IMG/VR virus record: IMGVR_UViG_3300036835_000105
Coordinates: 1-61,217 of that record
From: a virus
Taxonomy: Duplodnaviria > Caudoviricetes
Length of the DNA stretch: 61,217 nucleotides
Strand: one strand, 5' to 3'
In this document: piece after piece, positions 1-61,217 of the stretch
Layout of the letters: the number at the start of each line of letters is the position of its first letter
How positions within the stretch are numbered: position 1 is the first letter of the stretch
The notes under the pieces: generated by a model
Database searches by the model: none
What the model was told of the DNA's origin: nothing
What the model saw: only the letters and a program-made list of their open reading frames with translations
Position numbers and translations under genes: made by a program

Positions 1-127
1 CAGGGGCATTTCCTCAATCCTTATCTCTCTTCAGGTCGCACCACACCATAAAGGCCAGCACCAGAAGCGGCATGATCATAACCATCGCCTCCGGCCAGTT
101 CATGGGCGGGTCAGGGGGCATTTCTCA
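1..127. repeat. Terminal overlap, identical to 61091-61217 (circular assembly)
   Basis: First 127 nt match the last 127 nt; 127 is a common assembler k-mer. Confidence 0.95.
14..121 (-). CDS. Small membrane protein (35 aa)
   Basis: Hand-translated MPPDPPMNWPEAMVMIMPLLVLAFMVWCDLKRDKD; tightly packed with neighbours. Confidence 0.45.
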   Translation of the reverse strand: MPPDPPMNWPEAMVMIMPLLVLAFMVWCDLKRDKD

Positions 128-332
128 CCGTACCTTCCTGTGTCTCTACGGGCTTAACGACCGTCCATCCAATGGGGTCTTCCCGGAACCGGATCAGCCG
201 TCCGCAGCGTTGGCACTGGTAGATCGGCAGCTTGCTCCAATCCCTCTTGCCAAATACGCCCTCGATCACGGGACCAATAGGCTTATGTCCGAGCCAGCGG
301 CACAGCAAGCTATTTACCGAGAGCAGGAGCAT
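111..332 (-). CDS. Small prophage protein, DUF1660-like Zn-binding
   Basis: LLCRWLGHK and CQRC motifs. Confidence 0.5.
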   Translation of the reverse strand: MLLLSVNSLLCRWLGHKPIGPVIEGVFGKRDWSKLPIYQCQRCGRLIRFREDPIGWTVVKPVETQEGTVRNAP

Positions 333-524
333 TTCTTTAAATAAGCAAGAAGGAGAACCGCAACCCCATGCGACGTTTAATGTGAGTCAGTAGACCTCGA
401 CGGAACTACGGCTCTCCATTTGTTTTACTCTACCAAATCCTCATTTCGCTAGTGGGCTAGTGGGCATTTCTCACATCCACCATCACCCACACTACGACGG
501 CAAACCAGCCCACCACGCCAGCAG

Positions 525-740
525 TCAGCAACAGCTTGTCCCGCAGCCGCATTTCTTGATTATCTTACGCTTACACTTCGCACAAGCCACATATTGCGGC
601 AGCCACTCATACACACGAGTCTCCTTCCCGCACAGGAAGCACTCGAACGTCCCCATATACAGGTGGGCGGGAGGCCGGGGCTTGCGTTCCTTCCGTTCCT
701 TCCCTTCCTTCCGACGCGCTTCAACCCGGAGTCCCTCCAT
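525..740 (-). CDS. Small basic Cys-rich (Zn ribbon) protein
   Basis: CFLC...CAKC; ATG abuts a palindrome copy. Confidence 0.55.
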   Translation of the reverse strand: MEGLRVEARRKEGKERKERKPRPPAHLYMGTFECFLCGKETRVYEWLPQYVACAKCKRKIIKKCGCGTSCC

Positions 741-784
741 GTAGACTCTACATCCATCCGCTAATCCATCCGCTATCCATCCAG

Positions 785-1000
785 CTATGGCCTGAACTCC
801 TGCATGGTTTTGACAATCGAATCAACAAACTCCCGCTCCACCCCGCTGAGCCGCCACACTTCGCCCCGCAGGATCAGGTACAAAGTCATGCCTTCCCTGC
901 ACCTCATCTGCCCCAGAGTATGCACCCGCCAGCCCCACAGGCTGGCCGCCGCCCGAAAAGGTAACACCCAAAAGGACAGCAGAAACAAACGCCGCAGCAC
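785..1000 (-). CDS. Hypothetical protein
   Basis: ORF co-oriented in operon. Confidence 0.5.
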   Translation of the reverse strand: MLRRLFLLSFWVLPFRAAASLWGWRVHTLGQMRCREGMTLYLILRGEVWRLSGVEREFVDSIVKTMQEFRP

Positions 1001-1014
1001 AATCCAGCCCAGCC

Positions 1015-1449
1015 TTAAGGCACTTTTATGAACCTTGCATTGACATACGGCTTGCCCTCTTTATAGCTGGCTTTGATTTGATCAGCCGTCACCCCGTTTT
1101 CGAGCAACAGCCCCTTATCCAAAGTCCTCTTGCTCGACAGGCCGTTATAAACCAAGCCAATCTGGCCCCACCTCAGCCCCGCCAGCTCGAAGGCTGAGCA
1201 TATGCCGACCAGGGCCTCTTTGATCTCGCCCAGCCTTTCCGACTCCTTATCCATCCTGGCCTTCAGCTCCTGCGCTTCCGTCAGGAGCTTCTTGGCCGCT
1301 TCCATCGTGCCCTTGTCCAGGACACTAACCAGCGGCAACGACTCGCCCGTTACCGGCTTCTCGTCCTCCTCCTCCACCGGCCTGGGCGGCGGCAGATACT
1401 GCTTATGCAACCCCGCTGTAATCGGCATCAATCCCACGCCTCCATGCAA
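1015..1449 (-). CDS. Hypothetical protein (coiled-coil; start may be 1428)
   Basis: 144-aa ORF in replication operon. Confidence 0.7.
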   Translation of the reverse strand: MHGGVGLMPITAGLHKQYLPPPRPVEEEDEKPVTGESLPLVSVLDKGTMEAAKKLLTEAQELKARMDKESERLGEIKEALVGICSAFELAGLRWGQIGLVYNGLSSKRTLDKGLLLENGVTADQIKASYKEGKPYVNARFIKVP

Positions 1450-1607
1450 ATATGTATCGCTACCCCCTCCGTTGTCGGCAGCACCCGATACGCCCTTAGT
1501 TCCACCCGCAGGTGGTCGTCTATCATCCCGTCCAGCCAGCTCTCCGCTTCGTTGTCCGACGTGAACATCTCGCAGTAGTAGCTATGTGGCCTTATCCCTT
1601 CTGCCAT
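1428..1607 (-). CDS. Hypothetical protein
   Basis: ORF bridging polymerase and next gene. Confidence 0.5.
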   Translation of the reverse strand: MAEGIRPHSYYCEMFTSDNEAESWLDGMIDDHLRVELRAYRVLPTTEGVAIHICMEAWD

Positions 1608-3082
1608 CTCGTCAACACTTCCTTGTCGCTCTTGATCGGTGTTCGCCATGAGTTTTCTCCTGTCTCCTTATCCTCCATTACCCCTGAGAATCTGGCAACC
1701 ATCAGATCCCCAATTTCCTCCGCTATACTCTCCTCGGCCTCAACCAGCAACTGATCGTGTATGGTCAGCAACGGCCACACCTTTACCCCGGCCCCCTCTA
1801 ACATCTCGAAATCCTGATCCAATTCCCCCATCACTAGCTTGGTCTGTCCTGCCGAGGCGCTCTGTATAGGCATATTTCCTGCTTGTCTGAGTCCCGCACT
1901 CTTGATCCAACTATGAGTGCTATACACCTCAGGAACTCTTCTAACTCGCCCGAAAACGTCCCAGATATACCCATACCGTCTGGCTCTACGATGCTGTAGC
2001 TCCATGTAAGCCTCGACTTCGGGATATAGTCCGAACCATTTGTCGATAAAGGCATTGCATTGTTCCTCTGACCAAAACAACCCGCTCAACGCCAACTGCG
2101 CCTGCAACCCCACCGCTGTCGCTCCATACACGATCATGAAGTTGATGTTCTTGCAGGGCAATCGGTTGTATAGGGAGAAGTTGCTCCAGTCTCGAGCCTG
2201 TTCCTCCGTAAAGCTCCCGGCATCCTTCAGCCACTGGAGCATGGCATAGTGCCCCTCATCCAACCCGAACACCCTACACGCCGTATAACTATGAATGTCC
2301 TTGTCTTCCCTATACGCCTCGATCATGCTGGTTGCATTGGCGCAATGGGCTAAATCCCTTAACTCAATCTGGCTGAAATCACTACTCACCAAGCGGCACC
2401 CTGGACTGGCCAGAAACGCTTGCCGAATCCTCCCCCCTAACTTGCTCCTGGCCGGTATCTGCTGCAAATTGGGGTTCTTACTCGCCAACCGCCCCGTCTC
2501 CGTCCTGGTCATCAGCCACTCGGTATGCACCCGCCATGTAGACTCTACATGCACCTCTTCGCACAACGAGCAATATCCCTTTGGGTGCAGCCTCGCCTTT
2601 TGCGGTAAGGCATCGGCGAACGCCGACTTGAGCTTGCTACGCTCTCTGTAATGGAGAACCTTTTGGACAACCGGGTGGTCGTCACGGCAGAGTTCGAGCT
2701 GCTTCTTGCCGGTCGAAGCCTTCCCCTCTGCGGTCAGCTTAAGATTCCGGCCATTGCCTACCCCCAGCAGGTCGAAAAGAAGGATGCGTATCTGGAGGGC
2801 GCTATTTGCGTTGAGATCGGCGGTGCCCTGTTCATCTTCGATCTCGGCAGACTGGTGGCTGAACAGATCGAGTTTGTCAGCCGGGATGAACGATGCGATA
2901 TCCCGCTCTAACTCCTTCATCTCCTTCCCCAGCTCCACGCTGAACTCCCTCAGGTACTCGACATCCACCGCGATCCCATACCTGGACATCTTGCGGCACA
3001 TCCCGACCGGCAGCAGGTCCAACCTCCTGACGTTCTCCAGGTCCGGTCTCCCCACCACCTCTACTTCGCCAAATAAGCTCAT
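1592..3082 (-). CDS. polA: DNA polymerase family A, polymerase domain only
   Basis: TETGRLASKNPNLQQIP, motif A DFSQIELR, motif B RLPCKNINFMIVYG, motif C TIHDQL; start MSLFGEV overlaps the upstream stop (ATGA). Confidence 0.95.
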   Translation of the reverse strand: MSLFGEVEVVGRPDLENVRRLDLLPVGMCRKMSRYGIAVDVEYLREFSVELGKEMKELERDIASFIPADKLDLFSHQSAEIEDEQGTADLNANSALQIRILLFDLLGVGNGRNLKLTAEGKASTGKKQLELCRDDHPVVQKVLHYRERSKLKSAFADALPQKARLHPKGYCSLCEEVHVESTWRVHTEWLMTRTETGRLASKNPNLQQIPARSKLGGRIRQAFLASPGCRLVSSDFSQIELRDLAHCANATSMIEAYREDKDIHSYTACRVFGLDEGHYAMLQWLKDAGSFTEEQARDWSNFSLYNRLPCKNINFMIVYGATAVGLQAQLALSGLFWSEEQCNAFIDKWFGLYPEVEAYMELQHRRARRYGYIWDVFGRVRRVPEVYSTHSWIKSAGLRQAGNMPIQSASAGQTKLVMGELDQDFEMLEGAGVKVWPLLTIHDQLLVEAEESIAEEIGDLMVARFSGVMEDKETGENSWRTPIKSDKEVLTRWQKG

Positions 3083-3429
3083 AGCTCTTGATCTCTGTCG
3101 CAGTCTCCGTAGCAGAACGCGCAAAGCACCCGCTGGTTGCGCCCGCTCTTGCCGGGTCTGCGGCGGCCTGTATCGAAGAGCAAGCACTTGTCGATCAGCG
3201 CCGCAAACCGCGCCGTGATGGAGGAGTAGGAATAGCCAGGGTGCTTGGCCCGCACCTCGTCCGAAATGCAGCCTTGGGGGCCGAACGACAGGACGGTCTC
3301 GAACACCATCCATTCGAGGTTGCTCGTCTCAATCGACTCTGCCGCCTCGCGGGAGGTTTCCGGGTCGCAGGAGCGATAGAGCTTCCACACATCGGTCCCG
3401 AACTCATTCACCGCCATAGCGTTTCGCAT
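3079..3429 (-). CDS. Phage winged-helix-like hypothetical protein
   Basis: DPETSREAA...YSSITARFAALIDK...RPGKSGRNQRV pattern common in small phage proteins. Confidence 0.65.
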   Translation of the reverse strand: MRNAMAVNEFGTDVWKLYRSCDPETSREAAESIETSNLEWMVFETVLSFGPQGCISDEVRAKHPGYSYSSITARFAALIDKCLLFDTGRRRPGKSGRNQRVLCAFCYGDCDRDQEL

Positions 3430-3635
3430 TTCATCTCCTCGATCCCCTTACCCTGCCGCTTCTGGGTGGCATACGCCCCCTTCCACTTGCGAAACTCCAG
3501 CTCGTCCCGGTACTCCCGGATAATCACCTGTCCTCTCACCCTCAGCGTGATGCGATAGACCGGCTTCATCCCCGTATGCTCCTGGTGTGGTTCCGCCATA
3601 GCCGCCCCCATAGCCGCTCCGTATGCTCTGTACAT
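3408..3635 (-). CDS. Hypothetical protein
   Basis: TGATG coupling with upstream ORF. Confidence 0.5.
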   Translation of the reverse strand: MYRAYGAAMGAAMAEPHQEHTGMKPVYRITLRVRGQVIIREYRDELEFRKWKGAYATQKRQGKGIEEMKCETLWR

Positions 3636-3913
3636 CACTGCTTGACCACCTCCTTCTCGTCTTCCCGGAGCATGTCGCTTATAACCAGTCCGAACTGAAA
3701 CGCGGCCATAACCGCTTGCTGCACCCCGCTGGCCATCGCACTCGGTGTCTTCCCGTACCGTCTTACGGCTTTCACTAGGCAATCCTGGGAAAGCTTATGC
3801 ATCTGATCAAAGATGTTCGGGCAAGCCATCACCTCGATCAGCAACTCCAGTCTTTGATCAACCCACTGCTTGTGGTGCTTCTCAATCCCGGCTTCAATTT
3901 CTTCTAACTTCAT
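3635..3913 (-). CDS. Hypothetical protein
   Basis: 92-aa ORF in operon. Confidence 0.65.
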   Translation of the reverse strand: MKLEEIEAGIEKHHKQWVDQRLELLIEVMACPNIFDQMHKLSQDCLVKAVRRYGKTPSAMASGVQQAVMAAFQFGLVISDMLREDEKEVVKQ

Positions 3914-3922
3914 GGTTCATCT

Positions 3923-5281
3923 TCAGTCGGCATCCCCGTCCCGGATCTGCCAGTAGCTGTCCTTTCTGCGTCGTTCAAGTTCTCGGGCAACCTGACCTGT
4001 CCAGTCAGCATCGCCGCATGCATACCGGGTAGCTTTCTCTATAGGGGCATTCCCAATGCCCAATATCGGGTACTTACCGATCCGCGCCTCTATGTGCGCT
4101 GTCATCCACTCATTCACTTCGTCATTCCAAAACTCGTCCAGCCTCAGCCAGGGGTCGTAGTCTCCTGTAGACTCTACATGGCGTATCAATCTATGCAGCA
4201 ATTGCTCCAGCGGCCCTCGCTTGACGGTCTCTTTAACCTTGGTCTTGAGCCGCTTGACCTCGATGAGGCTGAGATCCGCGTGGGCTATCTCTAATGCCTC
4301 GACCATCCAGAGCGTGAGCGCCTCGATGCTGTAGGGGAGAACGATGTCCTCCCAGCTGGTCATGTTGTAGCCGAAGAGCCTATAGACCAGCGGCTTCAAG
4401 CCTTGGGGGAGATTTCCGAGGTGGTATGCCTCTTGCATCGTGTCACGAAAACATGCAAGTACGATCCCCATGCGCTCCAGGTCAGCAAGGTCGTGTAGCG
4501 CGTTGTGTAGTACGCCTTGGACTCCTCTGAGCCGTGCTCCCAAGGCTCCAATTCCTTCGGCATCGGAGGAAAGTACCATGTACGCCAGCCCCGGACGCGG
4601 AGAAAACTGAACGCTATACGGGTCGTTACCATGTGTCTCAGTATCGATTGCCACCACCATTCCCAGCGGAATCTCATTGACCTCCCTCCCTCTCGCGATC
4701 CGGTAATCGGTCTGGTAATCACCATCGACGCCGCCATACACGCCATACAGGCCGCGTAGCCTGTCACCCAACCCTTCCCAGTCCTCCAGCAACTGGGTCA
4801 TCCAGCGGCTCTCATGCAGCCCCAGCGCCGGATGATACATTGGGACGACGATGCCTTCCCAGCCGTACAACTTTCCCCAGAACGGTATCCCGTGCTGCGT
4901 GTCGAGCTTTATCCCCGGCATCAACCTGCACGCCGATCCGCCCATGAGCATCACGATCAGCGGCTCCGTCCTCTCTAGCTCCCCCGGCAGATGGTGCTTG
5001 CCGCAGCACACCACCTCCGCATCCGTAGGCGTCCGGTTATTATCCGCCCAGCACCGTACTGCGTTAACCACCCTGACCTCGCACCGCTTCCAACCGGCAC
5101 GCGGCAAATAGGTCTCGTTCAGCTCCTGGCCGGTCTTCCCGACAAACACCCGTCTCAGCCTCTGTTCATCCCTACCCGGCCTCTCCCCCACAATCAACAC
5201 TTGCGCCGGTTGCGGCCCATCGCCTTCAATCGGCCTATACTTCCTTGGGCAGTTGTCGCAGTACGGACAGTAAGGGATCAT
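3923..5281 (-). CDS. Family-4-like uracil-DNA glycosylase fused to PolA-type 3'-5' exonuclease
   Basis: UDG: CPYCDNC, IVGERPG, FVGKTGQ, NAVRC, MYHPA. Exonuclease: AIDTET, HNALHDL, DTMQEAY, YACGDA. Confidence 0.9.
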   Translation of the reverse strand: MIPYCPYCDNCPRKYRPIEGDGPQPAQVLIVGERPGRDEQRLRRVFVGKTGQELNETYLPRAGWKRCEVRVVNAVRCWADNNRTPTDAEVVCCGKHHLPGELERTEPLIVMLMGGSACRLMPGIKLDTQHGIPFWGKLYGWEGIVVPMYHPALGLHESRWMTQLLEDWEGLGDRLRGLYGVYGGVDGDYQTDYRIARGREVNEIPLGMVVAIDTETHGNDPYSVQFSPRPGLAYMVLSSDAEGIGALGARLRGVQGVLHNALHDLADLERMGIVLACFRDTMQEAYHLGNLPQGLKPLVYRLFGYNMTSWEDIVLPYSIEALTLWMVEALEIAHADLSLIEVKRLKTKVKETVKRGPLEQLLHRLIRHVESTGDYDPWLRLDEFWNDEVNEWMTAHIEARIGKYPILGIGNAPIEKATRYACGDADWTGQVARELERRRKDSYWQIRDGDAD

Positions 5282-5294
5282 GTGCTTGTAGACT

Positions 5295-6065
5295 CTACAC
5301 GCGCTCCTTGTCGAGGGCCGCAATGATCTGTTCGGCCCCGTCTTTCGCGATGCCCCTCATTTGCGCCCACTCCCGTACCCCCGAGAACGCGGCGAACTCC
5401 ATAAACTCGCGGGGCGTCTTGAAGTTCCTCCCGATATCCCAAGCCTTCCTATCGACCCCCGGCAACTGAGCCGCCAGCTTCTCGGTCAGCCCCGGCTCCC
5501 GATTCAGCAAGCTGGCTTTGCCGCGCCGTATCGGAACATCCGGCCCCGGCGCATAGATCTCCCCGATGCTGCGGTGTTCTTTGAATTTCTTTTGCCACCA
5601 GTGGTAGAGTGCCGCGTACAACGCCGCTGTCTCTCGGGTCGAGGACGTCCTTAACAGCGCCACCCCGGACGCCACCACCAACCCGTTCAGGAACGCCTGG
5701 ATCTGCCTGTACGTACAGGCTTCCCCCCTCACGCTCCAGAGCGGCATCCACTTGCCGTTCCGCCAGATCTCCATCTCCCCGTTCTTACCCGGCTGGAAGA
5801 TGTCCTCGATCAGCAGGTATATGTAGTCGTAGCACTCCCACATTCCACGCAACTGGTGCCCGACCAGCCGTCCGCTGGTCATGCTGTTGACGATGTCGTT
5901 GAGCCGCTTCCGCTCCACCCCGACCATGCATGGCCCGTCCGGTCCATTCCCCTCCCACAGGGCATCCCCGAACTCCAGGTGCTGCTTGATGACCGGGAAG
6001 TCGTAAGTCTTGGTCAGACACTCAAAGAGAGCGGTGTCCTCGCGGTCGTCCAGGATTAGGCTCAT
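5295..6065 (-). CDS. ERCC4/XPF-family nuclease (resolvase-like)
   Basis: LDDRE...LEFGD...VERKRLND motif with HhH-like C-terminus. Confidence 0.85.
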   Translation of the reverse strand: MSLILDDREDTALFECLTKTYDFPVIKQHLEFGDALWEGNGPDGPCMVGVERKRLNDIVNSMTSGRLVGHQLRGMWECYDYIYLLIEDIFQPGKNGEMEIWRNGKWMPLWSVRGEACTYRQIQAFLNGLVVASGVALLRTSSTRETAALYAALYHWWQKKFKEHRSIGEIYAPGPDVPIRRGKASLLNREPGLTEKLAAQLPGVDRKAWDIGRNFKTPREFMEFAAFSGVREWAQMRGIAKDGAEQIIAALDKERV

Positions 6066-6084
6066 TTACAGATCGGGAAACCGC

Positions 6085-6327
6085 TATGCCCCCAATTATG
6101 CCCCCAATTACAGCGGGAACTAGCCTACACTAGCGGTTTTTGCGTCTGTAAGTTGTTGATAATTGGTGGAGGTGGTGGCTGGAATAGGCTCAGCACGGGA
6201 CTCAAAATCCCGCGAGATTCACTCTCATGTGGGTTCGACCCCCACCTCCAGCACCAATCAATTCAACAACTTACGAGAAATTCCCTTTCCTCCTTCCTTT
6301 TCGTATGCCCCCAATTGTGCCCCCAAT
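6085..6327. other. attP: attP region: tRNA-Leu core, arm-type repeats and IHF-like sites
   Basis: T(A/G)TGCCCCCAAT tandem pairs at 6085-6108 and 6304-6327; inverted TAAGTTGTTGA/TCAACAACTTA (IHF-consensus-like) flank the tRNA fragment; adjacent to integrase 3' end. Confidence 0.85.
6196..6256 (+). pseudogene. 3' part of tRNA-Leu(CAA), attP core
   Basis: Anticodon arm CGGGA-CTCAAAA-TCCCG, long variable arm, T-arm GTGGG-TTCGACC-CCCAC, CTCCAGC-A-CCA end; no proper 5' acceptor or D-arm. Confidence 0.85.
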
Positions 6328-7436
6328 TGTTTGGCGGCGGCGGCCTCTTTCTCCATAAAACGCCTCATTTTGACCCCTGTATCGACGGCGTCCTCTTCTG
6401 CCTCGATGTCATATCGGTCAAACACGTTGTCGGTCAAATGGCCGCTGATCTGCATGGCTCGCTTCTTGCTGATCCCGGCCCTGACCATGTTCCTGACCGC
6501 TGTCCGGCGCGTGTCATGCATCAGTATGTGATCCAGCCCCGCGTTGTGCCGCGCCTTCTCAAACCCGGTCCTGGCCTGTTTCAGCCGCTTGCCCCGGTAC
6601 TGAAAAATGTACGGACATTTCGGATCGCGTGACTCCAGCGCCATCTGAAGATACTGCCGCATCTCTTCGGCATAGAGCGGCAGCGTATGCGCCTCGCCGT
6701 TCTTGGTGATCCGGTTCTTGGTCTTGGGGTCGAACCCCGGTATCTTGATGATGGGTTCGCTATAGCTTAGGTACGGCAGCGCCCAGTCCCACTGGAGCTT
6801 CAGCAGTTCGCCCTTCCTGATCCCCCAGTGATAGGCGAAACACCAGAGCATCTTGAGGTGATCCGGCAGCCACTGCCTGATGGCCAGATACTCCTCATGG
6901 CTGATAAAGCCTGTCCTGATCCCGGCCCGTTCGTCCATCTTCTTGATGGTGAAATCGGCCTTGGTCAGCTTGTCTTCCCGCGCCAGCTTCAGCGCCCGGT
7001 GCAGCCATGACACATGCCGGTTGATGGTGGCGTGCCCGACCTTGCCCTCTTCCAGCTTGAAGTCGATGTACTTCTTGACTTCCGTACTGTCCAGCTCCGA
7101 CAGATCCCGGTCCTTGAAATACTTCCCCAGGTGCTTCTTCCACTTGCGCGAAGTATCAGCCAGCGTCTCCCGGCTCTCCCTCCGGTAATCGGCCATCAGC
7201 AGATCGTGTAGACTCTCCACCGACAGCGCGACCGGCTTCTTCTTCTGTTCGTCCAGCTCGTTGCGCCATCGATCCAGCGCATCCGTTGCTTGCTTGCGCG
7301 GGTTCAGGCCCTCGATCTGGACGTATTTGTAGAGCGGCTTATCGGCCCACTCGGGGCGGTACTTCAACTGCCATAAGCCGTTCCCTCTGTCCCGGATGGT
7401 GCCGGTTCCGTAAGCGCGTTTTTTAGGTTTTGACAT
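6258..7436 (-). CDS. int: Tyrosine integrase
   Basis: GIRKGELL (R), TKN (K), HDTRR, ISGH, FDRY (Y); N-terminal arm-binding region. Confidence 0.95.
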   Translation of the reverse strand: MSKPKKRAYGTGTIRDRGNGLWQLKYRPEWADKPLYKYVQIEGLNPRKQATDALDRWRNELDEQKKKPVALSVESLHDLLMADYRRESRETLADTSRKWKKHLGKYFKDRDLSELDSTEVKKYIDFKLEEGKVGHATINRHVSWLHRALKLAREDKLTKADFTIKKMDERAGIRTGFISHEEYLAIRQWLPDHLKMLWCFAYHWGIRKGELLKLQWDWALPYLSYSEPIIKIPGFDPKTKNRITKNGEAHTLPLYAEEMRQYLQMALESRDPKCPYIFQYRGKRLKQARTGFEKARHNAGLDHILMHDTRRTAVRNMVRAGISKKRAMQISGHLTDNVFDRYDIEAEEDAVDTGVKMRRFMEKEAAAAKQLGAQLGAYEKEGGKGISRKLLN

Positions 7437-7469
7437 GTCGTCAATTATATCTCAGATGCACGGGACTTT

Positions 7470-7769
7470 TCAATCTTTTTTTAATCCCTTGATGAACTCG
7501 TCCAGGTCGCAGATATCGAACTGTAGCTTCCGGGTCGGCCTGACCGGCTTCAGCTTGCCCTGGTTCACCAGATCCCTGACCGCGTCCTCGCTCAGCCCCA
7601 GGTACTCGGCTGCTTCCTCCAGGCTGAACAGCCGCTTGGTCCTGTACTGTATATGCTGCAACCGATCCGCAACGGCATCGGCAATCGCCTCGACAAAGCC
7701 GTCGCTCCTCGTCTCCCGTCCCACCGGCTTGCGCGAAAGACTCTGTAAAATGTCGCTGGCTCTTTCCAT
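7470..7769 (-). CDS. xis: Excisionase / HTH_17 DNA-binding protein
   Basis: LFSLEEAAEYLGLSEDAVRDLVNQGKL, directly upstream of int. Confidence 0.8.
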   Translation of the reverse strand: MERASDILQSLSRKPVGRETRSDGFVEAIADAVADRLQHIQYRTKRLFSLEEAAEYLGLSEDAVRDLVNQGKLKPVRPTRKLQFDICDLDEFIKGLKKD

Positions 7770-8549
7770 CTAGCCCCACTCCCCATCCGGGTAAATCAAC
7801 GTCGCAATATAAGCAAACCCGATATCTTCATCCGTAATCACTTCCCCAATCAGCTCATGCCGGTCCTGGCACAACCTCACCGTCACGCTAAAGGTATGCT
7901 CTTCCTTCTTGGTATCGGGCGGCCCGGTAAACTCCAACATGACATTGGTGTTGTACTCCAGCTTCGACCACCCACTCGGCTGCCACCGATCCGTGGGCTT
8001 ATCGTTCTTCCAGATCTCTTTCGCCTCATGCGCCAGAAACACATGCTTGTGCTGGATACTCGCCAGCAACTGCTTCATCTCGGAGTTATACGTCCCCCGG
8101 TCCCTGGGCATGATCTTCTGATCCCGCCCATAGTTGGCAAACAGCATATCCTCCGCTAATTGCGTCCCGGTGTCAATACAAATCGAGTCAATATCCCTCC
8201 TCTCGGCCAGAGAGAACACCGTATCCTTGACCTCATTGATGTGGCTTCTATAGAAAGCCTGGGCCGCGTCGTTGTTCATCAGCGCCAACTGCATGGGATT
8301 CTCGAGCCTCACCAGATCTCTCTTCGGCAGCACGATCTTCCCGTTCTTAACTCCCAGTTCTTCTACCGCTCTCTGGAGCGTCCTTCGACACTTCCGATCC
8401 AGGGGGACGACGCCTACTTTTCCGGGCATCGTCGCTATAAAGCGTGTCTTCCCGCTGCCCCCTCTCCCGAACCCCGCTATCGCCAGCTGATCCGCCACTG
8501 CCTCCGTCAGGTCCGTAAATTCCACACGATGATGCGTAATCTCTTTCAT
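7770..8549 (-). CDS. AAA_24/Sak4-like ATPase
   Basis: Walker A GRGGSGKT, Walker B ICIDT, FLAHE. Confidence 0.75.
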   Translation of the reverse strand: MKEITHHRVEFTDLTEAVADQLAIAGFGRGGSGKTRFIATMPGKVGVVPLDRKCRRTLQRAVEELGVKNGKIVLPKRDLVRLENPMQLALMNNDAAQAFYRSHINEVKDTVFSLAERRDIDSICIDTGTQLAEDMLFANYGRDQKIMPRDRGTYNSEMKQLLASIQHKHVFLAHEAKEIWKNDKPTDRWQPSGWSKLEYNTNVMLEFTGPPDTKKEEHTFSVTVRLCQDRHELIGEVITDEDIGFAYIATLIYPDGEWG

Positions 8550-8728
8550 ACTCCTCCGTGATCGTCTTGACCTGGGGCCGCATACTCCGACTCCCTATGT
8601 CATTCCAAACCAGCAAATACCCCCTCCCGCACCCCGGACAGACCCCCTCCCTCCCCTCGCTCTCGACCCACCTGTCGCACACGCACTGAAACTCGTAAAC
8701 CTCTCTGGGCCTTGGCTTTGGCCTAAAC

Positions 8729-9385
8729 TCACTCCCCATAACCAGCCTCCCTCGCCTTGTCCAAATGCTTGAGAACCATGAGCCGTGTAGACTCTACATC
8801 AGGGGGCGGATAGCGAACTAGGTAACGCTTATATACCGGCCCCGAATTTCTGTAATTTCCATTGACAAAACAAATGTGATATCTCACTAGATTTGCTCCG
8901 TATCCCCAACAATAACCGCGACCCTGCTGACACCAATACCAGGATTCCCGCAATAATTCGTCGCCGGTTTGGACCTTTTTCCAGGTCAATTTAAATTCCT
9001 CAACACAAGGTTGATCACCGTGGTAGCTCCTCTCGCCCAGGCTTAAGTCCATAGGCGAGATGCCGTCGCAAGTCATCGCAACTCCCTCCCGAATCACCTC
9101 TCCCGGCTGCCAATGCATTGAAGGATAAAGACTTGCCGCAAATTCCTCGAACGCTATCCCTAACGCCATCTTGAGCGGCAAGCGTTCCTCATCCATGTCC
9201 GCTACGATTTTCATCAGCCCCGCCTGACCGGCCACAAAGCGCAATATGCCGGATAAATGCATCCCTTTTGTTCGTTCGGCCTCTTTAATCCGCCCGGTTA
9301 GCGCGATCTCACGGTCAATAGGGGATCTGATTTTCAAATCCCCTACGTCCAGACACACTTCGATCTCTTCCAGAATTACCGGCAT
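8729..9385 (-). CDS. PD-(D/E)xK (RecB/Cas4-like) exonuclease
   Basis: GIAFEE...TCDG...EEFKLT...QQGRGY; in recombination module. Confidence 0.75.
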   Translation of the reverse strand: MPVILEEIEVCLDVGDLKIRSPIDREIALTGRIKEAERTKGMHLSGILRFVAGQAGLMKIVADMDEERLPLKMALGIAFEEFAASLYPSMHWQPGEVIREGVAMTCDGISPMDLSLGERSYHGDQPCVEEFKLTWKKVQTGDELLRESWYWCQQGRGYCWGYGANLVRYHICFVNGNYRNSGPVYKRYLVRYPPPDVESTRLMVLKHLDKAREAGYGE

Positions 9386-9484
9386 TTGTTTGGGATCTCT
9401 ACTTCTAAAAAGGTCGGGGATTATGTCGAAAGCTTACCCTGTCTGAAAACTCATAATCCCCCTACCGCAACACGCGGGTAACTT

Positions 9485-10378
9485 TTAGGCCGCTTCCGGG
9501 AACGTAAACACGCCATCCTGGTAGGTAAACCCAAGCGTCTCGGCCTGGGCGGCCAGCCACTTGTCATCACGCAGGAATGCCTGGATGGGCTTGTCCAACT
9601 TCTTGTCCCTGGAGTCGTCTTTAATGAGGCGGCTAAACCCCATAGCGAAGAGCTTGCTGCGATCCCTCGTTTTGCCCCTGAGGTCGTTGCTGAGTTCGGC
9701 TATGATGGTAGCGGCAATCGCTTCCGCTTCGTCGTTCGATTCCGCCGCTTTAGCGCCCTTCACAGAACCGTTGGGCTTGGCCTCGGCCTTGCCCGCTGGC
9801 TTCTTCACTGGTTTCGCTTCGTATGGTTTGACTGTAAGCTTGTCAACAATGAGATAGGACGGTTCAACGTCCCTTCCATCGATGGTTCGCTTCTCGCCTT
9901 TTTGCTGCATCGCGTGTCCGCAAGTACCTACCAAATCAGGCAGATAGCCCTGGCCCAGCAGTTCGGCCTTGAAGCCTCGCTGTTCCAGGCTTTTGGCGAA
10001 GACCATCCAGGCTGAGTTGATGTTGATCTTCGCACCGGCCTCGGTAAAAATGCAATTGCCGGTCGTTTCCAATTCATCACCCATGTCCACAGGGTCGTCA
10101 TCGTCGCGGCTCTCGGCATGGCCTGGACGCATTTTGGTAGTGTCCTTCTCAATCCGCAAGACCCTATCCTGCGGCTCTTCGTCAAGGTCAACGCCTTGCT
10201 CATCGGTACGTTGAAACGTAAGTACGGCCCCGAGGAAGGGGGGGTATTGCGTACCAGTCTCCTTAGAGGGCGGGTACTGATAGATTTGGGTGACAGCTTT
10301 GAGGATGCGGAACCACCCTTCCTGAAAGCCCAGGGAGGGGGTGTACGCATCTTGTGTAGAGTAGCCCACTTTGGCCAT
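9485..10378 (-). CDS. Putative single-stranded DNA-binding protein
   Basis: Position beside Sak4-like ATPase and exonuclease; beta-rich N-domain, K/A/P linker. Confidence 0.5.
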   Translation of the reverse strand: MAKVGYSTQDAYTPSLGFQEGWFRILKAVTQIYQYPPSKETGTQYPPFLGAVLTFQRTDEQGVDLDEEPQDRVLRIEKDTTKMRPGHAESRDDDDPVDMGDELETTGNCIFTEAGAKININSAWMVFAKSLEQRGFKAELLGQGYLPDLVGTCGHAMQQKGEKRTIDGRDVEPSYLIVDKLTVKPYEAKPVKKPAGKAEAKPNGSVKGAKAAESNDEAEAIAATIIAELSNDLRGKTRDRSKLFAMGFSRLIKDDSRDKKLDKPIQAFLRDDKWLAAQAETLGFTYQDGVFTFPEAA

Positions 10379-10488
10379 ATGTTCGCAGATCTCCTAGTCA
10401 TTCTTCCGTAATGCCGTTGGCTCATTGTCACCTCGATTTGGAAATTATGCATGACCATGTCCTAAAATACAAGCCCCACCCGTAAGTT

Positions 10489-12084
10489 TTACATCGTTAG
10501 CTTTTCCGGCCTCTTGGGTAGTGCCAATATACTATGGATTTTCAGCTTGCATCCAAAACGCCGCGCTTTCGAGAGCAACAACGGCAGCGTCTTATCCAGC
10601 ACGAAGGTCTCGCACCGATCATCCGGCGCTCTCCTGCTGCGCCCGATCATCTGTTCGAGGTCCAATAACGCGCAATAACTCCTGTAGTCCGAGTCGTTTA
10701 CCCGCTCCCTCATGACGCGAGACTCCGCGAAAGGATAAGGAGTTTTGGGGACGATCTGGTATTCACAACTGTCGTAGGCGAAGTCCCAGCCCGTCCCGAA
10801 GGAGGGGCTGACCAATACAGCCGGTGGTCGGGCTTGCCGGAAGCGTTCAGCCACCCGGTACGAATCATTGGCCGTATCGTTCCAAAACATGATTCGCGTA
10901 TGGCGGCTGAATTCCATAAGTTTCCGCATTCTGCCGTAACTTACGGTGTGTATTATGCCCTTTCTGTCGGATCGGGCATCGATTATCTCGTCAATTCTAT
11001 TTACTAACGTCCTATAATTATCATCTGTTGACTTGTAATTCAGTTTCACCGTGGGCAAATAATAGACCGGCGCTCTCTGCGGCGGCCAGCCGTTACTGAA
11101 GGTCTGGAACTCGAACTCGCCCTTATCCAGCCCGAGTAACTTCATGGTGTACGGATACAGCGTGGCGCTCATCAACAGCACCTTACTCACACCGCTCCAC
11201 AAATAGCCCGCGTAATTACCCGGCCAGATACAATCGAACGCTACGCCATCCTCACTTGCTTCCCAGGTCCAGCCGTTGTCCATTACGGCGATCCGGTCTA
11301 ACTTCCTCTTTAAGGCTTCCAGCTCCTCCAACCGGCTTCTCTCGATGTAACTCAGCGTATCCCTCGGGTACATCAGCAACGCTTCCAGTTCGGGCCGTAT
11401 CTCCTCGCACCGATCCTCGGCCCATCGCTTCCACATCTGGCCGGACTCCTCGTCCATCAACCCGTCGCCCTCGACCTTGCCCATCGCCTCATACTCGCCA
11501 TTAGATAGCCGGATAGCCAGAAACCCACTCAGCTCTTCCATCGCGTTATGCGCCTCATCGCATATCAGTAACTCAACCGGCTCCGGGCATTCTCCTGTAA
11601 CCTCCAATGCTTTCTTGTTGTTAGCCCTAGCGTGCAGCCAGTACGCATAATTGGTACTTACTAACTGGGCCTTCTTAGCCTCTTCATATGCCGCACCATA
11701 CGGGCACCCTAGTGTATTCAGGAACTTACAACCTTGCCTTGCCCCTTCCTCGCAACTTACCGGATCGCCCCGTTTGGTGGTGTAGACTCTACACGGATAG
11801 TTGGCTCGTCCACGAATATCGGTCATGCCAATCGAGCCAAACTCGGCCATCATCTGTTCCTGGAGGGCCTTAGTGGAAGTAAGATAGACCGCTTTCGCGT
11901 CCTGGACCTTAGCGACACTGACCCCTAACAGGCCCTTGCCGGTTCCGGTCGGCAGGTTCCCTCCGGTCCAGCGGCTGGACGACGCCAGGATGAAGTCCAG
12001 GGCCTCGGCCTGGGTCTCCCGGAAGCGTATAAATTTAGAGGGCAGCCCCAGATCGGCTGGGGCTATGTCCAGCAATAAAGACAT
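10489..12084 (-). CDS. DinG/XPD-like SF2 helicase
   Basis: Q motif FRETQ, PTGTGKG, RGRANYPC, Cys cluster, DEAH, MSAT, GWDF, QMIGRSRR. Confidence 0.9.
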   Translation of the reverse strand: MSLLLDIAPADLGLPSKFIRFRETQAEALDFILASSSRWTGGNLPTGTGKGLLGVSVAKVQDAKAVYLTSTKALQEQMMAEFGSIGMTDIRGRANYPCRVYTTKRGDPVSCEEGARQGCKFLNTLGCPYGAAYEEAKKAQLVSTNYAYWLHARANNKKALEVTGECPEPVELLICDEAHNAMEELSGFLAIRLSNGEYEAMGKVEGDGLMDEESGQMWKRWAEDRCEEIRPELEALLMYPRDTLSYIERSRLEELEALKRKLDRIAVMDNGWTWEASEDGVAFDCIWPGNYAGYLWSGVSKVLLMSATLYPYTMKLLGLDKGEFEFQTFSNGWPPQRAPVYYLPTVKLNYKSTDDNYRTLVNRIDEIIDARSDRKGIIHTVSYGRMRKLMEFSRHTRIMFWNDTANDSYRVAERFRQARPPAVLVSPSFGTGWDFAYDSCEYQIVPKTPYPFAESRVMRERVNDSDYRSYCALLDLEQMIGRSRRAPDDRCETFVLDKTLPLLLSKARRFGCKLKIHSILALPKRPEKLTM

Positions 12085-12163
12085 AGTGGTTCAGCAGCAA
12101 ACGCAGCAATGCTACTGTAACCACGGATAGATTTGGTTGTAAAGAGGTTGAGAAAAAAACCCG

Positions 12164-12376
12164 TCAGCCGTTCTTTTCGGCGTCTTTACGCAGAAATTCG
12201 TTGACTTCTTCGACTTCCTGGTCGGTCAGATGGCGGCTTCGGGCGGCCTCTTGCCTCAGGCGCTTGATTTGGAATTCGATCTCCTGGGGGCTTAGCCCTT
12301 CGCCTTCGAGTAAAGCGCGAGTCTTATCCTCGCTCTCTTCCTCTTCCATAATCCAGCGGTATAAGTCTTCAGCCAT
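12164..12376 (-). CDS. Small acidic protein, possible immunity partner of upstream effector
   Basis: 70 aa, Glu-rich, starts 4 nt after the effector stop. Confidence 0.6.
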   Translation of the reverse strand: MAEDLYRWIMEEEESEDKTRALLEGEGLSPQEIEFQIKRLRQEAARSRHLTDQEVEEVNEFLRKDAEKNG

Positions 12377-12380
12377 ATTG

Positions 12381-15300
12381 CTATTTTACGATATCTACGG
12401 TTACTACCTTTATGTCATATCCGCTGCTTGTAGTTATCTTGTCTATAGACTTGACCTTGAACTTCAATCCTCTTGGCAGTAAGTACTCGCCCTCGCTGGA
12501 GTGAGTCTTGCTGCCGCTTACGCCCATCGGGAACCCGGCCTGTCCGGCCTTGGCGTCAATCTTCATTACGACGCCGCCCGACCCGAAGCTGTTACTAACA
12601 TGCAGGCTGGCGCTTGCGGAGTTATAGCCCTGTCCGGGTATGGTCTCTCCCACCTTGGCGGCCTTGATCTTTTGGGCATATACCCCCGGCTTAATGCCGC
12701 GATAGAGAGTCATGTCCTCTTTGAGCCGGAACTTATTGATGGCGGCGTCCATCTGCTTAACGTGTGCCTGTTGTACGGGTGTCAAGGTCTTAGGTGGATC
12801 GGTATAGTGCGCTGTATTTATTGTCTTATAGTGTAGCGAAGGGTCGGAAGGAACCTCTGTTTGATAGTTGAACATGGCCTTCGCTTCGTCGTTACTAAGC
12901 TGTCCTACCTGCTGTAACTTAAGCTTGCCTACCTGTATATGCTGTACGGCTGCAATCCCGGCTTGCTCCTGAGCTGTGGTGTAAGCCTTAGTGGCCGATT
13001 TATAAGCCGTAGTAGCCTGTTTCTTGAACTGCGGCGTACCAACCGGTGCCGTTGCCGCCTGGATGGCCTGTTGCGCGACAAATGTCGGTGTCGGCTGGGG
13101 CGTAAACCCGGTACCGGCTGGCGGCGGCGCTGGACTTACACTCTGCATACCCGGCACGTCGCCCCAGTACTTGCTAAAGTCGCTGAGTAAGTTCTGCTTT
13201 CTCTTGATCAGCGCATCGTAGAACTTCTGCTTATCGACCGGGTTAGTGAACCTTCCTTCAGCATACGGTCTTACCGCCGCGATTAACTCGCTGTCCGGTA
13301 TGTTCATCGCCTTCTGGATCGCCGCTAAGGTCACATTCGGATCTAGCGTGATCTGGCCGTTCTTGGCCGCCTTATGCAGGTAGTGGTAAATGGGGTTGTC
13401 TTCGCCATAGGCGGCGTTCGGGTGGTAAGTCGGATCAGGAATATCCTTTGGGAAGTGCTTGAACGCCTGACCCTTATCTATGGCGATTAACTTACCATCG
13501 GTCCCCTTCAGGAACTGCCTAGCATGGGAGTCATGGTTGGATATCATCCAATCCACCACTTGCTCCTGCTGTAACTGCTCCAACTGCTGCTTGGTCAACT
13601 GAGTAACATCGTTGCTAATCTCGCCGGTATTCGGCAGCATCTTCTGCACCGTCCCGGTCTTCAGCCCTAATTTCTGTGATCTAACCTCAACTGCGTTCGG
13701 GTTGATCTTACGCCCAATCTTGTAAGCTGCCTCTTCGGCGTCACTCGCCCAAGCCGACCATCCTGTAGGCGTCGGCTTGAACAGCCACTTATTGCCGTTG
13801 GCGTCCTGGTAGAACAGCTTGCCGCCATGCATCCCGCCGACATTCGCTTCGCCCAGCTTCTCGAATCCCTGGCTCTTCAGATCCTCCCATGCCTTATCCG
13901 CCGGATGCACCGTAGGCGGCGTGGGCTTGGGCAACCCGGCCTGACCCAACGTAATCGTTCCCTTGGGTTGTGTCTTCGGCTTGGCGATACTTTGCTCGAA
14001 CGCCTTGAGATTCTGTTCCTCCTCTAGAGCTTTTGCGGCCTTGGCTTCCAGTGTCTGCTGCGCGACGTACTTCTTAGCTAAGCCAGCCTGCTTTAACCAG
14101 TAGCCTTTCTGTGCCGCGTCTTTGCTGGCGTTCGCTAATGCCTGGGCCGCCGCGACCGACGCCGCATTCCCCTCGCCACGTACTAATAGCTTGGCAACCC
14201 GGTCGTAAATGACGGGCGATAGCGTCCTCCAGCGGGTGCTGGTAATCGCATTGCTCAATACCGCCCCGCCGATTCCGCCCACTAGCGTCGATAGGACTTG
14301 GGCTTCAATCGGCAACCCGGCTTTTTTGGACCCCTCCCAACCAGCCGTGCCGCCCATTGCCGCGCCGCCTAGTAACTTGCCAGCCTTGGCAAGAGCGCTG
14401 GTAGTACTGGTATCGACAATCGGCTGGCCGGTGGTGGCAATCCTCTTGGCATCCAAGGCTTCGCGAAAGGTCTCCCAGAAGCGGTACTCGTGGTTCAGCT
14501 CTTGTAGCGTCGGACTGTTGCTATTGAGAATTCCTCGCAGCCGGTTCTCGACTACGTGGGTCAGTTCGCGCTCATAGGCTAATCCTGGGGCCTCGGAGGT
14601 TGGCACCGATATTCCGGTAGGCGTTTTGGTGTAGCTCTTAGCCCGCTTCATGAAGAGGTCGCGCATCTCCCTGAGCTTGCTTGGGGGAGCCTCGGCCATC
14701 TCAGGCCCCAGCTTCTCAGTGAGTTCCTCCATAATCCGCAGACCGATCTTGAATACCGCCTCGTCCTTGACCGTTCCATCTATGCTGAATACGCCGTTAT
14801 GTCCCATCCAGGCCCAGATATCATCGAACAGCGGCTTGAGCTTGAAGCGCGAGTTTTCATCCAGCTTGGCGTAAGCCTTATCTAGCTGTTCGCTGATTTC
14901 ATCCGACGTTCTTGTGGCCCTGGCCAGCGCTTGCTCTTCGCTACCATAGTGCAGTCCACGCGCAATCGCGTCCGTTTCCATGTTCGCTGCGCTTGGATTC
15001 CACGGCTGGCCAGCTATCAGCACATCGCCAAATTTCTTCTTTGGCTTGGGACCGCTGCCGCGTAGCCAGTCCGCATACCTCTGCCGTCCCTTCCTAAGCA
15101 ATCGAGCAGCCACCGGGTAGCGCGTAGCCTCTAGCGTTCCACCCAACCCGGCACCGATTGAGGCGGTCACCAGCGCAACATACGGATCGCCTGTTACCAA
15201 GCCGCCGGTCAGGCCGCCCTTGATGCCTTGCTTAGTCGCCGCCCTCGCGACATTTCGCGCCAGTGCCTTTTTACTAACCTTTGGCAGGAAATCTTCATCC

Positions 15301-15797
15301 AACTTGATGACCTTTTCCGGCTCGAATACCTTCGCGGCACGCGCCAGCCCCGGTATCTTACTAACTGCGCCCACGCCCACATCCACAACCTTGCCGCCTG
15401 TATCCCATAACAGCAAGGTGCCGCCAGTCTCTCCAATTGGGCTTTGTTCAATTGCTGGCTCTGCCGCTCTCGCATACTCGTGCCCAGCTTCTCCAACGCT
15501 TCCCGGCAGAAGCCCGACTACATTGCCAAAAGCTTGCTGAAAAACTCCACTAGCTGCCTCGACGGGTCTGACAACCGGCTTGGCCCATTCCGGCATCCAC
15601 GGCTCCTCGGCCAACGGCGGCAGTGGCATTACATGCTTGTACTCGCTTTTCGACTTGCCTTTCTCCTTAGCATCGAATTCATCAAATAGATCGCTGGCCC
15701 CACCTGTAAAAGCAGGTTGAGCTGGTTGCGTCTGCTTCTGCGTCTTTCCCCGCTTCTGCTTCTCTTTCTGGTCGAATTCTGTAAAGAGATCCTGCAT
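12381..15797 (-). CDS. Putative ejected virion protein with PI3/4K-HipA-like kinase and C-terminal VIP2-like ADP-ribosyltransferase
   Basis: Kinase: KWLFKP, EEAAY, NHDSHARQ, IAIDKG. ART: LYRG, NSAS, SEGE-YLLPRG. Last gene of internal-virion cluster. Confidence 0.8.
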   Translation of the reverse strand: MQDLFTEFDQKEKQKRGKTQKQTQPAQPAFTGGASDLFDEFDAKEKGKSKSEYKHVMPLPPLAEEPWMPEWAKPVVRPVEAASGVFQQAFGNVVGLLPGSVGEAGHEYARAAEPAIEQSPIGETGGTLLLWDTGGKVVDVGVGAVSKIPGLARAAKVFEPEKVIKLDEDFLPKVSKKALARNVARAATKQGIKGGLTGGLVTGDPYVALVTASIGAGLGGTLEATRYPVAARLLRKGRQRYADWLRGSGPKPKKKFGDVLIAGQPWNPSAANMETDAIARGLHYGSEEQALARATRTSDEISEQLDKAYAKLDENSRFKLKPLFDDIWAWMGHNGVFSIDGTVKDEAVFKIGLRIMEELTEKLGPEMAEAPPSKLREMRDLFMKRAKSYTKTPTGISVPTSEAPGLAYERELTHVVENRLRGILNSNSPTLQELNHEYRFWETFREALDAKRIATTGQPIVDTSTTSALAKAGKLLGGAAMGGTAGWEGSKKAGLPIEAQVLSTLVGGIGGAVLSNAITSTRWRTLSPVIYDRVAKLLVRGEGNAASVAAAQALANASKDAAQKGYWLKQAGLAKKYVAQQTLEAKAAKALEEEQNLKAFEQSIAKPKTQPKGTITLGQAGLPKPTPPTVHPADKAWEDLKSQGFEKLGEANVGGMHGGKLFYQDANGNKWLFKPTPTGWSAWASDAEEAAYKIGRKINPNAVEVRSQKLGLKTGTVQKMLPNTGEISNDVTQLTKQQLEQLQQEQVVDWMISNHDSHARQFLKGTDGKLIAIDKGQAFKHFPKDIPDPTYHPNAAYGEDNPIYHYLHKAAKNGQITLDPNVTLAAIQKAMNIPDSELIAAVRPYAEGRFTNPVDKQKFYDALIKRKQNLLSDFSKYWGDVPGMQSVSPAPPPAGTGFTPQPTPTFVAQQAIQAATAPVGTPQFKKQATTAYKSATKAYTTAQEQAGIAAVQHIQVGKLKLQQVGQLSNDEAKAMFNYQTEVPSDPSLHYKTINTAHYTDPPKTLTPVQQAHVKQMDAAINKFRLKEDMTLYRGIKPGVYAQKIKAAKVGETIPGQGYNSASASLHVSNSFGSGGVVMKIDAKAGQAGFPMGVSGSKTHSSEGEYLLPRGLKFKVKSIDKITTSSGYDIKVVTVDIVK

Positions 15798-18023
15798 TTA
15801 CCTAGTAACCCGAAAGCCCGCCGACTGCGCTGCGGTGCGTGCCCTATCTACATCTCTTCCAAAAGCGTAGTAATACTGCTTGAGCTGATCCTGGCTGATT
15901 AGCGCTCCCTTCTTACTCGGCAGCGGCAGATGATTCTGCTGTTCAATCGCGGTATCCGGCAGCGGGTTCTTCGACAGCTCTGTGATCTTCGGCACCGCAG
16001 CGGCAGGATCGAACTGCCCCCACGGCACGCCTACCGCATTCATCGTCGTATTCTGCACATTGGTAATCGCGTCAATATCGATCTGTGCTCCTACACTGGT
16101 CGATTTCAGCAACGCATCAATCTGTCCTACTCTTGAGGCCGGGTCCGCGACCTTATGCACCAGCTCCTCTGCCGCCACCGGAGTATGCCCTTTACTCTGA
16201 GCGCCGCCCGAGATCAACTGCCCATACGCCCTCATGAACTCCAGCGCAAAACCCTGCAATTCCTTATAGGCAGGAGTACCTTTGTAGTGGATGTCGAAGT
16301 AACTCTTGACCTCCAGCCAACGCGGCGAACCATCCTTCAGTTCGCCCCTCACCCGCTCCCACTCCCGGCCCAGCTTATCCAACGCTCCAGCGACCGCCGC
16401 CAGTGCATCGGCACGTCCCTGCAACGGGGCAAGTTGAGCCAACGCGGCCTGCCGCCCTCTACCCTCAGCCTTCAGACCTTCCTGGCTCTTATTAGTACCG
16501 AGTACGAGCTTGCCCATTCCGGCGTTGATGGGGCCAGCCATACGGCCCTGCGGCGGCGTTTGATTGCTCATCAGCCAATTGCTAGTGGCCATGATGTCTT
16601 GATCAGTCCAGGGATAGGTATATGTATAGCCACCCGGCCCCTGTACCGGGTTGTCTCGCGACGGCACCCCAGACCGCGCTGGCTGCCCCTGCTGCCCTTG
16701 CTGCCCTTGCTGCCCCTGCACTTGCCGTACTTGCCGTACCCGCTGTCCAATCGGTTGTGTAGAGTCTACACGGGGAGCCGGTGCCGCTGTTGCGGTCGGC
16801 GTTGTCGGCGCTGCCGCTCTAGGTGCTGCCGCCGTTGGAGCCGTTCTGGGCTGGGGCGTGGGCGCTTGCGTTGTGGTCGGCGCTGTGGGGGCTACCGGCG
16901 CTGTAGTGGGTGTTGGATAGGGGGTCGGCTGCGGTGTACGCGGTTGAGCCTGTCCTGGAATCTGCGGCGGCGTCTGATTGAATAGCGGCGGCGGCATGAA
17001 GCCGCCCTTTCCACCCCCTACATTGAAGGCGCGTTCGTTAATCCCGATTTGCTGAGCCTTCGTTTGTATGGCAAGGTCGCTGTTGATGATATTGTTGAAC
17101 TGGCCGGAAGCGTCCGCTTGGGCGGCCCAGTAGTCCTGCTGCTCCTGGGTCCAATCCGGGTGCAGCGATTTAGCGATCCATTGCCACTCCAGCTTCCGGT
17201 AAGAGTCGCGGGTGACTCCGCTCTGCTTCCTGGTATTGGCAATCGTATCCTTGGGGATGGTCCGCTCATAGGCATCCCGGAAAACAGTGCGACCATACTC
17301 ATCGTGGCCAAGACTGCCTTGCAACCAGTCGTTGCTGCCCTTCAACTGGTACTCAATGGCATCGTCCTTCAGCAACGACACAGGCGTCCTGACTGGCGCA
17401 TGTTTAGTGATGATCGCGCTCAACTGGTCTCTGAATTCAGGGCTGTCCTCCCCGCCGAATAAGTGCGCGTACTTATGAAGCTGCGCGATATCATACTCCA
17501 TCTTCTTTTCATCGAATTCGTTCTGCGCCCCATACTGTGCCCGATACTGCGCCAGCACTTCAGCCGCTTTCTGCTTAGCGTCTATGTCAGCCTGTTGATC
17601 CGGCGTTCTATAGTTCGCCAAGATCCCCGATCCCGGCACCTTACCAGGAACTGCCGCTTGCCCCAGATCGGTGATATCCGGTCTCAATTGATACTGGTTC
17701 TGCCCACTCAACGCGCTGCCCATGATGTGCAGCGGTGCAAGCAAATGCCCCAGCGTCTTGTGATGCTCTTCCCAGGGACTTTTCTTTGAGCCTCTTTTCT
17801 CGAACCCCCCGCCGCTACCCAACTCAGCCATGCGGTTCAGAATATGGGTAATAGCCATCGGGTCGCTAGCCACCCCAGGATTCTGGGCGGCGAGGCCCAG
17901 TATCTTCATCTCGGTGTCTCGCTGCGACTCCCAGGTCTGCCGGTTCCTCTCCTGCGCCTTTTGCAGGTTGTCACCGAAGCCACTCAGGAACCCGCCCAGA
18001 AATGATACGCCGCCGCTGCCCAT
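15798..18023 (-). CDS. Internal virion / DNA ejection protein
   Basis: G-rich N-terminus, coiled coils, P/T/A/Q linker, position after tail genes. Confidence 0.65.
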   Translation of the reverse strand: MGSGGVSFLGGFLSGFGDNLQKAQERNRQTWESQRDTEMKILGLAAQNPGVASDPMAITHILNRMAELGSGGGFEKRGSKKSPWEEHHKTLGHLLAPLHIMGSALSGQNQYQLRPDITDLGQAAVPGKVPGSGILANYRTPDQQADIDAKQKAAEVLAQYRAQYGAQNEFDEKKMEYDIAQLHKYAHLFGGEDSPEFRDQLSAIITKHAPVRTPVSLLKDDAIEYQLKGSNDWLQGSLGHDEYGRTVFRDAYERTIPKDTIANTRKQSGVTRDSYRKLEWQWIAKSLHPDWTQEQQDYWAAQADASGQFNNIINSDLAIQTKAQQIGINERAFNVGGGKGGFMPPPLFNQTPPQIPGQAQPRTPQPTPYPTPTTAPVAPTAPTTTQAPTPQPRTAPTAAAPRAAAPTTPTATAAPAPRVDSTQPIGQRVRQVRQVQGQQGQQGQQGQPARSGVPSRDNPVQGPGGYTYTYPWTDQDIMATSNWLMSNQTPPQGRMAGPINAGMGKLVLGTNKSQEGLKAEGRGRQAALAQLAPLQGRADALAAVAGALDKLGREWERVRGELKDGSPRWLEVKSYFDIHYKGTPAYKELQGFALEFMRAYGQLISGGAQSKGHTPVAAEELVHKVADPASRVGQIDALLKSTSVGAQIDIDAITNVQNTTMNAVGVPWGQFDPAAAVPKITELSKNPLPDTAIEQQNHLPLPSKKGALISQDQLKQYYYAFGRDVDRARTAAQSAGFRVTR

Positions 18024-18035
18024 TTGAGTTCTCCT

Positions 18036-18854
18036 TTAGCCGGTGTATGGTTGAGGCGTCGGTAACTGGCCAACACCGCTTGTGAGGTAGTCATACGCTG
18101 ACGCTGTCGGTAGCTGGCCGAACTGGCCCACGTCGGCGGGCAAGCCAACCCCAGGAATTACACCACTCATACTCAGGTCAGGTGCCTTTGGCATACCTCC
18201 TCCAGTCGGCATGCCGCCCGTCAATCCAGCTGAGGCTATGCTGCCCGCCGCTTGCGCCAATTGCCCGATCATCTGATCCCTGGCCATCGTTTCCATCACG
18301 TTCTGCTGCCGCTGCGTAAGCGCTCCAGTCTGCGATAGCTGTTCCTGGTTCAAGCCGAGATTCGATATATCCAGCCCCAACCCAGCCAACTGATTCGCCA
18401 GCGTGCCCAACTGCCCCGTCGCCCCCTGTCTCGCTTGCGCCGCCAGATCACCGATCTGCTTCGTCTCCTGATAGGGCGCTTCCGCCAGCACCCCGGCCTT
18501 GCCGCCGCCCCGTGGTGCTTGGCTGATCATCTGCCGCGCCGCCGAGAAGCTGTCCTTGATGCGGTTGATCTCGGGCTGCATACTCTGCGTAACGTCGCCC
18601 TGGTCGCCCCTGGTCAGCGCCGTCAGATAGTTCAGCACCGGGGCCATCGCCCCCAGCCCCTGCGCGGTAGTAGCCCCGCCTGTCTGTAGGTTCTGCTGTC
18701 CCTGCGCCACCCCCAGGTTCTGCATGGAGTGCAGAAAGTTGGACATGGGGTCGTTGCTGGTAATGGGCTGCGGCTTGAACCCATAGACATTGGTCTTGCT
18801 GCCATCCATCCCGCCCTTGTTGCCCGCGAAAATGTCTGCTTGATTGACCGGCAT
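18036..18854 (-). CDS. DNA pilot/ejection protein
   Basis: G/Q/A-rich amphipathic composition typical of podovirus pilot proteins. Confidence 0.6.
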   Translation of the reverse strand: MPVNQADIFAGNKGGMDGSKTNVYGFKPQPITSNDPMSNFLHSMQNLGVAQGQQNLQTGGATTAQGLGAMAPVLNYLTALTRGDQGDVTQSMQPEINRIKDSFSAARQMISQAPRGGGKAGVLAEAPYQETKQIGDLAAQARQGATGQLGTLANQLAGLGLDISNLGLNQEQLSQTGALTQRQQNVMETMARDQMIGQLAQAAGSIASAGLTGGMPTGGGMPKAPDLSMSGVIPGVGLPADVGQFGQLPTASAYDYLTSGVGQLPTPQPYTG

Positions 18855-18869
18855 GTAGACTCTACACCT

Positions 18870-19202
18870 CTACGGAAAGATCTCTATGTGTAAGGTAGCC
18901 GACGCCGCCGAGAAGACATACATCCTCCCGATAGGCACCGGATTGGCGGGGCCGAGACCGCCGCTGAGTACGCGGATGCCCGAAGCGGCCAAGCTGAAGC
19001 CCCACTTGCTCGCGCTGGTTGTGGCGTCCTGGCCGAAGAACACCGGCCCCGCATTGGTCGAGTCCGCCGTGATGCTTGCGTAGCTGCAAGCCCAAGCTGC
19101 GTTCTTGTCGATCTGGGCTGCGATCAGCGGCCCCAATTCGGAGACCGCGCCGCTCCAGGTGAGCTGTCCTGATGTGTAACCGGAGGGTGTTTCTGCTGCC
19201 AT
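18870..19202 (-). CDS. Virion-associated beta-rich protein
   Basis: 110-aa ORF in structural operon. Confidence 0.65.
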   Translation of the reverse strand: MAAETPSGYTSGQLTWSGAVSELGPLIAAQIDKNAAWACSYASITADSTNAGPVFFGQDATTSASKWGFSLAASGIRVLSGGLGPANPVPIGRMYVFSAASATLHIEIFP

Positions 19203-19223
19203 AGTTCGTACCTGTTCTTTCTA

Positions 19224-19478
19224 TTAGACTCCTGTTAACGCCTGTTCGACCAGTTCGCTGCAATCTTCCGACAGCCCGACCTGACCCTGAATGCCGCGCT
19301 CCCAGACGATCATCTGCAAGGCCGCCCGCATCTGCTGCTGGATCTCGTTCATGGCCCTGGCCATCTGCTGGAAATATTCCCGCTGTTTGGGATTCAAGTG
19401 ATAGCGCATCGGCTCCCATTCTCTGGGAAGCGGTGGCTGCGCCGCGCTGCCGTTAACGGGTTGCTCTAGATGTTCCAT
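19224..19478 (-). CDS. Hypothetical protein (possible fibre chaperone)
   Basis: AGGAGG SD, coiled-coil, follows fibre genes. Confidence 0.65.
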   Translation of the reverse strand: MEHLEQPVNGSAAQPPLPREWEPMRYHLNPKQREYFQQMARAMNEIQQQMRAALQMIVWERGIQGQVGLSEDCSELVEQALTGV

Positions 19479-19494
19479 TTGATCTATCCTCCTG

Positions 19495-19878
19495 TCACTC
19501 GGTAGGCAGGGGCAAGGGCGGCGGCGGCGGTGGCGGCGGCATCATCATCATGGGCGCGGGAGATGTCATCTGCGCGGCCCAGCTATCCCACATGGCGCTC
19601 ACGGCATCGAGGATCGTCTGATCCGCAATCTGGGATGAGTCCGCGCCGTGCTCGTTGATCCCCGGCTGCACCACGATGTAGTTGTACATGCTGCGTCCCC
19701 AGGATGCCGGGTCGCGCATGGCCGCTTGCGCCAATGCGTAACGGTTGGCATGGTTCGGTGCGTTCGGATCTTCGTTGATGACATCGTTTGAAATGCGTAA
19801 AACGGCCATCGCCACTCGCTGTTGCAGCGACAGGTCGTTCAGCAGTTTCGATTGTGTGAGTAATGCTGTCGTTCCCAT
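19495..19878 (-). CDS. Hypothetical protein (possible tail-fibre accessory)
   Basis: Start MGTTALL with GGGAAG SD; poly-Pro tail. Confidence 0.65.
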   Translation of the reverse strand: MGTTALLTQSKLLNDLSLQQRVAMAVLRISNDVINEDPNAPNHANRYALAQAAMRDPASWGRSMYNYIVVQPGINEHGADSSQIADQTILDAVSAMWDSWAAQMTSPAPMMMMPPPPPPPPLPLPTE

Positions 19879-19901
19879 AACTTCCCTTTCACTTCCCTTT
19901 C

Positions 19902-21947
19902 TTAGATCGGCAACTCTATCGCATACACCTGAAACCAATCGCCGGAATCGGTCAGGGTCTGAGCATTAGCCGCTGTAATACTTACAGTATGTGAACCTGC
20001 CGATAACGCAACCGCATACATACGCATCGGAATGCAGTAATGATTGCTCGTTGTGTTTAAGAACATAGTAAGTGTCGTTTTTAACGAACCATCGATGTTG
20101 AAATTAAGCCCACACACACCAATTGCATTGCAAAAGCAGGATGTAGAAATCCAAAAGACCATCGTGCCGCCATGCGACGTGACGGACCCTGTCGCATTTG
20201 ATACCGGACCCGCTGTCTGCATAACAGGTTGCCCGTTAAACTGCGGAGATATAAACTTGCTGCTGGAAGTAACACTGCCGCTAGACCAGATATTGCAAAT
20301 AAAATCAAATATCCCGCTCTGCGAGTACAGCCCTGGATTGGTGCGTCCGGTTCCGGCGATATTGCCGGAATTAATCAACTGCATGTAGCCAGTCGAAGTT
20401 CCTGTATTTTGCTGCGTTAACCAGCCGCCGCCCGTTCCAAGATTGAAGTTGCCTGGAATGTTTACCGTACCAGTAAGATTCAGCCCATTACCGCCAGCCG
20501 ACGAGATAGTCGGGTTGTTCGACCCGTCGAAACTCAGCAGGATCTTCTGCGCGGCAGAACTGTCTTTCGACACTTGCAAGGCCGGATAGGTGGTAATCCC
20601 GCCTGAAGTCAGCAAGCCACCGATTATCGACAACGATCCAGTTACACCCGAGAAGTCCATCGTGGGCTGATTACTGCTGATCCAGAGCCGGAAAAACTTT
20701 GTCCAGCTAGGCACCGTATCCACACAAGCGAATATCGGCGCGGCCACTTGCGTCGTGGCGTTGGCGTTCGCCGCTTGCATGGTTCCCGTAACGGTTGGGG
20801 AATTTGCCAAACTGATGATGCCGCTGCCGTCTACGCTGATATTCGTTCCGACCTTCACGCCGCCCAGCACACTGGCGCTGGCAATCGGCAAAGTATATCC
20901 AGCAGCAGGCTTTGGCTCCCAGTCGCTATTTGCCTGAACCCAAGTCAGCACCTGTCCATCCGTCGGAGCCGTGGAGGTCACGCCGCGTCCCTGCAAGCCG
21001 ATCACGGTCTGCGTTGTAGCCGTGCCACTGAGATCGCCAGCAAAGGTGATGGCCGCTGGAATCGTCGGCTTGTTCAGAATCATTGCCAGCCCAGAAGATG
21101 CATTCCAATCCGCATTGACCTGCGGAGCGATTCCTGATGGCATATCGGCTTGCACCAAAGCGCGAAAGGTTGGAGCCGCTGATCCGCTGGCAGGACCGGC
21201 AAACACCTTATTAGCCGTCTGGGCGGCCCAGTTCGTCGGTGTATGCCCATTCATATTCAGGTCGCAGTTCATCGTCATCGAGTCATTGACAATGATATTG
21301 GTGTTCAAGTTTAGGTTGAAGTTAGGGGCACCAGCGCCCAGCGACGAGATATTGGTAATCCCATGGCCCTGCCAGTTCGCGTCCTGATCAACCTTCAGTA
21401 CCCCGACTACCTCCGTATCCGTATGTAGGGTAGTAACACCCCATACATCCAGCGCATTGCTGACATACACGCCCTGATAGGCAAAGTAGAACGTGTAACC
21501 TAACTTATCCGGCAATATCCCCGGCGATCCGCTTCCCAACCCGGTACCCGGTATATTGCACATCAAACTGATGCGCTGGTTCGCGGTCGGATCAATCAAC
21601 GCAATACCGGCATTACTTCCTGCCCCAGGCGACCCCGCCTCGTTGACCTCGATGTAACAGTTCTTGAACACCACCTTGTCGTTCTGCGACGTGCTTATAT
21701 TCGGACTCGCGCCCAGGAAGTCTACCTGGATGTACTGGGTTGCGGCGTTGTTATAGACCTGTAGCTGCGGCGCAATGGTCCCGCCATTTCCCGACACGCT
21801 CCCATCTACTAGGTTCGCGTTCGCGTCATACACCGTCAGATGGTTCGTGCTCGTCGTGCCGCTGCCGAACATCTGGAACTTCGTGCCCGTGCCTTGGCGG
21901 TCGTTCCCCTGTATCTGGGAGTAGTCGATATTGCCGCGCTGCGCCAT
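19902..21947 (-). CDS. Tail fibre / receptor-binding protein
   Basis: G/S/T/N-rich; YTLPIASASVLGGVKVG fibre repeat; module shared with 23999-25498. Confidence 0.8.
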   Translation of the reverse strand: MAQRGNIDYSQIQGNDRQGTGTKFQMFGSGTTSTNHLTVYDANANLVDGSVSGNGGTIAPQLQVYNNAATQYIQVDFLGASPNISTSQNDKVVFKNCYIEVNEAGSPGAGSNAGIALIDPTANQRISLMCNIPGTGLGSGSPGILPDKLGYTFYFAYQGVYVSNALDVWGVTTLHTDTEVVGVLKVDQDANWQGHGITNISSLGAGAPNFNLNLNTNIIVNDSMTMNCDLNMNGHTPTNWAAQTANKVFAGPASGSAAPTFRALVQADMPSGIAPQVNADWNASSGLAMILNKPTIPAAITFAGDLSGTATTQTVIGLQGRGVTSTAPTDGQVLTWVQANSDWEPKPAAGYTLPIASASVLGGVKVGTNISVDGSGIISLANSPTVTGTMQAANANATTQVAAPIFACVDTVPSWTKFFRLWISSNQPTMDFSGVTGSLSIIGGLLTSGGITTYPALQVSKDSSAAQKILLSFDGSNNPTISSAGGNGLNLTGTVNIPGNFNLGTGGGWLTQQNTGTSTGYMQLINSGNIAGTGRTNPGLYSQSGIFDFICNIWSSGSVTSSSKFISPQFNGQPVMQTAGPVSNATGSVTSHGGTMVFWISTSCFCNAIGVCGLNFNIDGSLKTTLTMFLNTTSNHYCIPMRMYAVALSAGSHTVSITAANAQTLTDSGDWFQVYAIELPI

Positions 21948-21948
21948 G

Positions 21949-23094
21949 TTATGCCGTGTATCCGTAGTTCGCTGATCCGCCGCCGCCAGTCACAACAGCT
22001 GGAGATGGGGCTTTGACGGGCTGGTGTTTCGCGCTACGTCCCGCATCCGACATGGGTGTCGGCAGATTGGGCGCGGTGAAGAACGGCCCCCAGGGGTTGC
22101 TGGGACTGGAGGTCGTCAACGACGTTGAGTAGAAGGTTGAAGGAGAGTTACCGTTGTTGTACTCGGTAGTAATCCAGCTTGCCGAACGAAGGCTAGTCGA
22201 TACGCGCACCTCGTCAACCACCCCGTTGAAGTTCTCACCCGAGTTAGACGAGTACCCGATATACATGTTAGGAGCCGTAAACGTCTGTAAGCTAGTCGCA
22301 CCTCCCGCCGCCGCACCGTTGATGTAGAACGCTGCTACCCCGGAGGAGTCATAGGTCAGGACTGCAAGCATCCAGGTGTTTGCGCTCCAGGTGCCCGTTG
22401 AGGTCGCAATATTAGCAATCTGCTGTTTAATAAGCTGAAGTTGAAGAAGCGCTCCATTCCAGCGGAACTGCACAGTCTGGTTTGAAGCTCCAGCGAAGAT
22501 GGACATGGAACTGCCGCTAACGACCGGATTGATCCAGGCGCTTATGGTGAAGTTGGTCGAAAGCCCCATCGGCGGCAAATAGATAGCTTGCGAGGTGTTG
22601 AAAGAACCCGCCCTTCCGAACTTCCCTAGCGCAATCGAAGGAAGAGAGACTCCGTTATTACCGGCAATCCCACTGTTGGCATTTGCAGTAGAATCCGTAA
22701 CGCTCATTCCGTAGGTGGCGGCAACATGCCAGACGCCTTTGAAGTTGCTATCCCAGACCGCCGCTGGCGTGGCCTGTTCGGTAGTTACCGCCGCGTTGCC
22801 GAATAGGATGTAGAAGGTAGTATCAGTACTTGATGAAAGAGACGGTATCTTGATGCAGAACTCACACGCTCCGGTCTGTCTGATCCACTGCACACGTTCA
22901 AAGGACAACGGCGATGCGCCAGCCGAGTCGGAAGCGAAGATAATGTCGAAGCCGGAACTGCTGGTGACCGCGCCTCCGAACGCTGTCCAGGCCAGTTGGG
23001 GGTAGATGCCAGTGAACAACACCGGGAAATTCGTTTGTGTGGACGGAACCTTGGTGTGATCGACTGTAATCGCAACCGAGTTAGCCCAGGCCAT
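21949..23094 (-). CDS. DUF2341 + LamG/concanavalin-A-like lectin tail protein
   Basis: TNFPVL...DIIF...VWDSNFKGVWH; FTISAWI...FYING...FNGVVDEVRVS. Confidence 0.85.
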   Translation of the reverse strand: MAWANSVAITVDHTKVPSTQTNFPVLFTGIYPQLAWTAFGGAVTSSSGFDIIFASDSAGASPLSFERVQWIRQTGACEFCIKIPSLSSSTDTTFYILFGNAAVTTEQATPAAVWDSNFKGVWHVAATYGMSVTDSTANANSGIAGNNGVSLPSIALGKFGRAGSFNTSQAIYLPPMGLSTNFTISAWINPVVSGSSMSIFAGASNQTVQFRWNGALLQLQLIKQQIANIATSTGTWSANTWMLAVLTYDSSGVAAFYINGAAAGGATSLQTFTAPNMYIGYSSNSGENFNGVVDEVRVSTSLRSASWITTEYNNGNSPSTFYSTSLTTSSPSNPWGPFFTAPNLPTPMSDAGRSAKHQPVKAPSPAVVTGGGGSANYGYTA

Positions 23095-23993
23095 CAGTCG
23101 TACCTCATGCACAGCATCCCAAGGTTTTGACTATTGGTAGGATTGCCGACCGCCATAAAGAAGCCGTTTTTGGATGGCAGATACGTTCTAACGGCACCGT
23201 AAACGGTAGTCTGAAAAGTCACTCCTTCCGTAACATCCGGTATCGAGATGGAACCGGCAACCGTACAGGGGTAATCGAAGTAGCCGATGCACGGGGCACA
23301 CAGATCAAATGGAATCGAGTTGTTGAACGCGAGTTGTGCACCGTTGAAGTTAGGTACACGGACATTCCACCCGTATGAAGAGTTCACACGAGCTGCGGTG
23401 TTGGGTGGCACAGAACCGACACCAAAGAGCAATGTCTGCTGCCAAGGGCCTTGTACAGAGTTCACGCCATTGCCAACAAGCCACATCGTCGCGTAACTGG
23501 CGGTCGGGTTTCCGGAAGCATCTAATGAGCGTTCGATGGCGAAGAACTGCTGGCAATTGTTCGGTCCGTTTCGCCACAGCATAATGCCAATCCTGTTGTT
23601 GGCTCCGCTGAAATTACATTCGTACTGCGTCGTTCCCGGTGCTGTATAAGCGGTTTGGACGCAGCCTATTGGACCGCAATTGAACCCAGTGATGACGCCT
23701 GCGCCGTTCGTGCTAGTTGCCAATGAAATACGGACATTCGGGCAGTTGGCGTTGGTTATATTGCCATACTCAACCTTGACGTAGAAGACAGCTAAAGCAT
23801 CGCCCGGTTTCCAAACTTCGTAGACGTAAGCGTTCGCGCCGGGAACGGCCACAATGGAAGTCCAGTCTACTTGGCCGGTATCGGCGGCTTTGACCCAACC
23901 GGCGGTAGCGAAGAAGTCCGATATAGCTTTAGCCCACTGCTTGAAGTTAGCCAGGGTCGAAGAATCGCAGACAAGCTGTTGCTGAGAGGTCAT
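23094..23993 (-). CDS. Tail-associated structural protein
   Basis: 299 aa, beta-rich, TGATG-coupled to next gene. Confidence 0.7.
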   Translation of the reverse strand: MTSQQQLVCDSSTLANFKQWAKAISDFFATAGWVKAADTGQVDWTSIVAVPGANAYVYEVWKPGDALAVFYVKVEYGNITNANCPNVRISLATSTNGAGVITGFNCGPIGCVQTAYTAPGTTQYECNFSGANNRIGIMLWRNGPNNCQQFFAIERSLDASGNPTASYATMWLVGNGVNSVQGPWQQTLLFGVGSVPPNTAARVNSSYGWNVRVPNFNGAQLAFNNSIPFDLCAPCIGYFDYPCTVAGSISIPDVTEGVTFQTTVYGAVRTYLPSKNGFFMAVGNPTNSQNLGMLCMRYD

Positions 23994-23998
23994 TTTAG

Positions 23999-25498
23999 TT
24001 ACTCCAGTTGCGCGGTGAACTGCCACGTCGCGGTACCGGATGTGATGTCAATCGAGAACACGTCCGACGCCGCGACGGTCGCACTGAGCGCGACAGTGGA
24101 TACCGTGCCGCTGGCCGTACCCGCCGCCACGGTAGGACTCGTAATCGACGTGCCGTTCTGCCTGATCGCAAACGTCAACGCCGTTGCGCCATCCGACGCC
24201 TTGGTAGTCACGACGCACTTGCTCAGTGTTCCCGCATGTGGAGCCGCCAGCATCGGCCCGACGTTTGTCCCCGTCGCTCCGTTCCCGATCACAAAGCCGA
24301 TCACCAGCGGGACCGAAGCAGCCGGGGCCGCACCATACCATGCGTTGTGCCAGTCACCGGCAACTGGGGCGTTGATGTAAGTGATGGTCGATCCGCTCAA
24401 CGTATAGTCGGTTCCCGGTAGCTGCTCCACGCCATTCAGGAAAAGCAGCAAGGATGAGGCCGGACTCGGCGCTGCGCTCAGCGTGAAGGTAGTGTTCGTT
24501 CCATTGATGGTTCCGGTGGGAACTTCTTGGGTAACAGCCGTGCCGCCACCGCTTCCTCCGGGTTTGGGTTCCCAGTCGTTATTCGCGGCTACCCAGGTCA
24601 ACACCTGACCGTCTGTCGGCGTGGCGGTAGAGACCGTCTTACCCCGCAATCCAATCACGGTCTGGCTGGTGCTCGTACCGGACAAGTCCCCGGCAAACGT
24701 CACCGCTCCGGGAATGGTCGGCTTGTTCAGGATCATCGCGACCCCGCTCACCGCGTTCCAGTCCGAGTTCACTTGCGCCGCCGGAATCACAGGCTTATTC
24801 AAGATCTGAGCCACGCCGCTCACGGCATTCCAGTCGCTATTGACCTGTGGGCCAATCCCGGCTGGCATATCACCTTGCACCAGCGCCCGAAACACCGGCA
24901 CCCCACTCCCCGACACCGGCCCCGCCCAGACCTGATTCGCGCTCTGGCTGGCCTTAGCCAACGTCAACGTCCCCGCTGTCGTAACCGGCGAACCCGTCAC
25001 CACGAACTCAGTTGGTGCCGCCAGCCCGACGCTCGTAACCGTCCCGCTTCCGCCGCCACTTCCTCCCGTGGGCGGCATCGGCTCCCACTTGCCATCACCT
25101 GCAACCCAGGTCAGCACATACGTGTCTGCCGGGGCCGTTGGCGCAACCGGGCGGCCTTGTATCCCAACCACGGTCTGGTCAACATTCGTGCCGCTCAGAT
25201 CCCCGCTGAATGTGATATCCGACGCCTGCGGCTGTGCTGCCTCTCCCGGCAGGTTCATAATGCTCAACGGATGGCTGCCCGTCGCCTGCAAGTGATCGCG
25301 CATATGGCCCGCCATCACGAATAGATCCGCCGTCGAGAAGCTGACCTTCTCGGCAATCTGCTCGCCCTGCGCCTGTGTCGTCGTGTGCAGCCGCGACACA
25401 TGATCCTCGACCCTGCGAATAGCCCGTTGGATCTGAATCGGAATGGACGCATCGGTCGTCACTGACAACCCGTTGCCATTCACCGGATGCCTAGCCAT
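23999..25498 (-). CDS. Tail fibre protein with internal repeats
   Basis: GTVTSVGLAAP, duplicated QVNSDWNAVSG and GDLSGT...VLTW modules. Confidence 0.8.
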   Translation of the reverse strand: MARHPVNGNGLSVTTDASIPIQIQRAIRRVEDHVSRLHTTTQAQGEQIAEKVSFSTADLFVMAGHMRDHLQATGSHPLSIMNLPGEAAQPQASDITFSGDLSGTNVDQTVVGIQGRPVAPTAPADTYVLTWVAGDGKWEPMPPTGGSGGGSGTVTSVGLAAPTEFVVTGSPVTTAGTLTLAKASQSANQVWAGPVSGSGVPVFRALVQGDMPAGIGPQVNSDWNAVSGVAQILNKPVIPAAQVNSDWNAVSGVAMILNKPTIPGAVTFAGDLSGTSTSQTVIGLRGKTVSTATPTDGQVLTWVAANNDWEPKPGGSGGGTAVTQEVPTGTINGTNTTFTLSAAPSPASSLLLFLNGVEQLPGTDYTLSGSTITYINAPVAGDWHNAWYGAAPAASVPLVIGFVIGNGATGTNVGPMLAAPHAGTLSKCVVTTKASDGATALTFAIRQNGTSITSPTVAAGTASGTVSTVALSATVAASDVFSIDITSGTATWQFTAQLE

Positions 25499-27138
25499 TA
25501 CATCCTCGCGCCAGTTGAGGTCCGGTTCTCGTCGCCGTAGGCCCTTACAATCTCGTACTGCTTCCCGCCCCAGGACTTGACCCGGAACTCGCAATCCCTC
25601 CGATAGATCTGCAAGGCTGTCCCGGTCCCGTACAAGCTCCATAGCTTCCCCTTGACCGGGGGCGCAACGAAATACTTCTTCACCGGATTCCCACCCGTAC
25701 CCGGCAGATTCGATATCAGCGGGTACTGCTGCCCATCGACCGTCAGGGTCAACACTCCACCGGCTGCCGTCGAGGCATACGCCAGTTGAAAGTCCCTGAT
25801 ATGCAGGAATCCCGGCATATCCCAACTGGTCGGCTGCGTCACCCAGTACCCGGTGGGTTCCGGCTCCTCGTCATAATCCCACTGGACCCCATTCAAGATC
25901 CAGTCCCCACTCCCTCCTATCGGCACCAGCCGCATCAGGTGCGCCTTGAATGGCGGAAAGCTCACCGGGATGACCGTCTCCTCCCCGTGGCTATTCACCG
26001 TCACTATCGGCCCCTTAATGCCGCCCTCATACTCAACCTGCAACTGAACGTCGTGGCCCATCGTGTCGGCCATGATCCTGGCCCCATGCACGAACTTGTA
26101 GTGCATGGTTCCCGCATCCTGCCAATCCGTTGGCCTTCCCGGCGCTCCTCCCGCCGTCCCGGTTGAACTGGTCTCGGGCTGTAAGATAGCCGCCGGTTGC
26201 CACTCATACAGCGTCACCCCAGCCGCCGAAGGGAACGCCGCCAGCAAGCCGATATTGCGGTGCCACCCATCGACATCCGTCGCGAGATCGTACTGCCATC
26301 TTGTATGCGTTAATAGCGGCCTCTGCACCGGGTCATTCAACAGGAAGTTCTCGTAATACACCGTCACCGCAACCGGCGAATCATAGGGACTCGGATCGCT
26401 GGGCGTTCCCGATATCACGCCCGTCGTGGTATTGAAGCTCAGCCCCGGCGGCAGCGTTCCAGTCAGGCTGAAGGTATAGGGCGGCGTCCCGCCTGAAGCC
26501 GGTATGGTGTGACTATACGGCGTTCCCGGCGTGGCGGCTGGCGGGCTGCCGCAGTTAATGACCAGCGGCGGTGCCGGGGGATAGTATGGCTGGAACCCGG
26601 AAGCGACGATGGAATTGACGTTGTAATCAGCCAGTGAGCGAAAGGCGATACGGTCAATTACCGCATACGTGTTGGGGTCTCCGTCATTCACATTCCCGAC
26701 GTTGCTGACGGAGCCAAGCCCTGCATTGTCGCCGTAGCTCGCAACCGAAGTGGGCCTGAATGTCCAGGTTGAGCTATCCGCGAAGGTCGCTTCGATCCAG
26801 CAGTCGTACACCCATAGCTGGCAAGGGCCGGTGATGCCGCCGAAGACTCCGCCCATGTCCATGTTCAGCGTGTCGAAGTCGCGGAACCAGAGTTCCATCG
26901 CCGCAATCTGAGCGTTGGTGAACGGTGCGCTGACCGGGCCGCTGCTGTTCTGAAGCTGGTCGGTCCTCTTCGTCCAGGCCGATACGTCATAGATGATCGG
27001 GTTCCACCCGCCACCTACTGCGGTGCTCCCTACCGTGACTTCACCGTGGCCGCCGCCGTTGATGATATGAGCTGTGACAATCTTGATGACGGTCTGGGTG
27101 GGATCTGTAATGGGTGGCGGCATATCATCCTTCGGCAA
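25498..27138 (-). CDS. Tail protein with partial He_PIG Ig-like domain
   Basis: [42 protein letters not shown]. Confidence 0.8.
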
Positions 27139-30100
27139 TCGTGCAGGTCACGTTGCTATGAACTCCTGCCGAATCCGTTACCGTAACCGTAAAGGTGTAG
27201 CTGGCCGGGTTTCTGACGCCGATATCCATCATCAGATCCCCGTACTCTTTGGTCGCTCTGGAATCGCCCTGGTCATCCGCCGGGGTCACAATCGAACACT
27301 GGAAAATCTGTCCGTCATCCGTCAGCGCCGGGTCCAGCGCATACAACACGCCATTCGTCCCGCCAGCCAGGGTCAGCGGATCAGACGCCCCTTGCTCCTG
27401 GTAATGGCAAGCCACCCCCGGCAGATACTTATACGGGCACCAGCCCTTGGTATCGACCGCCCAGGTCAGCGTACTCCACGCTCCGGTAATATCCATGTAG
27501 TCATAAAACAACATCCCGTCCGCGTAGCTCATCCGCTGCCGCTGCGGCTTCGAGTCATCCGGCGGATAGAGCACCTGCCCCGCGACCGACACCGGCAGTC
27601 CCGGTCTACTCTCGAACGGCAACAGCGGGAACAAATCATCCCTGGTGATGTTGATCGACCCGCCGGACTGGAACAGATACACCCCATCCGGCCCCCGATA
27701 GAAAATCGCCGGTCCTTCCCCTGAGATCGACCAATCCATGATCTGGCCCGCCACCGTGCCCAGCTTAAAAGCGGTGTACGGGTTGACCTGACCCGGTGTA
27801 GACTCTACACGGTACCCGGCTAAGTTACTGAAAACATAGACAGCACCCTCGTAAAACACCGGGGGTCCAAGCGGCTCACTCGGCCCCGTGACCTCGATGT
27901 AGCCCTGGTCTGAGGCTGAGTCCGGTTCATAGGGCTGGCTGAAGTACAAGTTCCCCGGATTGAACGGATCGCCGGTCGCGAAGATCCTGCCGTCCATACC
28001 CTGGCAAGCATGTGCTAGGGGGTACCCGGCAATGGTGGCTTCCGGTATCTTGAACAGCACGTTGGAGAAGCTGCCGACGTTCTCGGCCAGCTCCAGATCG
28101 CTGGTCGTATACGGACTCGCGTACAGCGTATAGGTCTGCCGATTGACGATCACCTCCACGCCGCGTACCCACGACAGGTTGAACAGGTCGCCGGTCAACT
28201 GATGCACGCGGTTGCCGATGATGTTGCACGTTCCCGACCGTGGCTGATCGGTGACCGGCCAGGGCTGGTAATGTAACAGCTCCAGCGGGTCGCCTCCCAG
28301 CGCCACGGTTTCGCGCACATCGTCCAGCACCTGGGCCGTCGCATTCGGCACCACCAGACATCGATGCCACGTATCGAACGTCCCGCCGTTGCGCTCCACA
28401 TCGATCAGGTCTACCTGCGGATCGCTGGACGCCGCCACGCTCACCAGCACCCCCGACCTCATCGCCAGTATGCCGTTGCGCGTAGCCGGTGAGACTTCGC
28501 TGAACGTCCCGGTCAGGCTGGAGCGATAGCGGTACCGATACAGAATCGGCTGACCCTGGTTGCCGTAGCTGTTGTAATTGCAGTCCGGCCCATACGTCCC
28601 GCCGATCCACCAGCCGCCGATAGAGATGGTCGCGTTACCCGTCAGCTCTACTAACACTGCCGCGCCGCGAATGTTGCTTAAGTTGGTCGAAATATCGCTC
28701 CCTACCCTGGTCAGATCGCTGACTTTGAAGATGGCCTCAAACCATTGGCCCATCCCGGCCCCAAGCTGATCGCTCACGGGTATGCCGAATTCCGGTTGCT
28801 GATAGGCCGGATAGGGATTCTGCGCGTATTGGATCTTGTCCTTCTCGACCGGGTAGGTCGAGGCGATCTGCGCGGTCAACGCATCCAGTAGCCCGCCGAT
28901 GGAGGTCTGGGTACCCTGCGCGACCGACTGGAAGTCGTTCTGCCGGACGACGTAGTAGAAGTAATTGTGCTGGAAGTCGTTGTTGCCCTGGGCGTCGATA
29001 TCCAATAAGAAATGCACCTCAGCCACATTCGCCGGGTTATCGATGGCAATGGAGACGTGTACATAATCCTCGTCCGTAATCGGTCTGCCATTGACGCCCA
29101 TGCCGTTAACCGGCCCCAGCGCGTTGTTATAGATCATGCCGGTGCCCGCCGCCGTACCGCTGAGCGTCATGACCGACTGGAATGCCTTCGCGCCAATGGC
29201 CACACCAGCCGCGTGATTCTGCGCTAGGTAGCAGCGGAAAGAGATCGGGAAGCGCAAGCTCAAGCCCGCTGTGATGCCACCCGGCACCACGTTGTCCAGC
29301 ACCCGGAAGCTGAGGGTGTTCTCGGGTCCGGTCGTCACCGACAGCACACGATGCGCGTACCCATTGATCAGGACCGTCGCATCTCGCCTCACACTCGGCG
29401 GCGGCGTGCCGGGGACGATAGTCGCAACGGAGCTGTCATCCTTGAAGACCGCCCCTACCGTTGTATTCGACAGGAACGGGAAGACATCCGTGATGGTGGT
29501 CAGCTCGTTGTCGATCACCACCCGCATCCCGATGCCCCAGCCGGTATACTCCGCGCCCGCCGAGGCTGCCTTGGGGGTCACGCAGGCCCAGCCGGTCGTG
29601 CCTGAGTCGTACACGATAGCGGATGCCACCTCGGCTGGCGTCACGCGGTCCACAATCGTCGGCGTGGCCGCCGCGCCTGACGCCGCCCAGGTTCCACTCG
29701 CGCCGGGTGCGGTGTTTAACTGAATGTCGTACACCGAGTGCGACATGTCGTCGTGGCTATCCAGAAACACCATCACCTGAATCTGGGAGCAATCCTGGCT
29801 GGTCGAAAGGGGGACCGAATCCCACTGCAAGGCCCGTGTCGGCGCGTTGTAGAGCATCGTCCAGGTCGTGCCGTTGTTGAGCGTATACCACACGCCTGAG
29901 GACCGTAACTGCCCTGAACCGCTGGTGGGCACCGACGAGTACACGTTCAGGTACAGCGAGGGCGGTGTGGCAATACCCGCAAACTGATAGATGCACCCCG
30001 CATACTTGTGCGTATGCGCGAAGGTACACGTCGCCGACGTAGCCGGATCGCCGTCCACCGCATTGCCGGGGTTGGTGTACGAGTACGTGGTGTCGTCGTT

Positions 30101-30742
30101 CAGGCCCCAATTCAGGCCCTGATCAACGCCCATCTCATATGGCCCCTCATGCGCGTTATTGCCCCAGCCGTTCAGGCTCACCGTGGGCCGCCCCAGCACC
30201 GTGCCCCCGCCCGAGGCTACGTCGAGGATCGACTGCACGTTGGGCTGCGTCAGGGTGGTACCCGGCGGCTTGATGGGCGGCGCGACTCCAATGTTCTGCC
30301 TCGTCCCATCCACCCGGAACTTCGACTGGCGGATGCTGTCATACACATACAGCCATGCTTCCGGCGACATGGGTGGCCGGTACGGCACCATCGACATCGG
30401 GTTGCCCGAATAGCCCGAATCGACCGACGCCAGTGTGCCGCTCTGGCCCCGGTACACCGATCCGGCTGATCCCGCGAAGCGGGTCCAGGTCAGCGGCACG
30501 CCTGGGATGTCGTTGTTGACCCGCGCCAGACTGTGGATGGGGTAGCCGCTGCCGGTGTCCCCAATCTTCACCAACCCGGCTCTTGAGGTAACCCCGCCCT
30601 GCACCTGATTGGGCGACAGGTTCATCATGTACGGAGTCTTGCCCTGCGGCATCAGATCCGGCGGATGCTTCAAGTCAATGCCCAGATACAGGAACTTCCC
30701 CCGCCCTGGTGCGCGTTGATACTCTTGTTGAACCTCAGGCAT
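27125..30742 (-). CDS. Large tail (nozzle/stabilisation-like) protein
   Basis: 1205 aa beta-rich; LYFSQPYEP-type propeller motif; follows adaptor genes. Confidence 0.75.
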
Positions 30743-31586
30743 TGTTCGCCGACACCGTCATTCTCGGGACTTCTTCGGTCTGTTCCGTCACTGTATCCGA
30801 GACCATCATGTTGTAGAAGTTAGTACTCTTGAGCCGCGAGTTGTATTCCGCCGCCGCGATGATCAGGTTCTTGAACTGTTGCGCCGTCACGTTAAATTCG
30901 TCGCCGCCCATCTTGAAACTCGCAAGGTGCTGAGCGTAGTCCAGTAGTACAGGAATGACATCCGGCGGAATCTGTAAGGTATCGCCGTCGCTGGTTGGTA
31001 TGGGGATCGGCGCGACCATATCCGCAACCACCGTCTCGTAACCCGTAGGGCTTGGATACAAGGCCAATAGGTTACGCCCCATGATTCCGCCTATGGTTGG
31101 GTAATTGGACGTGCCGTCCTCCCAGTTACCTGAATAAGCATCCATGTCAAAGACTGAGTTCACCGGCACCCGGATGTTGTTGACGAATAGTTGAATCACC
31201 GATGGATACAATCCCGCCGCTTCCACCGCTGCTCGGTATCTTTGTTCGCAGTACGCGGCCCGTTCTGCATCTTTGGCCTCGGCATCCCGGCTCAGCAGAT
31301 CCGCGAGTACGCCCCACTTGAGCGCCCACACCCAGTCGTCCGGTATCCCCAGCGTCACCCCATTCAGAGTAAGCGCCGCCCCCGCATCCACCGTCTCCAG
31401 CTCCAGCCACCCGTTCCCAGGTATCGGCGCGAGCTGCATCGTAATAGGCGGCGTGGCCGCCACACTGTACACGACCGGGATATCTCCTTGCGTCCTTTGC
31501 CAGTCGGGCAGAAACGAGTTCATGCCCCATTCGCTTTCGCGCCAGAGAATGGTGCCGGTAGCTTGTGTTTGGTCGATGGGCATCAA
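30735..31586 (-). CDS. Head-tail adaptor-like protein (C-terminal part)
   Basis: Two IP..W/V..L..Y/GV...L repeats typical of adaptors. Confidence 0.65.
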   Translation of the reverse strand: MMPIDQTQATGTILWRESEWGMNSFLPDWQRTQGDIPVVYSVAATPPITMQLAPIPGNGWLELETVDAGAALTLNGVTLGIPDDWVWALKWGVLADLLSRDAEAKDAERAAYCEQRYRAAVEAAGLYPSVIQLFVNNIRVPVNSVFDMDAYSGNWEDGTSNYPTIGGIMGRNLLALYPSPTGYETVVADMVAPIPIPTSDGDTLQIPPDVIPVLLDYAQHLASFKMGGDEFNVTAQQFKNLIIAAAEYNSRLKSTNFYNMMVSDTVTEQTEEVPRMTVSANNA

Positions 31587-32923
31587 CTCACCTTTATTGA
31601 TAGGTACACAGTACCGATCTGCACGACGGGAAGAGTCCAGGTCAAGGCAGGAGCGGTAGCTCCAGCCGGAATCGTAACCGGATTCGGCAGGGTTAGCGTG
31701 GCAGTCGGCTGCGTGTTGGTGAGAGTTACGGAATAGCTATTCCCGCCAACGGTAACTGTAAATGGCAATCCTGTTCCTAAACTGGCTAGAGCCGCATACT
31801 GGTACAGAAGGGTGTAATGAGCATTCGGCCCGTTGCCGCCAGCGCCATTGGACGATGATACATAGAACGTGATCGTCTGAAAGGTCATCGGGCTTGTAAT
31901 GTAAAGGCCGCCTGACGCCCCAGCGGCCTGTATGTCGAAGTTACTTTCGGTGTCAAAGAACAGATAGGGGCCGTCGTAGAATTTATCCCACGGCAAACTG
32001 TTGTAGGTAGCTTGGCTGATGAGCGCCATGTTGGGATAGCCGTCCGGTACGGCTCCCCGCGTGTAGTTCCCGCTCACCGTGAGCGTACTCAGTGTGGAGC
32101 GATTCACCGCTATCGGCGGCTGGAACTGGGCGAAATACATCCATGTCGGCTGCCAGGGAAAACCCAACACAGGTACGTTAGGAATATTCCAGGAATACAA
32201 CGGACTCGAATCGATCTGCATCGTGCCCGTGGCGCTTGCCGTACCGCCATCCGCGCCCATCAACCCGGTCGTTACACTTAGCAGGATCGTATCGCCGCCC
32301 AGCGCCGTGCTGCCGCCACCATTCACCGGGTTCGCCGTCTCGGTGTACTGTCCCGCGCCGGATGACGTTTGATTGTAGTTCGCCCCAATCGACATCCAGA
32401 ACTGTCTGTAATCGCCAGCTACTGGTCCTGTCGGCGGCGGCGGCGGCGGCGCGTTCGTCCAGACCGCCCGCAGCACATCTATCGTCTGCGGCTGGTAAGG
32501 AACCCGCCCTGTAGAGTCTACAGTAGCTTGTTCGCGGTAGCGATTGACCACTAGCCGGGTCTCAGCCAGGAACTTGTCCAGGCGGTTCTGCATGGACTGC
32601 CGGATCAGGTTGAGGTCGAACTGCTCCGACCCGGCCCAAGCGCCGCTGGAGAGTTGCGGCTCCAACAGATGATAAAGAATGACCGACAATACGTCGGTAT
32701 CTTTTAGGGTGTACCTTCCCAGGTCATACCACTGCATCCCGGCGGCAACCGGCACCTGGACCCGGCTTCGATACCAGCCGGTCATAGCTTGCCAAGTATG
32801 CAGGGCTTCGGCCAGATACAGGCGCAATTCTGCTTGCGACCAGTACACGTTGCCCGTGTCCTGGAGCCGCTCCGCTAGAGCGGCGATAAACTGCGCCTGG
32901 GTGATCTGTGAGTATCCGGCCAA
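31583..32923 (-). CDS. Head-tail adaptor N-domain plus appended beta-sandwich domains
   Basis: ERLQD..NVYWSQAELRLYLAEA adaptor-like start, poly-Pro hinge, then beta-rich region. Confidence 0.65.
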   Translation of the reverse strand: MAGYSQITQAQFIAALAERLQDTGNVYWSQAELRLYLAEALHTWQAMTGWYRSRVQVPVAAGMQWYDLGRYTLKDTDVLSVILYHLLEPQLSSGAWAGSEQFDLNLIRQSMQNRLDKFLAETRLVVNRYREQATVDSTGRVPYQPQTIDVLRAVWTNAPPPPPPTGPVAGDYRQFWMSIGANYNQTSSGAGQYTETANPVNGGGSTALGGDTILLSVTTGLMGADGGTASATGTMQIDSSPLYSWNIPNVPVLGFPWQPTWMYFAQFQPPIAVNRSTLSTLTVSGNYTRGAVPDGYPNMALISQATYNSLPWDKFYDGPYLFFDTESNFDIQAAGASGGLYITSPMTFQTITFYVSSSNGAGGNGPNAHYTLLYQYAALASLGTGLPFTVTVGGNSYSVTLTNTQPTATLTLPNPVTIPAGATAPALTWTLPVVQIGTVYLSIKVS

Positions 32924-32929
32924 GTGTCA

Positions 32930-33133
32930 CTACGTGTTCTTATTCTTCATTCGCGCCAGCGGCTGTCCCTGTAGCGGGCTGCGTACCGGAGCGGCCTTGG
33001 GCGCTGTTCCCGGCACCGTGGTGTTCGCTCCGGTGGAGGGGCGAAGCGTGCCACGGTTTACCAGATTGGCCGCGATGGGGCTACGCAATGGGCCGTTATA
33101 GCCAGCCGCCTGACCGCCTCTTTCTTTTGCCAT
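32930..33133 (-). CDS. Small basic hypothetical protein
   Basis: AGGAG SD; 67 aa. Confidence 0.6.
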   Translation of the reverse strand: MAKERGGQAAGYNGPLRSPIAANLVNRGTLRPSTGANTTVPGTAPKAAPVRSPLQGQPLARMKNKNT

Positions 33134-33148
33134 GATCGAGTCTCCTTT

Positions 33149-34189
33149 CTATCTATTCAGTAAGAACGAAATATCGTGGTTTTGCAAGAACGCGCCGCCC
33201 AAAGGCAGATCCAGCAGTCTGCCCTGTATGAACGGAACTTGCGGCATCATCTCGTCATCGACCTTCAGGCACTGTTTCAGCCCATCCATGTAATCCTGCT
33301 TGTACATTTGCTGGGTAGCCACCCAGTTCGTATTCTGGAGATCCGCAAAGGTCGAGGTATTGGTCAACATGAACTGGGCGGCCATGCTCCGGGAGAGATC
33401 CATCACCAACTCGGGCAGCCCATACGGAACCTGTGGAAGATCCTGCGCGGCGCTCAAGCTGGGCCAGCGGCTGTAATAGGTCACGCTATACACATTGGCC
33501 AGCGTGGGATGCGGGTAGAACTCATAGACCGGCGTACCGGCCTGATTCCGCATATACGGCGCGATCCCCCAGGCGTAACTGTCCTGCGACATCCGCATCG
33601 GATCTATCGCATTCAACTCATCCTGGGTATAGAACATCCGTCTGCGCCGGATGGTGTAGTTGCCCTGCCGGTTGTTGAAAGAGACCGGCCTGATCCAGGC
33701 CAGATCCTGTTCATCGAGATTGGTGAACGGTAAGGCCGGTGGAACGAAGTAAGGCCGGTAGATCTGGTAGGGAGAGTCCGTTACGTCTGATTGCGCGAAG
33801 GGCTTGTCAATAACGAGGTACGATCCTCGCCAGTCGATGATGTTATAGATATCCCCGCCGGTTGGCTGGATGCCGGTGTAGTTGCCGATACGTATGACTC
33901 TCCCAACACCCGCTTCGCCCTCAATCGGCGGCCCCTCGTCCGGATCGTTATTTAGGGCGTCTTCGGCAGCCGCGTCCAGATATACGAAGGTGTTAAATTG
34001 ATTGACGCTCACCGTCCCGGCGTTGATGAGGTTCGGGGTGAAGATCTGGCCGTCAACGATAAGCTGCCAGCTCCACAGGCGCAGATCGCGTATGCGGGTC
34101 CAGGAGCGGTTAACGATCTGCTGAGCGTGTAGATACGGCAAGCGAGGGAACGTGCCGACCAGCTCGTTCACCATGTCCGTGAATGCCAA
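33149..34189 (-). CDS. Head-tail connector / tail tubular protein
   Basis: FTDMVNEL...IVNRSW...W.W, EFYPHP motif; GGAGG SD. Confidence 0.7.
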   Translation of the reverse strand: MAFTDMVNELVGTFPRLPYLHAQQIVNRSWTRIRDLRLWSWQLIVDGQIFTPNLINAGTVSVNQFNTFVYLDAAAEDALNNDPDEGPPIEGEAGVGRVIRIGNYTGIQPTGGDIYNIIDWRGSYLVIDKPFAQSDVTDSPYQIYRPYFVPPALPFTNLDEQDLAWIRPVSFNNRQGNYTIRRRRMFYTQDELNAIDPMRMSQDSYAWGIAPYMRNQAGTPVYEFYPHPTLANVYSVTYYSRWPSLSAAQDLPQVPYGLPELVMDLSRSMAAQFMLTNTSTFADLQNTNWVATQQMYKQDYMDGLKQCLKVDDEMMPQVPFIQGRLLDLPLGGAFLQNHDISFLLNR

Positions 34190-34237
34190 CGCGCCCCCTC
34201 CTTTCCATGCAAAACATCATGTAGACTCTACACGCCT

Positions 34238-34378
34238 TTAATGCAGCCAGAGCGCCAGCGTCAAGAACGCGAGGCCGAGTCCGATGAGGTTCACTCGCGG
34301 GTGCGCGATCCCCAACCCGGCCAGAACGAAGAAGACGAAGGCGAACGCTAACAAGATGAGATGAAGAGCTGGTCCCAT
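34238..34378 (-). CDS. Small two-TM membrane protein (holin candidate)
   Basis: Hand-translated MGPALHLILLAFAFVFFVLAGLGIAHPRVNLIGLGLAFLTLALWLH. Confidence 0.6.
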   Translation of the reverse strand: MGPALHLILLAFAFVFFVLAGLGIAHPRVNLIGLGLAFLTLALWLH

Positions 34379-34528
34379 TTAATAGCGGCCACGCTTCACC
34401 CGCCCGCCGCCCGCATGGCCCTTGCGCCCCTTGCGCTTGCCGCCTCGGGCCAACAGCCCGTTGCCTTCGAGTGTGCGCCGGTTATGCCGCCCGGTCGATT
34501 GCATGTATCCTGCCGGATTACGCTTCAT
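34379..34528 (-). CDS. Small Arg/Lys/Gly-rich protein (49 aa)
   Basis: Hand-translated MKRNPAG...GGKRKGRKGHAGGGRVKRGRY; GGAG SD. Confidence 0.6.
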   Translation of the reverse strand: MKRNPAGYMQSTGRHNRRTLEGNGLLARGGKRKGRKGHAGGGRVKRGRY

Positions 34529-34537
34529 GATGTCTCC

Positions 34538-34876
34538 TTAATAGCCTTTGGCCAGAATCCGCAGGGTGCGCCCTGCGGCGATGGTGCCGGACGCTTCCGT
34601 GCCGGTTGCCGCAGATAGCAGTTGCAAGCGGAAGCTGGTCGATGCTTTGTTGGGCGAGAGCGGAGCCATGTAGATTACCCCGTCGTACTGCCCGTTGTCG
34701 CTACCGATGCTCTGCGCCCACTCGATGTACTGCATACCGAAGAGCGAGGCGGCGACGAGGATGCCGCCGACCGGCGGCGTCCCCGTAACGATGGCCGAGT
34801 ATATGCCGTTGATCGGCACATCGGCAATGCTTTCCATTTTGTTTCCCGGAGGTGCCGGGTATCCGTCTAGTGGCAT
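34538..34876 (-). CDS. Virion structural protein
   Basis: AAGGAG SD; follows capsid genes. Confidence 0.7.
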   Translation of the reverse strand: MPLDGYPAPPGNKMESIADVPINGIYSAIVTGTPPVGGILVAASLFGMQYIEWAQSIGSDNGQYDGVIYMAPLSPNKASTSFRLQLLSAATGTEASGTIAAGRTLRILAKGY

Positions 34877-34885
34877 CTAGGCTCC

Positions 34886-35542
34886 TTAGTTGCGGTCTGT
34901 CAGATTTCCCTCTGCCAGATCGACTACGATGATTGCGCCGTTGGCGGCTATCGCTTCGCCCGTCCCCAACTGCTTCTGGATATTTGCGCCGGTTAGACCC
35001 GTTGCGCCCGCGATGGCATCGCCGGTCGCGTTGTCGGCACCGGCTCCCGCTGCGGCCCACACGATGGTGCGTGTGGCGGCGGTAACGGTTGCCCGCATCT
35101 GGACCGAAGCTTTGCCGGTTACCTGGATGATGGTGTAGTTGCCGGGGGTGACGGTGTTCAAGAGAACGCCAGCGATCAGCGGCGATCCGCCGTTCTGGGT
35201 CTCGTCGTTGGTCACCTGATAGAGGTCGCTGGCCGCTGTGGTATCCCAGAACACCAGCCGCCCGCGAGTGAGGTTGTTGTTGGTCGCAGTGGCGCTTGGC
35301 GAGATGCGGACCATCTGGTAGGTGCCGTTGTAGCAGGTGCCGGTCGCCGCAATCGACAGCCGCGCCGCATCGTCCTCGCTGAAGGTGATCTTGTTGCCCA
35401 ACATGCCCCCGTATTGCGGTACGAGGGAGCCGGATAGAGAGCCGTAGCCAATCGGCACTCCGATGCCCTGGTTGTTCTCGCCGTTCAACGCACCGGAGAT
35501 CAGTTTGAATGTATTGTCGTTTCGGTTGTTTGACGCTGGCAT
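34886..35542 (-). CDS. Capsid decoration/cement protein
   Basis: Directly after major capsid gene; GNYTIIQVTG motif; A/G/T-rich. Confidence 0.7.
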   Translation of the reverse strand: MPASNNRNDNTFKLISGALNGENNQGIGVPIGYGSLSGSLVPQYGGMLGNKITFSEDDAARLSIAATGTCYNGTYQMVRISPSATATNNNLTRGRLVFWDTTAASDLYQVTNDETQNGGSPLIAGVLLNTVTPGNYTIIQVTGKASVQMRATVTAATRTIVWAAAGAGADNATGDAIAGATGLTGANIQKQLGTGEAIAANGAIIVVDLAEGNLTDRN

Positions 35543-35553
35543 GTTAGACCTCC

Positions 35554-36699
35554 TTATCCATTGACCCCATAGATTTGGGTGTTAGTCCAGGGCGCGGTAC
35601 ATTCCAAATTGACCGCTGCCTTAAGCTGGCTGACTACACGGGTATTATCAGGCGCTCTGATCAGATCTGTCGGGTTGAAGCCGAACTCGCTTGAGTTGGA
35701 GACGCGGAATTTCCAGCGCGAGGTGTTGAAGAACACGCCCACTTCGCCAACCGTCAAGGTCACGTTGGTTGTGGGGAAGTTGTTCGGCGCTCCACTCGCT
35801 GGAACGGTGTAGCTGATGGTCGAGGTCAGGTTGTTGCCCAGGCCGCCGTTGGAGGAATCCGAGTAGGGATAGCCCAACGCAGATGGGAAGTAGTCGTCTT
35901 GCATCACCAGCGCATTTTTGAATTTGAAGCCGGTCGCTCCGTAGAACGGGTCTCTTACGCTGGCCCCTTCCTGGCCGAACCGCTGTTGTGGCTGAATGCG
36001 GTTCTCGACATAGCTGATGAAGGGCTTGTTCGCGCAAAACAGATCCGGCTCATCCTTCCCCCTTCGCGCCAGATTATAGGCTGCATTCAGCATCGGATAG
36101 CTAACCGGCCCCGCCGCTCCGGTATTGGTACCGCCCCAGTACACGTTGCCGTTCAGCGCCTTGCGTACCGCGCCGTTCCTCGGAGCCGTGCCGTAGCTGG
36201 TGTAGATATTGCCATCCCAGGACGGAACCAAGCCGTCATTGATGGCTTCCACCCAGCCGTTGATATTGATCGAGCGGCTGCCGATCTGGCCGTTCTGTTG
36301 TATATCCAGGGCCATGATCGCGGAGATCGTCTGATAGGCATTGGCCATATCCGTTTCGAGTAGCGAGAAGACGCTGAGGTCACCGACGTTGATGACATCA
36401 ATATCTTCCAGATACTCAACGATCATCACGATGTAATAGCGGGGATCGAACACCGTCGCGCCCAAGGTGTTGGGCTTGACCATCGAGAATCCGCCGACGC
36501 CTTTTTGATAAGCCCCGCCATTCAACGGGTTATACAAAAATGCGTTCCTGGTAAAGACCCCGCCCTTGAACGGGACGAGGCACTTGCTCCTCAAGTGAGC
36601 CTGAAAAACGCTGCCCATAAAAAACAAATCTTCGATGCACGCATCGTTGATTTCAGGCAGGGTCGTTATGTTTAGCTCGTCAAGGATGGGATCTGCCAT
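35554..36699 (-). CDS. Major capsid protein
   Basis: 381 aa after scaffold, strong SD, size and pattern consistent with HK97 fold. Confidence 0.8.
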   Translation of the reverse strand: MADPILDELNITTLPEINDACIEDLFFMGSVFQAHLRSKCLVPFKGGVFTRNAFLYNPLNGGAYQKGVGGFSMVKPNTLGATVFDPRYYIVMIVEYLEDIDVINVGDLSVFSLLETDMANAYQTISAIMALDIQQNGQIGSRSININGWVEAINDGLVPSWDGNIYTSYGTAPRNGAVRKALNGNVYWGGTNTGAAGPVSYPMLNAAYNLARRGKDEPDLFCANKPFISYVENRIQPQQRFGQEGASVRDPFYGATGFKFKNALVMQDDYFPSALGYPYSDSSNGGLGNNLTSTISYTVPASGAPNNFPTTNVTLTVGEVGVFFNTSRWKFRVSNSSEFGFNPTDLIRAPDNTRVVSQLKAAVNLECTAPWTNTQIYGVNG

Positions 36700-36716
36700 A
36701 GTTTCTCCTTAATAAG

Positions 36717-37706
36717 TTATGCGCGTGTAGCTTCTATGGGCTTGCCTAGTTGCCCGTTACGCGCCCGTTCCATAAACTTCGCTGCGGCCCGGTCAGCCGC
36801 TCCCATACGTTCTTTTGCGGCATCGTTATGCGCCGGGATGGGAGCGCGTCCGGGGGGAGGCTCGGACTTGCCCTCTTCTTTCGGCACGAATGACCGCTTG
36901 AAGAGCGGCGATTGCCGATCCTCAAGACCGTATTCCCGGCTGTCGGGACTTACGCCCCGCAAAGCCGCTTCCTGGTTTTTCTTCGATTGCTCGTCGTCCC
37001 ACTCCCGTCTCCATTTGTCGCGATTGGTCTGGTCGCGCATTTCGAGCCTCTTATCGGGAACAGCGAACTTTTCCGTCCACACTTGCTCCAGGCTGCGGTT
37101 CTCGTCCCGCGCCTGTTTCAAGATGTCGGCTTCCTCTTTCTTGGTAATGTGTTTACCAAACAAGGCATGATGCTCTCGTTCGATTTCATTCCACACCGGA
37201 CCTAGCATGGCCAAGCCGCTGATCTCTGGGATGAGCTGTTTGGCTAACTTGCTCATGATCTGCTTCTCGAACGCTTCGAGACGCTTATCGAGGTCCGGTG
37301 TAGAGTCTACAACCGTTCCAGTACGGGCAGTCTCCCGAAGATCGTCAATGCCAGGAATATCCGTGTCGCTCAAGCTATACGCTTGCTTGACGGTCTTCAG
37401 CAACGAGCTTGCCCTGGCGGCGGTAATCCGCTCCTCGGCAAGATCGCGCATGATCTGGTCCTTCTCCTGTTCAGCTTGGCTCAGTCGGTTTTCGTATTCC
37501 TGCTGCTGCTGAGCATACTGATCGCGGTAGCGGGCCAGCTCCTGGGTTTTCTGGGTGTAGTCGGCGTTGCGGAGGTAGCCGCCCACGAAGCGGGAAGCTG
37601 CTTGTTCCTTGGTGCCGAGTTTCTCGCGAAGTATGCCAGCCAGTTCCTCATCGTCACCGGCTACTTCCGAGATATATCTATCGAGTGTTGCTGCGTCTAC
37701 TGGCAT
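36717..37706 (-). CDS. Capsid scaffolding protein
   Basis: LRNADYTQKTQELA motif, coiled coil, upstream of capsid gene. Confidence 0.8.
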   Translation of the reverse strand: MPVDAATLDRYISEVAGDDEELAGILREKLGTKEQAASRFVGGYLRNADYTQKTQELARYRDQYAQQQQEYENRLSQAEQEKDQIMRDLAEERITAARASSLLKTVKQAYSLSDTDIPGIDDLRETARTGTVVDSTPDLDKRLEAFEKQIMSKLAKQLIPEISGLAMLGPVWNEIEREHHALFGKHITKKEEADILKQARDENRSLEQVWTEKFAVPDKRLEMRDQTNRDKWRREWDDEQSKKNQEAALRGVSPDSREYGLEDRQSPLFKRSFVPKEEGKSEPPPGRAPIPAHNDAAKERMGAADRAAAKFMERARNGQLGKPIEATRA

Positions 37707-37746
37707 CTCAGTCCTTTCGGGTTGCTGAATCCCTGTCCATCCCGAG

Positions 37747-38070
37747 TTACCCTCCGATTGTGGGCGGTGTGGGTTCGGGTGAGCCGGGGTTGGCTACTAT
37801 TTGCCGCATGGCTGCGCGGAGTCCGGTGGAGCATTCACGTAGCGAGCTGGCGGCGGCGGGAAACTGCCGCGCCAAATCCATGATCTGAGTTTGTATATCG
37901 CGGATCGACTGGACCGCTTCTCTCAGCCCACCGTCACCCTGGCCTGGAGTTGTTGCTCCGGTCGGCTCAGGTCCACCTTGGCCAGCCAGCACAGAGGGGC
38001 TGGCTCCCGGTGAAGAGACTGCCATCCCACCGGCTGGCGGTGAGGATACGGCTGAGTCGTCTAATGGCAT
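37747..38070 (-). CDS. Hypothetical head-module protein
   Basis: GAGGAG SD, 107 aa. Confidence 0.7.
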   Translation of the reverse strand: MPLDDSAVSSPPAGGMAVSSPGASPSVLAGQGGPEPTGATTPGQGDGGLREAVQSIRDIQTQIMDLARQFPAAASSLRECSTGLRAAMRQIVANPGSPEPTPPTIGG

Positions 38071-38108
38071 AATCGGTTACTCCTCAAAAGCCCTACAGCC
38101 CACATCCT

Positions 38109-38132
38109 GCCGGGGGTTCTTAGGCCCCCGGC
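38109..38132. terminator. GC-rich hairpin
   Basis: GCCGGGGG-ttcttagg-CCCCCGGC, intergenic. Confidence 0.4.
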
Positions 38133-38148
38133 GATTGATAGCGTATGG

Positions 38149-38211
38149 TTAACGCTTTTTGCCGTGGCGCTTGCGGCCCCGGCGATTCGCGACACGACCG
38201 AAATCGAGCAT
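38149..38211 (-). CDS. 20-aa very basic peptide
   Basis: MLDFGRVANRRGRKRHGKKR with AAAGGGG SD. Confidence 0.5.
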   Translation of the reverse strand: MLDFGRVANRRGRKRHGKKR

Positions 38212-38461
38212 GTACGAATCCCCCTTTCTCCGACTGGCGGTAAGCCTATCGGTACTTGGTATCAGTCCGGTCAGTACGCATTCAAAAAAAGGGGCTTGCC
38301 GCAAAAACGAAAAGGCCCGCACCCAGATCCCCAAAACCTGAACGAAAAAGGGATCAAAGGTACGGGCCGAATCGCAAACCCCTTGCTGAAGGGAGCTTCA
38401 AGATGAAGATGAACCAATCTTCAACGCGCTGCGGTTTGCCGTAAACGCACTGCTAGGTATA

Positions 38462-38491
38462 AATGTACCCGGCAATTTGTGGAAGGGTCAA
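38462..38491 (-). promoter_or_regulatory. Putative sigma70-like promoter for head genes
   Basis: TTGACC-N18-TACATT on minus strand. Confidence 0.35.
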
Positions 38492-38502
38492 TAGTTTTCC
38501 GA

Positions 38503-38709
38503 TTATTTCACGCGAACGTATCCTTCAAACTTGCCATTTCCGCGAATATAGCCGTTTTTGAAGTGCAGCTCCATCTTGCCGGTGCCGCCCACTCGGCGCA
38601 ATTCCCGCATCACATCCTCTAAGGACGAGACCGGGAAGTGGCGGGTATCCGGCTGCTTATCCTTATTACTACCCGCCAGCGTCTGCATGTCGGCTGGCTT
38701 ACGTTCCAT
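38503..38709 (-). CDS. Hypothetical protein
   Basis: 68 aa; ATG abuts a palindrome copy. Confidence 0.6.
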   Translation of the reverse strand: MERKPADMQTLAGSNKDKQPDTRHFPVSSLEDVMRELRRVGGTGKMELHFKNGYIRGNGKFEGYVRVK

Positions 38710-38716
38710 GTAGAGT

Positions 38717-38803
38717 CTACATGCGGTGGATAGACCAGATCAGCCACAGGAGGACGATGAGGATAAAGGTTCCGCCGATCACCGCCCATGTTGATTCTGT
38801 CAC
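38717..38803 (-). CDS. 28-aa single-TM peptide
   Basis: GTG start overlapping upstream TGA; TESTWAVIGGTFILIVLLWLIWSIHRM; TAG stop lies inside the palindrome. Confidence 0.5.
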   Translation of the reverse strand: MTESTWAVIGGTFILIVLLWLIWSIHRM

Positions 38804-38970
38804 CGTGTCTTCCCCTTACGCTTCTTGGCCCCGCGTTTGATCACTCCACTAGCCATAGCGATAGCTTGGCCGGTGGGGATGCCGCGAGCCTCGGCGCTTT
38901 CGCGGACGTGCTGCCACTGCCGCTTCTGTTTAGCGGTACGGGCTTTCTTGGTGTGTTTGGATGCTGGCAT
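38800..38970 (-). CDS. ChaB-like small basic protein (56 aa)
   Basis: Hand-translated KQKRQWQHVRESAEARG...AIAMASGVIK; TAATG-coupled to portal. Confidence 0.6.
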   Translation of the reverse strand: MPASKHTKKARTAKQKRQWQHVRESAEARGIPTGQAIAMASGVIKRGAKKRKGKTR

Positions 38971-41099
38971 TAGCGTTTACTCTCCCTAATGGTGGATCTG
39001 GTTCCCGCGTCCTGGCGTTTCTGTTCCAAGACGGGAGGTTGCTGGCCGGTCGCGGGACGACCCGGCGGTCCCTTTCCTGGCTTGCCGCCCCCTTGCTGAC
39101 CTCCCTGCGCGGCGGCTTGCATGTGCGCCATCATCTCCATCTGGCAGATCCAGCGTTCCAGCACAGTTTGGGCGGTGCGGGATTCGCCGGTAGCGGGGTC
39201 TTCAAACTGCGGAGGAGCGCCGAAATTCTTGATGTCGAACATTTCCGCCATCGTCCACCAATCGACGGGGAAACCGCTCTTGGTGAGCTGTAGGATGAAC
39301 AGGCGGCGCGTCATCGAGTTGAGTTCGTGCAGCGAATAGGGTGTGACGCTGAAGATAAAGTTGTCCTTGTGCCAGCGGGCGCGTTCAAAGTAGGGAGTGT
39401 CCTCGCCGGTAATACCCATTTGCTGCATCATGATGGTGTTATCTGCCGCTGGAATCAGGCTGCCGGGGTCGTAGTCGAAATCCTCCTGGGTCAATCCGTC
39501 CGGCCCCAGGATCTGCATACGGCGCTTGGCGGTGTAGAACTGGAAGAAGTTCGACTTCCACATTTCCCCGATGCCGCGAATCGATTCCTCCATGTTGCGC
39601 GACATGTCCTTGATTAACGGGCCGAGTGACTCCATGATCTTCTCGACCGAGTCGCCGGATGGGAGCTGTCGGGCGCGGGCCATCGCCTGGGCATCCGCCA
39701 CGCCCATCTGGTGGGTGAGGAGCTGTTCGTTGGCGGTGATGATGTCGGGGTAGTAAGCCGGAAATTCATACCAATTAAATGGCAATAGAGGACGGATCGG
39801 GCTGTCGCCGCCGAAGGTGAAGTCCATCCCGACGACTTGGTTGGGTACGCGGGTATCCAACGTCTCCATCAGCGCCTTGGAGGCGATGTTGCGGTCGAAG
39901 CCGCGAGGCGGCGAGAGGCGGGCATTCATGGCGTCGGTCATACCGCGCCGGACCTGATTGTTCACCCGCTCCAGGTTCATGCCATAGCGGGTGATCGGGA
40001 AGCCGAGAAAGGTCCAGGGCCAGTCATCCGCTCTGAGCTGGACGATGGGAACCCGGCCATGCCAGAAGGGAGAGACTTGCGCCGACGGGTCCGCATTCAT
40101 ACAGGCTTCTTGTGTCGCGATAACCAGCCTCCGCATGGGATAGAGACGGCAGTCTTCGACGGTGGCCTTGCGGATGACGGGCTGGCCGCCGCGTGTCTCT
40201 CCTACCTTCAGCTCCTGGCCGACGTAGGGCACGGTGTAGAACCAGCTCGTTCCCGGCTGGCCCATCGGGAGGGGATGGCCGGTCGAATTGACCGAGTCGT
40301 CATCCACATAGATGTAGTAGATATCGACCATCTCCCAGGGAGCGGCCTCGTTCTCGATCAATGAACCGGGGCCGAAACGGCGAAGGACGGAGGACGCGAA
40401 CTTGACAGCGCGGCTCGTCACCGTACCTCGGCCTTTGGCGTTCTCGCGGCTGGCCTTGATCTTGTCGATACACTCCGGGAACAGCCGCCATGCGTCGTGC
40501 AGCGGCGTCTCGACCTTCACGGCAACGGCATACGCCTTTTGCAGATCGTGCTGGCGTCCCATGCCAACCGGCAGAACATCCAGCGGCCCGTAAGCATCCG
40601 CTACAATATCCCCCTTGCCGCGATACCAGTAGTTCGCGTCATAGCGAATCCCCACATAGCCCGTGCCGGTGCCGGTGGCATATTGCCACCCTTGGCGCAA
40701 CCTCCGGTCGAAGAACGTGCCAGACTGCCAAGCCATGAAGGTGTTGTTGAGGATCGGCTCCTGGTTCTCGAATTCCGGGATCTCGGTCTTAAACGCCGGG
40801 ATAATGCGGATGTTGGTCTGGGCCGCGACCACCTCCTTCAGGTTCCGCATGGTCAGCTCCCCTCGGGCGTTCGACAGCGCGGTAGAGTCTACAAGGTCGT
40901 TGTCGCCATTGACGAGGTCGATGCCGTCCTGGATGAAGCGGTAGGCCGGTTGCAGACGGAGATAGGTTAGCCCATCCTGGACGATGTTCTTCGCCCAATC
41001 GACTAGCTCGTCTTCGCTATAGGGGATCTCGCCACGAGTGTTGAAGGGCGCGGGGGCTAAATAGCCACGGTCACGGGTCGAAGGTCCGAAAAGTGCCAT
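38970..41099 (-). CDS. Portal protein
   Basis: 709 aa between terminase and scaffold; WHGRVPIV, FLGFP, Q-rich C-terminus as in P22-like portals. Confidence 0.85.
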   Translation of the reverse strand: MALFGPSTRDRGYLAPAPFNTRGEIPYSEDELVDWAKNIVQDGLTYLRLQPAYRFIQDGIDLVNGDNDLVDSTALSNARGELTMRNLKEVVAAQTNIRIIPAFKTEIPEFENQEPILNNTFMAWQSGTFFDRRLRQGWQYATGTGTGYVGIRYDANYWYRGKGDIVADAYGPLDVLPVGMGRQHDLQKAYAVAVKVETPLHDAWRLFPECIDKIKASRENAKGRGTVTSRAVKFASSVLRRFGPGSLIENEAAPWEMVDIYYIYVDDDSVNSTGHPLPMGQPGTSWFYTVPYVGQELKVGETRGGQPVIRKATVEDCRLYPMRRLVIATQEACMNADPSAQVSPFWHGRVPIVQLRADDWPWTFLGFPITRYGMNLERVNNQVRRGMTDAMNARLSPPRGFDRNIASKALMETLDTRVPNQVVGMDFTFGGDSPIRPLLPFNWYEFPAYYPDIITANEQLLTHQMGVADAQAMARARQLPSGDSVEKIMESLGPLIKDMSRNMEESIRGIGEMWKSNFFQFYTAKRRMQILGPDGLTQEDFDYDPGSLIPAADNTIMMQQMGITGEDTPYFERARWHKDNFIFSVTPYSLHELNSMTRRLFILQLTKSGFPVDWWTMAEMFDIKNFGAPPQFEDPATGESRTAQTVLERWICQMEMMAHMQAAAQGGQQGGGKPGKGPPGRPATGQQPPVLEQKRQDAGTRSTIRESKR

Positions 41100-41692
41100 T
41101 AAGATTTCTTGGTACGCCAGCTAGTATCAGTGTCCGAGTAGCCGTCGCGGTTGGAGGAGTTAAAAGAGAGAGCCTGGAAGTGGCCCTTGGGGTCGAGAGG
41201 TTTCGAGTAACGGCGCTCCCGGCGCTTGTCGATGTATTCGCAGGTCGCCTTGAAGAGAGCCTGGGCGCGATGATTGGAGCCGATCTTGGCGCGAATCGAA
41301 TCGCGCCGTTCCCTGGTGACAGCATCCCAGTACTCGCGTTCGGCTGCGCGGCGATTGGTGGTCTCGCGCAGCGAAACGTTGTTCATGTGCTTGGTCATCT
41401 GGTCGGCCTCGCGCATGTTGGTGATCGAGACGGCGTGGTAGCCGGGTTCGACCGGCTCGTCGGCGCGGGGTGGGATCGAGATCTGGTCCGGGTTCGAGTC
41501 CGAGACCCAGACCACGATGGGCGAGAAGAGCTGCGCGTTGCGGGGCCGGTATTCTCCGGGAAGCGAGGCGATGCGGAGAGCGGTGCCGGTGCAATCGGGA
41601 TCGAGGCAGCGGTGGGAGGGAGGAGCGTTGGAGTGGAAGAAGTGTTCAAAGCGGGTGCCGCAGGATTGGCAGAGGTAGTCGATCATCGGCAT
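41099..41692 (-). CDS. FmdB-family zinc-ribbon protein
   Basis: MPMIDYLCQSCGTRFE...CLDPDC. Confidence 0.8.
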   Translation of the reverse strand: MPMIDYLCQSCGTRFEHFFHSNAPPSHRCLDPDCTGTALRIASLPGEYRPRNAQLFSPIVVWVSDSNPDQISIPPRADEPVEPGYHAVSITNMREADQMTKHMNNVSLRETTNRRAAEREYWDAVTRERRDSIRAKIGSNHRAQALFKATCEYIDKRRERRYSKPLDPKGHFQALSFNSSNRDGYSDTDTSWRTKKS

Positions 41693-41920
41693 TTACTTAC
41701 TCCTTCTAGGACCGGACACCAACAGGTCGGTCGGATATTGCCCTCTGATCTTGCTATGCAGATACATGCCCTGCGACGGACTCTGCACGAAGTTATAGTA
41801 AGTGCTTTTATCGACGCCCCGGTATTGGTAAATAGACCCGTTGACAAACTGGATGACTAGGCTCTTAGTTTCGGGGTCGTAGTCGTAAGCCTGGATATGG
41901 TGCGATTGGGCGATTCTCAT
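41693..41920 (-). CDS. KTSC domain protein
   Basis: SHHIQAYDYD...LVIQFVNGSIYQYRGV...SPSQGMYLHSKIRGQY. Confidence 0.9.
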   Translation of the reverse strand: MRIAQSHHIQAYDYDPETKSLVIQFVNGSIYQYRGVDKSTYYNFVQSPSQGMYLHSKIRGQYPTDLLVSGPRRSK

Positions 41921-41935
41921 GTAGACTCTACATCC

Positions 41936-44116
41936 TCAGTAGCGTTGGTCAAGGTACACTCCCTGATCGTTACGGGTTTGCCACCCCTCCACCCAACGGG
42001 CGTACTGCTTAGGCGGAACGCGGGCGTTAACAGGTCTTCCAGAGTAAGCGGCAACCCTGGCATTACGGAATCGGTCCATGTCGAAACGGTAGAGCGAAAT
42101 GAGTATGAACCCCAGTGACATGATACGGTCGTCGTTACCTCCATAACCGGCGCGTAAGGATTGGCTGATTTCATCACCTTCCAGCGACTCCATTTCCCTG
42201 ACGAAGAACGGAGAGCAGATTTCGATCTCGCCGTCCCGCAGCATCTTAGTTAACATTTCGATCATCCCGGCGCGGAACCAGGAGTTCGTGAATACGCCGA
42301 GTTTGTGGTACTTACCAAGTTCCAGTTTCTTGTTGTCGATTTGCCGGTCGTTCCAGGGGTGGAAGTTACGCCAGCCTAAGAGGCGTAATACGTTCTGAGC
42401 TTGGTCCCCGTGACCCTTGCACTCGATAGCTAACCGGGGCTGTTGGATTTCGCCGCGCTCATCGGGGACGCTGTAGTAAGTGCCGAGAGCCAGGGCGAAG
42501 GGGACCGAATCGAGAGCGTTCATGCGGCTACTGGCGAACTCCCCGACCTGCTTGGTGGGACCATAGATGGAGCCTTTGCGGATGATCTCGATGACGGTGC
42601 GGTCCTTGCCGATGCCATCGGCGGTATCCAGACCCAACCCGTATTCGTAGCCCTGCATCGGCTCTTCCCAGATATAGATTTTGTCGATGGCAGAGGAATC
42701 GTCTTCGAGTGACCAGCCGTCGAAGCGGAGCGGGACTAGTTCAAACTCCACCGGGTAAGTAGTTCCCCAATCGGCAGTGATCGGCACAGCGGGTTTGGTG
42801 TCGTCCACCAGGAGACTTGAGGGTTGTAGACGGGCAGGCAGATATTCTTCCGGCCCCCGAAGGCCGTAGCATCCCGCCAGCGGCTCTCGATGAGCGTGAT
42901 CCCGATAGTAAACAATCGTCTCCGTGTCGAATACGGATATATTTGTAGATTGAAAGGACTCGTCATCATTGGCTGGCATCTCCGCTAAGAAGCGATTCAG
43001 CCGACCCTCGCGTATGGCCGCATCGCGTTCCGTTTCGTAGTACCAAATTTGCTCGATGGGCATCGTCCAGTTCTCGCCCAGGCGGCGGCGCAAGTAGTCG
43101 GTGGAGCGGACGTACTCCGCAGCCATTTCCGCATGGGCCTTCGCCCAGGGAAGCATGGTTTCCGAGTAGTTATCGGGGACGGGACGGGCGCGTTTGTCGG
43201 CTTCTTTGGGGTAGAGCGCTCCGACGAACCAGGGGAGGAAGAGGGGTCGGAGGCGGCCCCGGCGTTCGGGCCAGAGGGCTTTCTGGGTCTTCCATTTTTT
43301 GTGCCACCAATTGTTGATTCCTTCCGCCGTACCCTCCAGCGAGAGAAATGAGGACGCAGAAGGATGCATAGCCCTAAGCAGGCTGGAGTCAATAAGACTA
43401 GAAGGATCATCAAATTCAGCCAGCTCGCTGATATGAGCCACAGTAGGGGTAGTGCCACGAGCAATGCCGGTGCCTTGTTGACCATGTTGCAGGGTCACTC
43501 CCGACCCGTTGTATAGCTCCAACAGTTTGCCTTCGCGGCGGAACTTCTCGGCGGGGCGCATCCACCAGGGCAAGCGGACGAGGGTGAAGTCCAGCATGTC
43601 GAACAAGAGCCGGGTCTTGTCTTCGGTGGACGAGGCCATGAAGGCGTTGCGGTTGGCGAAAAAGATGACGCGGTGCAGCAGGATGAGGGAGATGACGCGG
43701 CTGATACCTAACTGCCTTGCCTTGAGGATGATCAGGAAGAGAGCAATTTGCTCATCCTCCATCTCCGCGATGATGTCGAGGAAGATGCGCTGCGAAGTCC
43801 AGGGCACGAAGCGGAAGACTTGGTCCTCTTCGTTCTTGATCCAGCAGTAGCGTTCGATCCAGTACCAGAAGTCTACCCGGCAGAGGAAGGTCTCGTTGTC
43901 GATCCAGCGCACCTCATCCGGGGTGAGCGTCTCCTCAGGCCGCCGGTTGGGGTCTCGTTTCGAGACGGTCCTGTCTTGCTCGTAATCGTAGTCAACAAGC
44001 TGGTTCAGATGCGCGACCGCCCGGTCGGCATCCGCGATGCTGTGGTATTCGGGGGTGAAACGGCCTGCCCGAAGCCAGCGTTCTATGCGTCGATCAGTCT
44101 GCTTCCTCGAATACAT
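41936..44116 (-). CDS. terL: Terminase large subunit
   Basis: LKARQLGIS Walker A, HISE Walker B, EGT coupling motif, nuclease GLDTADGIGKD and DDRIM. Confidence 0.9.
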   Translation of the reverse strand: MYSRKQTDRRIERWLRAGRFTPEYHSIADADRAVAHLNQLVDYDYEQDRTVSKRDPNRRPEETLTPDEVRWIDNETFLCRVDFWYWIERYCWIKNEEDQVFRFVPWTSQRIFLDIIAEMEDEQIALFLIILKARQLGISRVISLILLHRVIFFANRNAFMASSTEDKTRLLFDMLDFTLVRLPWWMRPAEKFRREGKLLELYNGSGVTLQHGQQGTGIARGTTPTVAHISELAEFDDPSSLIDSSLLRAMHPSASSFLSLEGTAEGINNWWHKKWKTQKALWPERRGRLRPLFLPWFVGALYPKEADKRARPVPDNYSETMLPWAKAHAEMAAEYVRSTDYLRRRLGENWTMPIEQIWYYETERDAAIREGRLNRFLAEMPANDDESFQSTNISVFDTETIVYYRDHAHREPLAGCYGLRGPEEYLPARLQPSSLLVDDTKPAVPITADWGTTYPVEFELVPLRFDGWSLEDDSSAIDKIYIWEEPMQGYEYGLGLDTADGIGKDRTVIEIIRKGSIYGPTKQVGEFASSRMNALDSVPFALALGTYYSVPDERGEIQQPRLAIECKGHGDQAQNVLRLLGWRNFHPWNDRQIDNKKLELGKYHKLGVFTNSWFRAGMIEMLTKMLRDGEIEICSPFFVREMESLEGDEISQSLRAGYGGNDDRIMSLGFILISLYRFDMDRFRNARVAAYSGRPVNARVPPKQYARWVEGWQTRNDQGVYLDQRY

Positions 44117-44678
44117 CCGCACCTTGCGGTGCGTTTAGCGGCAACTCTTCAGCTGGTTCATCCAATAACTTTGACATGTCAATTACGCGGGCATCCATCG
44201 ACTTGAAGCCGTTCAGCGTAGGCATAGCGATGGTATTGGCGGCCTGTGGATTGTTGTTGATGACAATCGACGCTCCCTTCTTGTCGGGCAGTGCGCCGGT
44301 TGCGCGTAAGAATAACTCGCGGTCCTTGTAAGCCGCCGGACTCTCAATCGCATACTGCGCGGTCTGATGGATCACTTTCGGGTGATTGATGGACGCGCTG
44401 ATGGTAGACTCCGCTTGCTTATGCTGCCACACCTCACCGGCCACCGCCGAGATCAAGTCTCGCGGCTTCACCCCCGACAAGTCGCAGAGCATCTCAGGCA
44501 TAACGGTGCGCCTCTCACCCAAAGGTAATGCCTCGTAGGTCTTGATGTACTTCTGCATATCCTCGTCGCCGCCCTTTGCGGCTAGGTCGGCGTAGTAGAT
44601 GTAGTTGCGCCATGTAGGCTCTACATGCCGGAAGGCGATAGCCAAAGGGGTTTGGGCCGGTTCCAGGGCGACCAGCAT
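44094..44678 (-). CDS. Putative terminase small subunit (start uncertain; ORF open to 44870)
   Basis: Directly upstream of terL; helical. Confidence 0.5.
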   Translation of the reverse strand: MLVALEPAQTPLAIAFRHVEPTWRNYIYYADLAAKGGDEDMQKYIKTYEALPLGERRTVMPEMLCDLSGVKPRDLISAVAGEVWQHKQAESTISASINHPKVIHQTAQYAIESPAAYKDRELFLRATGALPDKKGASIVINNNPQAANTIAMPTLNGFKSMDARVIDMSKLLDEPAEELPLNAPQGADVFEEAD

Positions 44679-44703
44679 CTTACTGTTATTACCGGGGCCT
44701 TTC

Positions 44704-45144
44704 TTACGATGCTGAATGGGACGGGGGTTCTGGGTGGGCTTGACGGGCTGGGCTATCTTCTGACGCAGCTCTTTCTCGCGCTTGCTCAAATAGCGGCCCT
44801 CCCGCAGCTTTATTCCAGGGGAGTTCTTTGACGGCGTCTGGCCCGTAGTATTCTGCGACTTCGCGCTCATACCCGATTATCGACTGAATGAAGGCTTCAC
44901 TGTCTAATATCACATTATTGTTTTCAGCGAAAGCATCCAATTCGCGCCGTATATGATGGATGGTCTTGGGGTCGGTATGTCGGAGGTCTGACAGTTTGGC
45001 CTGATAAGGAGGGCTGCCGGTCTGGATCGGGGGAGGGGCTAAACGGTCGAGGGCGTAAGCTATCACACGAAGTTGTAGCTCGATGGCTTCCAAGCTGGTT
45101 GCCACGCGGCTGGCGTCGATAGGAAATGTGATTAACGGGGCCAA
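44704..45144 (-). CDS. Hypothetical protein
   Basis: 146-aa ORF in operon. Confidence 0.6.
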   Translation of the reverse strand: MAPLITFPIDASRVATSLEAIELQLRVIAYALDRLAPPPIQTGSPPYQAKLSDLRHTDPKTIHHIRRELDAFAENNNVILDSEAFIQSIIGYEREVAEYYGPDAVKELPWNKAAGGPLFEQARERAASEDSPARQAHPEPPSHSAS

Positions 45145-45431
45145 GCTTCACGCTTCTTTTTCGGTGTAGACTCTACAGGAACCGCTTCCTCTTCCTTCGC
45201 TTCCTCGGCGGCGAAGACCTCGGAAAGGGTCTGGGGGACGGTGATGAAGGTGTCGCGGTCCTCGCGAAGGGGGATGACTTGGGAGGGATCGGCGGCACGG
45301 ATGTGGAAGTCGAAGTCGTGGCCGAAGATCCGTAACTCGTATTTGCCGTCTGTCCAAATGTAGGTGACGATAGCGGCCAGCGGCTCGTCGTCTAAGCGGG
45401 AGCGGTATTGAACGATAGATCCGACTTGCAT
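45132..45431 (-). CDS. Hypothetical protein (SH3/KOW-like start)
   Basis: MQVGSIVQY...AAIVT; AAGGAG SD. Confidence 0.7.
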   Translation of the reverse strand: MQVGSIVQYRSRLDDEPLAAIVTYIWTDGKYELRIFGHDFDFHIRAADPSQVIPLREDRDTFITVPQTLSEVFAAEEAKEEEAVPVESTPKKKREAWPR

Positions 45432-45434
45432 GGG

Positions 45435-46013
45435 TTACTCCTTGTTATTCCAGTTGGGCGGCATAACCGGGCCGCGAGGGGGTTGGATGCGCTGCATATC
45501 GCGGCGGCCTTCGCGGGCGGGGCCGAAGTCCTGGTGAACGACGGTCGAACCGGAGCGAGCTTGGGGGTCGAGGCCGGTGCGGTCTACGACAGTGCCGTTG
45601 GGCATGGTTACGCGGCGGCCTTCGACCACATCCTCGACAGCGACTTTGCCCTTGGTGGGCGTAGGTACGCCCAGGCCGTGTTCTTCGCGGATCTTGTCGG
45701 GCGGATCGCCATGACGGGAAGCATCGACCGTCACCTCGCGAGGGCCGATAATGACCGACTGGAGGATGGCATCAGCTGCATCGCTGCCTTCACTGCGGAC
45801 CTCCACCGCATCGTTGATGATTCTGGTATCGGGGTATTTCTGGTCGGCCCAGCACTCCAAGGTAATCTGTAGCGTCATCTTCACGCGGGGCAAGGTGATG
45901 TGCTTCTGTAGATAGGGAACGTCGCCTACCAGCTGGTCAAAACGCTGGGCCAGGATATGCTTCACCTCGTCGCCGGACAGGTCGTTGTAGACCAGATACT
46001 TTGGCAGCGGCAT
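45435..46013 (-). CDS. Hypothetical protein, first gene of late operon
   Basis: 192-aa ORF divergent from 46071. Confidence 0.7.
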   Translation of the reverse strand: MPLPKYLVYNDLSGDEVKHILAQRFDQLVGDVPYLQKHITLPRVKMTLQITLECWADQKYPDTRIINDAVEVRSEGSDAADAILQSVIIGPREVTVDASRHGDPPDKIREEHGLGVPTPTKGKVAVEDVVEGRRVTMPNGTVVDRTGLDPQARSGSTVVHQDFGPAREGRRDMQRIQPPRGPVMPPNWNNKE

Positions 46014-46070
46014 ACCTGAATGTTACGGGGAAGCTTGAGACGGTGCAAGAGACAGGCAAGAATAGTTGCG

Positions 46071-46970
46071 ATGGATTATGCGGAGCGAATAGAGGATGCG
46101 CTATTGGTGTTTAACGGCGAGTTCTCCACAGCAGATTCACAAGCTGTTGAAATCCTGTTGGCGGCCAGAGTAGACTGCCCGCTGCCGTATCCCTGGCTGG
46201 TACTGGAGACGGCTTGCTACCGGGTCGATACCGAAGGCTGCTGGTTCAGCCAGATCTTCGATCAGGTTCTGTCGCTGCCTATATTACGGGTGTCGCGGCC
46301 CCGCCACGCCAACCAGGAGGTCCAGGAGCTGCTGCGGGAGCGGGAGACGGCTAGATTGTTCATCGAGCCGAATTATACGCTGCCAACCGCGCCTAAATAC
46401 CTGTTCACCATGTGGGAGTACCTCGTGCAGGAGTGCGTCAGGCTGCGGGTGGAGTATCCCAAAAACAAGCTGACGGATGAGCGGTCTTGTCTGATGGCGA
46501 GGGCGGCTGTTGAGCGAGTGATGGACAGCCGCTGGAGAGCCGTTGGGTCGAACCGGCTCCCCACCCCGCCATCACAACTGTATTACTACACGGAGCTGCT
46601 ACAGAAATTGAACCCACACTTGCGGGACTGGGAATGCCTATTAACCAATTTATGTTGTCTGGCCGGGAGGAGGGCTTACCTATTTAATAGGGAGGTGGAT
46701 GAGACGGACTGGAGAGCTGTGGCGCGGGTGATGCGGGATTCGGTGCCGGTCTGGACCGGGGAGATTGCCACGCATGTGGACCGGCGCGGGACGCTGACCA
46801 GCTTAAGAGGGAAATACGACCAGCGGTTGATTGAAAAGGAGGTCAGGAGCTTGGCCTCGAACGGGATCTTGTATCGCGTGAACGGCGAGTGGAGGATGCG
46901 GGATCTGGGGGGCAGGGGAGCGGATGTTGTTGGATTGATTAAGGAAGAGGAGATTTTGGCCGCTTTGTAG
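46071..46970 (+). CDS. Degenerate paralog of the AAA+ ATPase-wHTH at 58889-60088
   Basis: Shared PW/VWL.L and D..DW/SWR.V.....DS.P segments and C-terminal wHTH; no Walker A. Confidence 0.6.
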   Translation: MDYAERIEDALLVFNGEFSTADSQAVEILLAARVDCPLPYPWLVLETACYRVDTEGCWFSQIFDQVLSLPILRVSRPRHANQEVQELLRERETARLFIEPNYTLPTAPKYLFTMWEYLVQECVRLRVEYPKNKLTDERSCLMARAAVERVMDSRWRAVGSNRLPTPPSQLYYYTELLQKLNPHLRDWECLLTNLCCLAGRRAYLFNREVDETDWRAVARVMRDSVPVWTGEIATHVDRRGTLTSLRGKYDQRLIEKEVRSLASNGILYRVNGEWRMRDLGGRGADVVGLIKEEEILAAL

Positions 46971-46976
46971 CGTATA

Positions 46977-48044
46977 ATGACACAAATGGACCTGCCGCTG
47001 AAGGAGCTGGTGAAAACCTCCGATTACACGCCCGAACAGTTGAAGGCGATGTATGACGTGATTGAGAAGAAGGATCATGATTTGTGGGTGAGGTGCTACC
47101 CCCGGATCTACTCGGACTATAAGCCGGGGCTGTATGGGTCGGCTAAAGACCCGGCCCGACAGATGTGGTGCTGCGCGTCAAAAGTGGAGATGGGGTTTCT
47201 GGGGGACAGCGAGAAGTACGAGATGATGTGGGCCAGCCAGATAGCCAGATCGCGGTGCCCGCAATATTGGGTGACGCCGGATCTGGTGGAAGCGATTATG
47301 CAAACCAAGCCGCCTATGAACTTGGCGTGGCATGACATGAATTTGCCGCATGAAGCGGCCTCCTTCATGCTGCCCAAGGGGGCCATAACGCATAAGAAGG
47401 ACGGGGATCTTGTATTTGTGTCGTATACGCGCAATAAACAAGGCGTGGATATACCGTCCCTGGCGCGGAAGGGGCCGAGGCATTTCACGGCCCTGAATGG
47501 CTCCTTCTGTGTATTCGCCAAGACACCGGCCTTCTTCATCCACTGGAATATGCCGCATGACGTATTCCCGGTAGTCAATCTATTAGATATTGATACGGCC
47601 ATACGGCAGCATGAGCATCACATCCATTCGTCCGGCTGGCTGACCGCGACGATGGATTCGGACGATACGGAGGTAGGGATCAAGACCACCCACCTGATCT
47701 TCGGCCTCATCCTCTTTATGCTGCGTAAACCGGAGCTGATCGACGGCGGGGAGCTGATCAAGAGAATACCAGCCAAGAAAGGGGACGCGCCCAAAGAGTT
47801 CTGGACCCCCAAGGTCATAGGCAGGAATTACCGGATCAGGCGGATCGGGCAAGACCTGGGCGGCCACCACGCCTCGCCCAGGGGGCACTGGGTTACGGGG
47901 TTTTGGAGAGACCAGCATTATGGAGTCAAATACAGCCTTATCAAGGAGATATGGGTAGAACCGTACTGGAGGGGCGGGGATGAAGGTGGGGATGAAGAGG
48001 GTGATGTAGAGTCTACACGAAAGGAGAAGAATGCGGAACATTAA
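46977..48044 (+). CDS. Conserved phage hypothetical protein
   Basis: C-terminal HASPRGHWVTGFWRDQHYG...IWVEPYWRG motif. Confidence 0.75.
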   Translation: MTQMDLPLKELVKTSDYTPEQLKAMYDVIEKKDHDLWVRCYPRIYSDYKPGLYGSAKDPARQMWCCASKVEMGFLGDSEKYEMMWASQIARSRCPQYWVTPDLVEAIMQTKPPMNLAWHDMNLPHEAASFMLPKGAITHKKDGDLVFVSYTRNKQGVDIPSLARKGPRHFTALNGSFCVFAKTPAFFIHWNMPHDVFPVVNLLDIDTAIRQHEHHIHSSGWLTATMDSDDTEVGIKTTHLIFGLILFMLRKPELIDGGELIKRIPAKKGDAPKEFWTPKVIGRNYRIRRIGQDLGGHHASPRGHWVTGFWRDQHYGVKYSLIKEIWVEPYWRGGDEGGDEEGDVESTRKEKNAEH

Positions 48045-48387
48045 GAAGTATGAGCCAAAAGAGAACGAGACGCTCAGGTGCAGCAATAGGCTGTATAACC
48101 TGATTGCGTATATGTACAATCATGGCAGACATAAGAGCATTAAGCTGGACGAGGCTTTATATATACACCAGGGCACGTTCGGATCGGCGGGAGCGAGAGG
48201 GCTGATAGCGAATGACGGCGTGATCTGGTATCTGACCGAGCTGGGGGTGGACTGGTATAGGAACTTTACGACCCGGCCCATCTGGAAGGAGTATGCCAGC
48301 AGGGAGTTTAGCGTGTATCTGAAGGTGATACGGGCCATGAGGAAGCCGCCGAACAAAGAGATGAGGGCTAAAGCAGTCGCCGTATGA
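48031..48387 (+). CDS. Hypothetical protein
   Basis: AAGGAG SD; 118 aa. Confidence 0.65.
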   Translation: MRNIKKYEPKENETLRCSNRLYNLIAYMYNHGRHKSIKLDEALYIHQGTFGSAGARGLIANDGVIWYLTELGVDWYRNFTTRPIWKEYASREFSVYLKVIRAMRKPPNKEMRAKAVAV

Positions 48388-48662
48388 CACTGAACGACCC
48401 GCGATATCAGGCGCTCTCGGACGTGCTGACCGAGATCGAATCCGCAACCGACAAACTAGAACCAATCCGGCGCGGCTTGATGCACGAGGGTTGGGTGCCG
48501 AAAGCGCACCTCATCGCCTCGCTGCACACGTCTATCCACGCCACGCTGCGTATGTTTGCCCGTGAATTCACCACCATACAAGAGGATCTCAATGAATCTG
48601 GACGACGCCGATTTGCTAAGTACTTTGCATCGAAACATAGAGATATGCCGAATGACGGCTGA
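48384..48662 (+). CDS. Hypothetical protein
   Basis: ATGA-coupled. Confidence 0.6.
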   Translation: MTLNDPRYQALSDVLTEIESATDKLEPIRRGLMHEGWVPKAHLIASLHTSIHATLRMFAREFTTIQEDLNESGRRRFAKYFASKHRDMPNDG

Positions 48663-49083
48663 CACTGCCGAGGTACTGCTGCGGCAGTATATGGAACGGT
48701 TTACGAACTTTTACCGGGGGGCAGCATCACCTGCATCCGCAGGAGAGGCTGCCCCTCCGTCGCCGCCACTAAAAAAGCCGCCACTGAAAAAGCGCCGCAC
48801 TTACACCAGAAAAGCGCCGGTCAAAGCCAAGCGCAAGATCAATTACCCGGCCACCAGGAAACCGGCAGAGCATGTGCATGGCGCACTTAGCGAGGAGCGG
48901 AGGATTATTTATGACTACGTGGGCAGCCATACCGGGCCGTTTCGGACGGAGGATTTGATAGGGTGGGCCACCCAAAAGGGCCTCATCTTCGACCGGGCAA
49001 AGATGCAGCGCGTCCTCTACAATGCGGCCCATGAAAAGAAATCCCTGACCAGCAACGGTCGGGGCGAATACACCAGAGTATAG
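48592..49083 (+). CDS. Basic protein with C-terminal winged-helix
   Basis: K/R/P linker then wHTH-like ...GRGEY. Confidence 0.55.
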   Translation: MNLDDADLLSTLHRNIEICRMTADTAEVLLRQYMERFTNFYRGAASPASAGEAAPPSPPLKKPPLKKRRTYTRKAPVKAKRKINYPATRKPAEHVHGALSEERRIIYDYVGSHTGPFRTEDLIGWATQKGLIFDRAKMQRVLYNAAHEKKSLTSNGRGEYTRV

Positions 49084-49085
49084 TC

Positions 49086-49108
49086 GAGGATCAGCTTCGC
49101 TGATCCTC
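49086..49108. terminator. Hairpin between convergent genes
   Basis: GAGGATCAGC-TTC-GCTGATCCTC. Confidence 0.55.
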
Positions 49109-49124
49109 TCCATTGCGTGTTGCG

Positions 49125-49457
49125 TTAGGCTGGTTTTGAGGTGTGAGCGGCCTTCAAATTAGCCTGTAGCTCATCGAGCTGCTGCTTGATGGAAGCCAGC
49201 TCCTTTCGCTCCTCATCCTGCTTCTTTTGCGCCTCGGTCGCCTCAGGCGGCTCAGGCAGAGAGGGCGGCGTTTTCTCGGCTACCAGCTTCTCCAATTTAT
49301 CGACGATCTCCTGAGCCTGAGAAGCGGCTGCATTTGCGGCACTCAGAAGCCCGTTGGCTTGCGCCACTTGCTCCTGGGTGGGGTCTTTCGGCTTGTCGGG
49401 ATGCTGCTTTACAACGCTGCCCGCGTTTGACTGTGTAGAAGGTTTAGTGTCTGTCAT
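49125..49457 (-). CDS. Coiled-coil hypothetical protein
   Basis: 110 aa Q/K/E/A-rich. Confidence 0.65.
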   Translation of the reverse strand: MTDTKPSTQSNAGSVVKQHPDKPKDPTQEQVAQANGLLSAANAAASQAQEIVDKLEKLVAEKTPPSLPEPPEATEAQKKQDEERKELASIKQQLDELQANLKAAHTSKPA

Positions 49458-50534
49458 ACGTAAGAAAGCATAGCTGCATTCGTAACCGGGAGCAAGCTTG
49501 TATAATTACCACCGAAAGGAGGATGCCGCTAACCAAATACACAGGGACTAGGTCTTTTACACGGACAAGAGGCGCTGGTTGACATATATATGTTGGCCAG
49601 CGCTTTTACTTTCCACCGGCGAGCTTCTGTGGAGCGAAGCCCGAAGGGCTGAGCGGAGCAGAGCGAGCCACTGAGATGTTGAAAGCGAGCCGATGGAGAG
49701 CCACTAAAATGTCGAGCTAACGAGATCCTGGTCCGCAACGGGTCCGACCGGCTCACTCTATAAAACCGGCCAGCCCCGTTGTGTCGGAGGTGAAATAAGG
49801 GTACTCGATTGCGTAATTGGAAGCTAGTACTGGGGCGTAAATAGTCGCAAGTATATAGAAGGATCACCTTCGGTGATCCTTCTTATTAAGTAGCGACTAC
49901 TGGGGCGAGTCCTAGCTTGTGTTGTTTATTACATTTATTTCCCGTGAAATTGCGATTGAGTTGAGGTTACGTGTAGAGTCTACATGGGATGGAAAATTAG
50001 TGGCAATCGAATTTTACTAACCAAAAATTTAACGTCTCTCAAAAAGTTTTATACCTTTCAAGTCAAGTCGGACTCTTAATCGCGCCGCCCCTGGACAACC
50101 CAGGGCTGCCGCGTCGGCTCCTGGTCGGGCCGATCGGGCCGTCCCTATGGGGACAGGACAGGGCTGGTGGGGACAGGGGAGGACAGGACAGGGGCCGAAC
50201 TGTCGATAAGCGACAATATCACCAGTGTTTCGGCCATGGATCGGGACTAAGCGCTAACCAGGGCTGGATGGGCGCTCAATGGCGATTGGCATTAAGCACT
50301 CCCATCCAGATAGCTCCTGACCAGTGCCGGGTAGGACAGGGTACGAAACGGACCAACCCCCACCCCATCCTAGGGGCCGATCGGTACTAGTACGAACGCT
50401 AAATTACCTTTATTTTCAACTAGTAAACCGGCAGTACGTTGACACAAAATCGGCGTCCGTGGTTTGATCGAATTGTGGCAAACGCAATGCCACAAATCAC
50501 ACAGCCCCTCGAGGGGCGGAAAGAGTAGCAGAGT

Positions 50535-50747
50535 ATGGCAGTCGAGAAAACGTTGGTGGACATTGGCACCAACATCCAGGCAGCTTTAGAGGGTGATGTG
50601 CTTGTCCTCCGCATCAAGACCAACGCGAAGGGCGTTCAGTCCAAGTCCGGCAAGAGCATGATTGTGGCGTCCACGTCGGGTTTTACCCGCGTCGGGGCGG
50701 TTCAGGTTGGGGTGAACGTGATTCGCCCGAATGGAGGTGGGGAGTAA
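50535..50747 (+). CDS. Small conserved phage protein
   Basis: SKSGKSMIVASTSGF motif. Confidence 0.75.
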   Translation: MAVEKTLVDIGTNIQAALEGDVLVLRIKTNAKGVQSKSGKSMIVASTSGFTRVGAVQVGVNVIRPNGGGE

Positions 50748-50766
50748 TCCCCATCCCCCGTTTTTT
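50738..50766 (+). terminator. Intrinsic terminator candidate
   Basis: TGGGGA-gtaa-TCCCCA hairpin, C-run and T6. Confidence 0.4.
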
Positions 50767-50787
50767 CGGGGTATTAGGGAGACCACT

Positions 50788-50997
50788 ATGAGCTACAAAG
50801 TCGGAGTAAAGACCAGGGGTGATCAGGACTGGGCCAGCAATGGTCTGCGGTTTGCTACCCGCGAGATTGCCACGGAATACGGCCATGATCTGTTCATGCG
50901 CTGGACGGCGGTTGAAGACTGGGCAGTGCTGGATAGCGAGGAACCAGTCAACACAGATGAACACGGCAAGCTGATTCTGCACAAGGAGGGTCAGTAG
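50788..50997 (+). CDS. Hypothetical early protein
   Basis: GGGAG SD; WASNGLRFATREIA. Confidence 0.7.
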   Translation: MSYKVGVKTRGDQDWASNGLRFATREIATEYGHDLFMRWTAVEDWAVLDSEEPVNTDEHGKLILHKEGQ

Positions 50998-51002
50998 GCA
51001 CT

Positions 51003-51218
51003 ATGTTCTACGAACTAACCCCGGCTTATGGCCGGGACTATAAATCGGCCAAGGAAGTCAAGGCCGCTTTCGAGTCCGGTAAGGACTTCCTGGGCGATTA
51101 CCAGCTGGATTTCGCACTAGTCAACAAAGCACAATTGCCTGTCGGCTCTACCGTCCTGCTGCGCTATAAGCGGAACACCCAGGTCACTACGCTGAAGGTT
51201 AAAGGAGGTGCCCAATGA
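51003..51218 (+). CDS. Hypothetical early protein
   Basis: LTPAYGRDYKSAKEVKAAF.GKDF; GGAGG SD. Confidence 0.75.
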   Translation: MFYELTPAYGRDYKSAKEVKAAFESGKDFLGDYQLDFALVNKAQLPVGSTVLLRYKRNTQVTTLKVKGGAQ

Positions 51219-51868
51219 GGGCACTTCCCGTCAACCTGCCCGATCACGTAGACGAGTGGGCTTATACCATCCACGAGAACCGCATTGCCTTCATCAGGCT
51301 GGAGTACGATCAGGACGCCGAGAACCCCTACCCGAAGGGTGATAGCTACTGTCAGTTCTACAGCTTCAACCGTCGCGACATCAACTACCTAGACCCGTCA
51401 AGCGACGAAGCCCACGCGCTCATGCACGGCAACCCCGATGCTGTCCGGCTCAGCTACTACGAGCACGGCCTTTCGCTATGGTTCGTGGACGGCGTACATC
51501 AGGGCGTGATCCCCGACCGAGAGTGGGACTGCGTCGAAACTGCCGGATTGTGGGTACCCGGCGAAGACTTCAGCTTCCCGAAGGGGCACAAACGCAACCC
51601 CAAACGTCGGGCTTACCTGCTGGCACAAGCCGAGAAATCCTGCGAAACCTACAACCGCTGGGTCAACGGCGAATACGTCGGCTACATTGTCGAAATCTAC
51701 CCTTTGGCACTGGACGACGACGGCTCACCCTACACCAGCCACGACGATTACGGGCACAAAGACCTGCTCTTTGATGACTCCTGCTGGGGCTTCGATGACG
51801 ATGACTACGCCAAAGAACAAGCCGCTGAGGCAGCAGAACGCTACTTGGCTGGGGAGGATTTGCGATGA
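51215..51868 (+). CDS. Acidic hypothetical early protein
   Basis: YYEHG...DSCWGF; ATGA-coupled. Confidence 0.75.
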   Translation: MRALPVNLPDHVDEWAYTIHENRIAFIRLEYDQDAENPYPKGDSYCQFYSFNRRDINYLDPSSDEAHALMHGNPDAVRLSYYEHGLSLWFVDGVHQGVIPDREWDCVETAGLWVPGEDFSFPKGHKRNPKRRAYLLAQAEKSCETYNRWVNGEYVGYIVEIYPLALDDDGSPYTSHDDYGHKDLLFDDSCWGFDDDDYAKEQAAEAAERYLAGEDLR

Positions 51869-52578
51869 GCAAATCCTTCCCTATAACTAACCCGTTGGCT
51901 ATAGCCGCTGAGCGGAGCAACAACGCCAAAATCGGCGCTATGTCGGCTACCTACGCCACGCAGCGCACCTGTCCGGCTACCTGCCCGTTGCGCGATAACG
52001 GCTGCTACGCCGAATCCGGCTTCGTAGGCATTACCACCCGGCGCTTGAACCGGGCCGCGAAACGCCTTCGCAAAGCAGTAGCCTTTAACGCTGCAAAGCA
52101 AGAGGCGCAAGCCATCGACGCACTATCCGGCGCTTATCCGTTACGGCTCCATATCGTCGGAGACTGCACAACGAACCGTGACGCACAACTGCTGTCCAAA
52201 GCAGCTACGCGCTACACCAAGCGCGGCGGATGTAGAGTCTACACCTACACCCATTCCTGGCGCACAATCCGCCGCAAGTCCTGGGGCGTTATCAACGTCC
52301 TGGCTTCTTGCGAAACCCTGGCCCAGGTCAAGGAAGCCCACAAACTGGGCTATGCCGCGTCACTCGTCGTGGCCGAGCATCGGCAGGAGAAGCTCTACAA
52401 ACTCGGGGGTGTAAGGCTTCTCCCCTGTCCGGCTCAAACCAAGCACATCACTTGTTCGGAATGCAGACTCTGCATGAATGACGAGTACTTGCACAAGTCC
52501 AAAACCGTCATAGCCTTCGCGGCTCATGGCGCTAACGCAAACAAAGCAAAGCAGTTAATTCAGATTGGAGTAATATAA
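51865..52578 (+). CDS. Gp88-like Cys-rich protein
   Basis: TCPATCPLRDNGCYA, RLHIVGD, YTYTH, CPAQ, TCSECRLC, IAFAAHG. Confidence 0.7.
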   Translation: MSKSFPITNPLAIAAERSNNAKIGAMSATYATQRTCPATCPLRDNGCYAESGFVGITTRRLNRAAKRLRKAVAFNAAKQEAQAIDALSGAYPLRLHIVGDCTTNRDAQLLSKAATRYTKRGGCRVYTYTHSWRTIRRKSWGVINVLASCETLAQVKEAHKLGYAASLVVAEHRQEKLYKLGGVRLLPCPAQTKHITCSECRLCMNDEYLHKSKTVIAFAAHGANANKAKQLIQIGVI

Positions 52579-52583
52579 GCAAT

Positions 52584-52787
52584 ATGGCAACCGAATGTAC
52601 CGCTTGCGGTAAGCCGTCCTGGCACGATGTCTGTATGGCGTGCGTAATCCAGCGCCATAAGACCGTCCTGAATCGCGGCAAATGTACCTGCCGCAAGGCA
52701 GAGCAGCGACCTCGTGAAGTAGGCAACAACATCCGCCGCTGGATTGCCTGTGACCGCTGCCTGGGTAGCATTAAGCAACTGAACTAA
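52584..52787 (+). CDS. Small Zn-finger protein
   Basis: CTAC, CMAC, CTC, CDRC. Confidence 0.65.
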   Translation: MATECTACGKPSWHDVCMACVIQRHKTVLNRGKCTCRKAEQRPREVGNNIRRWIACDRCLGSIKQLN

Positions 52788-52811
52788 AGCAACTGGAGAG
52801 GAGAAAAGAGT

Positions 52812-53159
52812 ATGGCTTATAACGGCTGGAAGAACTATGAAACCTGGAATGTCGCCTTATGGATCGACAATGAACAGCACACGTACCGCTTGCGCCAATC
52901 CTGGGCACAGGAAGCCTGGGACGAAGCCCAAGCCGACAGGACATTTACCCGCGAGGAACGCGCCACGCTGGACCTGTCCGACAAGATCAAAGAGTATCTG
53001 GACGAGAACAATCCTCTAGGCGATGAGGCTTCTACCTACAGTGACCTGCTGAGCGCGGCATTAGGCGAAGTCGATTGCTACGAAATCGCGGAGCACTGGA
53101 TCGAAGACGTAGACAGGGAAGAGGAAGAGGGAGAGGAGGACCTAGCACATGGTGAGTAA
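52812..53159 (+). CDS. Conserved acidic phage protein
   Basis: YNGWKNYETWNVALWIDNE start; GGAGAGGAG SD. Confidence 0.8.
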   Translation: MAYNGWKNYETWNVALWIDNEQHTYRLRQSWAQEAWDEAQADRTFTREERATLDLSDKIKEYLDENNPLGDEASTYSDLLSAALGEVDCYEIAEHWIEDVDREEEEGEEDLAHGE

Positions 53160-53421
53160 GTACACTATTCGCTCTCGCGAATTTGGCCGGGGTCCGGCTC
53201 ACGTCCAGCGCTCTACCTCCCTCGCCAAGATCCAGCAGATCGTCAAGGACCAATGGCAGGGCGTCGAGTACATGGACGGCCCATCCGGCTTCCACACGGA
53301 CTACTGCACCTGGGTCCTCACCGGCTGCACGCTCTATGATCTCGGCAATCATGCCAGCACGGATCGTAACAGCGACGGCTACTGGCAATGGACCTGGAAG
53401 GACCTGGGAGAGGTTTTATGA
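53149..53421 (+). CDS. Hypothetical protein
   Basis: 90 aa, overlapping start. Confidence 0.6.
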   Translation: MVSKYTIRSREFGRGPAHVQRSTSLAKIQQIVKDQWQGVEYMDGPSGFHTDYCTWVLTGCTLYDLGNHASTDRNSDGYWQWTWKDLGEVL

Positions 53422-53651
53422 CACACTACACCGTTGAAATCGTAACGCGCCACGACCTGACGGGGGTGGCCTACTAGACGTTGCCGAAGTCGCAAAAGCA
53501 CATCCCGCCTGTCGGCTCGATAGAGCCGACCAGCGATGTGCGCCACAAGCTTGCCGGAACGCACTATTACCCGGCACGGGGCGGGTCTCACTGCTACTCA
53601 CCCGCCCCGTTTCTGTCCATGTAGAGTCTACATGGCGCTAAAACTTTTCGC

Positions 53652-53680
53652 TTGATTTGTTGTGGCTATTGTGCCACAAT
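53652..53680 (+). promoter_or_regulatory. Putative sigma70 promoter with overlapping inverted repeat
   Basis: TTGATT-N17-CACAAT with TGn; TTGTGGC-N6-GCCACAA inside; palindrome copy at 53620 just upstream. Confidence 0.5.
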
Positions 53681-53731
53681 TGAGAAATCACCCACTGGTG
53701 ATATTGCTATTATCTACCCTGAGGAGGGCCA

Positions 53732-53998
53732 ATGTTATTGAATCAATTCGATGTTCGGATCTACTCGCAACGTCATGGCCACTTGCCGCATTTCGACCGC
53801 ACCTTCAAGGCACAAAAGGACGCTAAACAGTACAGCCGCCAGCTCTACAGCCGTGGGATGTTATTCGGGCGCAAGGTTGTCGTCTACCAGCAATCGCCGG
53901 ACTACAAACCCGTATACGAGAAGTCCTACTTTGAGCCTGAGGTGACCTGGGACGAGTTGTCCGAGGATGCACGGATCAGGCAGGAGGAAGGAGTTTGA
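53732..53998 (+). CDS. Hypothetical protein
   Basis: GAGGAGG SD. Confidence 0.7.
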   Translation: MLLNQFDVRIYSQRHGHLPHFDRTFKAQKDAKQYSRQLYSRGMLFGRKVVVYQQSPDYKPVYEKSYFEPEVTWDELSEDARIRQEEGV

Positions 53999-54103
53999 AG
54001 CGTTGGCCGCGCAGCTCCAGCACAAGATTGAACGAATCTGGCTGGGATGCAGGAAACGGCGGGAAGCTGGCTATCAAGCGCAATACAGAAAAGGGAGGGA
54101 AGA

Positions 54104-54358
54104 ATGAAACCAAGTGAATACAAGCACATCCGCGCCTGGGGCGCGATGATGCACAGCTTTGAGTACTACATCAGCGACCAGCAGGAGCGGGCCGCACAAG
54201 ATAACGCCCCATTAGACGCCATCTTCAAGGACCACGATGACGGCCACTGGCATACCTACAGCGGCGTGGACAACCAGGACACGCGCTACATCATGGATCA
54301 GCTTCTAACCCAGATGGGCGTAGCGAAGGAGGAGTTACATGGCACTGAAGAAGCGTAA
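54104..54358 (+). CDS. Hypothetical protein
   Basis: GGGAGG SD. Confidence 0.7.
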   Translation: MKPSEYKHIRAWGAMMHSFEYYISDQQERAAQDNAPLDAIFKDHDDGHWHTYSGVDNQDTRYIMDQLLTQMGVAKEELHGTEEA

Positions 54359-54433
54359 GCCTACGCTAGTCGCCTACGAATCGCAGGAGATCAGCCGCAA
54401 GGCTGATCTCCTGCGTATACAAGGAGCACACTC

Positions 54434-54619
54434 ATGACCATAGACGAAAGACTGCAATTCCTGCTGCAATCGACCGAGTCGCTGCACGCCTCCCTCGCCC
54501 TGGAGGTACAAACCCGCCGGGAGCAGGGAGAAGAGCACGATCAGCGCTGGCAGCGGCTCAACAGCGCCATCAAAGCAGCCGTGCTGGCTTACTTTTCAGA
54601 TGGAGGAGCAAATTCATGA
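54434..54619 (+). CDS. Small coiled-coil protein
   Basis: MTIDERLQFLLQSTESLH; AAGGAG SD. Confidence 0.7.
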   Translation: MTIDERLQFLLQSTESLHASLALEVQTRREQGEEHDQRWQRLNSAIKAAVLAYFSDGGANS

Positions 54620-54813
54620 GCGATAGCGTAACGGTAGCGCTTATTACAGGCACTTGCACGGCCTCAACCGCGATTGTATCCATTGCCATTAACACCTTTT
54701 GGATCAATCGCGCTTTCAGCCGCATCGACCGCCGCCTAGAACTGATCGAAGCCGACCTGAAGCAGTTCTACAAGGACATTACCCAGATCAAGCTGAAGAT
54801 TGGCTTGGACTAA
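54616..54813 (+). CDS. Small TM + coiled-coil protein
   Basis: Hydrophobic N-terminus, RIDRRLELIEADLKQF. Confidence 0.7.
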   Translation: MSDSVTVALITGTCTASTAIVSIAINTFWINRAFSRIDRRLELIEADLKQFYKDITQIKLKIGLD

Positions 54814-54829
54814 GAAGGATCAAGGCCAA

Positions 54830-55111
54830 ATGAGTAACACCTCCATGCTTACTTACAACATCGACCCGCTGCTCCAGGTAGCCTCGTTAGTAAATGCCGC
54901 TAACAACAGCCTAAACCTGAGTATCTCGCAGAAAGGCAACAAGACTTACTACAGGGAAACCAAGTTCCGCAAAGCCGGTCTCATACAGGCCGCCATGTGG
55001 ATGCTCATGGCCCTGGACGAAAAGCGCACCAAGCAGCCCCAACCCTTCCTCGACGACGCCGAGGTTGAGCGCCGCTTACGCGACTATCTGGGCCTGAGGG
55101 AGGACCAATGA
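54830..55111 (+). CDS. Hypothetical protein
   Basis: 93-aa ORF coupled to recombinase (ATGA). Confidence 0.55.
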   Translation: MSNTSMLTYNIDPLLQVASLVNAANNSLNLSISQKGNKTYYRETKFRKAGLIQAAMWMLMALDEKRTKQPQPFLDDAEVERRLRDYLGLREDQ

Positions 55112-56079
55112 GCGACTTACCAAGCCACTTACCCAGGCGTCCCGACGACAAGTTCACAGGCGCTTTAGCGCCTGTGAATGCGGAGTCGCTTAGCATAAAC
55201 AGCGCGGAGCCGCTTAGCGTATCCTCCGGTCGGCTGATCAAGGCCGCACTAAGTGGGCTGTCTAACAATTCGTGTAGAGTCTACAGGCGGCACTTAGACG
55301 CATTTATGGCTTGGCTGAAAGTTACTAACTTGCAGCTAACCAGGGAGGTAGTATCCGGCTATCTCGATGCTCATTACGGTCATGATCCGAGTAACTTCAA
55401 TCAGGCTCTGTCGGCTGTCAAGCGGCTGGCTAATCAGGCCGCCCATAACGGCTGGCTGGACTGGCAGATAGCGCACTCGATTGACACCATTAAGAGCAAA
55501 GTGGTAAGGGGAGCGCGGGCTGGTAACTGGCTCTCCCTACCACAGGCCAAGAGGCTGTTGAACGCTCCCGGCACGATTAGCGTATCAGGAAAGCGGGATA
55601 AGGCGGTATTGGCGCTGTTGCTGGGCTGCGGCATCCGGCGCGAAGAGTTATCCGAGGCCCTGGTTAAGCAATTTGCGGAGAGGGAAGGCAGGTATTATCT
55701 GCTGGACCTGCATGGGAAGGGGGGCAGGATCAGGACCGTGGCCGTACCTCCGTGGGCGGTCGAGGTGGTCCTGGAATGGCTGGCGGTGTATGCCGCTAAG
55801 GAGAATGCTCCCCTGGTGTGCAGCTTCCTGTTCAACGGGGGGTTTAGGGGGAAGCTGAGCGTCTCAGCCATCTGGGATATCGTCAGCCACTGGAGCAAAC
55901 GGACTGGCGTGCCGATAGCCCCGCATGACCTGAGGCGAACCTATAGCCGCTTAGCCAGAGATCAGGGAGCGCCTATCGAAGTCATACAGAAGTCGTTGGG
56001 CCACAGTAATATAGCGACTACCCAGCGGTATCTGGGGGCGACCGATCAGGCCAATGCGGGGGACTGGTTCGAGGTATGA
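55108..56079 (+). CDS. Second tyrosine recombinase (Xer/resolvase-like)
   Basis: RDKAVLALLLGCGIRREEL, GKGGRIRTV, PHDLRRT, LGHSNIATTQRY. Confidence 0.92.
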   Translation: MSDLPSHLPRRPDDKFTGALAPVNAESLSINSAEPLSVSSGRLIKAALSGLSNNSCRVYRRHLDAFMAWLKVTNLQLTREVVSGYLDAHYGHDPSNFNQALSAVKRLANQAAHNGWLDWQIAHSIDTIKSKVVRGARAGNWLSLPQAKRLLNAPGTISVSGKRDKAVLALLLGCGIRREELSEALVKQFAEREGRYYLLDLHGKGGRIRTVAVPPWAVEVVLEWLAVYAAKENAPLVCSFLFNGGFRGKLSVSAIWDIVSHWSKRTGVPIAPHDLRRTYSRLARDQGAPIEVIQKSLGHSNIATTQRYLGATDQANAGDWFEV

Positions 56080-56321
56080 AGACCGCCTTATGCGCCTACT
56101 GCGGCAAGACGATCTACTGGGACGAGAAGAGAAGGGAGTGGCGGCACGAGACACCGACACGCGACAATGCGGGGCTGATGTGCGTGAAGGTCTCGTTCGC
56201 CACGCCGCGCAAGACGCCGCGCAAGGGAAGTATTGAGAAATAGCCGTCTTTCGCAATTAGACGAGCAAGGTTGAATTGTCAGGGCCGGGAGGATGCTAGA
56301 TACCTTCCGGCCCTTTCCGTT

Positions 56322-56828
56322 TCAATGGAGATGCCTTTCCGCCCCGAATCGGCGGTTCTCCTTGTGTTCCTCGCAACTGCCCGCCTGCCGCTCAATATCC
56401 CCCTGCCTGCGGAAGTACATCATCTGGCCGCATTCCGTGCATCCGGCTTCCCACATGCCTTCCTCCACCACCCAGCGGGTGACGAAGAGTCTGCCGCAGC
56501 TTTGGTCCTCTAAGCGGACGGCGGGGTGTTTGTGGCGGCGGATGCAGCCGCAGCTGTAAGCGTTGCGGTAGTAGAGCCGGTAGTATTGCTCCCGGAATAG
56601 CTTGCCGCATATGCCTCCCTTCTTGCGCTTGTTGGGCGCGATGCATCTGACGACGTAGTCGCGGTTGGTGCGGCGCTGCGCCGACTTGGCTATCGGCTCC
56701 ACCACCTCCACGTAATTGATCACTTCCCCCGGCTGGAAGCCCCGGCGCACAGCCGGTCCTTCCAGCGTTAGGGGGCTGGTCTTCTCAGCTTCTCTCTCCC
56801 CTGCATGAAATCGTTCGAATATATCCAT
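56322..56828 (-). CDS. Cys-rich hypothetical protein (resembles HNH/AP2-associated N-terminal repeats)
   Basis: GICGK, SCGC, GRLFV, CTECG. Confidence 0.55.
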   Translation of the reverse strand: MDIFERFHAGEREAEKTSPLTLEGPAVRRGFQPGEVINYVEVVEPIAKSAQRRTNRDYVVRCIAPNKRKKGGICGKLFREQYYRLYYRNAYSCGCIRRHKHPAVRLEDQSCGRLFVTRWVVEEGMWEAGCTECGQMMYFRRQGDIERQAGSCEEHKENRRFGAERHLH

Positions 56829-57234
56829 TCCTCAAATTACCACCAAATCGTGTTGTTTATTAACATGTTGCTTATCTATTATTAAGATTAAAAAAAAATA
56901 TATACACTCAATCACTCTCTCTCAGTGTCTCTATACCTGTCGGCGCGGATCATAGTTGTAATAGTGATTTCAACAACACAAATGTGGCAATTTATTGGGT
57001 TTTGTGTAAAGTGATGTTCCGGGAACCACAGTTGTAATAAAGAATTGAATAGTACTAGGAGTTAGTACCGGATCATAAACGTAATAAACTACAGGTTTTG
57101 GCCCAGTTGGACCCAGTCCCCGCTAGTGCCTTACCACTAGCGGAGAGGCCCCGTGTAGAGTCTAGCGATGTGGTATGAATTACATTTGGCGGTAGCGAGT
57201 TTTTCGGTACTAGGCTTGAAAGTTCGGAGGAGCG

Positions 57235-57651
57235 ATGAGACGCTTTGAGGTGTCAGGTCAAGAGATGATTGTGGCGAAAGATAAACAGGAGCTAATCAGC
57301 CAGCCCTCATCTGTGGAGGAGGAGCTGGTCTTAATAGAGCGGGGGGAGGATGCCGTCTTGCATCGCGACCACCTGAGAAGAGGCCGGGGCAGACGCTCTA
57401 TCTTGTTCCCGGACTTGAACATAACCGCTACTGCCGAGAGGTTGGGGATCACCAAAAGTCACTTGGCAAAAGTACTAACCGGCCAAAACAAACCATCCCT
57501 GGCTCTAGCCAAAAAACTGGCAGATGTTTTAAACGTAGATCTTGCATTTGTTGCATTGTTGGGCGACAATGTGATCGCGGATGAACCGAAGCCGCCCACG
57601 AAAAAAACTAGAAAGAGGAACCGAAATGCCGAAAGCTACCCTGGAGTTTGA
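57235..57651 (+). CDS. XRE-family HTH regulator
   Basis: NITATAERLGITKSHLAKVLTGQNKPSLALAKKLADVL. Confidence 0.85.
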   Translation: MRRFEVSGQEMIVAKDKQELISQPSSVEEELVLIERGEDAVLHRDHLRRGRGRRSILFPDLNITATAERLGITKSHLAKVLTGQNKPSLALAKKLADVLNVDLAFVALLGDNVIADEPKPPTKKTRKRNRNAESYPGV

Positions 57652-58600
57652 AAATAGCGGAGAGTACAGGATGCTTCCTGTAGACTCTATACACACTGAT
57701 GAAGTCACCGAGGTGAGGTCGCGTAAGGCGAATCCCGCCGCCGAGGCCAAGAAGGTCGCGGAGCTGGCCACGTCGATGGAGAGCGAGGGCCAGATCCAGC
57801 CCATTGTGGTGAGGCCGGACGGCGCTGCCGATGCCTGGAAGATCATCGCCGGGGCGCGTCGTTGCGCGGCTGGCCGGGTCATCCAGACCAAGACCGGCAA
57901 GCCCTACCTGATCAAGGCCATGATCGTCCAGAAGACGGACGCCGAGGCGCGTAAGGCCGCGATTCATGAGAACCTGCAACGCGAGAACTTCACCGCCCCC
58001 GAATTGGCGCGTTTGATTGCCGATATGCGGGAGCGCAATGGCTGGCAGAATGCGGCCAATTGGAGTGATCTGGTGGCTAAAGAACTCGGTGTTAGCCGCG
58101 CTACCGTCACTGAACACTACAAGCTGCTTCAGTTGAAGCCGGAACTGTTGAAGAAGGGCGAGTCGGGCCAGATGTCGGCTCAGTCCCTGCTGTTGACCGC
58201 TGGCGTGGCCGAAACCAGACAGGATGCGGTCATCAAACGCGCCGAGGAGCTGGCTGAGAAGGAGGAGAAGAAGGCCCCCAAATCCGACGCGAAGGCTAAG
58301 GGCGCGGAGGAGGAGAAGGGCAAGGTCAAACACAAGCACGTCCTCAAGGCGGCTCGTGAACAGGACGCGCTGAAGGATTACAAGCCCCGTAATCGCGGCG
58401 AAATCATGGCCTTCGCGGATGAGATCCTGGAGTCGGCTGATCCCTATCACCCCTTGATCCAGGACTATTTCAAGACCTTCCGCGACAAGTGGGCGACGGG
58501 CCGGGTCGGGGATCGCGGCCTTTTGAATAAGCTGGACGCCATCAATGAGGCTCTGGGCGAGAGCAAGTCCAAGTCCAAGAAGTCTGCCCCGGCGGCCTAA
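57626..58600 (+). CDS. parB: ParB/Spo0J/KorB-family CTPase DNA-binding protein
   Basis: ELATSMESEGQIQPIVV, IIAGARRCAA (GxRR box), ENLQRENF, HTH VAKELGVSRATVTEHYKLL. Confidence 0.88.
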   Translation: MPKATLEFENSGEYRMLPVDSIHTDEVTEVRSRKANPAAEAKKVAELATSMESEGQIQPIVVRPDGAADAWKIIAGARRCAAGRVIQTKTGKPYLIKAMIVQKTDAEARKAAIHENLQRENFTAPELARLIADMRERNGWQNAANWSDLVAKELGVSRATVTEHYKLLQLKPELLKKGESGQMSAQSLLLTAGVAETRQDAVIKRAEELAEKEEKKAPKSDAKAKGAEEEKGKVKHKHVLKAAREQDALKDYKPRNRGEIMAFADEILESADPYHPLIQDYFKTFRDKWATGRVGDRGLLNKLDAINEALGESKSKSKKSAPAA

Positions 58601-58703
58601 CCTGTGCTATACTGCGTGGCTAGTTCAGGCATTTTGTTCTACAGTCTAGCCACGCTTTCTTCTCCCTCGTCTGGAAGCGTACTCTGTTTTGCATTGGTCT
58701 TCG

Positions 58704-58736
58704 GCGGGATGAGTTGACGCTCATCCCGCTCTTTTT
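58704..58736 (+). terminator. Intrinsic terminator
   Basis: GCGGGATGAG-ttgacg-CTCATCCCGC then TCTTTTT. Confidence 0.7.
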
Positions 58737-58830
58737 CGGCCTGACGAGTATTTCACCCCGCCCTCTTCCTTTCCACTCCTTCCTGATATATCGTCTTAGC
58801 TAGTTTCATTTGTTCCTTTCAATTTTGTGA

Positions 58831-58875
58831 ACGCAGACGGCAGTTATTGCTTTAGCCGCTGTCTGCGTACTTTTT
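58831..58875 (+). terminator. Intrinsic terminator
   Basis: ACGCAGACGGC...GCTGTCTGCGT then ACTTTTT. Confidence 0.65.
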
Positions 58876-58888
58876 CGTTGCTGACGAT

Positions 58889-60088
58889 ATGAACCATAGC
58901 CGTAAAGCGCCTTTTACCCGTTCGCCTCTGGCCTTCAGCCATGCGCCGATCCATGTCCTGGCCTCGACCCTCCAGGACTTCCTCCACTTCCCGGACCCCT
59001 ACCCGCTTTACGCCGTCATGGCCGCCCTGGTTGCGAACATCGCCGCCGGACGCCCGGTCTGGCTGCTTTTGGTCGGCCCTCCCTCCTGCGGCAAGACGGA
59101 GCTTTTGTCGTCGCTGTTGGGCCTTCCGAACGTCATCCCAGGCGGATCGATCACCGGACCCGGCGCGTTGCTTTCCGGCTCGCGCAAACGCGAAAGAACG
59201 GCATCCTCGACCGGCGGCCTTCTGCGCGAGATCGGCTTACGAGGCGCACTGGTGATCAAAGAATTCACCTCCATCCTCTCCCTCCCCGGCGACACGTTAC
59301 GCCAGATCCTGGCCGCGTTCCGCGAGGTGTACGACGGCCAATACACCCGCAGCGTGGGCACCGATGGCGGCTCCGATCTCCACTGGGCCGGTAAGGCCGC
59401 CATCCTCACCGGCTCGACCGAAGCCATCGACCACCACCACCAGCTGGTGGCCGATATGGGGGAGCGCTTCGTCTTCTACCGCTACGAATCGTCAGACGGC
59501 TGGTCGGAAGCCTATAAAGCCCTCTCCGTCGATGACCCTGAACAGCTCTCCCCTATCCTCCAGGCTCATGTCTCGGCCTTCTTCAACGACCTGGACCTCT
59601 CCTGGGAAGACCCTCCCGTCCTCCCCGAGCTGGACCCTCGCGACCGCCAGCGCATCATCGCCTTCTCCCAGTTCGCGGCGCGTGGCCGCTCTGCCGTGAT
59701 CCGCGACGACTACAGCCACGAGGTCATCCAAGCCTCGTCGGGGGAATACCCCGTCCGTCTGGCCTTGGCCCTCTCCCAGCTTCTCCGCGCACTGCGCTTC
59801 ATTGGCGTGGACGACGCCGACTCCTGGCGCATCGTCCGCAAACTGGCCTTCGATTCCCTCCCTGGCCCCCGCCGCCTCACGCTGCTGGCCCTCTTATCCG
59901 GCCAGCGCCACACCCCAGCCATTGCCGCCCAGGTCCGTGTCTCCCAATCGACCGTCCGCCGCGCCCTGGAAGAACTCTCCATCCACTCCCTCGTCACCAA
60001 GCAAGCCGAAGCGACCTGGGAGGTCTCGGACTGGGCCAAGGACCGCCTGTCCGAAGCCCTGAACGGCACCGGCATCCAGCGCGAGTAG
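58889..60088 (+). CDS. AAA+ (MCM-like) ATPase with C-terminal winged HTH; putative replicative helicase
   Basis: GPPSCGKT, LVIKEFTSIL, FREVYDG, MGERF; HTH IAAQVRVSQSTVRRALEEL. Confidence 0.8.
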   Translation: MNHSRKAPFTRSPLAFSHAPIHVLASTLQDFLHFPDPYPLYAVMAALVANIAAGRPVWLLLVGPPSCGKTELLSSLLGLPNVIPGGSITGPGALLSGSRKRERTASSTGGLLREIGLRGALVIKEFTSILSLPGDTLRQILAAFREVYDGQYTRSVGTDGGSDLHWAGKAAILTGSTEAIDHHHQLVADMGERFVFYRYESSDGWSEAYKALSVDDPEQLSPILQAHVSAFFNDLDLSWEDPPVLPELDPRDRQRIIAFSQFAARGRSAVIRDDYSHEVIQASSGEYPVRLALALSQLLRALRFIGVDDADSWRIVRKLAFDSLPGPRRLTLLALLSGQRHTPAIAAQVRVSQSTVRRALEELSIHSLVTKQAEATWEVSDWAKDRLSEALNGTGIQRE

Positions 60089-60171
60089 ATCCCGGCGCGA
60101 CTAAATTACGCGCAGCCTTGCCTTCTTTTCCTACTTCCTGGTGAACTTACATGGAAAGGAGTTTTACCCGA

Positions 60172-60726
60172 ATGGAAAGTTTCTTGGCCTGGATTATGCC
60201 GATCTCGACCGGCGGCCATCCTGAGCATCCCATCGTTCTTCCACCCCAGCAACCACCCGGCATCTGGCCCTCACCCGGCTATCCTAGCCACCCGATCTAC
60301 ATACCACCCACCGGCATCTGGCCCAGTCCCGGTTATCCGGCGCATCCCATCTATAACCCGCCGGGTATCTGGCCGTCTCCCGGTTATCCGGCCCATCCCA
60401 TCGTTCTGCCACCGGAACAGGGCGGCCCGCCTCCGGGTATTTGGCCTTCACCCGGCTTCCCCAGTCACCCTATCGCCCCCGGTGGACCCCCGCCCTCCAT
60501 TTGGCCCTCACCGGGCTTTCCCGCGCACCCGATAGCCCCTGGCGGCCCTGAAGGTGGCGGCGGCGGCGGCACGGTAGAGAACCCCGTCAACCGTCCTCCC
60601 GGCGACAGTCCGTACTGGTCGCAGGTGTACATCCCGTATGTGGGGTGGGTATGGGCACTGGTTCCGCCAAGCTCGGTGGACAAGCCGCAAGTCAACCCGC
60701 TCAAGGGCGACGAGGGAAAAGACTAA
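60172..60726 (+). CDS. Proline-rich repeat protein
   Basis: Five IWPSPG(Y/F)P(S/A)HPI repeats; AAGGAG SD. Confidence 0.8.
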   Translation: MESFLAWIMPISTGGHPEHPIVLPPQQPPGIWPSPGYPSHPIYIPPTGIWPSPGYPAHPIYNPPGIWPSPGYPAHPIVLPPEQGGPPPGIWPSPGFPSHPIAPGGPPPSIWPSPGFPAHPIAPGGPEGGGGGGTVENPVNRPPGDSPYWSQVYIPYVGWVWALVPPSSVDKPQVNPLKGDEGKD

Positions 60727-60850
60727 GGGGTTGGGTCGTCGTTATAGCGGTCCTCGCCGTCATGGGCCTGATCCTGTTTGTGGTTCTCAGGGGGTGAGCC
60801 GGTCGGCTCATCCCTTTTTCACGTAATTCCTCGTTATCGGAAATCGCTTT

Positions 60851-61099
60851 CTATTCAGCGGTTTGCGTGTCGGTAGTTTTGCGAGAGGGCAATTGCGGTT
60901 CCAGAATTCCGGCTTGTTCCAGTGCTTCGCGTAACCGTCCGTAGACCTGTACCGCTCCTTCGACACACTTCAGGTCATGCAGGCCCTTTTCGACGTACAG
61001 GTCCAATGTCTCTTTGGCTCCGCGACCAACGAGGAAATACAGCAGACGCCAATCGGCGTCCGTCAACGCAATGCTAATGTTTTCCGGTGTCAGGGGCAT
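60851..61099 (-). CDS. Hypothetical protein
   Basis: GAGG SD; continues the left-arm operon across the circular junction. Confidence 0.6.
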   Translation of the reverse strand: MPLTPENISIALTDADWRLLYFLVGRGAKETLDLYVEKGLHDLKCVEGAVQVYGRLREALEQAGILEPQLPSRKTTDTQTAE

Positions 61100-61217
61100 T
61101 TCCTCAATCCTTATCTCTCTTCAGGTCGCACCACACCATAAAGGCCAGCACCAGAAGCGGCATGATCATAACCATCGCCTCCGGCCAGTTCATGGGCGGG
61201 TCAGGGGGCATTTCTCA
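61091..61217. repeat. Terminal overlap, identical to 1-127
   Basis: Direct sequence comparison. Confidence 0.95.

Follow-up and report, generated by a model that had tools for sequence, protein, structure and literature searches.

Copies of the palindrome TGTAGASTCTACA are scattered over the genome of a soil phage and, judged by their sequence, are real and ancient protein-binding sites: high-affinity sites of a symmetric dimeric DNA-binding protein, kept by selection at the DNA level. The most likely candidate for the binder is the orphan ParB-family CTPase of the phage, which is encoded by the second gene of an early XRE-ParB-helicase module. The best reading, in which we place about even confidence, is that the palindromes are where ParB loads, in the manner of KorB and Noc.

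Distribution and age of the palindrome

The window, by which we mean the whole stretch of 61,217 nucleotides that was analysed, carries a 127-bp terminal repeat, which shows it to be a complete genome (61,090 bp) from a circular assembly; it belongs to a temperate phage with two integrases. It holds 20 perfect copies of TGTAGASTCTACA and six near copies (Table 1). Within two mismatches, 26 sites were found where 0.5 would be expected, and none of 100 dinucleotide-preserving shuffles contained a perfect match. The enrichment described in an earlier reading of this DNA from its letters alone (the sequence-only reading) therefore holds in a scan with 0 to 2 mismatches. All 20 perfect copies were recovered at the coordinates listed there, the five listed variants are real (four with one mismatch, that at 57154 with two), and one copy was added.

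Table 1. Palindrome copies and module features in the window
Feature	Position	Strand	Context
Perfect site	740-752		where two transcription arms converge
Perfect site	2537-2549		within DNA polymerase A, codons H-V-E-S-T; orthologous copies in G001, G005, G009
Perfect site	4166-4178		within UDG/3'-5' exonuclease gene
Perfect site	5287-5299		junction of ERCC4 and UDG-exo genes; the ERCC4 TAG stop (5295-5297) comes from the motif
1-mismatch site	7207-7219		within integrase 6258-7436
Perfect site	8786-8798		close to 3' end of gene 8729-9385
Perfect site	11781-11793		within DEAD_2/XPD-like helicase, codons C-R-V-Y; orthologous copy in G001
Perfect site	16758-16770		within gene 15798-18023
Perfect site	18854-18866		adjoins start codon of gene 18036-18854
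Perfect site	27797-27809		within 1205-aa gene, codons R-V-E-S-T; orthologous copies in G001, G004, G005
Perfect site	32510-32522		within gene 31583-32923
Perfect site, intergenic	34220-34232		31 bp upstream of gene 33149-34189; orthologous copies in G001, G010
Perfect site	37299-37311		within scaffold-like gene, codons V-V-D-S-T; amino acids kept, codons changed, in G004, G007
Perfect site	38709-38721		adjoins start of ORF 38503-38709
1-mismatch site	40881-40893		within portal gene
Perfect site	41920-41932		between terminase stop and start of ORF 41693-41920
1-mismatch site	44613-44625		within gene 44094-44870
Perfect site	45165-45177		13 bp upstream of ORF 44924-45151
Perfect site	48005-48017		13 bp upstream of ORF 48031-48387
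Perfect site, intergenic	49972-49984		
Perfect site	52231-52243		within DUF7227 gene
2-mismatch site TGCAGACTCTGCA	52462-52474		missing from the sequence-only list
Perfect site, intergenic	53620-53632		
Perfect site	55273-55285		within Xer-like integrase, codons C-R-V-Y; orthologous copies in G001, G004
AT-rich gap, iteron-like repeats	56829-57234		upstream of XRE; candidate origin or regulatory region
2-mismatch site	57154-57166		68 bp upstream of XRE-parB operon
XRE-family HTH protein	57235-57651	+	opens conserved XRE-ParB-helicase module
ParB-family protein, orphan	57581-58600	+	longest ORF; N-terminal CTPase fold; HTH G-V-S-R-A-T; helical C-terminal domain; candidate binder
1-mismatch site	57679-57691		5' part of parB
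P-loop helicase, C-terminal winged helix	58889-60088	+	resembles helicase part of primase-helicase fusions

The conserved site is longer than the 13 bp first described. Pooling 76 perfect copies of phage and island origin gives 152 half-sites, of which 100 have C at position -2 and 129 have G or A at position -1; because of this bias we define the full site as the 17-bp palindrome C-R-TGTAGASTCTACA-Y-G. No conservation of the flanks beyond ±8, including any -35 element, was found in the pooled copies, and a bias, a mild one, is seen at the central base alone (G:C 44:25 on the coding strand). The approximately 25 window sites have a mean spacing of 2.3 kb that is not significantly regular (gap CV 0.75 vs 0.95 for random placement, with 9% of random sets being as even).

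Most phage sites (73%) are intragenic. Among the 69 intragenic core sites of nine motif-bearing genomes, 53 are read as V-(E/D)-S-T, 16 as C-R-(V/L)-Y and none in the third frame, which holds TAG. The claim that copies lie in all three frames was right in substance. By crude gene calls made for this analysis, 25 of 94 sites are intergenic (7.7 expected, an approximately 3-fold excess) and 22 of 94 lie near gene starts (8.3 expected); four sites in the window adjoin an ATG or overlap it.

Perfect copies were also found in the relatives G001 (19), G008 (7) and G005 (5), and the motif is present in G004, G010, G011, G021 and G280. G009 carries ten copies of the variant CGTAGASTCTACG, and the distant G022 keeps just the core TAGASTCTA (12 copies vs approximately 0.9 expected). 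The sites are old: eight of nine G001 sites in orthologous genes are no more than 20 bp away from a site in the window. V-V-D-S-T is conserved in G004 and G007, and H-V-E-S-T in G007, but with codons that break the palindrome. As the amino acids are thus kept with other codons in relatives that lack the motif there, selection acts on the DNA, as the sequence-only reading had concluded.

The ParB module and covariation with the motif

The ParB protein has a ParB_N domain (E 5.8e-11), and the profile of its family matches Spo0J (3e-26), Noc (1e-24) and KorB (4e-14) over the N domain and HTH, which bears out its assignment as a genuine ParB/Noc/KorB-type protein; the weak point is an HTH_ParB score below the Pfam cut-off (19.3 vs 22.6 bits). 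All ten family members contain GxxRxxA and seven of them ENxxR, and the ParA-binding motif [LFI]G[KR]G[LFI] was found in none of the ten. Nor was a ParA-like gene seen by a crude Walker-A scan together with Pfam on approximately 50 ORFs, in agreement with the proposed lack of a ParA partner.

The XRE gene adjoins parB as first gene of the module in nine genomes; in G022 it is missing beside parB, with a weak match 5 kb away (E 3.6e-6). In five of the seven motif-bearing genomes with XRE, the XRE-parB operon is preceded by a site within 400 bp (at 38-390 bp), an arrangement shared by three metagenome loci. A KorA-like co-repressor role of XRE, suggested in the sequence-only reading, is conjectural. 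The helicase, a replicative one and a probable replication initiator, is present in every motif-bearing complete genome, and iteron-like repeats adjoin the module both in the window and in G009.

Variants of the motif track variants of the ParB recognition helix. All eight genomes with an S-R-A helix hold TGTAG-N3-CTACA (21, 20, 11, 5, 6, 4, 10 and 1 copies; approximately 0.03 expected in each), and all three with another residue in place of the arginine are without it: G009 (S-V-A) has CGTAG sites, G022 (E-L-T) a motif without fixed flank, and G003 (S-T-A) an intact ParB and no motif. The phage G-V-S-R aligns with G170-K171-S172-R173 of Caulobacter ParB, whose R173 is described as contacting the outer G of parS TGTT... 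(PMC7383237). Some observations limit this argument. The covariation follows clade phylogeny, therefore any vertically inherited gene would correlate, and only three helix/motif changes are independent. In G009, the changed base is T1 and not the G that the arginine would be expected to contact. An intact ParB also occurs where sites are absent or nearly so: G003 has none and G007, with an S-R-A helix, just one.

Terriglobia islands and other candidate binders

The identical 17-bp palindrome occurs in bounded islands of a few Terriglobia genomes, at about one copy per 3-5 kb (10 within one mismatch in G024, 7 in G026, 4 in the G025 island). All copies of the positive genomes are inside an island, and samples of 200 other genomes of the class and of 60 of the family contained no perfect copy; the motif is not a host-wide word. 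Phage-type ParB, XRE and module helicase are absent from the island-bearing genomes, whose only ParB-type proteins are a chromosomal one, with G-K-[DS]-R-S-T as its canonical helix, and an unrelated 715-aa ParB_N protein. The sequence-only reading had tied the motif to parB. Two phage relatives without ParB indeed have no motif, but the islands keep the palindrome at similar density, close to the observation named there as speaking against ParB.

The islands bear most on a rather unlikely alternative, namely that the palindrome is the operator of a host- or island-encoded Terriglobia regulator outside the phage module, whose regulon the phage taps for prophage silencing or timing; phage GIL01 reportedly uses host LexA in this way. 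Most island sites precede a gene start by 7-100 bp (ATP-dependent DNA ligase, HNH_2, DinB_2, HIT, SDR, PilZ), and the pairing of site and DNA ligase is conserved between two genomes, which fits an ordinary operator of another regulator. The intergenic and start-proximal enrichment in phages and the whole module of G003 and G007, retained with zero and one site, point the same way. Against this, the confinement of the palindrome to islands and its absence from the sampled genomes make a core-genome regulator unlikely, the palindromes are not LexA boxes, and most phage sites are intragenic. No DNA-binding gene common to the islands was detected in approximately 60 island proteins scanned, and no small ORF beside a site is common to islands and phages. 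An outside regulator would also leave unexplained why the outer bases follow the ParB helix and why relatives without the module have no motif.

It is doubtful that the XRE-family protein is the binder, acting as a repressor with dispersed operators. Its HTH (E 5.5e-10), its place as first module gene, the site upstream of its own operon and the temperate lifestyle would suit this role, and a 13-17-bp palindrome suits Cro/CI-type dimers. The model would be Cluster A stoperators, dozens of 13-bp sites across a temperate genome, many off promoters, at which one phage protein binds and silences the prophage. Stoperators are, however, asymmetric and oriented with transcription (as described in PMC4351075), whereas the window sites are symmetric palindromes. 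The motif lies at variable distance upstream of the XRE promoter and not on it, while in G007 and G008 other small palindromes over the -35/-10 region look more like XRE operators. G022 has core motif and ParB with no XRE beside parB, which makes XRE less likely as the binder; G003 and G007 possess XRE with zero and one site, and the islands have no homologue.

Loading of the winged-helix helicase at the sites, giving dispersed replication starts with two hexamers head to head, is very improbable. The protein combines a P-loop core with a winged helix at its C terminus, and its Atlas model resembles the helicase portions of Prim-Pol, Toprim and MCM-type proteins. Of the module proteins, it alone has an island relative, albeit a weak one (28.5 bits, E 9e-8 in the ORF set of one island). 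This match does not hold up at genome scale and none of the remaining islands has it, the recognition helix of the helicase does not track the motif variants, and G003 and G007 have the gene with zero and one site. The iteron-like repeats are better origin candidates, and we know of no precedent for about 25 origins in 61 kb.

We give equally little credence to a promoter element, RNA hairpin or nicking/cleavage site without a protein operator: each half contains TAGAST, which matches the loose -10 pattern TANNNT, and sites are enriched close to gene starts, four in the window touching an ATG, but no -35 or flank past ±8 is conserved, most sites are intragenic, the RNA form has just a 5-bp stem and a 3-nt loop, nicking at a palindrome would cut both strands, and the strict dyad symmetry with the compensating flank change TG..CA to CG..CG in G009 indicates a dimeric protein.

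Known systems and the proposed role of ParB

The reading as ParB loading sites can be compared with several described systems. KorB of the IncP-1 plasmid RK2 is a ParB-family CTPase with a further function in partition, together with the ParA homologue IncC, and RK2 has about 12 OB sites. In contrast, the phage has no ParA or ParA-binding motif, approximately 25 mostly intragenic sites of unrelated sequence and a helical ParB C-terminal domain, and it is an integrating element. Both systems have a small HTH gene, in the phage a candidate partner, and a palindrome with a 13-bp core and central G/C (KorB oligo TTTAGCGGCTAAA, PMC11790492); KorB sites, whose distance from promoters is reported to range from a few bp to >1 kb, work through sliding of the clamp (PMC11790492).

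Noc of Bacillus subtilis, which the profile of the phage ParB matches (E 1e-24), is described as an orphan ParB paralogue and CTPase without ParA partner whose nucleation sites are 16-bp palindromes, numerous and dispersed (PMC8429893, PMC7383237). Unlike the phage protein, which shows no sign of such a role, it is chromosomal, acts in cell division and carries a membrane-targeting helix, and the phage site differs in sequence and has half-sites of 8 bp plus a central base. BisD of ICEclc, according to PMC12409273, is a ParB-like CTP clamp that loads on intragenic bisS palindromes, spreads approximately 50 kb and controls promoters; it differs in having two loading sites, an extra activator domain, the partner BisC and a ParA-like gene nearby.

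A 17-bp repeat with dyad symmetry, TGTTCGGNNNCCGAACA, recurs >30 times across the genomes of Cluster O mycobacteriophages (Corndog), with about one third of the copies in coding regions, and a dimeric binder was predicted for it; these phages encode a ParB-like protein and no ParA, and the authors drew no link between this protein and the repeats (PMC4351075). Sequence, host phylum and phage lineage are all unrelated, and Cluster O lacks an integrase, whereas the window-phage sites covary with the ParB helix and occur in host islands.

ParB-type clamps are thus described on dispersed or distal palindromes without ParA-driven segregation (KorB, PMC11790492; Noc, PMC7383237; BisD, PMC12409273), and orphan ParBs are common in prophages (PMC12704722). 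The interpretation of the sequence-only reading stands as far as the ParB type, the lack of ParA and the covariation are concerned, and is weakened by the ParB-less islands and the site-poor G003 and G007.

The sequences themselves show the sites and their age, the selection on the DNA, the family features of ParB and the covariation of motif and helix; that ParB binds at the sites, uses CTP and exerts its effect from there, we infer. ParB dimers would recognise the 17-bp site via the HTH and close into CTP clamps, as with KorB, Noc and BisD, and with approximately 25 loading sites ParB could occupy the whole 61-kb genome. Coating, compacting or silencing of the entire genome may follow. The site upstream of the XRE-parB operon would allow autoregulation, and the many sites beside gene starts genome-wide transcription control, either as silencing in the lysogen or as timing during infection; compaction or marking of phage DNA are other possible outputs.

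The dispersed palindrome in the window and in related phages

The window carries 20 perfect copies of the 13-bp palindrome TGTAGASTCTACA, exactly as the sequence-only reading had counted, against 0 in 100 shuffles. Allowing up to 2 mismatches raised the number to 26 copies, compared with 0.5 expected. The 76 perfect copies pooled from the window and related sequences define a full site of 17 bp, C-R-TGTAGASTCTACA-Y-G, with no conservation beyond it. The dyad is a perfect palindrome in which the central base alone differs, with a G:C count of 44:25 for the coding strand. Based on crude gene calls in nine motif-bearing phage genomes, 69 of 94 sites are intragenic, yet there is a roughly three-fold enrichment between genes and beside gene starts. 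Inside genes the site is read as V-(E/D)-S-T or C-R-(V/L)-Y, which agrees with two of the three frames claimed earlier, but the third, reading TAG, is absent there. A regular spacing of the sites was rejected, because the observed evenness is often matched by chance placement.

A terminase search of IMG/VR yielded 23 related loci, and relatives were compared in two sets, ten whole or partial genomes first and then four more. The identical 13-mer is frequent in six of these genomes (G001, G004, G005, G008, G010 and G011). The relative G009 has 10 copies of a variant, CGTAGASTCTACG, a form with variable centre (TGTAG..CTACA) is retained in G021 and G280, and the distant G022 (terminase identity 26%) retains just the core TAGASTCTA in 12 copies. 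G002, G003 and G006 contain no copy and G007 a single one; no replacement dyad motif is enriched in these four genomes. G002 and G006, both without ParB, each repeat an asymmetric 10-mer of their own about 15 times (CGGTTCACTC in G002, CGGCTCGCTC in G006), which may represent a further system of dispersed sites within this clade. Beside the main palindrome, the 29 kb of G010 contain 10 copies of TAAC-N2-GTTA (0.16 expected).

Eight of nine G001 sites within orthologous genes fall no more than 20 bp from a window site, and the sites in the polymerase, helicase, integrase, 1205-aa and scaffold genes recur though the proteins are just 40-55% identical. Codon alignments showed that motif-free sequences keep the same residues with other, non-palindrome codons, such as GTA GAG AGT ACA in the G007 polymerase and in the scaffold gene of G004 and G007. 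Selection therefore acts on the DNA, which confirms the earlier claim. By terminase-profile scan, we found no prophage relatives in reference genomes. No gene family was found in all seven complete motif-bearing genomes and in none of the four motif-free ones; the gene at 1015-1449 was dropped as a family matching the motif, as G007 also has it.

Genome layout of the phage

The 61,217-base window record has a terminal overlap of 127 bp, indicating a circular genome of 61,090 bp. One gene arm runs leftward from about 46.0 kb to 1.0 kb, in the order terminase, portal, scaffold-like gene, tail-region genes and replication block. The latter consists of a DEAD_2 helicase, an AAA_24 protein, an integrase next to tRNA-Leu, an ERCC4 nuclease, a UDG/exonuclease and DNA polymerase A. 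The other arm runs rightward from 46.0 kb to the end and has many small ORFs to which no function is assigned. The closest cultured relatives are two phages of Tunturiibacter (Acidobacteriota) with a portal identity of 30%, and a search of the phage collection detected no relative at the nucleotide level.

Coordinates of structural, integrase and ParB-module genes in the window
Feature	Position	Arm
Portal	38970-41099	leftward
Terminase large subunit	41936-44122	leftward
Xer-like integrase	55108-56079	rightward
XRE HTH protein	57235-57651	rightward
ParB	57581-58600	rightward
P-loop helicase with C-terminal winged helix	58889-60088	rightward

A tRNA-Leu(CAA) adjoins a second tyrosine integrase (6258-7436), and the region 6178-7436 is the probable attachment region. 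Together with the Xer-like enzyme, the phage thus has two integrase-family genes. The tail region encodes a 1138-aa protein (12381-15797, minus strand) with a C-terminal ADP-ribosyltransferase domain (PF03496, E 2e-12, residues 965-1126); a piece of the same family adjoins the palindrome in a Terriglobia genome (H26_C19). Between 44239 and 61058, assembled contigs of one soil RNA library are identical to pieces of the XRE and ParB genes and of the genes at 49125-49867 and 60151-61099. Contigs from two DNA runs connect position 47755 to 60550 through 9 other letters and leave out 12.8 kb containing the accessory arm, an integrase, XRE, ParB and helicase; as there are only 21 letters on the shorter side, this joint may derive from another organism.

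The phage ParB as candidate binder

The sites are very probably functional and bound by a symmetric protein. The nearest working models are KorB/OB, Noc/NBS and BisD/bisS, and the sequence-only reading had proposed a KorB-like phage ParB. At the family level this holds: the profile of the ParB family matches Spo0J (3e-26), Noc (1e-24) and KorB (4e-14) across the N domain and the HTH. The window protein itself contains ParB_N (E 5.8e-11, over the Pfam cut-off) together with GARRCAA and ENLQR, and GxxRxxA is present in 10/10 and ENxxR in 7/10 family members. Pfam HTH_ParB alone scored 19.3 bits, under the cut-off of 22.6. The structural model has a mean pLDDT of 80 and a helical C-terminal domain, with the helices of the HTH region (161-184) at a pLDDT of about 90. 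From domains and profile, the protein is predicted to be a canonical CTPase-type ParB. In canonical ParB, CTP hydrolysis is catalysed by the Glu of ENxxR. In the ParBs of G005, G021 and G022 it is replaced by Ala or Ser, and judged by this exchange these proteins may bind CTP yet hydrolyse it slowly.

Within the recognition helix, G-V-S-R of the window ParB aligns with G170-K171-S172-R173 of Caulobacter ParB, where R173 bonds the outer guanine of parS and a change of this residue re-targets the protein (PMC7383237). TGTAG-N3-CTACA is present in 8/8 genomes with the residues S-R-A in this helix, against about 0.03 expected per genome. Three genomes have another residue at the Arg position: G009 with CGTAG, G022 with no fixed flank and G003 with no motif. 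The suggested covariation of motif and ParB HTH is thus seen in part: against it, G007 combines S-R-A with only one site and bacterial islands carry the sites without ParB, and the comparison comprises only three independent changes in a pattern that follows phylogeny. The whole polymerase/ParB module and the motif are both missing in G002 and G006, and the module is present in G003 and G007. In five of the seven motif-bearing genomes with XRE, and in three metagenome loci, the XRE-parB operon has a site no more than 400 bp upstream; the distance of this site to a sigma-70-like promoter varies, which resembles KorB operators. Profile scans for ParB recovered 7 loci from viral and 11 from metagenome sequences, most of them in records already known, and a scan of viral contigs with a single ParB protein found none.

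Several known classes of dispersed sites were considered and rejected. For ParABS partition of type I, including the dispersed centromeres of N15 SopAB, the ParA-binding motif [LFI]G[KR]G[LFI] is found in 0/10 ParBs. No ParA family was detected among the about 50 ORFs scanned, which took in only part of the small ones, in line with the earlier statement that this ParB has no ParA partner; of the called genes, only that of the AAA_24 protein contains a GxxGxGK[ST] match. Stoperators of the Cluster A type, one of the alternatives raised before, require an asymmetric, transcription-oriented site and are not supported by the perfect palindrome seen here. A LexA (SOS) box was rejected as well: all copies with up to 1 mismatch are confined to islands, and the lexA promoters of the Terriglobia genomes G024, G025 and G026 contain no copy of the motif and have other conserved sequences, TTGACTTTCG-N-TTTATTCGCCAA with a TTCG-N7-TTCG direct repeat. 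For Acidobacterium, a direct-repeat LexA box has been reported, to which TTCG-N7-TTCG upstream of lexA can be likened. Finally, we rejected ParB as activator of a thymine dioxygenase (5mYOX): the phage system has a ParB activator without DNA-binding domain (PMC13229309), unlike the window ParB with its HTH, and no TET/JBP-type dioxygenase was found among the ORFs scanned in the window.

Terriglobia islands, competing binders and implications

Scanning the 15-mer GTGTAGASTCTACAC in one genome per species resulted in 116 stretches, with Acidobacteriota titles in 14 of the 80 listed. Five Acidobacteriota genomes contain 8, 2, 4, 1 and 1 perfect copies; with up to one mismatch, there are 10 in G024 and 7 in G026, against 3 each for a reversed control pattern. 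Clustered copies sit in bounded stretches of 15-25 kb, the flanks of which have none. Samples of 200 other genomes of the class and 60 of the family contained no perfect copy. The motif is thus not a host-wide overrepresented word, a possibility that had been raised before, as positive genomes have just 1-8 perfect copies, every one of them inside an island.

These islands contain integrases, transposases, a RES-Xre toxin-antitoxin pair, an ATP-dependent DNA ligase, HNH and GIY-YIG nucleases, DinB_2, HIT, SDR and PilZ. Most island sites precede a gene start by 7-100 bp, and the pairing of site and ligase gene is conserved in two genomes. Profile searches for homologues of the phage ParB, XRE and helicase detected nothing in the islands apart from integrases and a single weak helicase-like ORF, and the ParBs of the island-bearing genomes are one chromosomal protein with canonical helix and one unrelated ParB_N protein. 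Apart from matches at chance level, comparison of small ORFs next to sites revealed none common to islands and phages with E values up to 0.05. The G024 island (C55:1-29465) contains six palindromes. Besides an integrase and two proteins with RES domains, accompanied by an Xre/MbcA-type antitoxin, it has a helicase-like gene that appears split into ORFs 25418-26224 and 26061-26660.

Covariation and distribution among the phages favour ParB, whereas the islands and G007 count against it, and we give the prediction that the phage ParB is the binding protein an even chance. As to whether carriers lacking parB keep the motif at equal density, G002 and G006 are without it, but the islands keep sites without a phage-type ParB. 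Either the binder is a protein other than ParB, or the islands, as elements or remnants without ParB, depend on phage ParB in trans. A regulator from outside the phage module is an unlikely competitor, to which the same islands and G007 would point and the covariation with ParB would not. Less probable again is binding by the adjacent XRE protein, which shares its operon and upstream site with parB: G022 retains the core motif and ParB and has no XRE beside parB. Use of the sites by the neighbouring helicase is very improbable, since this enzyme is more likely served by iteron-like repeats near the module. The AT-rich gap at 56829-57234 in the window has three repeats resembling AGTTGTAATA/AACGTAATAA, and G009 has tandem repeats at the same place upstream of XRE (GGGTCAAGTAAAT three times and GACGAGGTAGGAC five times); both are candidate origin iterons for the helicase. 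A role other than operator is just as improbable.

By analogy with KorB, BisD and Noc, the outcome of binding by ParB could be silencing, timing, compaction or marking. It is also conceivable, if rather doubtful, that the palindrome is an address common to mobile elements, with phage ParB clamps loading on about 25 phage sites and on the island sites in trans. The ParB-less Terriglobia islands would then be rewired when the phage infects or is induced; alternatively, the islands would be satellite-like parasites borrowing phage ParB for regulation, copying or protection. If true, this would be a trans-acting ParB regulon across separate mobile elements.

Prophages commonly carry orphan ParBs, and a function is known for almost none of them (PMC12704722). 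Dispersed dyad repeats in phages have stood unexplained for a decade; the nearest observation is that of Cluster O mycobacteriophages, which have 17-bp dyad repeats and encode a ParB-like protein and no ParA (PMC4351075). Among the main texts of open-access papers, we found none that links a phage ParB to genome-wide or dispersed palindromes. The phage clade offers a concrete and testable link between the two: its ParB is predicted to be of the canonical CTPase type, its 17-bp site is sharply delimited, and both have natural variants that change in concert. Natural controls are included in the clade, namely relatives without ParB and relatives with ParB and no sites. Should ParB bind, the clade would provide the first KorB/Noc/BisD-style whole-genome network in a phage, and it would be found in Acidobacteriota, whose phage biology is, to our knowledge, nearly unknown. 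If it does not, the same data point to a yet-to-be-found regulator common to Terriglobia phages and islands.

Follow-up and report, generated by a model that had tools for sequence, protein, structure and literature searches.

A He_PIG domain divided in reversed order between two adjacent virion structural genes of a soil phage

Phage host range evolves through the shuffling of tail modules, and to our knowledge sequences seldom reveal by what means a tail protein remains assembled after it has been split or decorated. This question is raised by a locus in which the parts of one Ig-like domain lie on two neighbouring genes in reversed order, the last strands on the upstream gene and the first strands on the downstream gene. 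The window, i.e., the whole stretch of viral DNA analysed, comprises 61,217 nucleotides. A preliminary description of it had proposed that a small circular gene integrated through its Ig domain into an ancestral single tail gene and that the halves may rejoin by beta-strand complementation. At this locus the event is recorded in the sequence: relatives with an empty site exist, the limits of the inserted cassette are known to the codon, and each of two proteins carries one Ig half. The features are as follows.

27125..30742, minus strand: upstream gene P0001, 1205 aa, from the list of open reading frames
25498-27123, minus strand: downstream gene P0002, residues 1-541 plus stop
26392..27205, minus strand: whole cassette, 814 nt, with boundaries set by comparison with P0123 and other fused homologs
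27128..27205, minus strand: He_PIG strands F-G, the hairpin, P0001 residues 1180-1205 with Cys1200, from Pfam and a custom HMM
27121..27138, minus strand: gene boundary within the cassette, with GAAGGA at 27133-27128, TGA at 27127-27125 and ATG at 27123-27121
26575..27123, minus strand: new N-terminal jelly-roll domain of P0002 and Pro-rich linker, residues 1 to about 183-185
26392..26565, minus strand: He_PIG strands A-E, P0002 residues 187-244 with Cys191, from Pfam and a custom HMM
25498..26391, minus strand: ancestral C-terminal module (C-module), P0002 residues 245-541 plus stop, its first strand marked by a 12-residue segment

Judged from its reading frame and its homologs, P0001 consists of the body of a large virion or tail structural protein with an appended Ig hairpin. 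A database search returned 28 non-self homologs with E values down to 1e-164, and P0001 is 26% identical (E 4e-51) to gp32, a 'virion structural protein' of the Tunturiibacter podophages Tunturi_1 and Tunturi_2. Body and C-module together belong to the family of large virion structural proteins of Tunturi-like Acidobacteriota podophages, and the C-module was matched in viral loci. PHROGs assigned no family to P0001 or P0002, and a search with a profile of the large protein family gave no relative of solved structure at E <= 1. In the ancestral layout, a short linker connects a body of ~1000 aa to a C-module of ~290 aa, and it is in this linker that the cassette sits. Body and C-module are contiguous in a single ORF in 18 of the 28 database homologs and in 8 of 16 viral loci; Tunturi_2 gp32, for example, is a single 1307-aa ORF. 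The preliminary description had pointed to homologs in which the body, ending in YGDLMMD, runs directly into a ten-residue segment of the C-module, and this contiguous form is indeed present in P0123 and 17 more of the 28. P0123 is 74% identical over query residues 850-1205, the C-terminal region, and carries a 14-residue counterpart of the first strand of the C-module. The hairpin is missing from all 18 fused homologs. Since fused homologs exist, the window carries an insertion, and we regard it as confirmed, at the level of sequence comparison, that the cassette split an ancestral single virion or tail structural gene. Nucleotide searches of viral, metagenome and genome contigs found neither the empty site nor a donor of the cassette, nor any neighbours of P0179 or P0004; pieces of P0002 had no match among viral contigs, and P0123 none among metagenome contigs.

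The cassette reads, in this order, He_PIG strands F-G, TGA, ribosome-binding site (RBS), ATG, jelly-roll domain, Pro-rich linker and He_PIG strands A-E. With a stop, an RBS and an ATG placed inside the former linker, the phage therefore now makes two proteins, i.e., the body ending in the F-G hairpin, and a second chain composed of the jelly-roll domain, a five-strand half-Ig and the old C-module. P0002 is read in the frame of P0001 +1, and stop and ATG are 1 nt apart. By eye, the sequence GGA TGA T ATG contains no obvious slippery heptamer, and promoter-like or terminator-like sites were not found in 25300-27600. The pieces were located where the preliminary description had put them, but its start of the downstream gene at TTG 27138 is less likely than the ATG, which has GAAGGA upstream.

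An assembly artefact or a chimeric contig would be the simplest reason for such an order, yet we found no point that supports it and consider it extremely improbable. A 44.9-kb contig of depth 158 spans the arrangement with 0 differences and matches the window exactly over 24500-29500. Independent contigs of low depth, from other samples, are likewise identical and bridge the left junction at 27205 and the stop/start; among the pieces listed from X4 and X5, none bridges the right junction. Moreover, the same proteins were found on 2-3 contigs, and a strain variant, P0173, with 88% identity over 157 aa, has retained 24 of the 26 hairpin residues and ends at the same residue. The mis-assembly check suggested beforehand thus speaks for a genuine arrangement, carried by the depth-158 contig, by other samples and by a 12%-diverged strain. 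The contigs show no joints, indels or loose ends at the cassette junctions, and they are uninformative on circles and rare alleles.

Is the divided domain then really one domain? The Pfam He_PIG profile (PF05345, 96 positions, gathering cut-off 24 bits) aligned P0002 residues 185-255 with its positions 1-79 (E 8e-12, 45.9 bits, above the cut-off) and residues 1178-1202 at the P0001 C-terminus with positions 69-93 (11.3 bits, E 0.5, below it). As the P0001 piece spans only positions 69-93, it is a fragment. A six-frame scan of the 61-kb genome gave these two He_PIG matches and no others, with E 3.5e-14 (49.2 bits) and E 1.5e-4 (18.2 bits). Our custom He_PIG profile, with 89 nodes built from 612 domains of 119 database hits, aligned P0002 residues 187-254 with nodes 1-69 (73.4 bits) and P0001 residues 1179-1202 with nodes 59-82 (11.3 bits); in 30 codon-shuffled copies of the genome, searched in six frames each as a chance control, a single match reached 11.3 bits. 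In P0002, nodes 59-69 cover a ten-residue stretch that is the first strand of the ancestral C-module. The real Ig part hence ends at GTPSDP (residue 244, window position 26392); the preliminary description had correctly assigned the front half to the downstream gene but had let it end at 26401.

The two Ig pieces abut at one profile node, with nodes 1-58 on P0002 and nodes 59-82 on P0001. Joined by script, P0002 up to residue 244 and P0001 from residue 1180 onwards match nodes 1-82 in codon-exact register and reach 103.2 bits, compared with 78.4 bits for the cis continuation and a median of 87.7 bits for natural domains with the custom profile. The complementarity in reversed order that had been noted beforehand is thus exact. 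A complete He_PIG with all strands in one polypeptide was not found at the locus, where only the script join spans nodes 1-82. The half-Ig of P0002 is 62-68% identical to domains of P0004 and P0008, and both halves have their closest relatives among the domains of these Cys-pair proteins. The single closest match of the front half, P0094 (0.71), lies outside the Cys-pair subfamily, and nearest neighbours gave a Spearman coefficient of 0.16 for co-origin in a biased hit set.

The Cys-pair subfamily of He_PIG is a grouping made in this analysis. Among 459 natural He_PIG domains that cover both ends, 13 have Cys at node 5, 18 have it at node 80 and 11 have it at both nodes, vs 0.5 expected (Fisher p 6e-16), i.e., the pair is rare and covarying. 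C191 of P0002 lies at node 5 in strand A and C1200 of P0001 at node 80 in strand G, and the divided domain thereby belongs to the subfamily. The one Cys per fragment to which the preliminary description had drawn attention is hence a coupled pair, and the two residues touch in the complex model described below.

In the complex model, ipSAE values were 0.59, 0.62 and 0.67 in three runs (median 0.62), with 0.00 for the best of 3 controls; this mark is reached by 58 of 80 solved complexes and, among mismatched pairs, by 2 of 110. At least 91% of the contacts are common to all runs, and the partner has a pLDDT of 77 or more. In these models, the interface is limited to half-Ig residues 184-241 and hairpin residues 1180-1205, with the hairpin in the canonical F-G slot. 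Residues 216-222 would pair with 1184-1190, and 189/191 would touch 1198/1200, which brings the two Cys into contact. The interface is free of jelly-roll residues and of a cis strand at 252-257, although alignment rows placed complete Ig domains over this cis strand. The proposed beta-strand complementation thus passes multimer prediction with clean controls; however, halves of a very common fold can pass by their likeness to solved Ig domains, and the model therefore indicates compatibility, not binding. When P0002 residues 1-262 were predicted alone, the cis strand at 252-257 took the sixth strand position in AF2, with a low-confidence pLDDT of 59-67, from which it follows that the half-Ig may be partly satisfied in cis. 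AF2 of full-length P0002 was poor (pLDDT 47.6), with pLDDT ~70 for C-module residues 340-530.

The jelly-roll domain was predicted with pLDDT ~90. It has 22 relatives among 1.84 billion representatives, with up to ~44% identity and mostly at the C-termini of tail proteins; the closest full-domain relative is P0151 (41%), and P0154 is the 198-aa product of a standalone small jelly-roll gene. Fold matches to jelly-roll glucanase/CBM domains are weak (Z 5.4-6.8). All fold matches stay below Z 8, the best Z of 6.8 in a wide VIA search lies inside the noise range, the best ESM Atlas score was 0.77, and Foldseek against PDB and BFVD gave nothing at E <= 0.001. Neither P0151 against viral contigs nor the jelly-roll alignment against metagenome and genome contigs gave a match. 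Among proteins of >947 aa, no fused form with the jelly-roll region was found, which is weak evidence. The best cassette relatives are ~41-44% identical, and a close one, usable for a selection test, was not found.

One relative is of particular relevance for the history of the cassette. In P0179, a single ORF encodes the same hairpin, likewise from node 59, then a PPPP linker and the same jelly-roll domain; the protein has no A-E half, and its body is unrelated to that of P0001 (hhalign probability 0.9%). As P0179 reads from hairpin through linker to jelly-roll, the cassette may not have had the stop/start from the outset; as the P0179 hairpin comes without an A-E half, the hairpin may have a partner-free role or be a tolerated remnant. 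Furthermore, the Ig domains of P0004 and P0055 also stop after GTP, which makes the GTP loop a recurrent breakpoint.

From these observations we propose an explanation that combines body/C-module contact with a trans-completed Ig clasp bearing a jelly-roll arm, the cassette being a permuted copy; we give this explanation as a whole an even chance. Body and C-module would still be together in the virion as when they were one chain. A viral locus, L003, would do so as two plain genes: it is split at the same junction with an ATGA overlap, and its C-module is a separate gene without insert. The contact of body and C-module would keep the hairpin N-terminus (node 59) beside the half-Ig C-terminus (node 58), and the hairpin would enter as strands F and G, with F pairing with C and G with A, to give a two-chain He_PIG. 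Outside the cell, a Cys191-Cys1200 disulfide would probably lock it. The outcome would be a side arm of Ig stalk and jelly-roll at the body/C-module joint, with a head that is probably glycan- or surface-binding. The two-chain Ig might also act as a clasp re-tying the split protein halves.

As L003 works with two plain genes, no clasp is needed to hold the halves together, and the Ig pieces could instead be leftovers without joint function. GTP-loop recombination would then have left an orphan hairpin and an orphan five-strand piece, the proteins would associate via the ancestral body/C-module interface only, the half-Ig would be cis-stabilised or a floppy linker, and the jelly-roll would be the sole functional gain. 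That AF2 takes the cis strand when the hairpin is absent is in agreement with this, as are the P0179 hairpin lacking a front half in the same protein and the Ig domains of P0004 and P0055 ending at GTP. However, both rare coupled Cys were kept, the hairpin is retained in the 12%-diverged strain, the register is exact, and the complex model is confident, with controls at zero and the trans hairpin preferred over the cis strand. We therefore deem mere leftovers possible but unlikely.

In the clasp explanation, the origin of the cassette is the least certain part. The cassette would be a permuted copy of a jelly-roll-plus-He_PIG unit. The source of this copy would be either a small gene in tandem or circular form or a He_PIG/jelly-roll/He_PIG array, cut both times in the conserved GTP loop that joins strands E and F. 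The GC content of the cassette equals that of the flanks, and its GC skew is different.

The first source would be a small circular or tandemly duplicated gene (RBS-ATG-jelly-roll-He_PIG-stop) and a single Campbell-style recombination of its E-F loop with the tail-gene linker. The cassette does amount exactly to one gene in permuted form, RBS, ATG and stop included, a CCG (Pro) codon immediately precedes both junctions, the join is in register to the codon, standalone small jelly-roll genes such as P0154 exist, and a length of 814 nt (3n+1) requires no extra frameshift. On the other hand, hairpin, linker and jelly-roll of P0179 share one ORF with an unrelated scaffold, and no scanned jelly-roll relative precedes a complete He_PIG (13 of the 22 relatives with Pfam, the collected proteins with the custom HMM). 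Direct repeats of >3 nt flanking the cassette at 26392/27205 are absent, the CCG codon being all that is shared, so that the repeated attachment core of Campbell site-specific integration was not found around the insert. Circle or empty-site joints did not appear in 4 runs, all of them contigs, which drop rare forms. The origin from a small circular gene, as put forward in the preliminary description, was thus not demonstrated, given the single ORF of P0179, the recurrent GTP breakpoint and the lack of flanking repeats, and we hold a circular or tandem source to be doubtful.

Alternatively, an array fragment cut at two GTP loops may have been inserted in frame as a domain, and a later 1-nt change in the linker between hairpin and jelly-roll would have made the stop and the start. 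In favour of such a history, the corresponding linker is read through in P0179, the frames differ by +1 with stop and ATG 1 nt apart, and GTP breakpoints recur. Yet an RBS and an ATG would have had to be in place already where they were needed, the searches found no such array or in-frame relative, and the stop is already present in the diverged strain. We can offer this route only tentatively.

The case combines known kinds of change, i.e., domain accretion, gene fission and strand complementation. In Pseudomonas podophage A1002, the nozzle is split into gp42 and gp39, and, according to the cryo-EM report, each supplies the other's missing beta-strands and canonical domains are rebuilt (PMC13730344). 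Both cases concern a podophage tail protein over two polypeptides with strands supplied in trans, but in A1002 the split affects native propeller and platform domains, in a solved structure (PMC13730344), whereas here an acquired Ig is divided in permuted order, with a third domain in the middle, and its pairing is only predicted. Within our own set, the C-module itself is divided between two genes in viral locus L008 and in P0136-138. L008 resembles our locus in that a member of this gene family is likewise split and the C-module has gained, by fusion, a new N-terminal domain and He_PIG domains of the Cys-pair subfamily; in contrast, both its He_PIG domains are complete and in normal order, and the C-module is the split part.

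In chaperone-usher pili, an Ig-like fold is completed, with a chaperone involved, by a neighbour's G strand from an N-terminal extension. An incomplete Ig-like sheet filled by a neighbouring subunit, tying the subunits together, would be common to both systems; however, the pili use one N-terminal G strand, whereas two strands (F-G) would here come from a C-terminal extension, together with a possible Cys pair. With a C-terminal two-strand hairpin as donor, our case lies outside chaperone-usher donor-strand complementation and is similar in working only. SpyTag/SpyCatcher is an engineered split of the Ig-like CnaB2 domain, in which tag and remainder reassemble and are locked by an isopeptide bond. 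There, too, one of the two parts of an Ig-like domain is a short tag bearing a strand and the other the larger rest, but the present division is natural and its suggested lock a disulfide. Circular permutation by duplication or fission, i.e., a cut through a tandem or circular copy, gives the order F-G ... A-E; here, in contrast, the permuted domain spans two genes with another domain between, and a tandem intermediate was not found. A literature search of partial coverage found no report of a reversed-order Ig split between phage genes.

If the halves pair, the locus would provide a natural two-chain Ig clasp, which would interest protein engineers as a genetically encoded tag/catcher pair with a disulfide lock. 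It would also show how a domain can be inserted and a gene split in a single step while assembly is kept. The He_PIG GTP loop is indicated as a recurrent recombination joint. It is a rather remote idea that orphan F-G hairpins (P0001, P0179) and orphan A-E halves (P0002, P0004) form a natural, disulfide-locked plug-and-socket for exchangeable receptor-binding modules on soil-phage tail scaffolds, which, if true, would be a natural counterpart of SpyTag/SpyCatcher. In P0004, the A-E half-Ig, 70% identical to that of P0002, is fused to another C-terminal domain.

The complete soil virus record (61,217 bp, with direct terminal repeats) has two adjoining genes within its tail cluster. They encode P0001, the upstream product, and P0002, the downstream product, and around their boundary lies an insert:

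27125–30742, minus strand: P0001, 1205 aa, closing with a 26-residue hairpin and then a TGA stop
ATG at 27123, one base past the P0001 stop, minus strand: P0002, 541 aa, with GAAGGA ahead of the ATG
26392–27205, minus strand: insert, 814 nt

Since neither promoter-like nor terminator-like sites were found near the P0001/P0002 boundary, the pair probably share a transcript, with their translation coupled. The ATG of the next gene (23999–25498, minus strand, 499 aa) overlaps the TAA of P0002; its product has tandem VNSDWNAVSGVA.ILNKP repeats and probably is a fibre. Further genes beyond it include one for a Laminin_G_3/DUF2341 protein (21949–23112).

The preliminary description had proposed that a He_PIG domain is divided in reversed order between these genes, and both pieces were matched by the Pfam and by a custom profile. 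Residues 185–255 of P0002 corresponded to positions 1–79 of the 96 in the Pfam profile (45.9 bits), and the last residues of P0001 weakly to positions 69–93 (11.3 bits). These were the only He_PIG matches in a six-frame scan of the whole genome (E 3.5e-14 and 1.5e-4), and 30 codon-shuffled genomes gave a single match of at least 11.3 bits (11.6 bits). On the custom profile of 89 nodes, built from 612 domains in 119 database hits, P0002 187–254 aligned to nodes 1–69 and P0001 1179–1202 to nodes 59–82. The strand of P0002 at nodes 59–69 is also found in relatives without any Ig and therefore belongs to the old C-terminal module (C-module), not to the Ig domain. The true Ig fragments, strands A–E on P0002 and the F–G hairpin on P0001, thus abut at node 58/59.

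Mis-assembly was considered as an explanation. A 44.9-kb contig of depth 158, possibly from the source sample, showed zero differences across 24500–29500, and low-depth contigs from another sample and study were identical and bridged 27205 as well as the stop/start. No joints were seen in the contigs, which were the material examined. Moreover, P0173, which belongs to a strain with 88% identity across 157 aa, retains 24 of the 26 hairpin residues, including the Cys, and the same end residue. On this evidence the arrangement is neither an assembly artefact nor fresh damage. At 28592–29045, run X1 has a second 454-nt contig with 66 differences beside an identical one, so this sample also contains a related strain.

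The split of a single ancestral tail gene, as previously suggested, is borne out by the relatives. A search with the last 356 aa of P0001 returned 28 homologs besides the query itself, and in 18 of them the YGDLM.D motif at the end of the body is followed by a linker of about 2–25 aa, ...V.VYYDNFLL... and the remaining C-module in a single ORF; the closest of these, P0123, is 74% identical across the query region. Five homologs have other C-terminal modules straight after YGDLM.D: a cellulase-family domain (PF00150) in P0135, a ~700-aa module, for which no Pfam annotation is listed, in P0128, and a small domain of about 140 aa in P0132–P0134. Three end later, within the C-module, and two are too distant for judging. 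Eight of 16 viral loci are fused and six not resolvable. Locus L003 (5989–9890) is split at exactly the same junction without an insert, with a stop/ATG overlap (ATGA); its upstream gene finishes in a Gly run and its downstream gene begins MNLNIYYDNLLL. Because relatives show fused, plain-split and swapped forms there, the body/C-module junction is a module boundary at which both swapping and splitting are tolerated, and the arrangement of the window is derived from the fused form by the 814-nt insert. Among isolates, Tunturi_1 and Tunturi_2, podophages of Tunturiibacter (Acidobacteriota), are nearest; their gp32 'virion structural protein' is a single 1307-aa ORF (PMC11924767).

In the remaining locus, L008, the split falls within the C-module, and a large N-terminal domain and two complete He_PIG domains have been added. 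This branch (L008, 6001–11736, and P0136–P0138) shows a second way in which a beta-domain of the family is split: the upstream gene holds the first ~70 aa of the C-module and stops after ...NIGL...W. The 813-aa downstream product starts with a new region of ~400 aa, which Pfam does not match at E ≤ 0.1, followed by the He_PIG domains and the C-module from ...LYEW.PS. L004, L006, L009, L010, L014 and P0142 carry tandem duplicates of the C-module in one ORF (2–3 tblastn matches per locus). A 25-nt direct repeat in the window (26206–26230 and 26356–26380, 84% identity) encodes the C-module strands ...GVTLYEW and ...VAVTVYY, the family's two observed split places.

How well do the two pieces match each other? 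A composite built in silico from P0002 as far as residue 244 and P0001 from 1180 onward scored 103.2 bits over nodes 1–82 with no gap at the joint, compared to 78.4 bits for the cis continuation of P0002 and a median of 87.7 bits for natural He_PIG domains. Each half has one Cys, at node 5 (P0002) and node 80 (P0001). Of 459 natural domains spanning both ends, 13 have a Cys at node 5, 18 have one at node 80 and 11 have both (0.5 expected; Fisher p 6e-16). Both L008 domains are among the 16 with the Cys pair, as are domains of the database proteins P0004 and P0008. The latter are nearest to the window's front half among the 16 (0.62–0.64 identity), and P0008/590–677 ties as nearest to the hairpin (0.54); non-Cys-pair domains are nearer to the front half (two from P0004/P0008, 0.67–0.68; P0094, 0.71).

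In complex predictions of P0002 1–262 (25-row alignment) with P0001 1165–1205 as partner, the halves co-folded with ipSAE 0.59, 0.62 and 0.67, whereas none of the three controls scored above 0.00; of 80 solved complexes 58 attained that mark, and of 110 mismatched pairs 2 did. Runs had at least 91% of contacts in common and partner pLDDT of at least 77. The modelled interface is limited to residues 184–241 of P0002 and 1180–1205 of P0001 and involves neither the jelly-roll nor the cis strand 252–257. The lowest-error pairs place F (1184–1190) on strand C (216–222) and G (1198–1200) on strand A (189–191), in the model a canonical Ig topology, and C191 contacts C1200, so the disulfide suggested earlier is plausible. 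Because halves of a common fold can pass such a prediction by resembling structures already solved, the model indicates compatibility rather than binding. Against pairing, AF2 of the 262-aa P0002 piece alone took the cis strand, with low confidence, and full-length P0002 folded poorly. As the insert sits in a short linker, nodes 58 and 59 would be held close together provided that the body still touches the C-module in the old way, as it does in L003, which adds weight to pairing.

Donor-strand complementation is classic for pili, and Ig accretion and module swapping are already familiar. New here is that two neighbouring genes share an acquired Ig domain, in permuted order and with a third domain between its parts, in codon-exact register and with the coupled Cys pair retained. 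Split tail proteins that rebuild domains by beta-strand exchange are documented, for instance in the two-chain nozzle of podophage A1002 (PMC13730344); pairing here is predicted.

The insert reads strands F–G, stop, ribosome-binding site and ATG, jelly-roll, Pro-rich linker and strands A–E. Both junctions come after a CCG codon, no flanking repeats were found at the insert, and its GC content equals that of the flanks while GC skew differs. The jelly-roll (~183 aa, AF2 pLDDT ~90) weakly matches jelly-roll glucanases and CBMs (Z 5.4–6.8); Foldseek found nothing for it. Among 1.84 billion representatives it has 22 relatives of up to ~44% identity, most of them at the C-terminus of small, DUF2460-containing tail proteins, others within large tail proteins and a single one on its own; the closest full-domain relative is P0151 (41%).

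The insert may stem from a circular or tandem small gene. The circle proposed in the preliminary description is formally exact, but P0179 (a complete protein of 848 aa, of which P0151 represents a fragment) has the same kind of hairpin from node 59, a PPPP linker and the jelly-roll (41%) at its C-terminus, all in one ORF with a body that shows no relation to that of P0001 (hhalign probability 0.9%), which speaks against a circular source. Alternatively, the insert may be a piece of an Ig/jelly-roll/Ig array that later underwent a 1-nt frame change, in line with the +1 difference between the two frames, or have arisen by some other path. Donor DNA was not found in the viral, metagenome and genome contigs searched. 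In P0004 (722 aa), residues 590–722 comprise the fifth He_PIG of a Cys-pair array, broken off after GTP (nodes 3–75; 66.7 bits versus 105–115 for complete sister domains) and joined to a C-terminal domain of 85 aa that is unrelated and has an SRDGGNTW motif. This last He_PIG is an orphan front half like that in the window, to which half it is ~70% identical in the best local alignment. The He_PIG of P0055 ends at node 57. Given P0179, P0004 and P0055, the E–F loop is a recurrent joint, and hairpin and jelly-roll travel together. P0001 has a second accessory domain of ~160 aa (residues ~185–345, window 29700–30190), which is missing from most homologs, common to P0135, P0152 and P0161, and shares 41.5% identity with a 'minor tail protein' from jumbo phage Tunturi_5; P0152 and P0161 contain both this domain and the jelly-roll.
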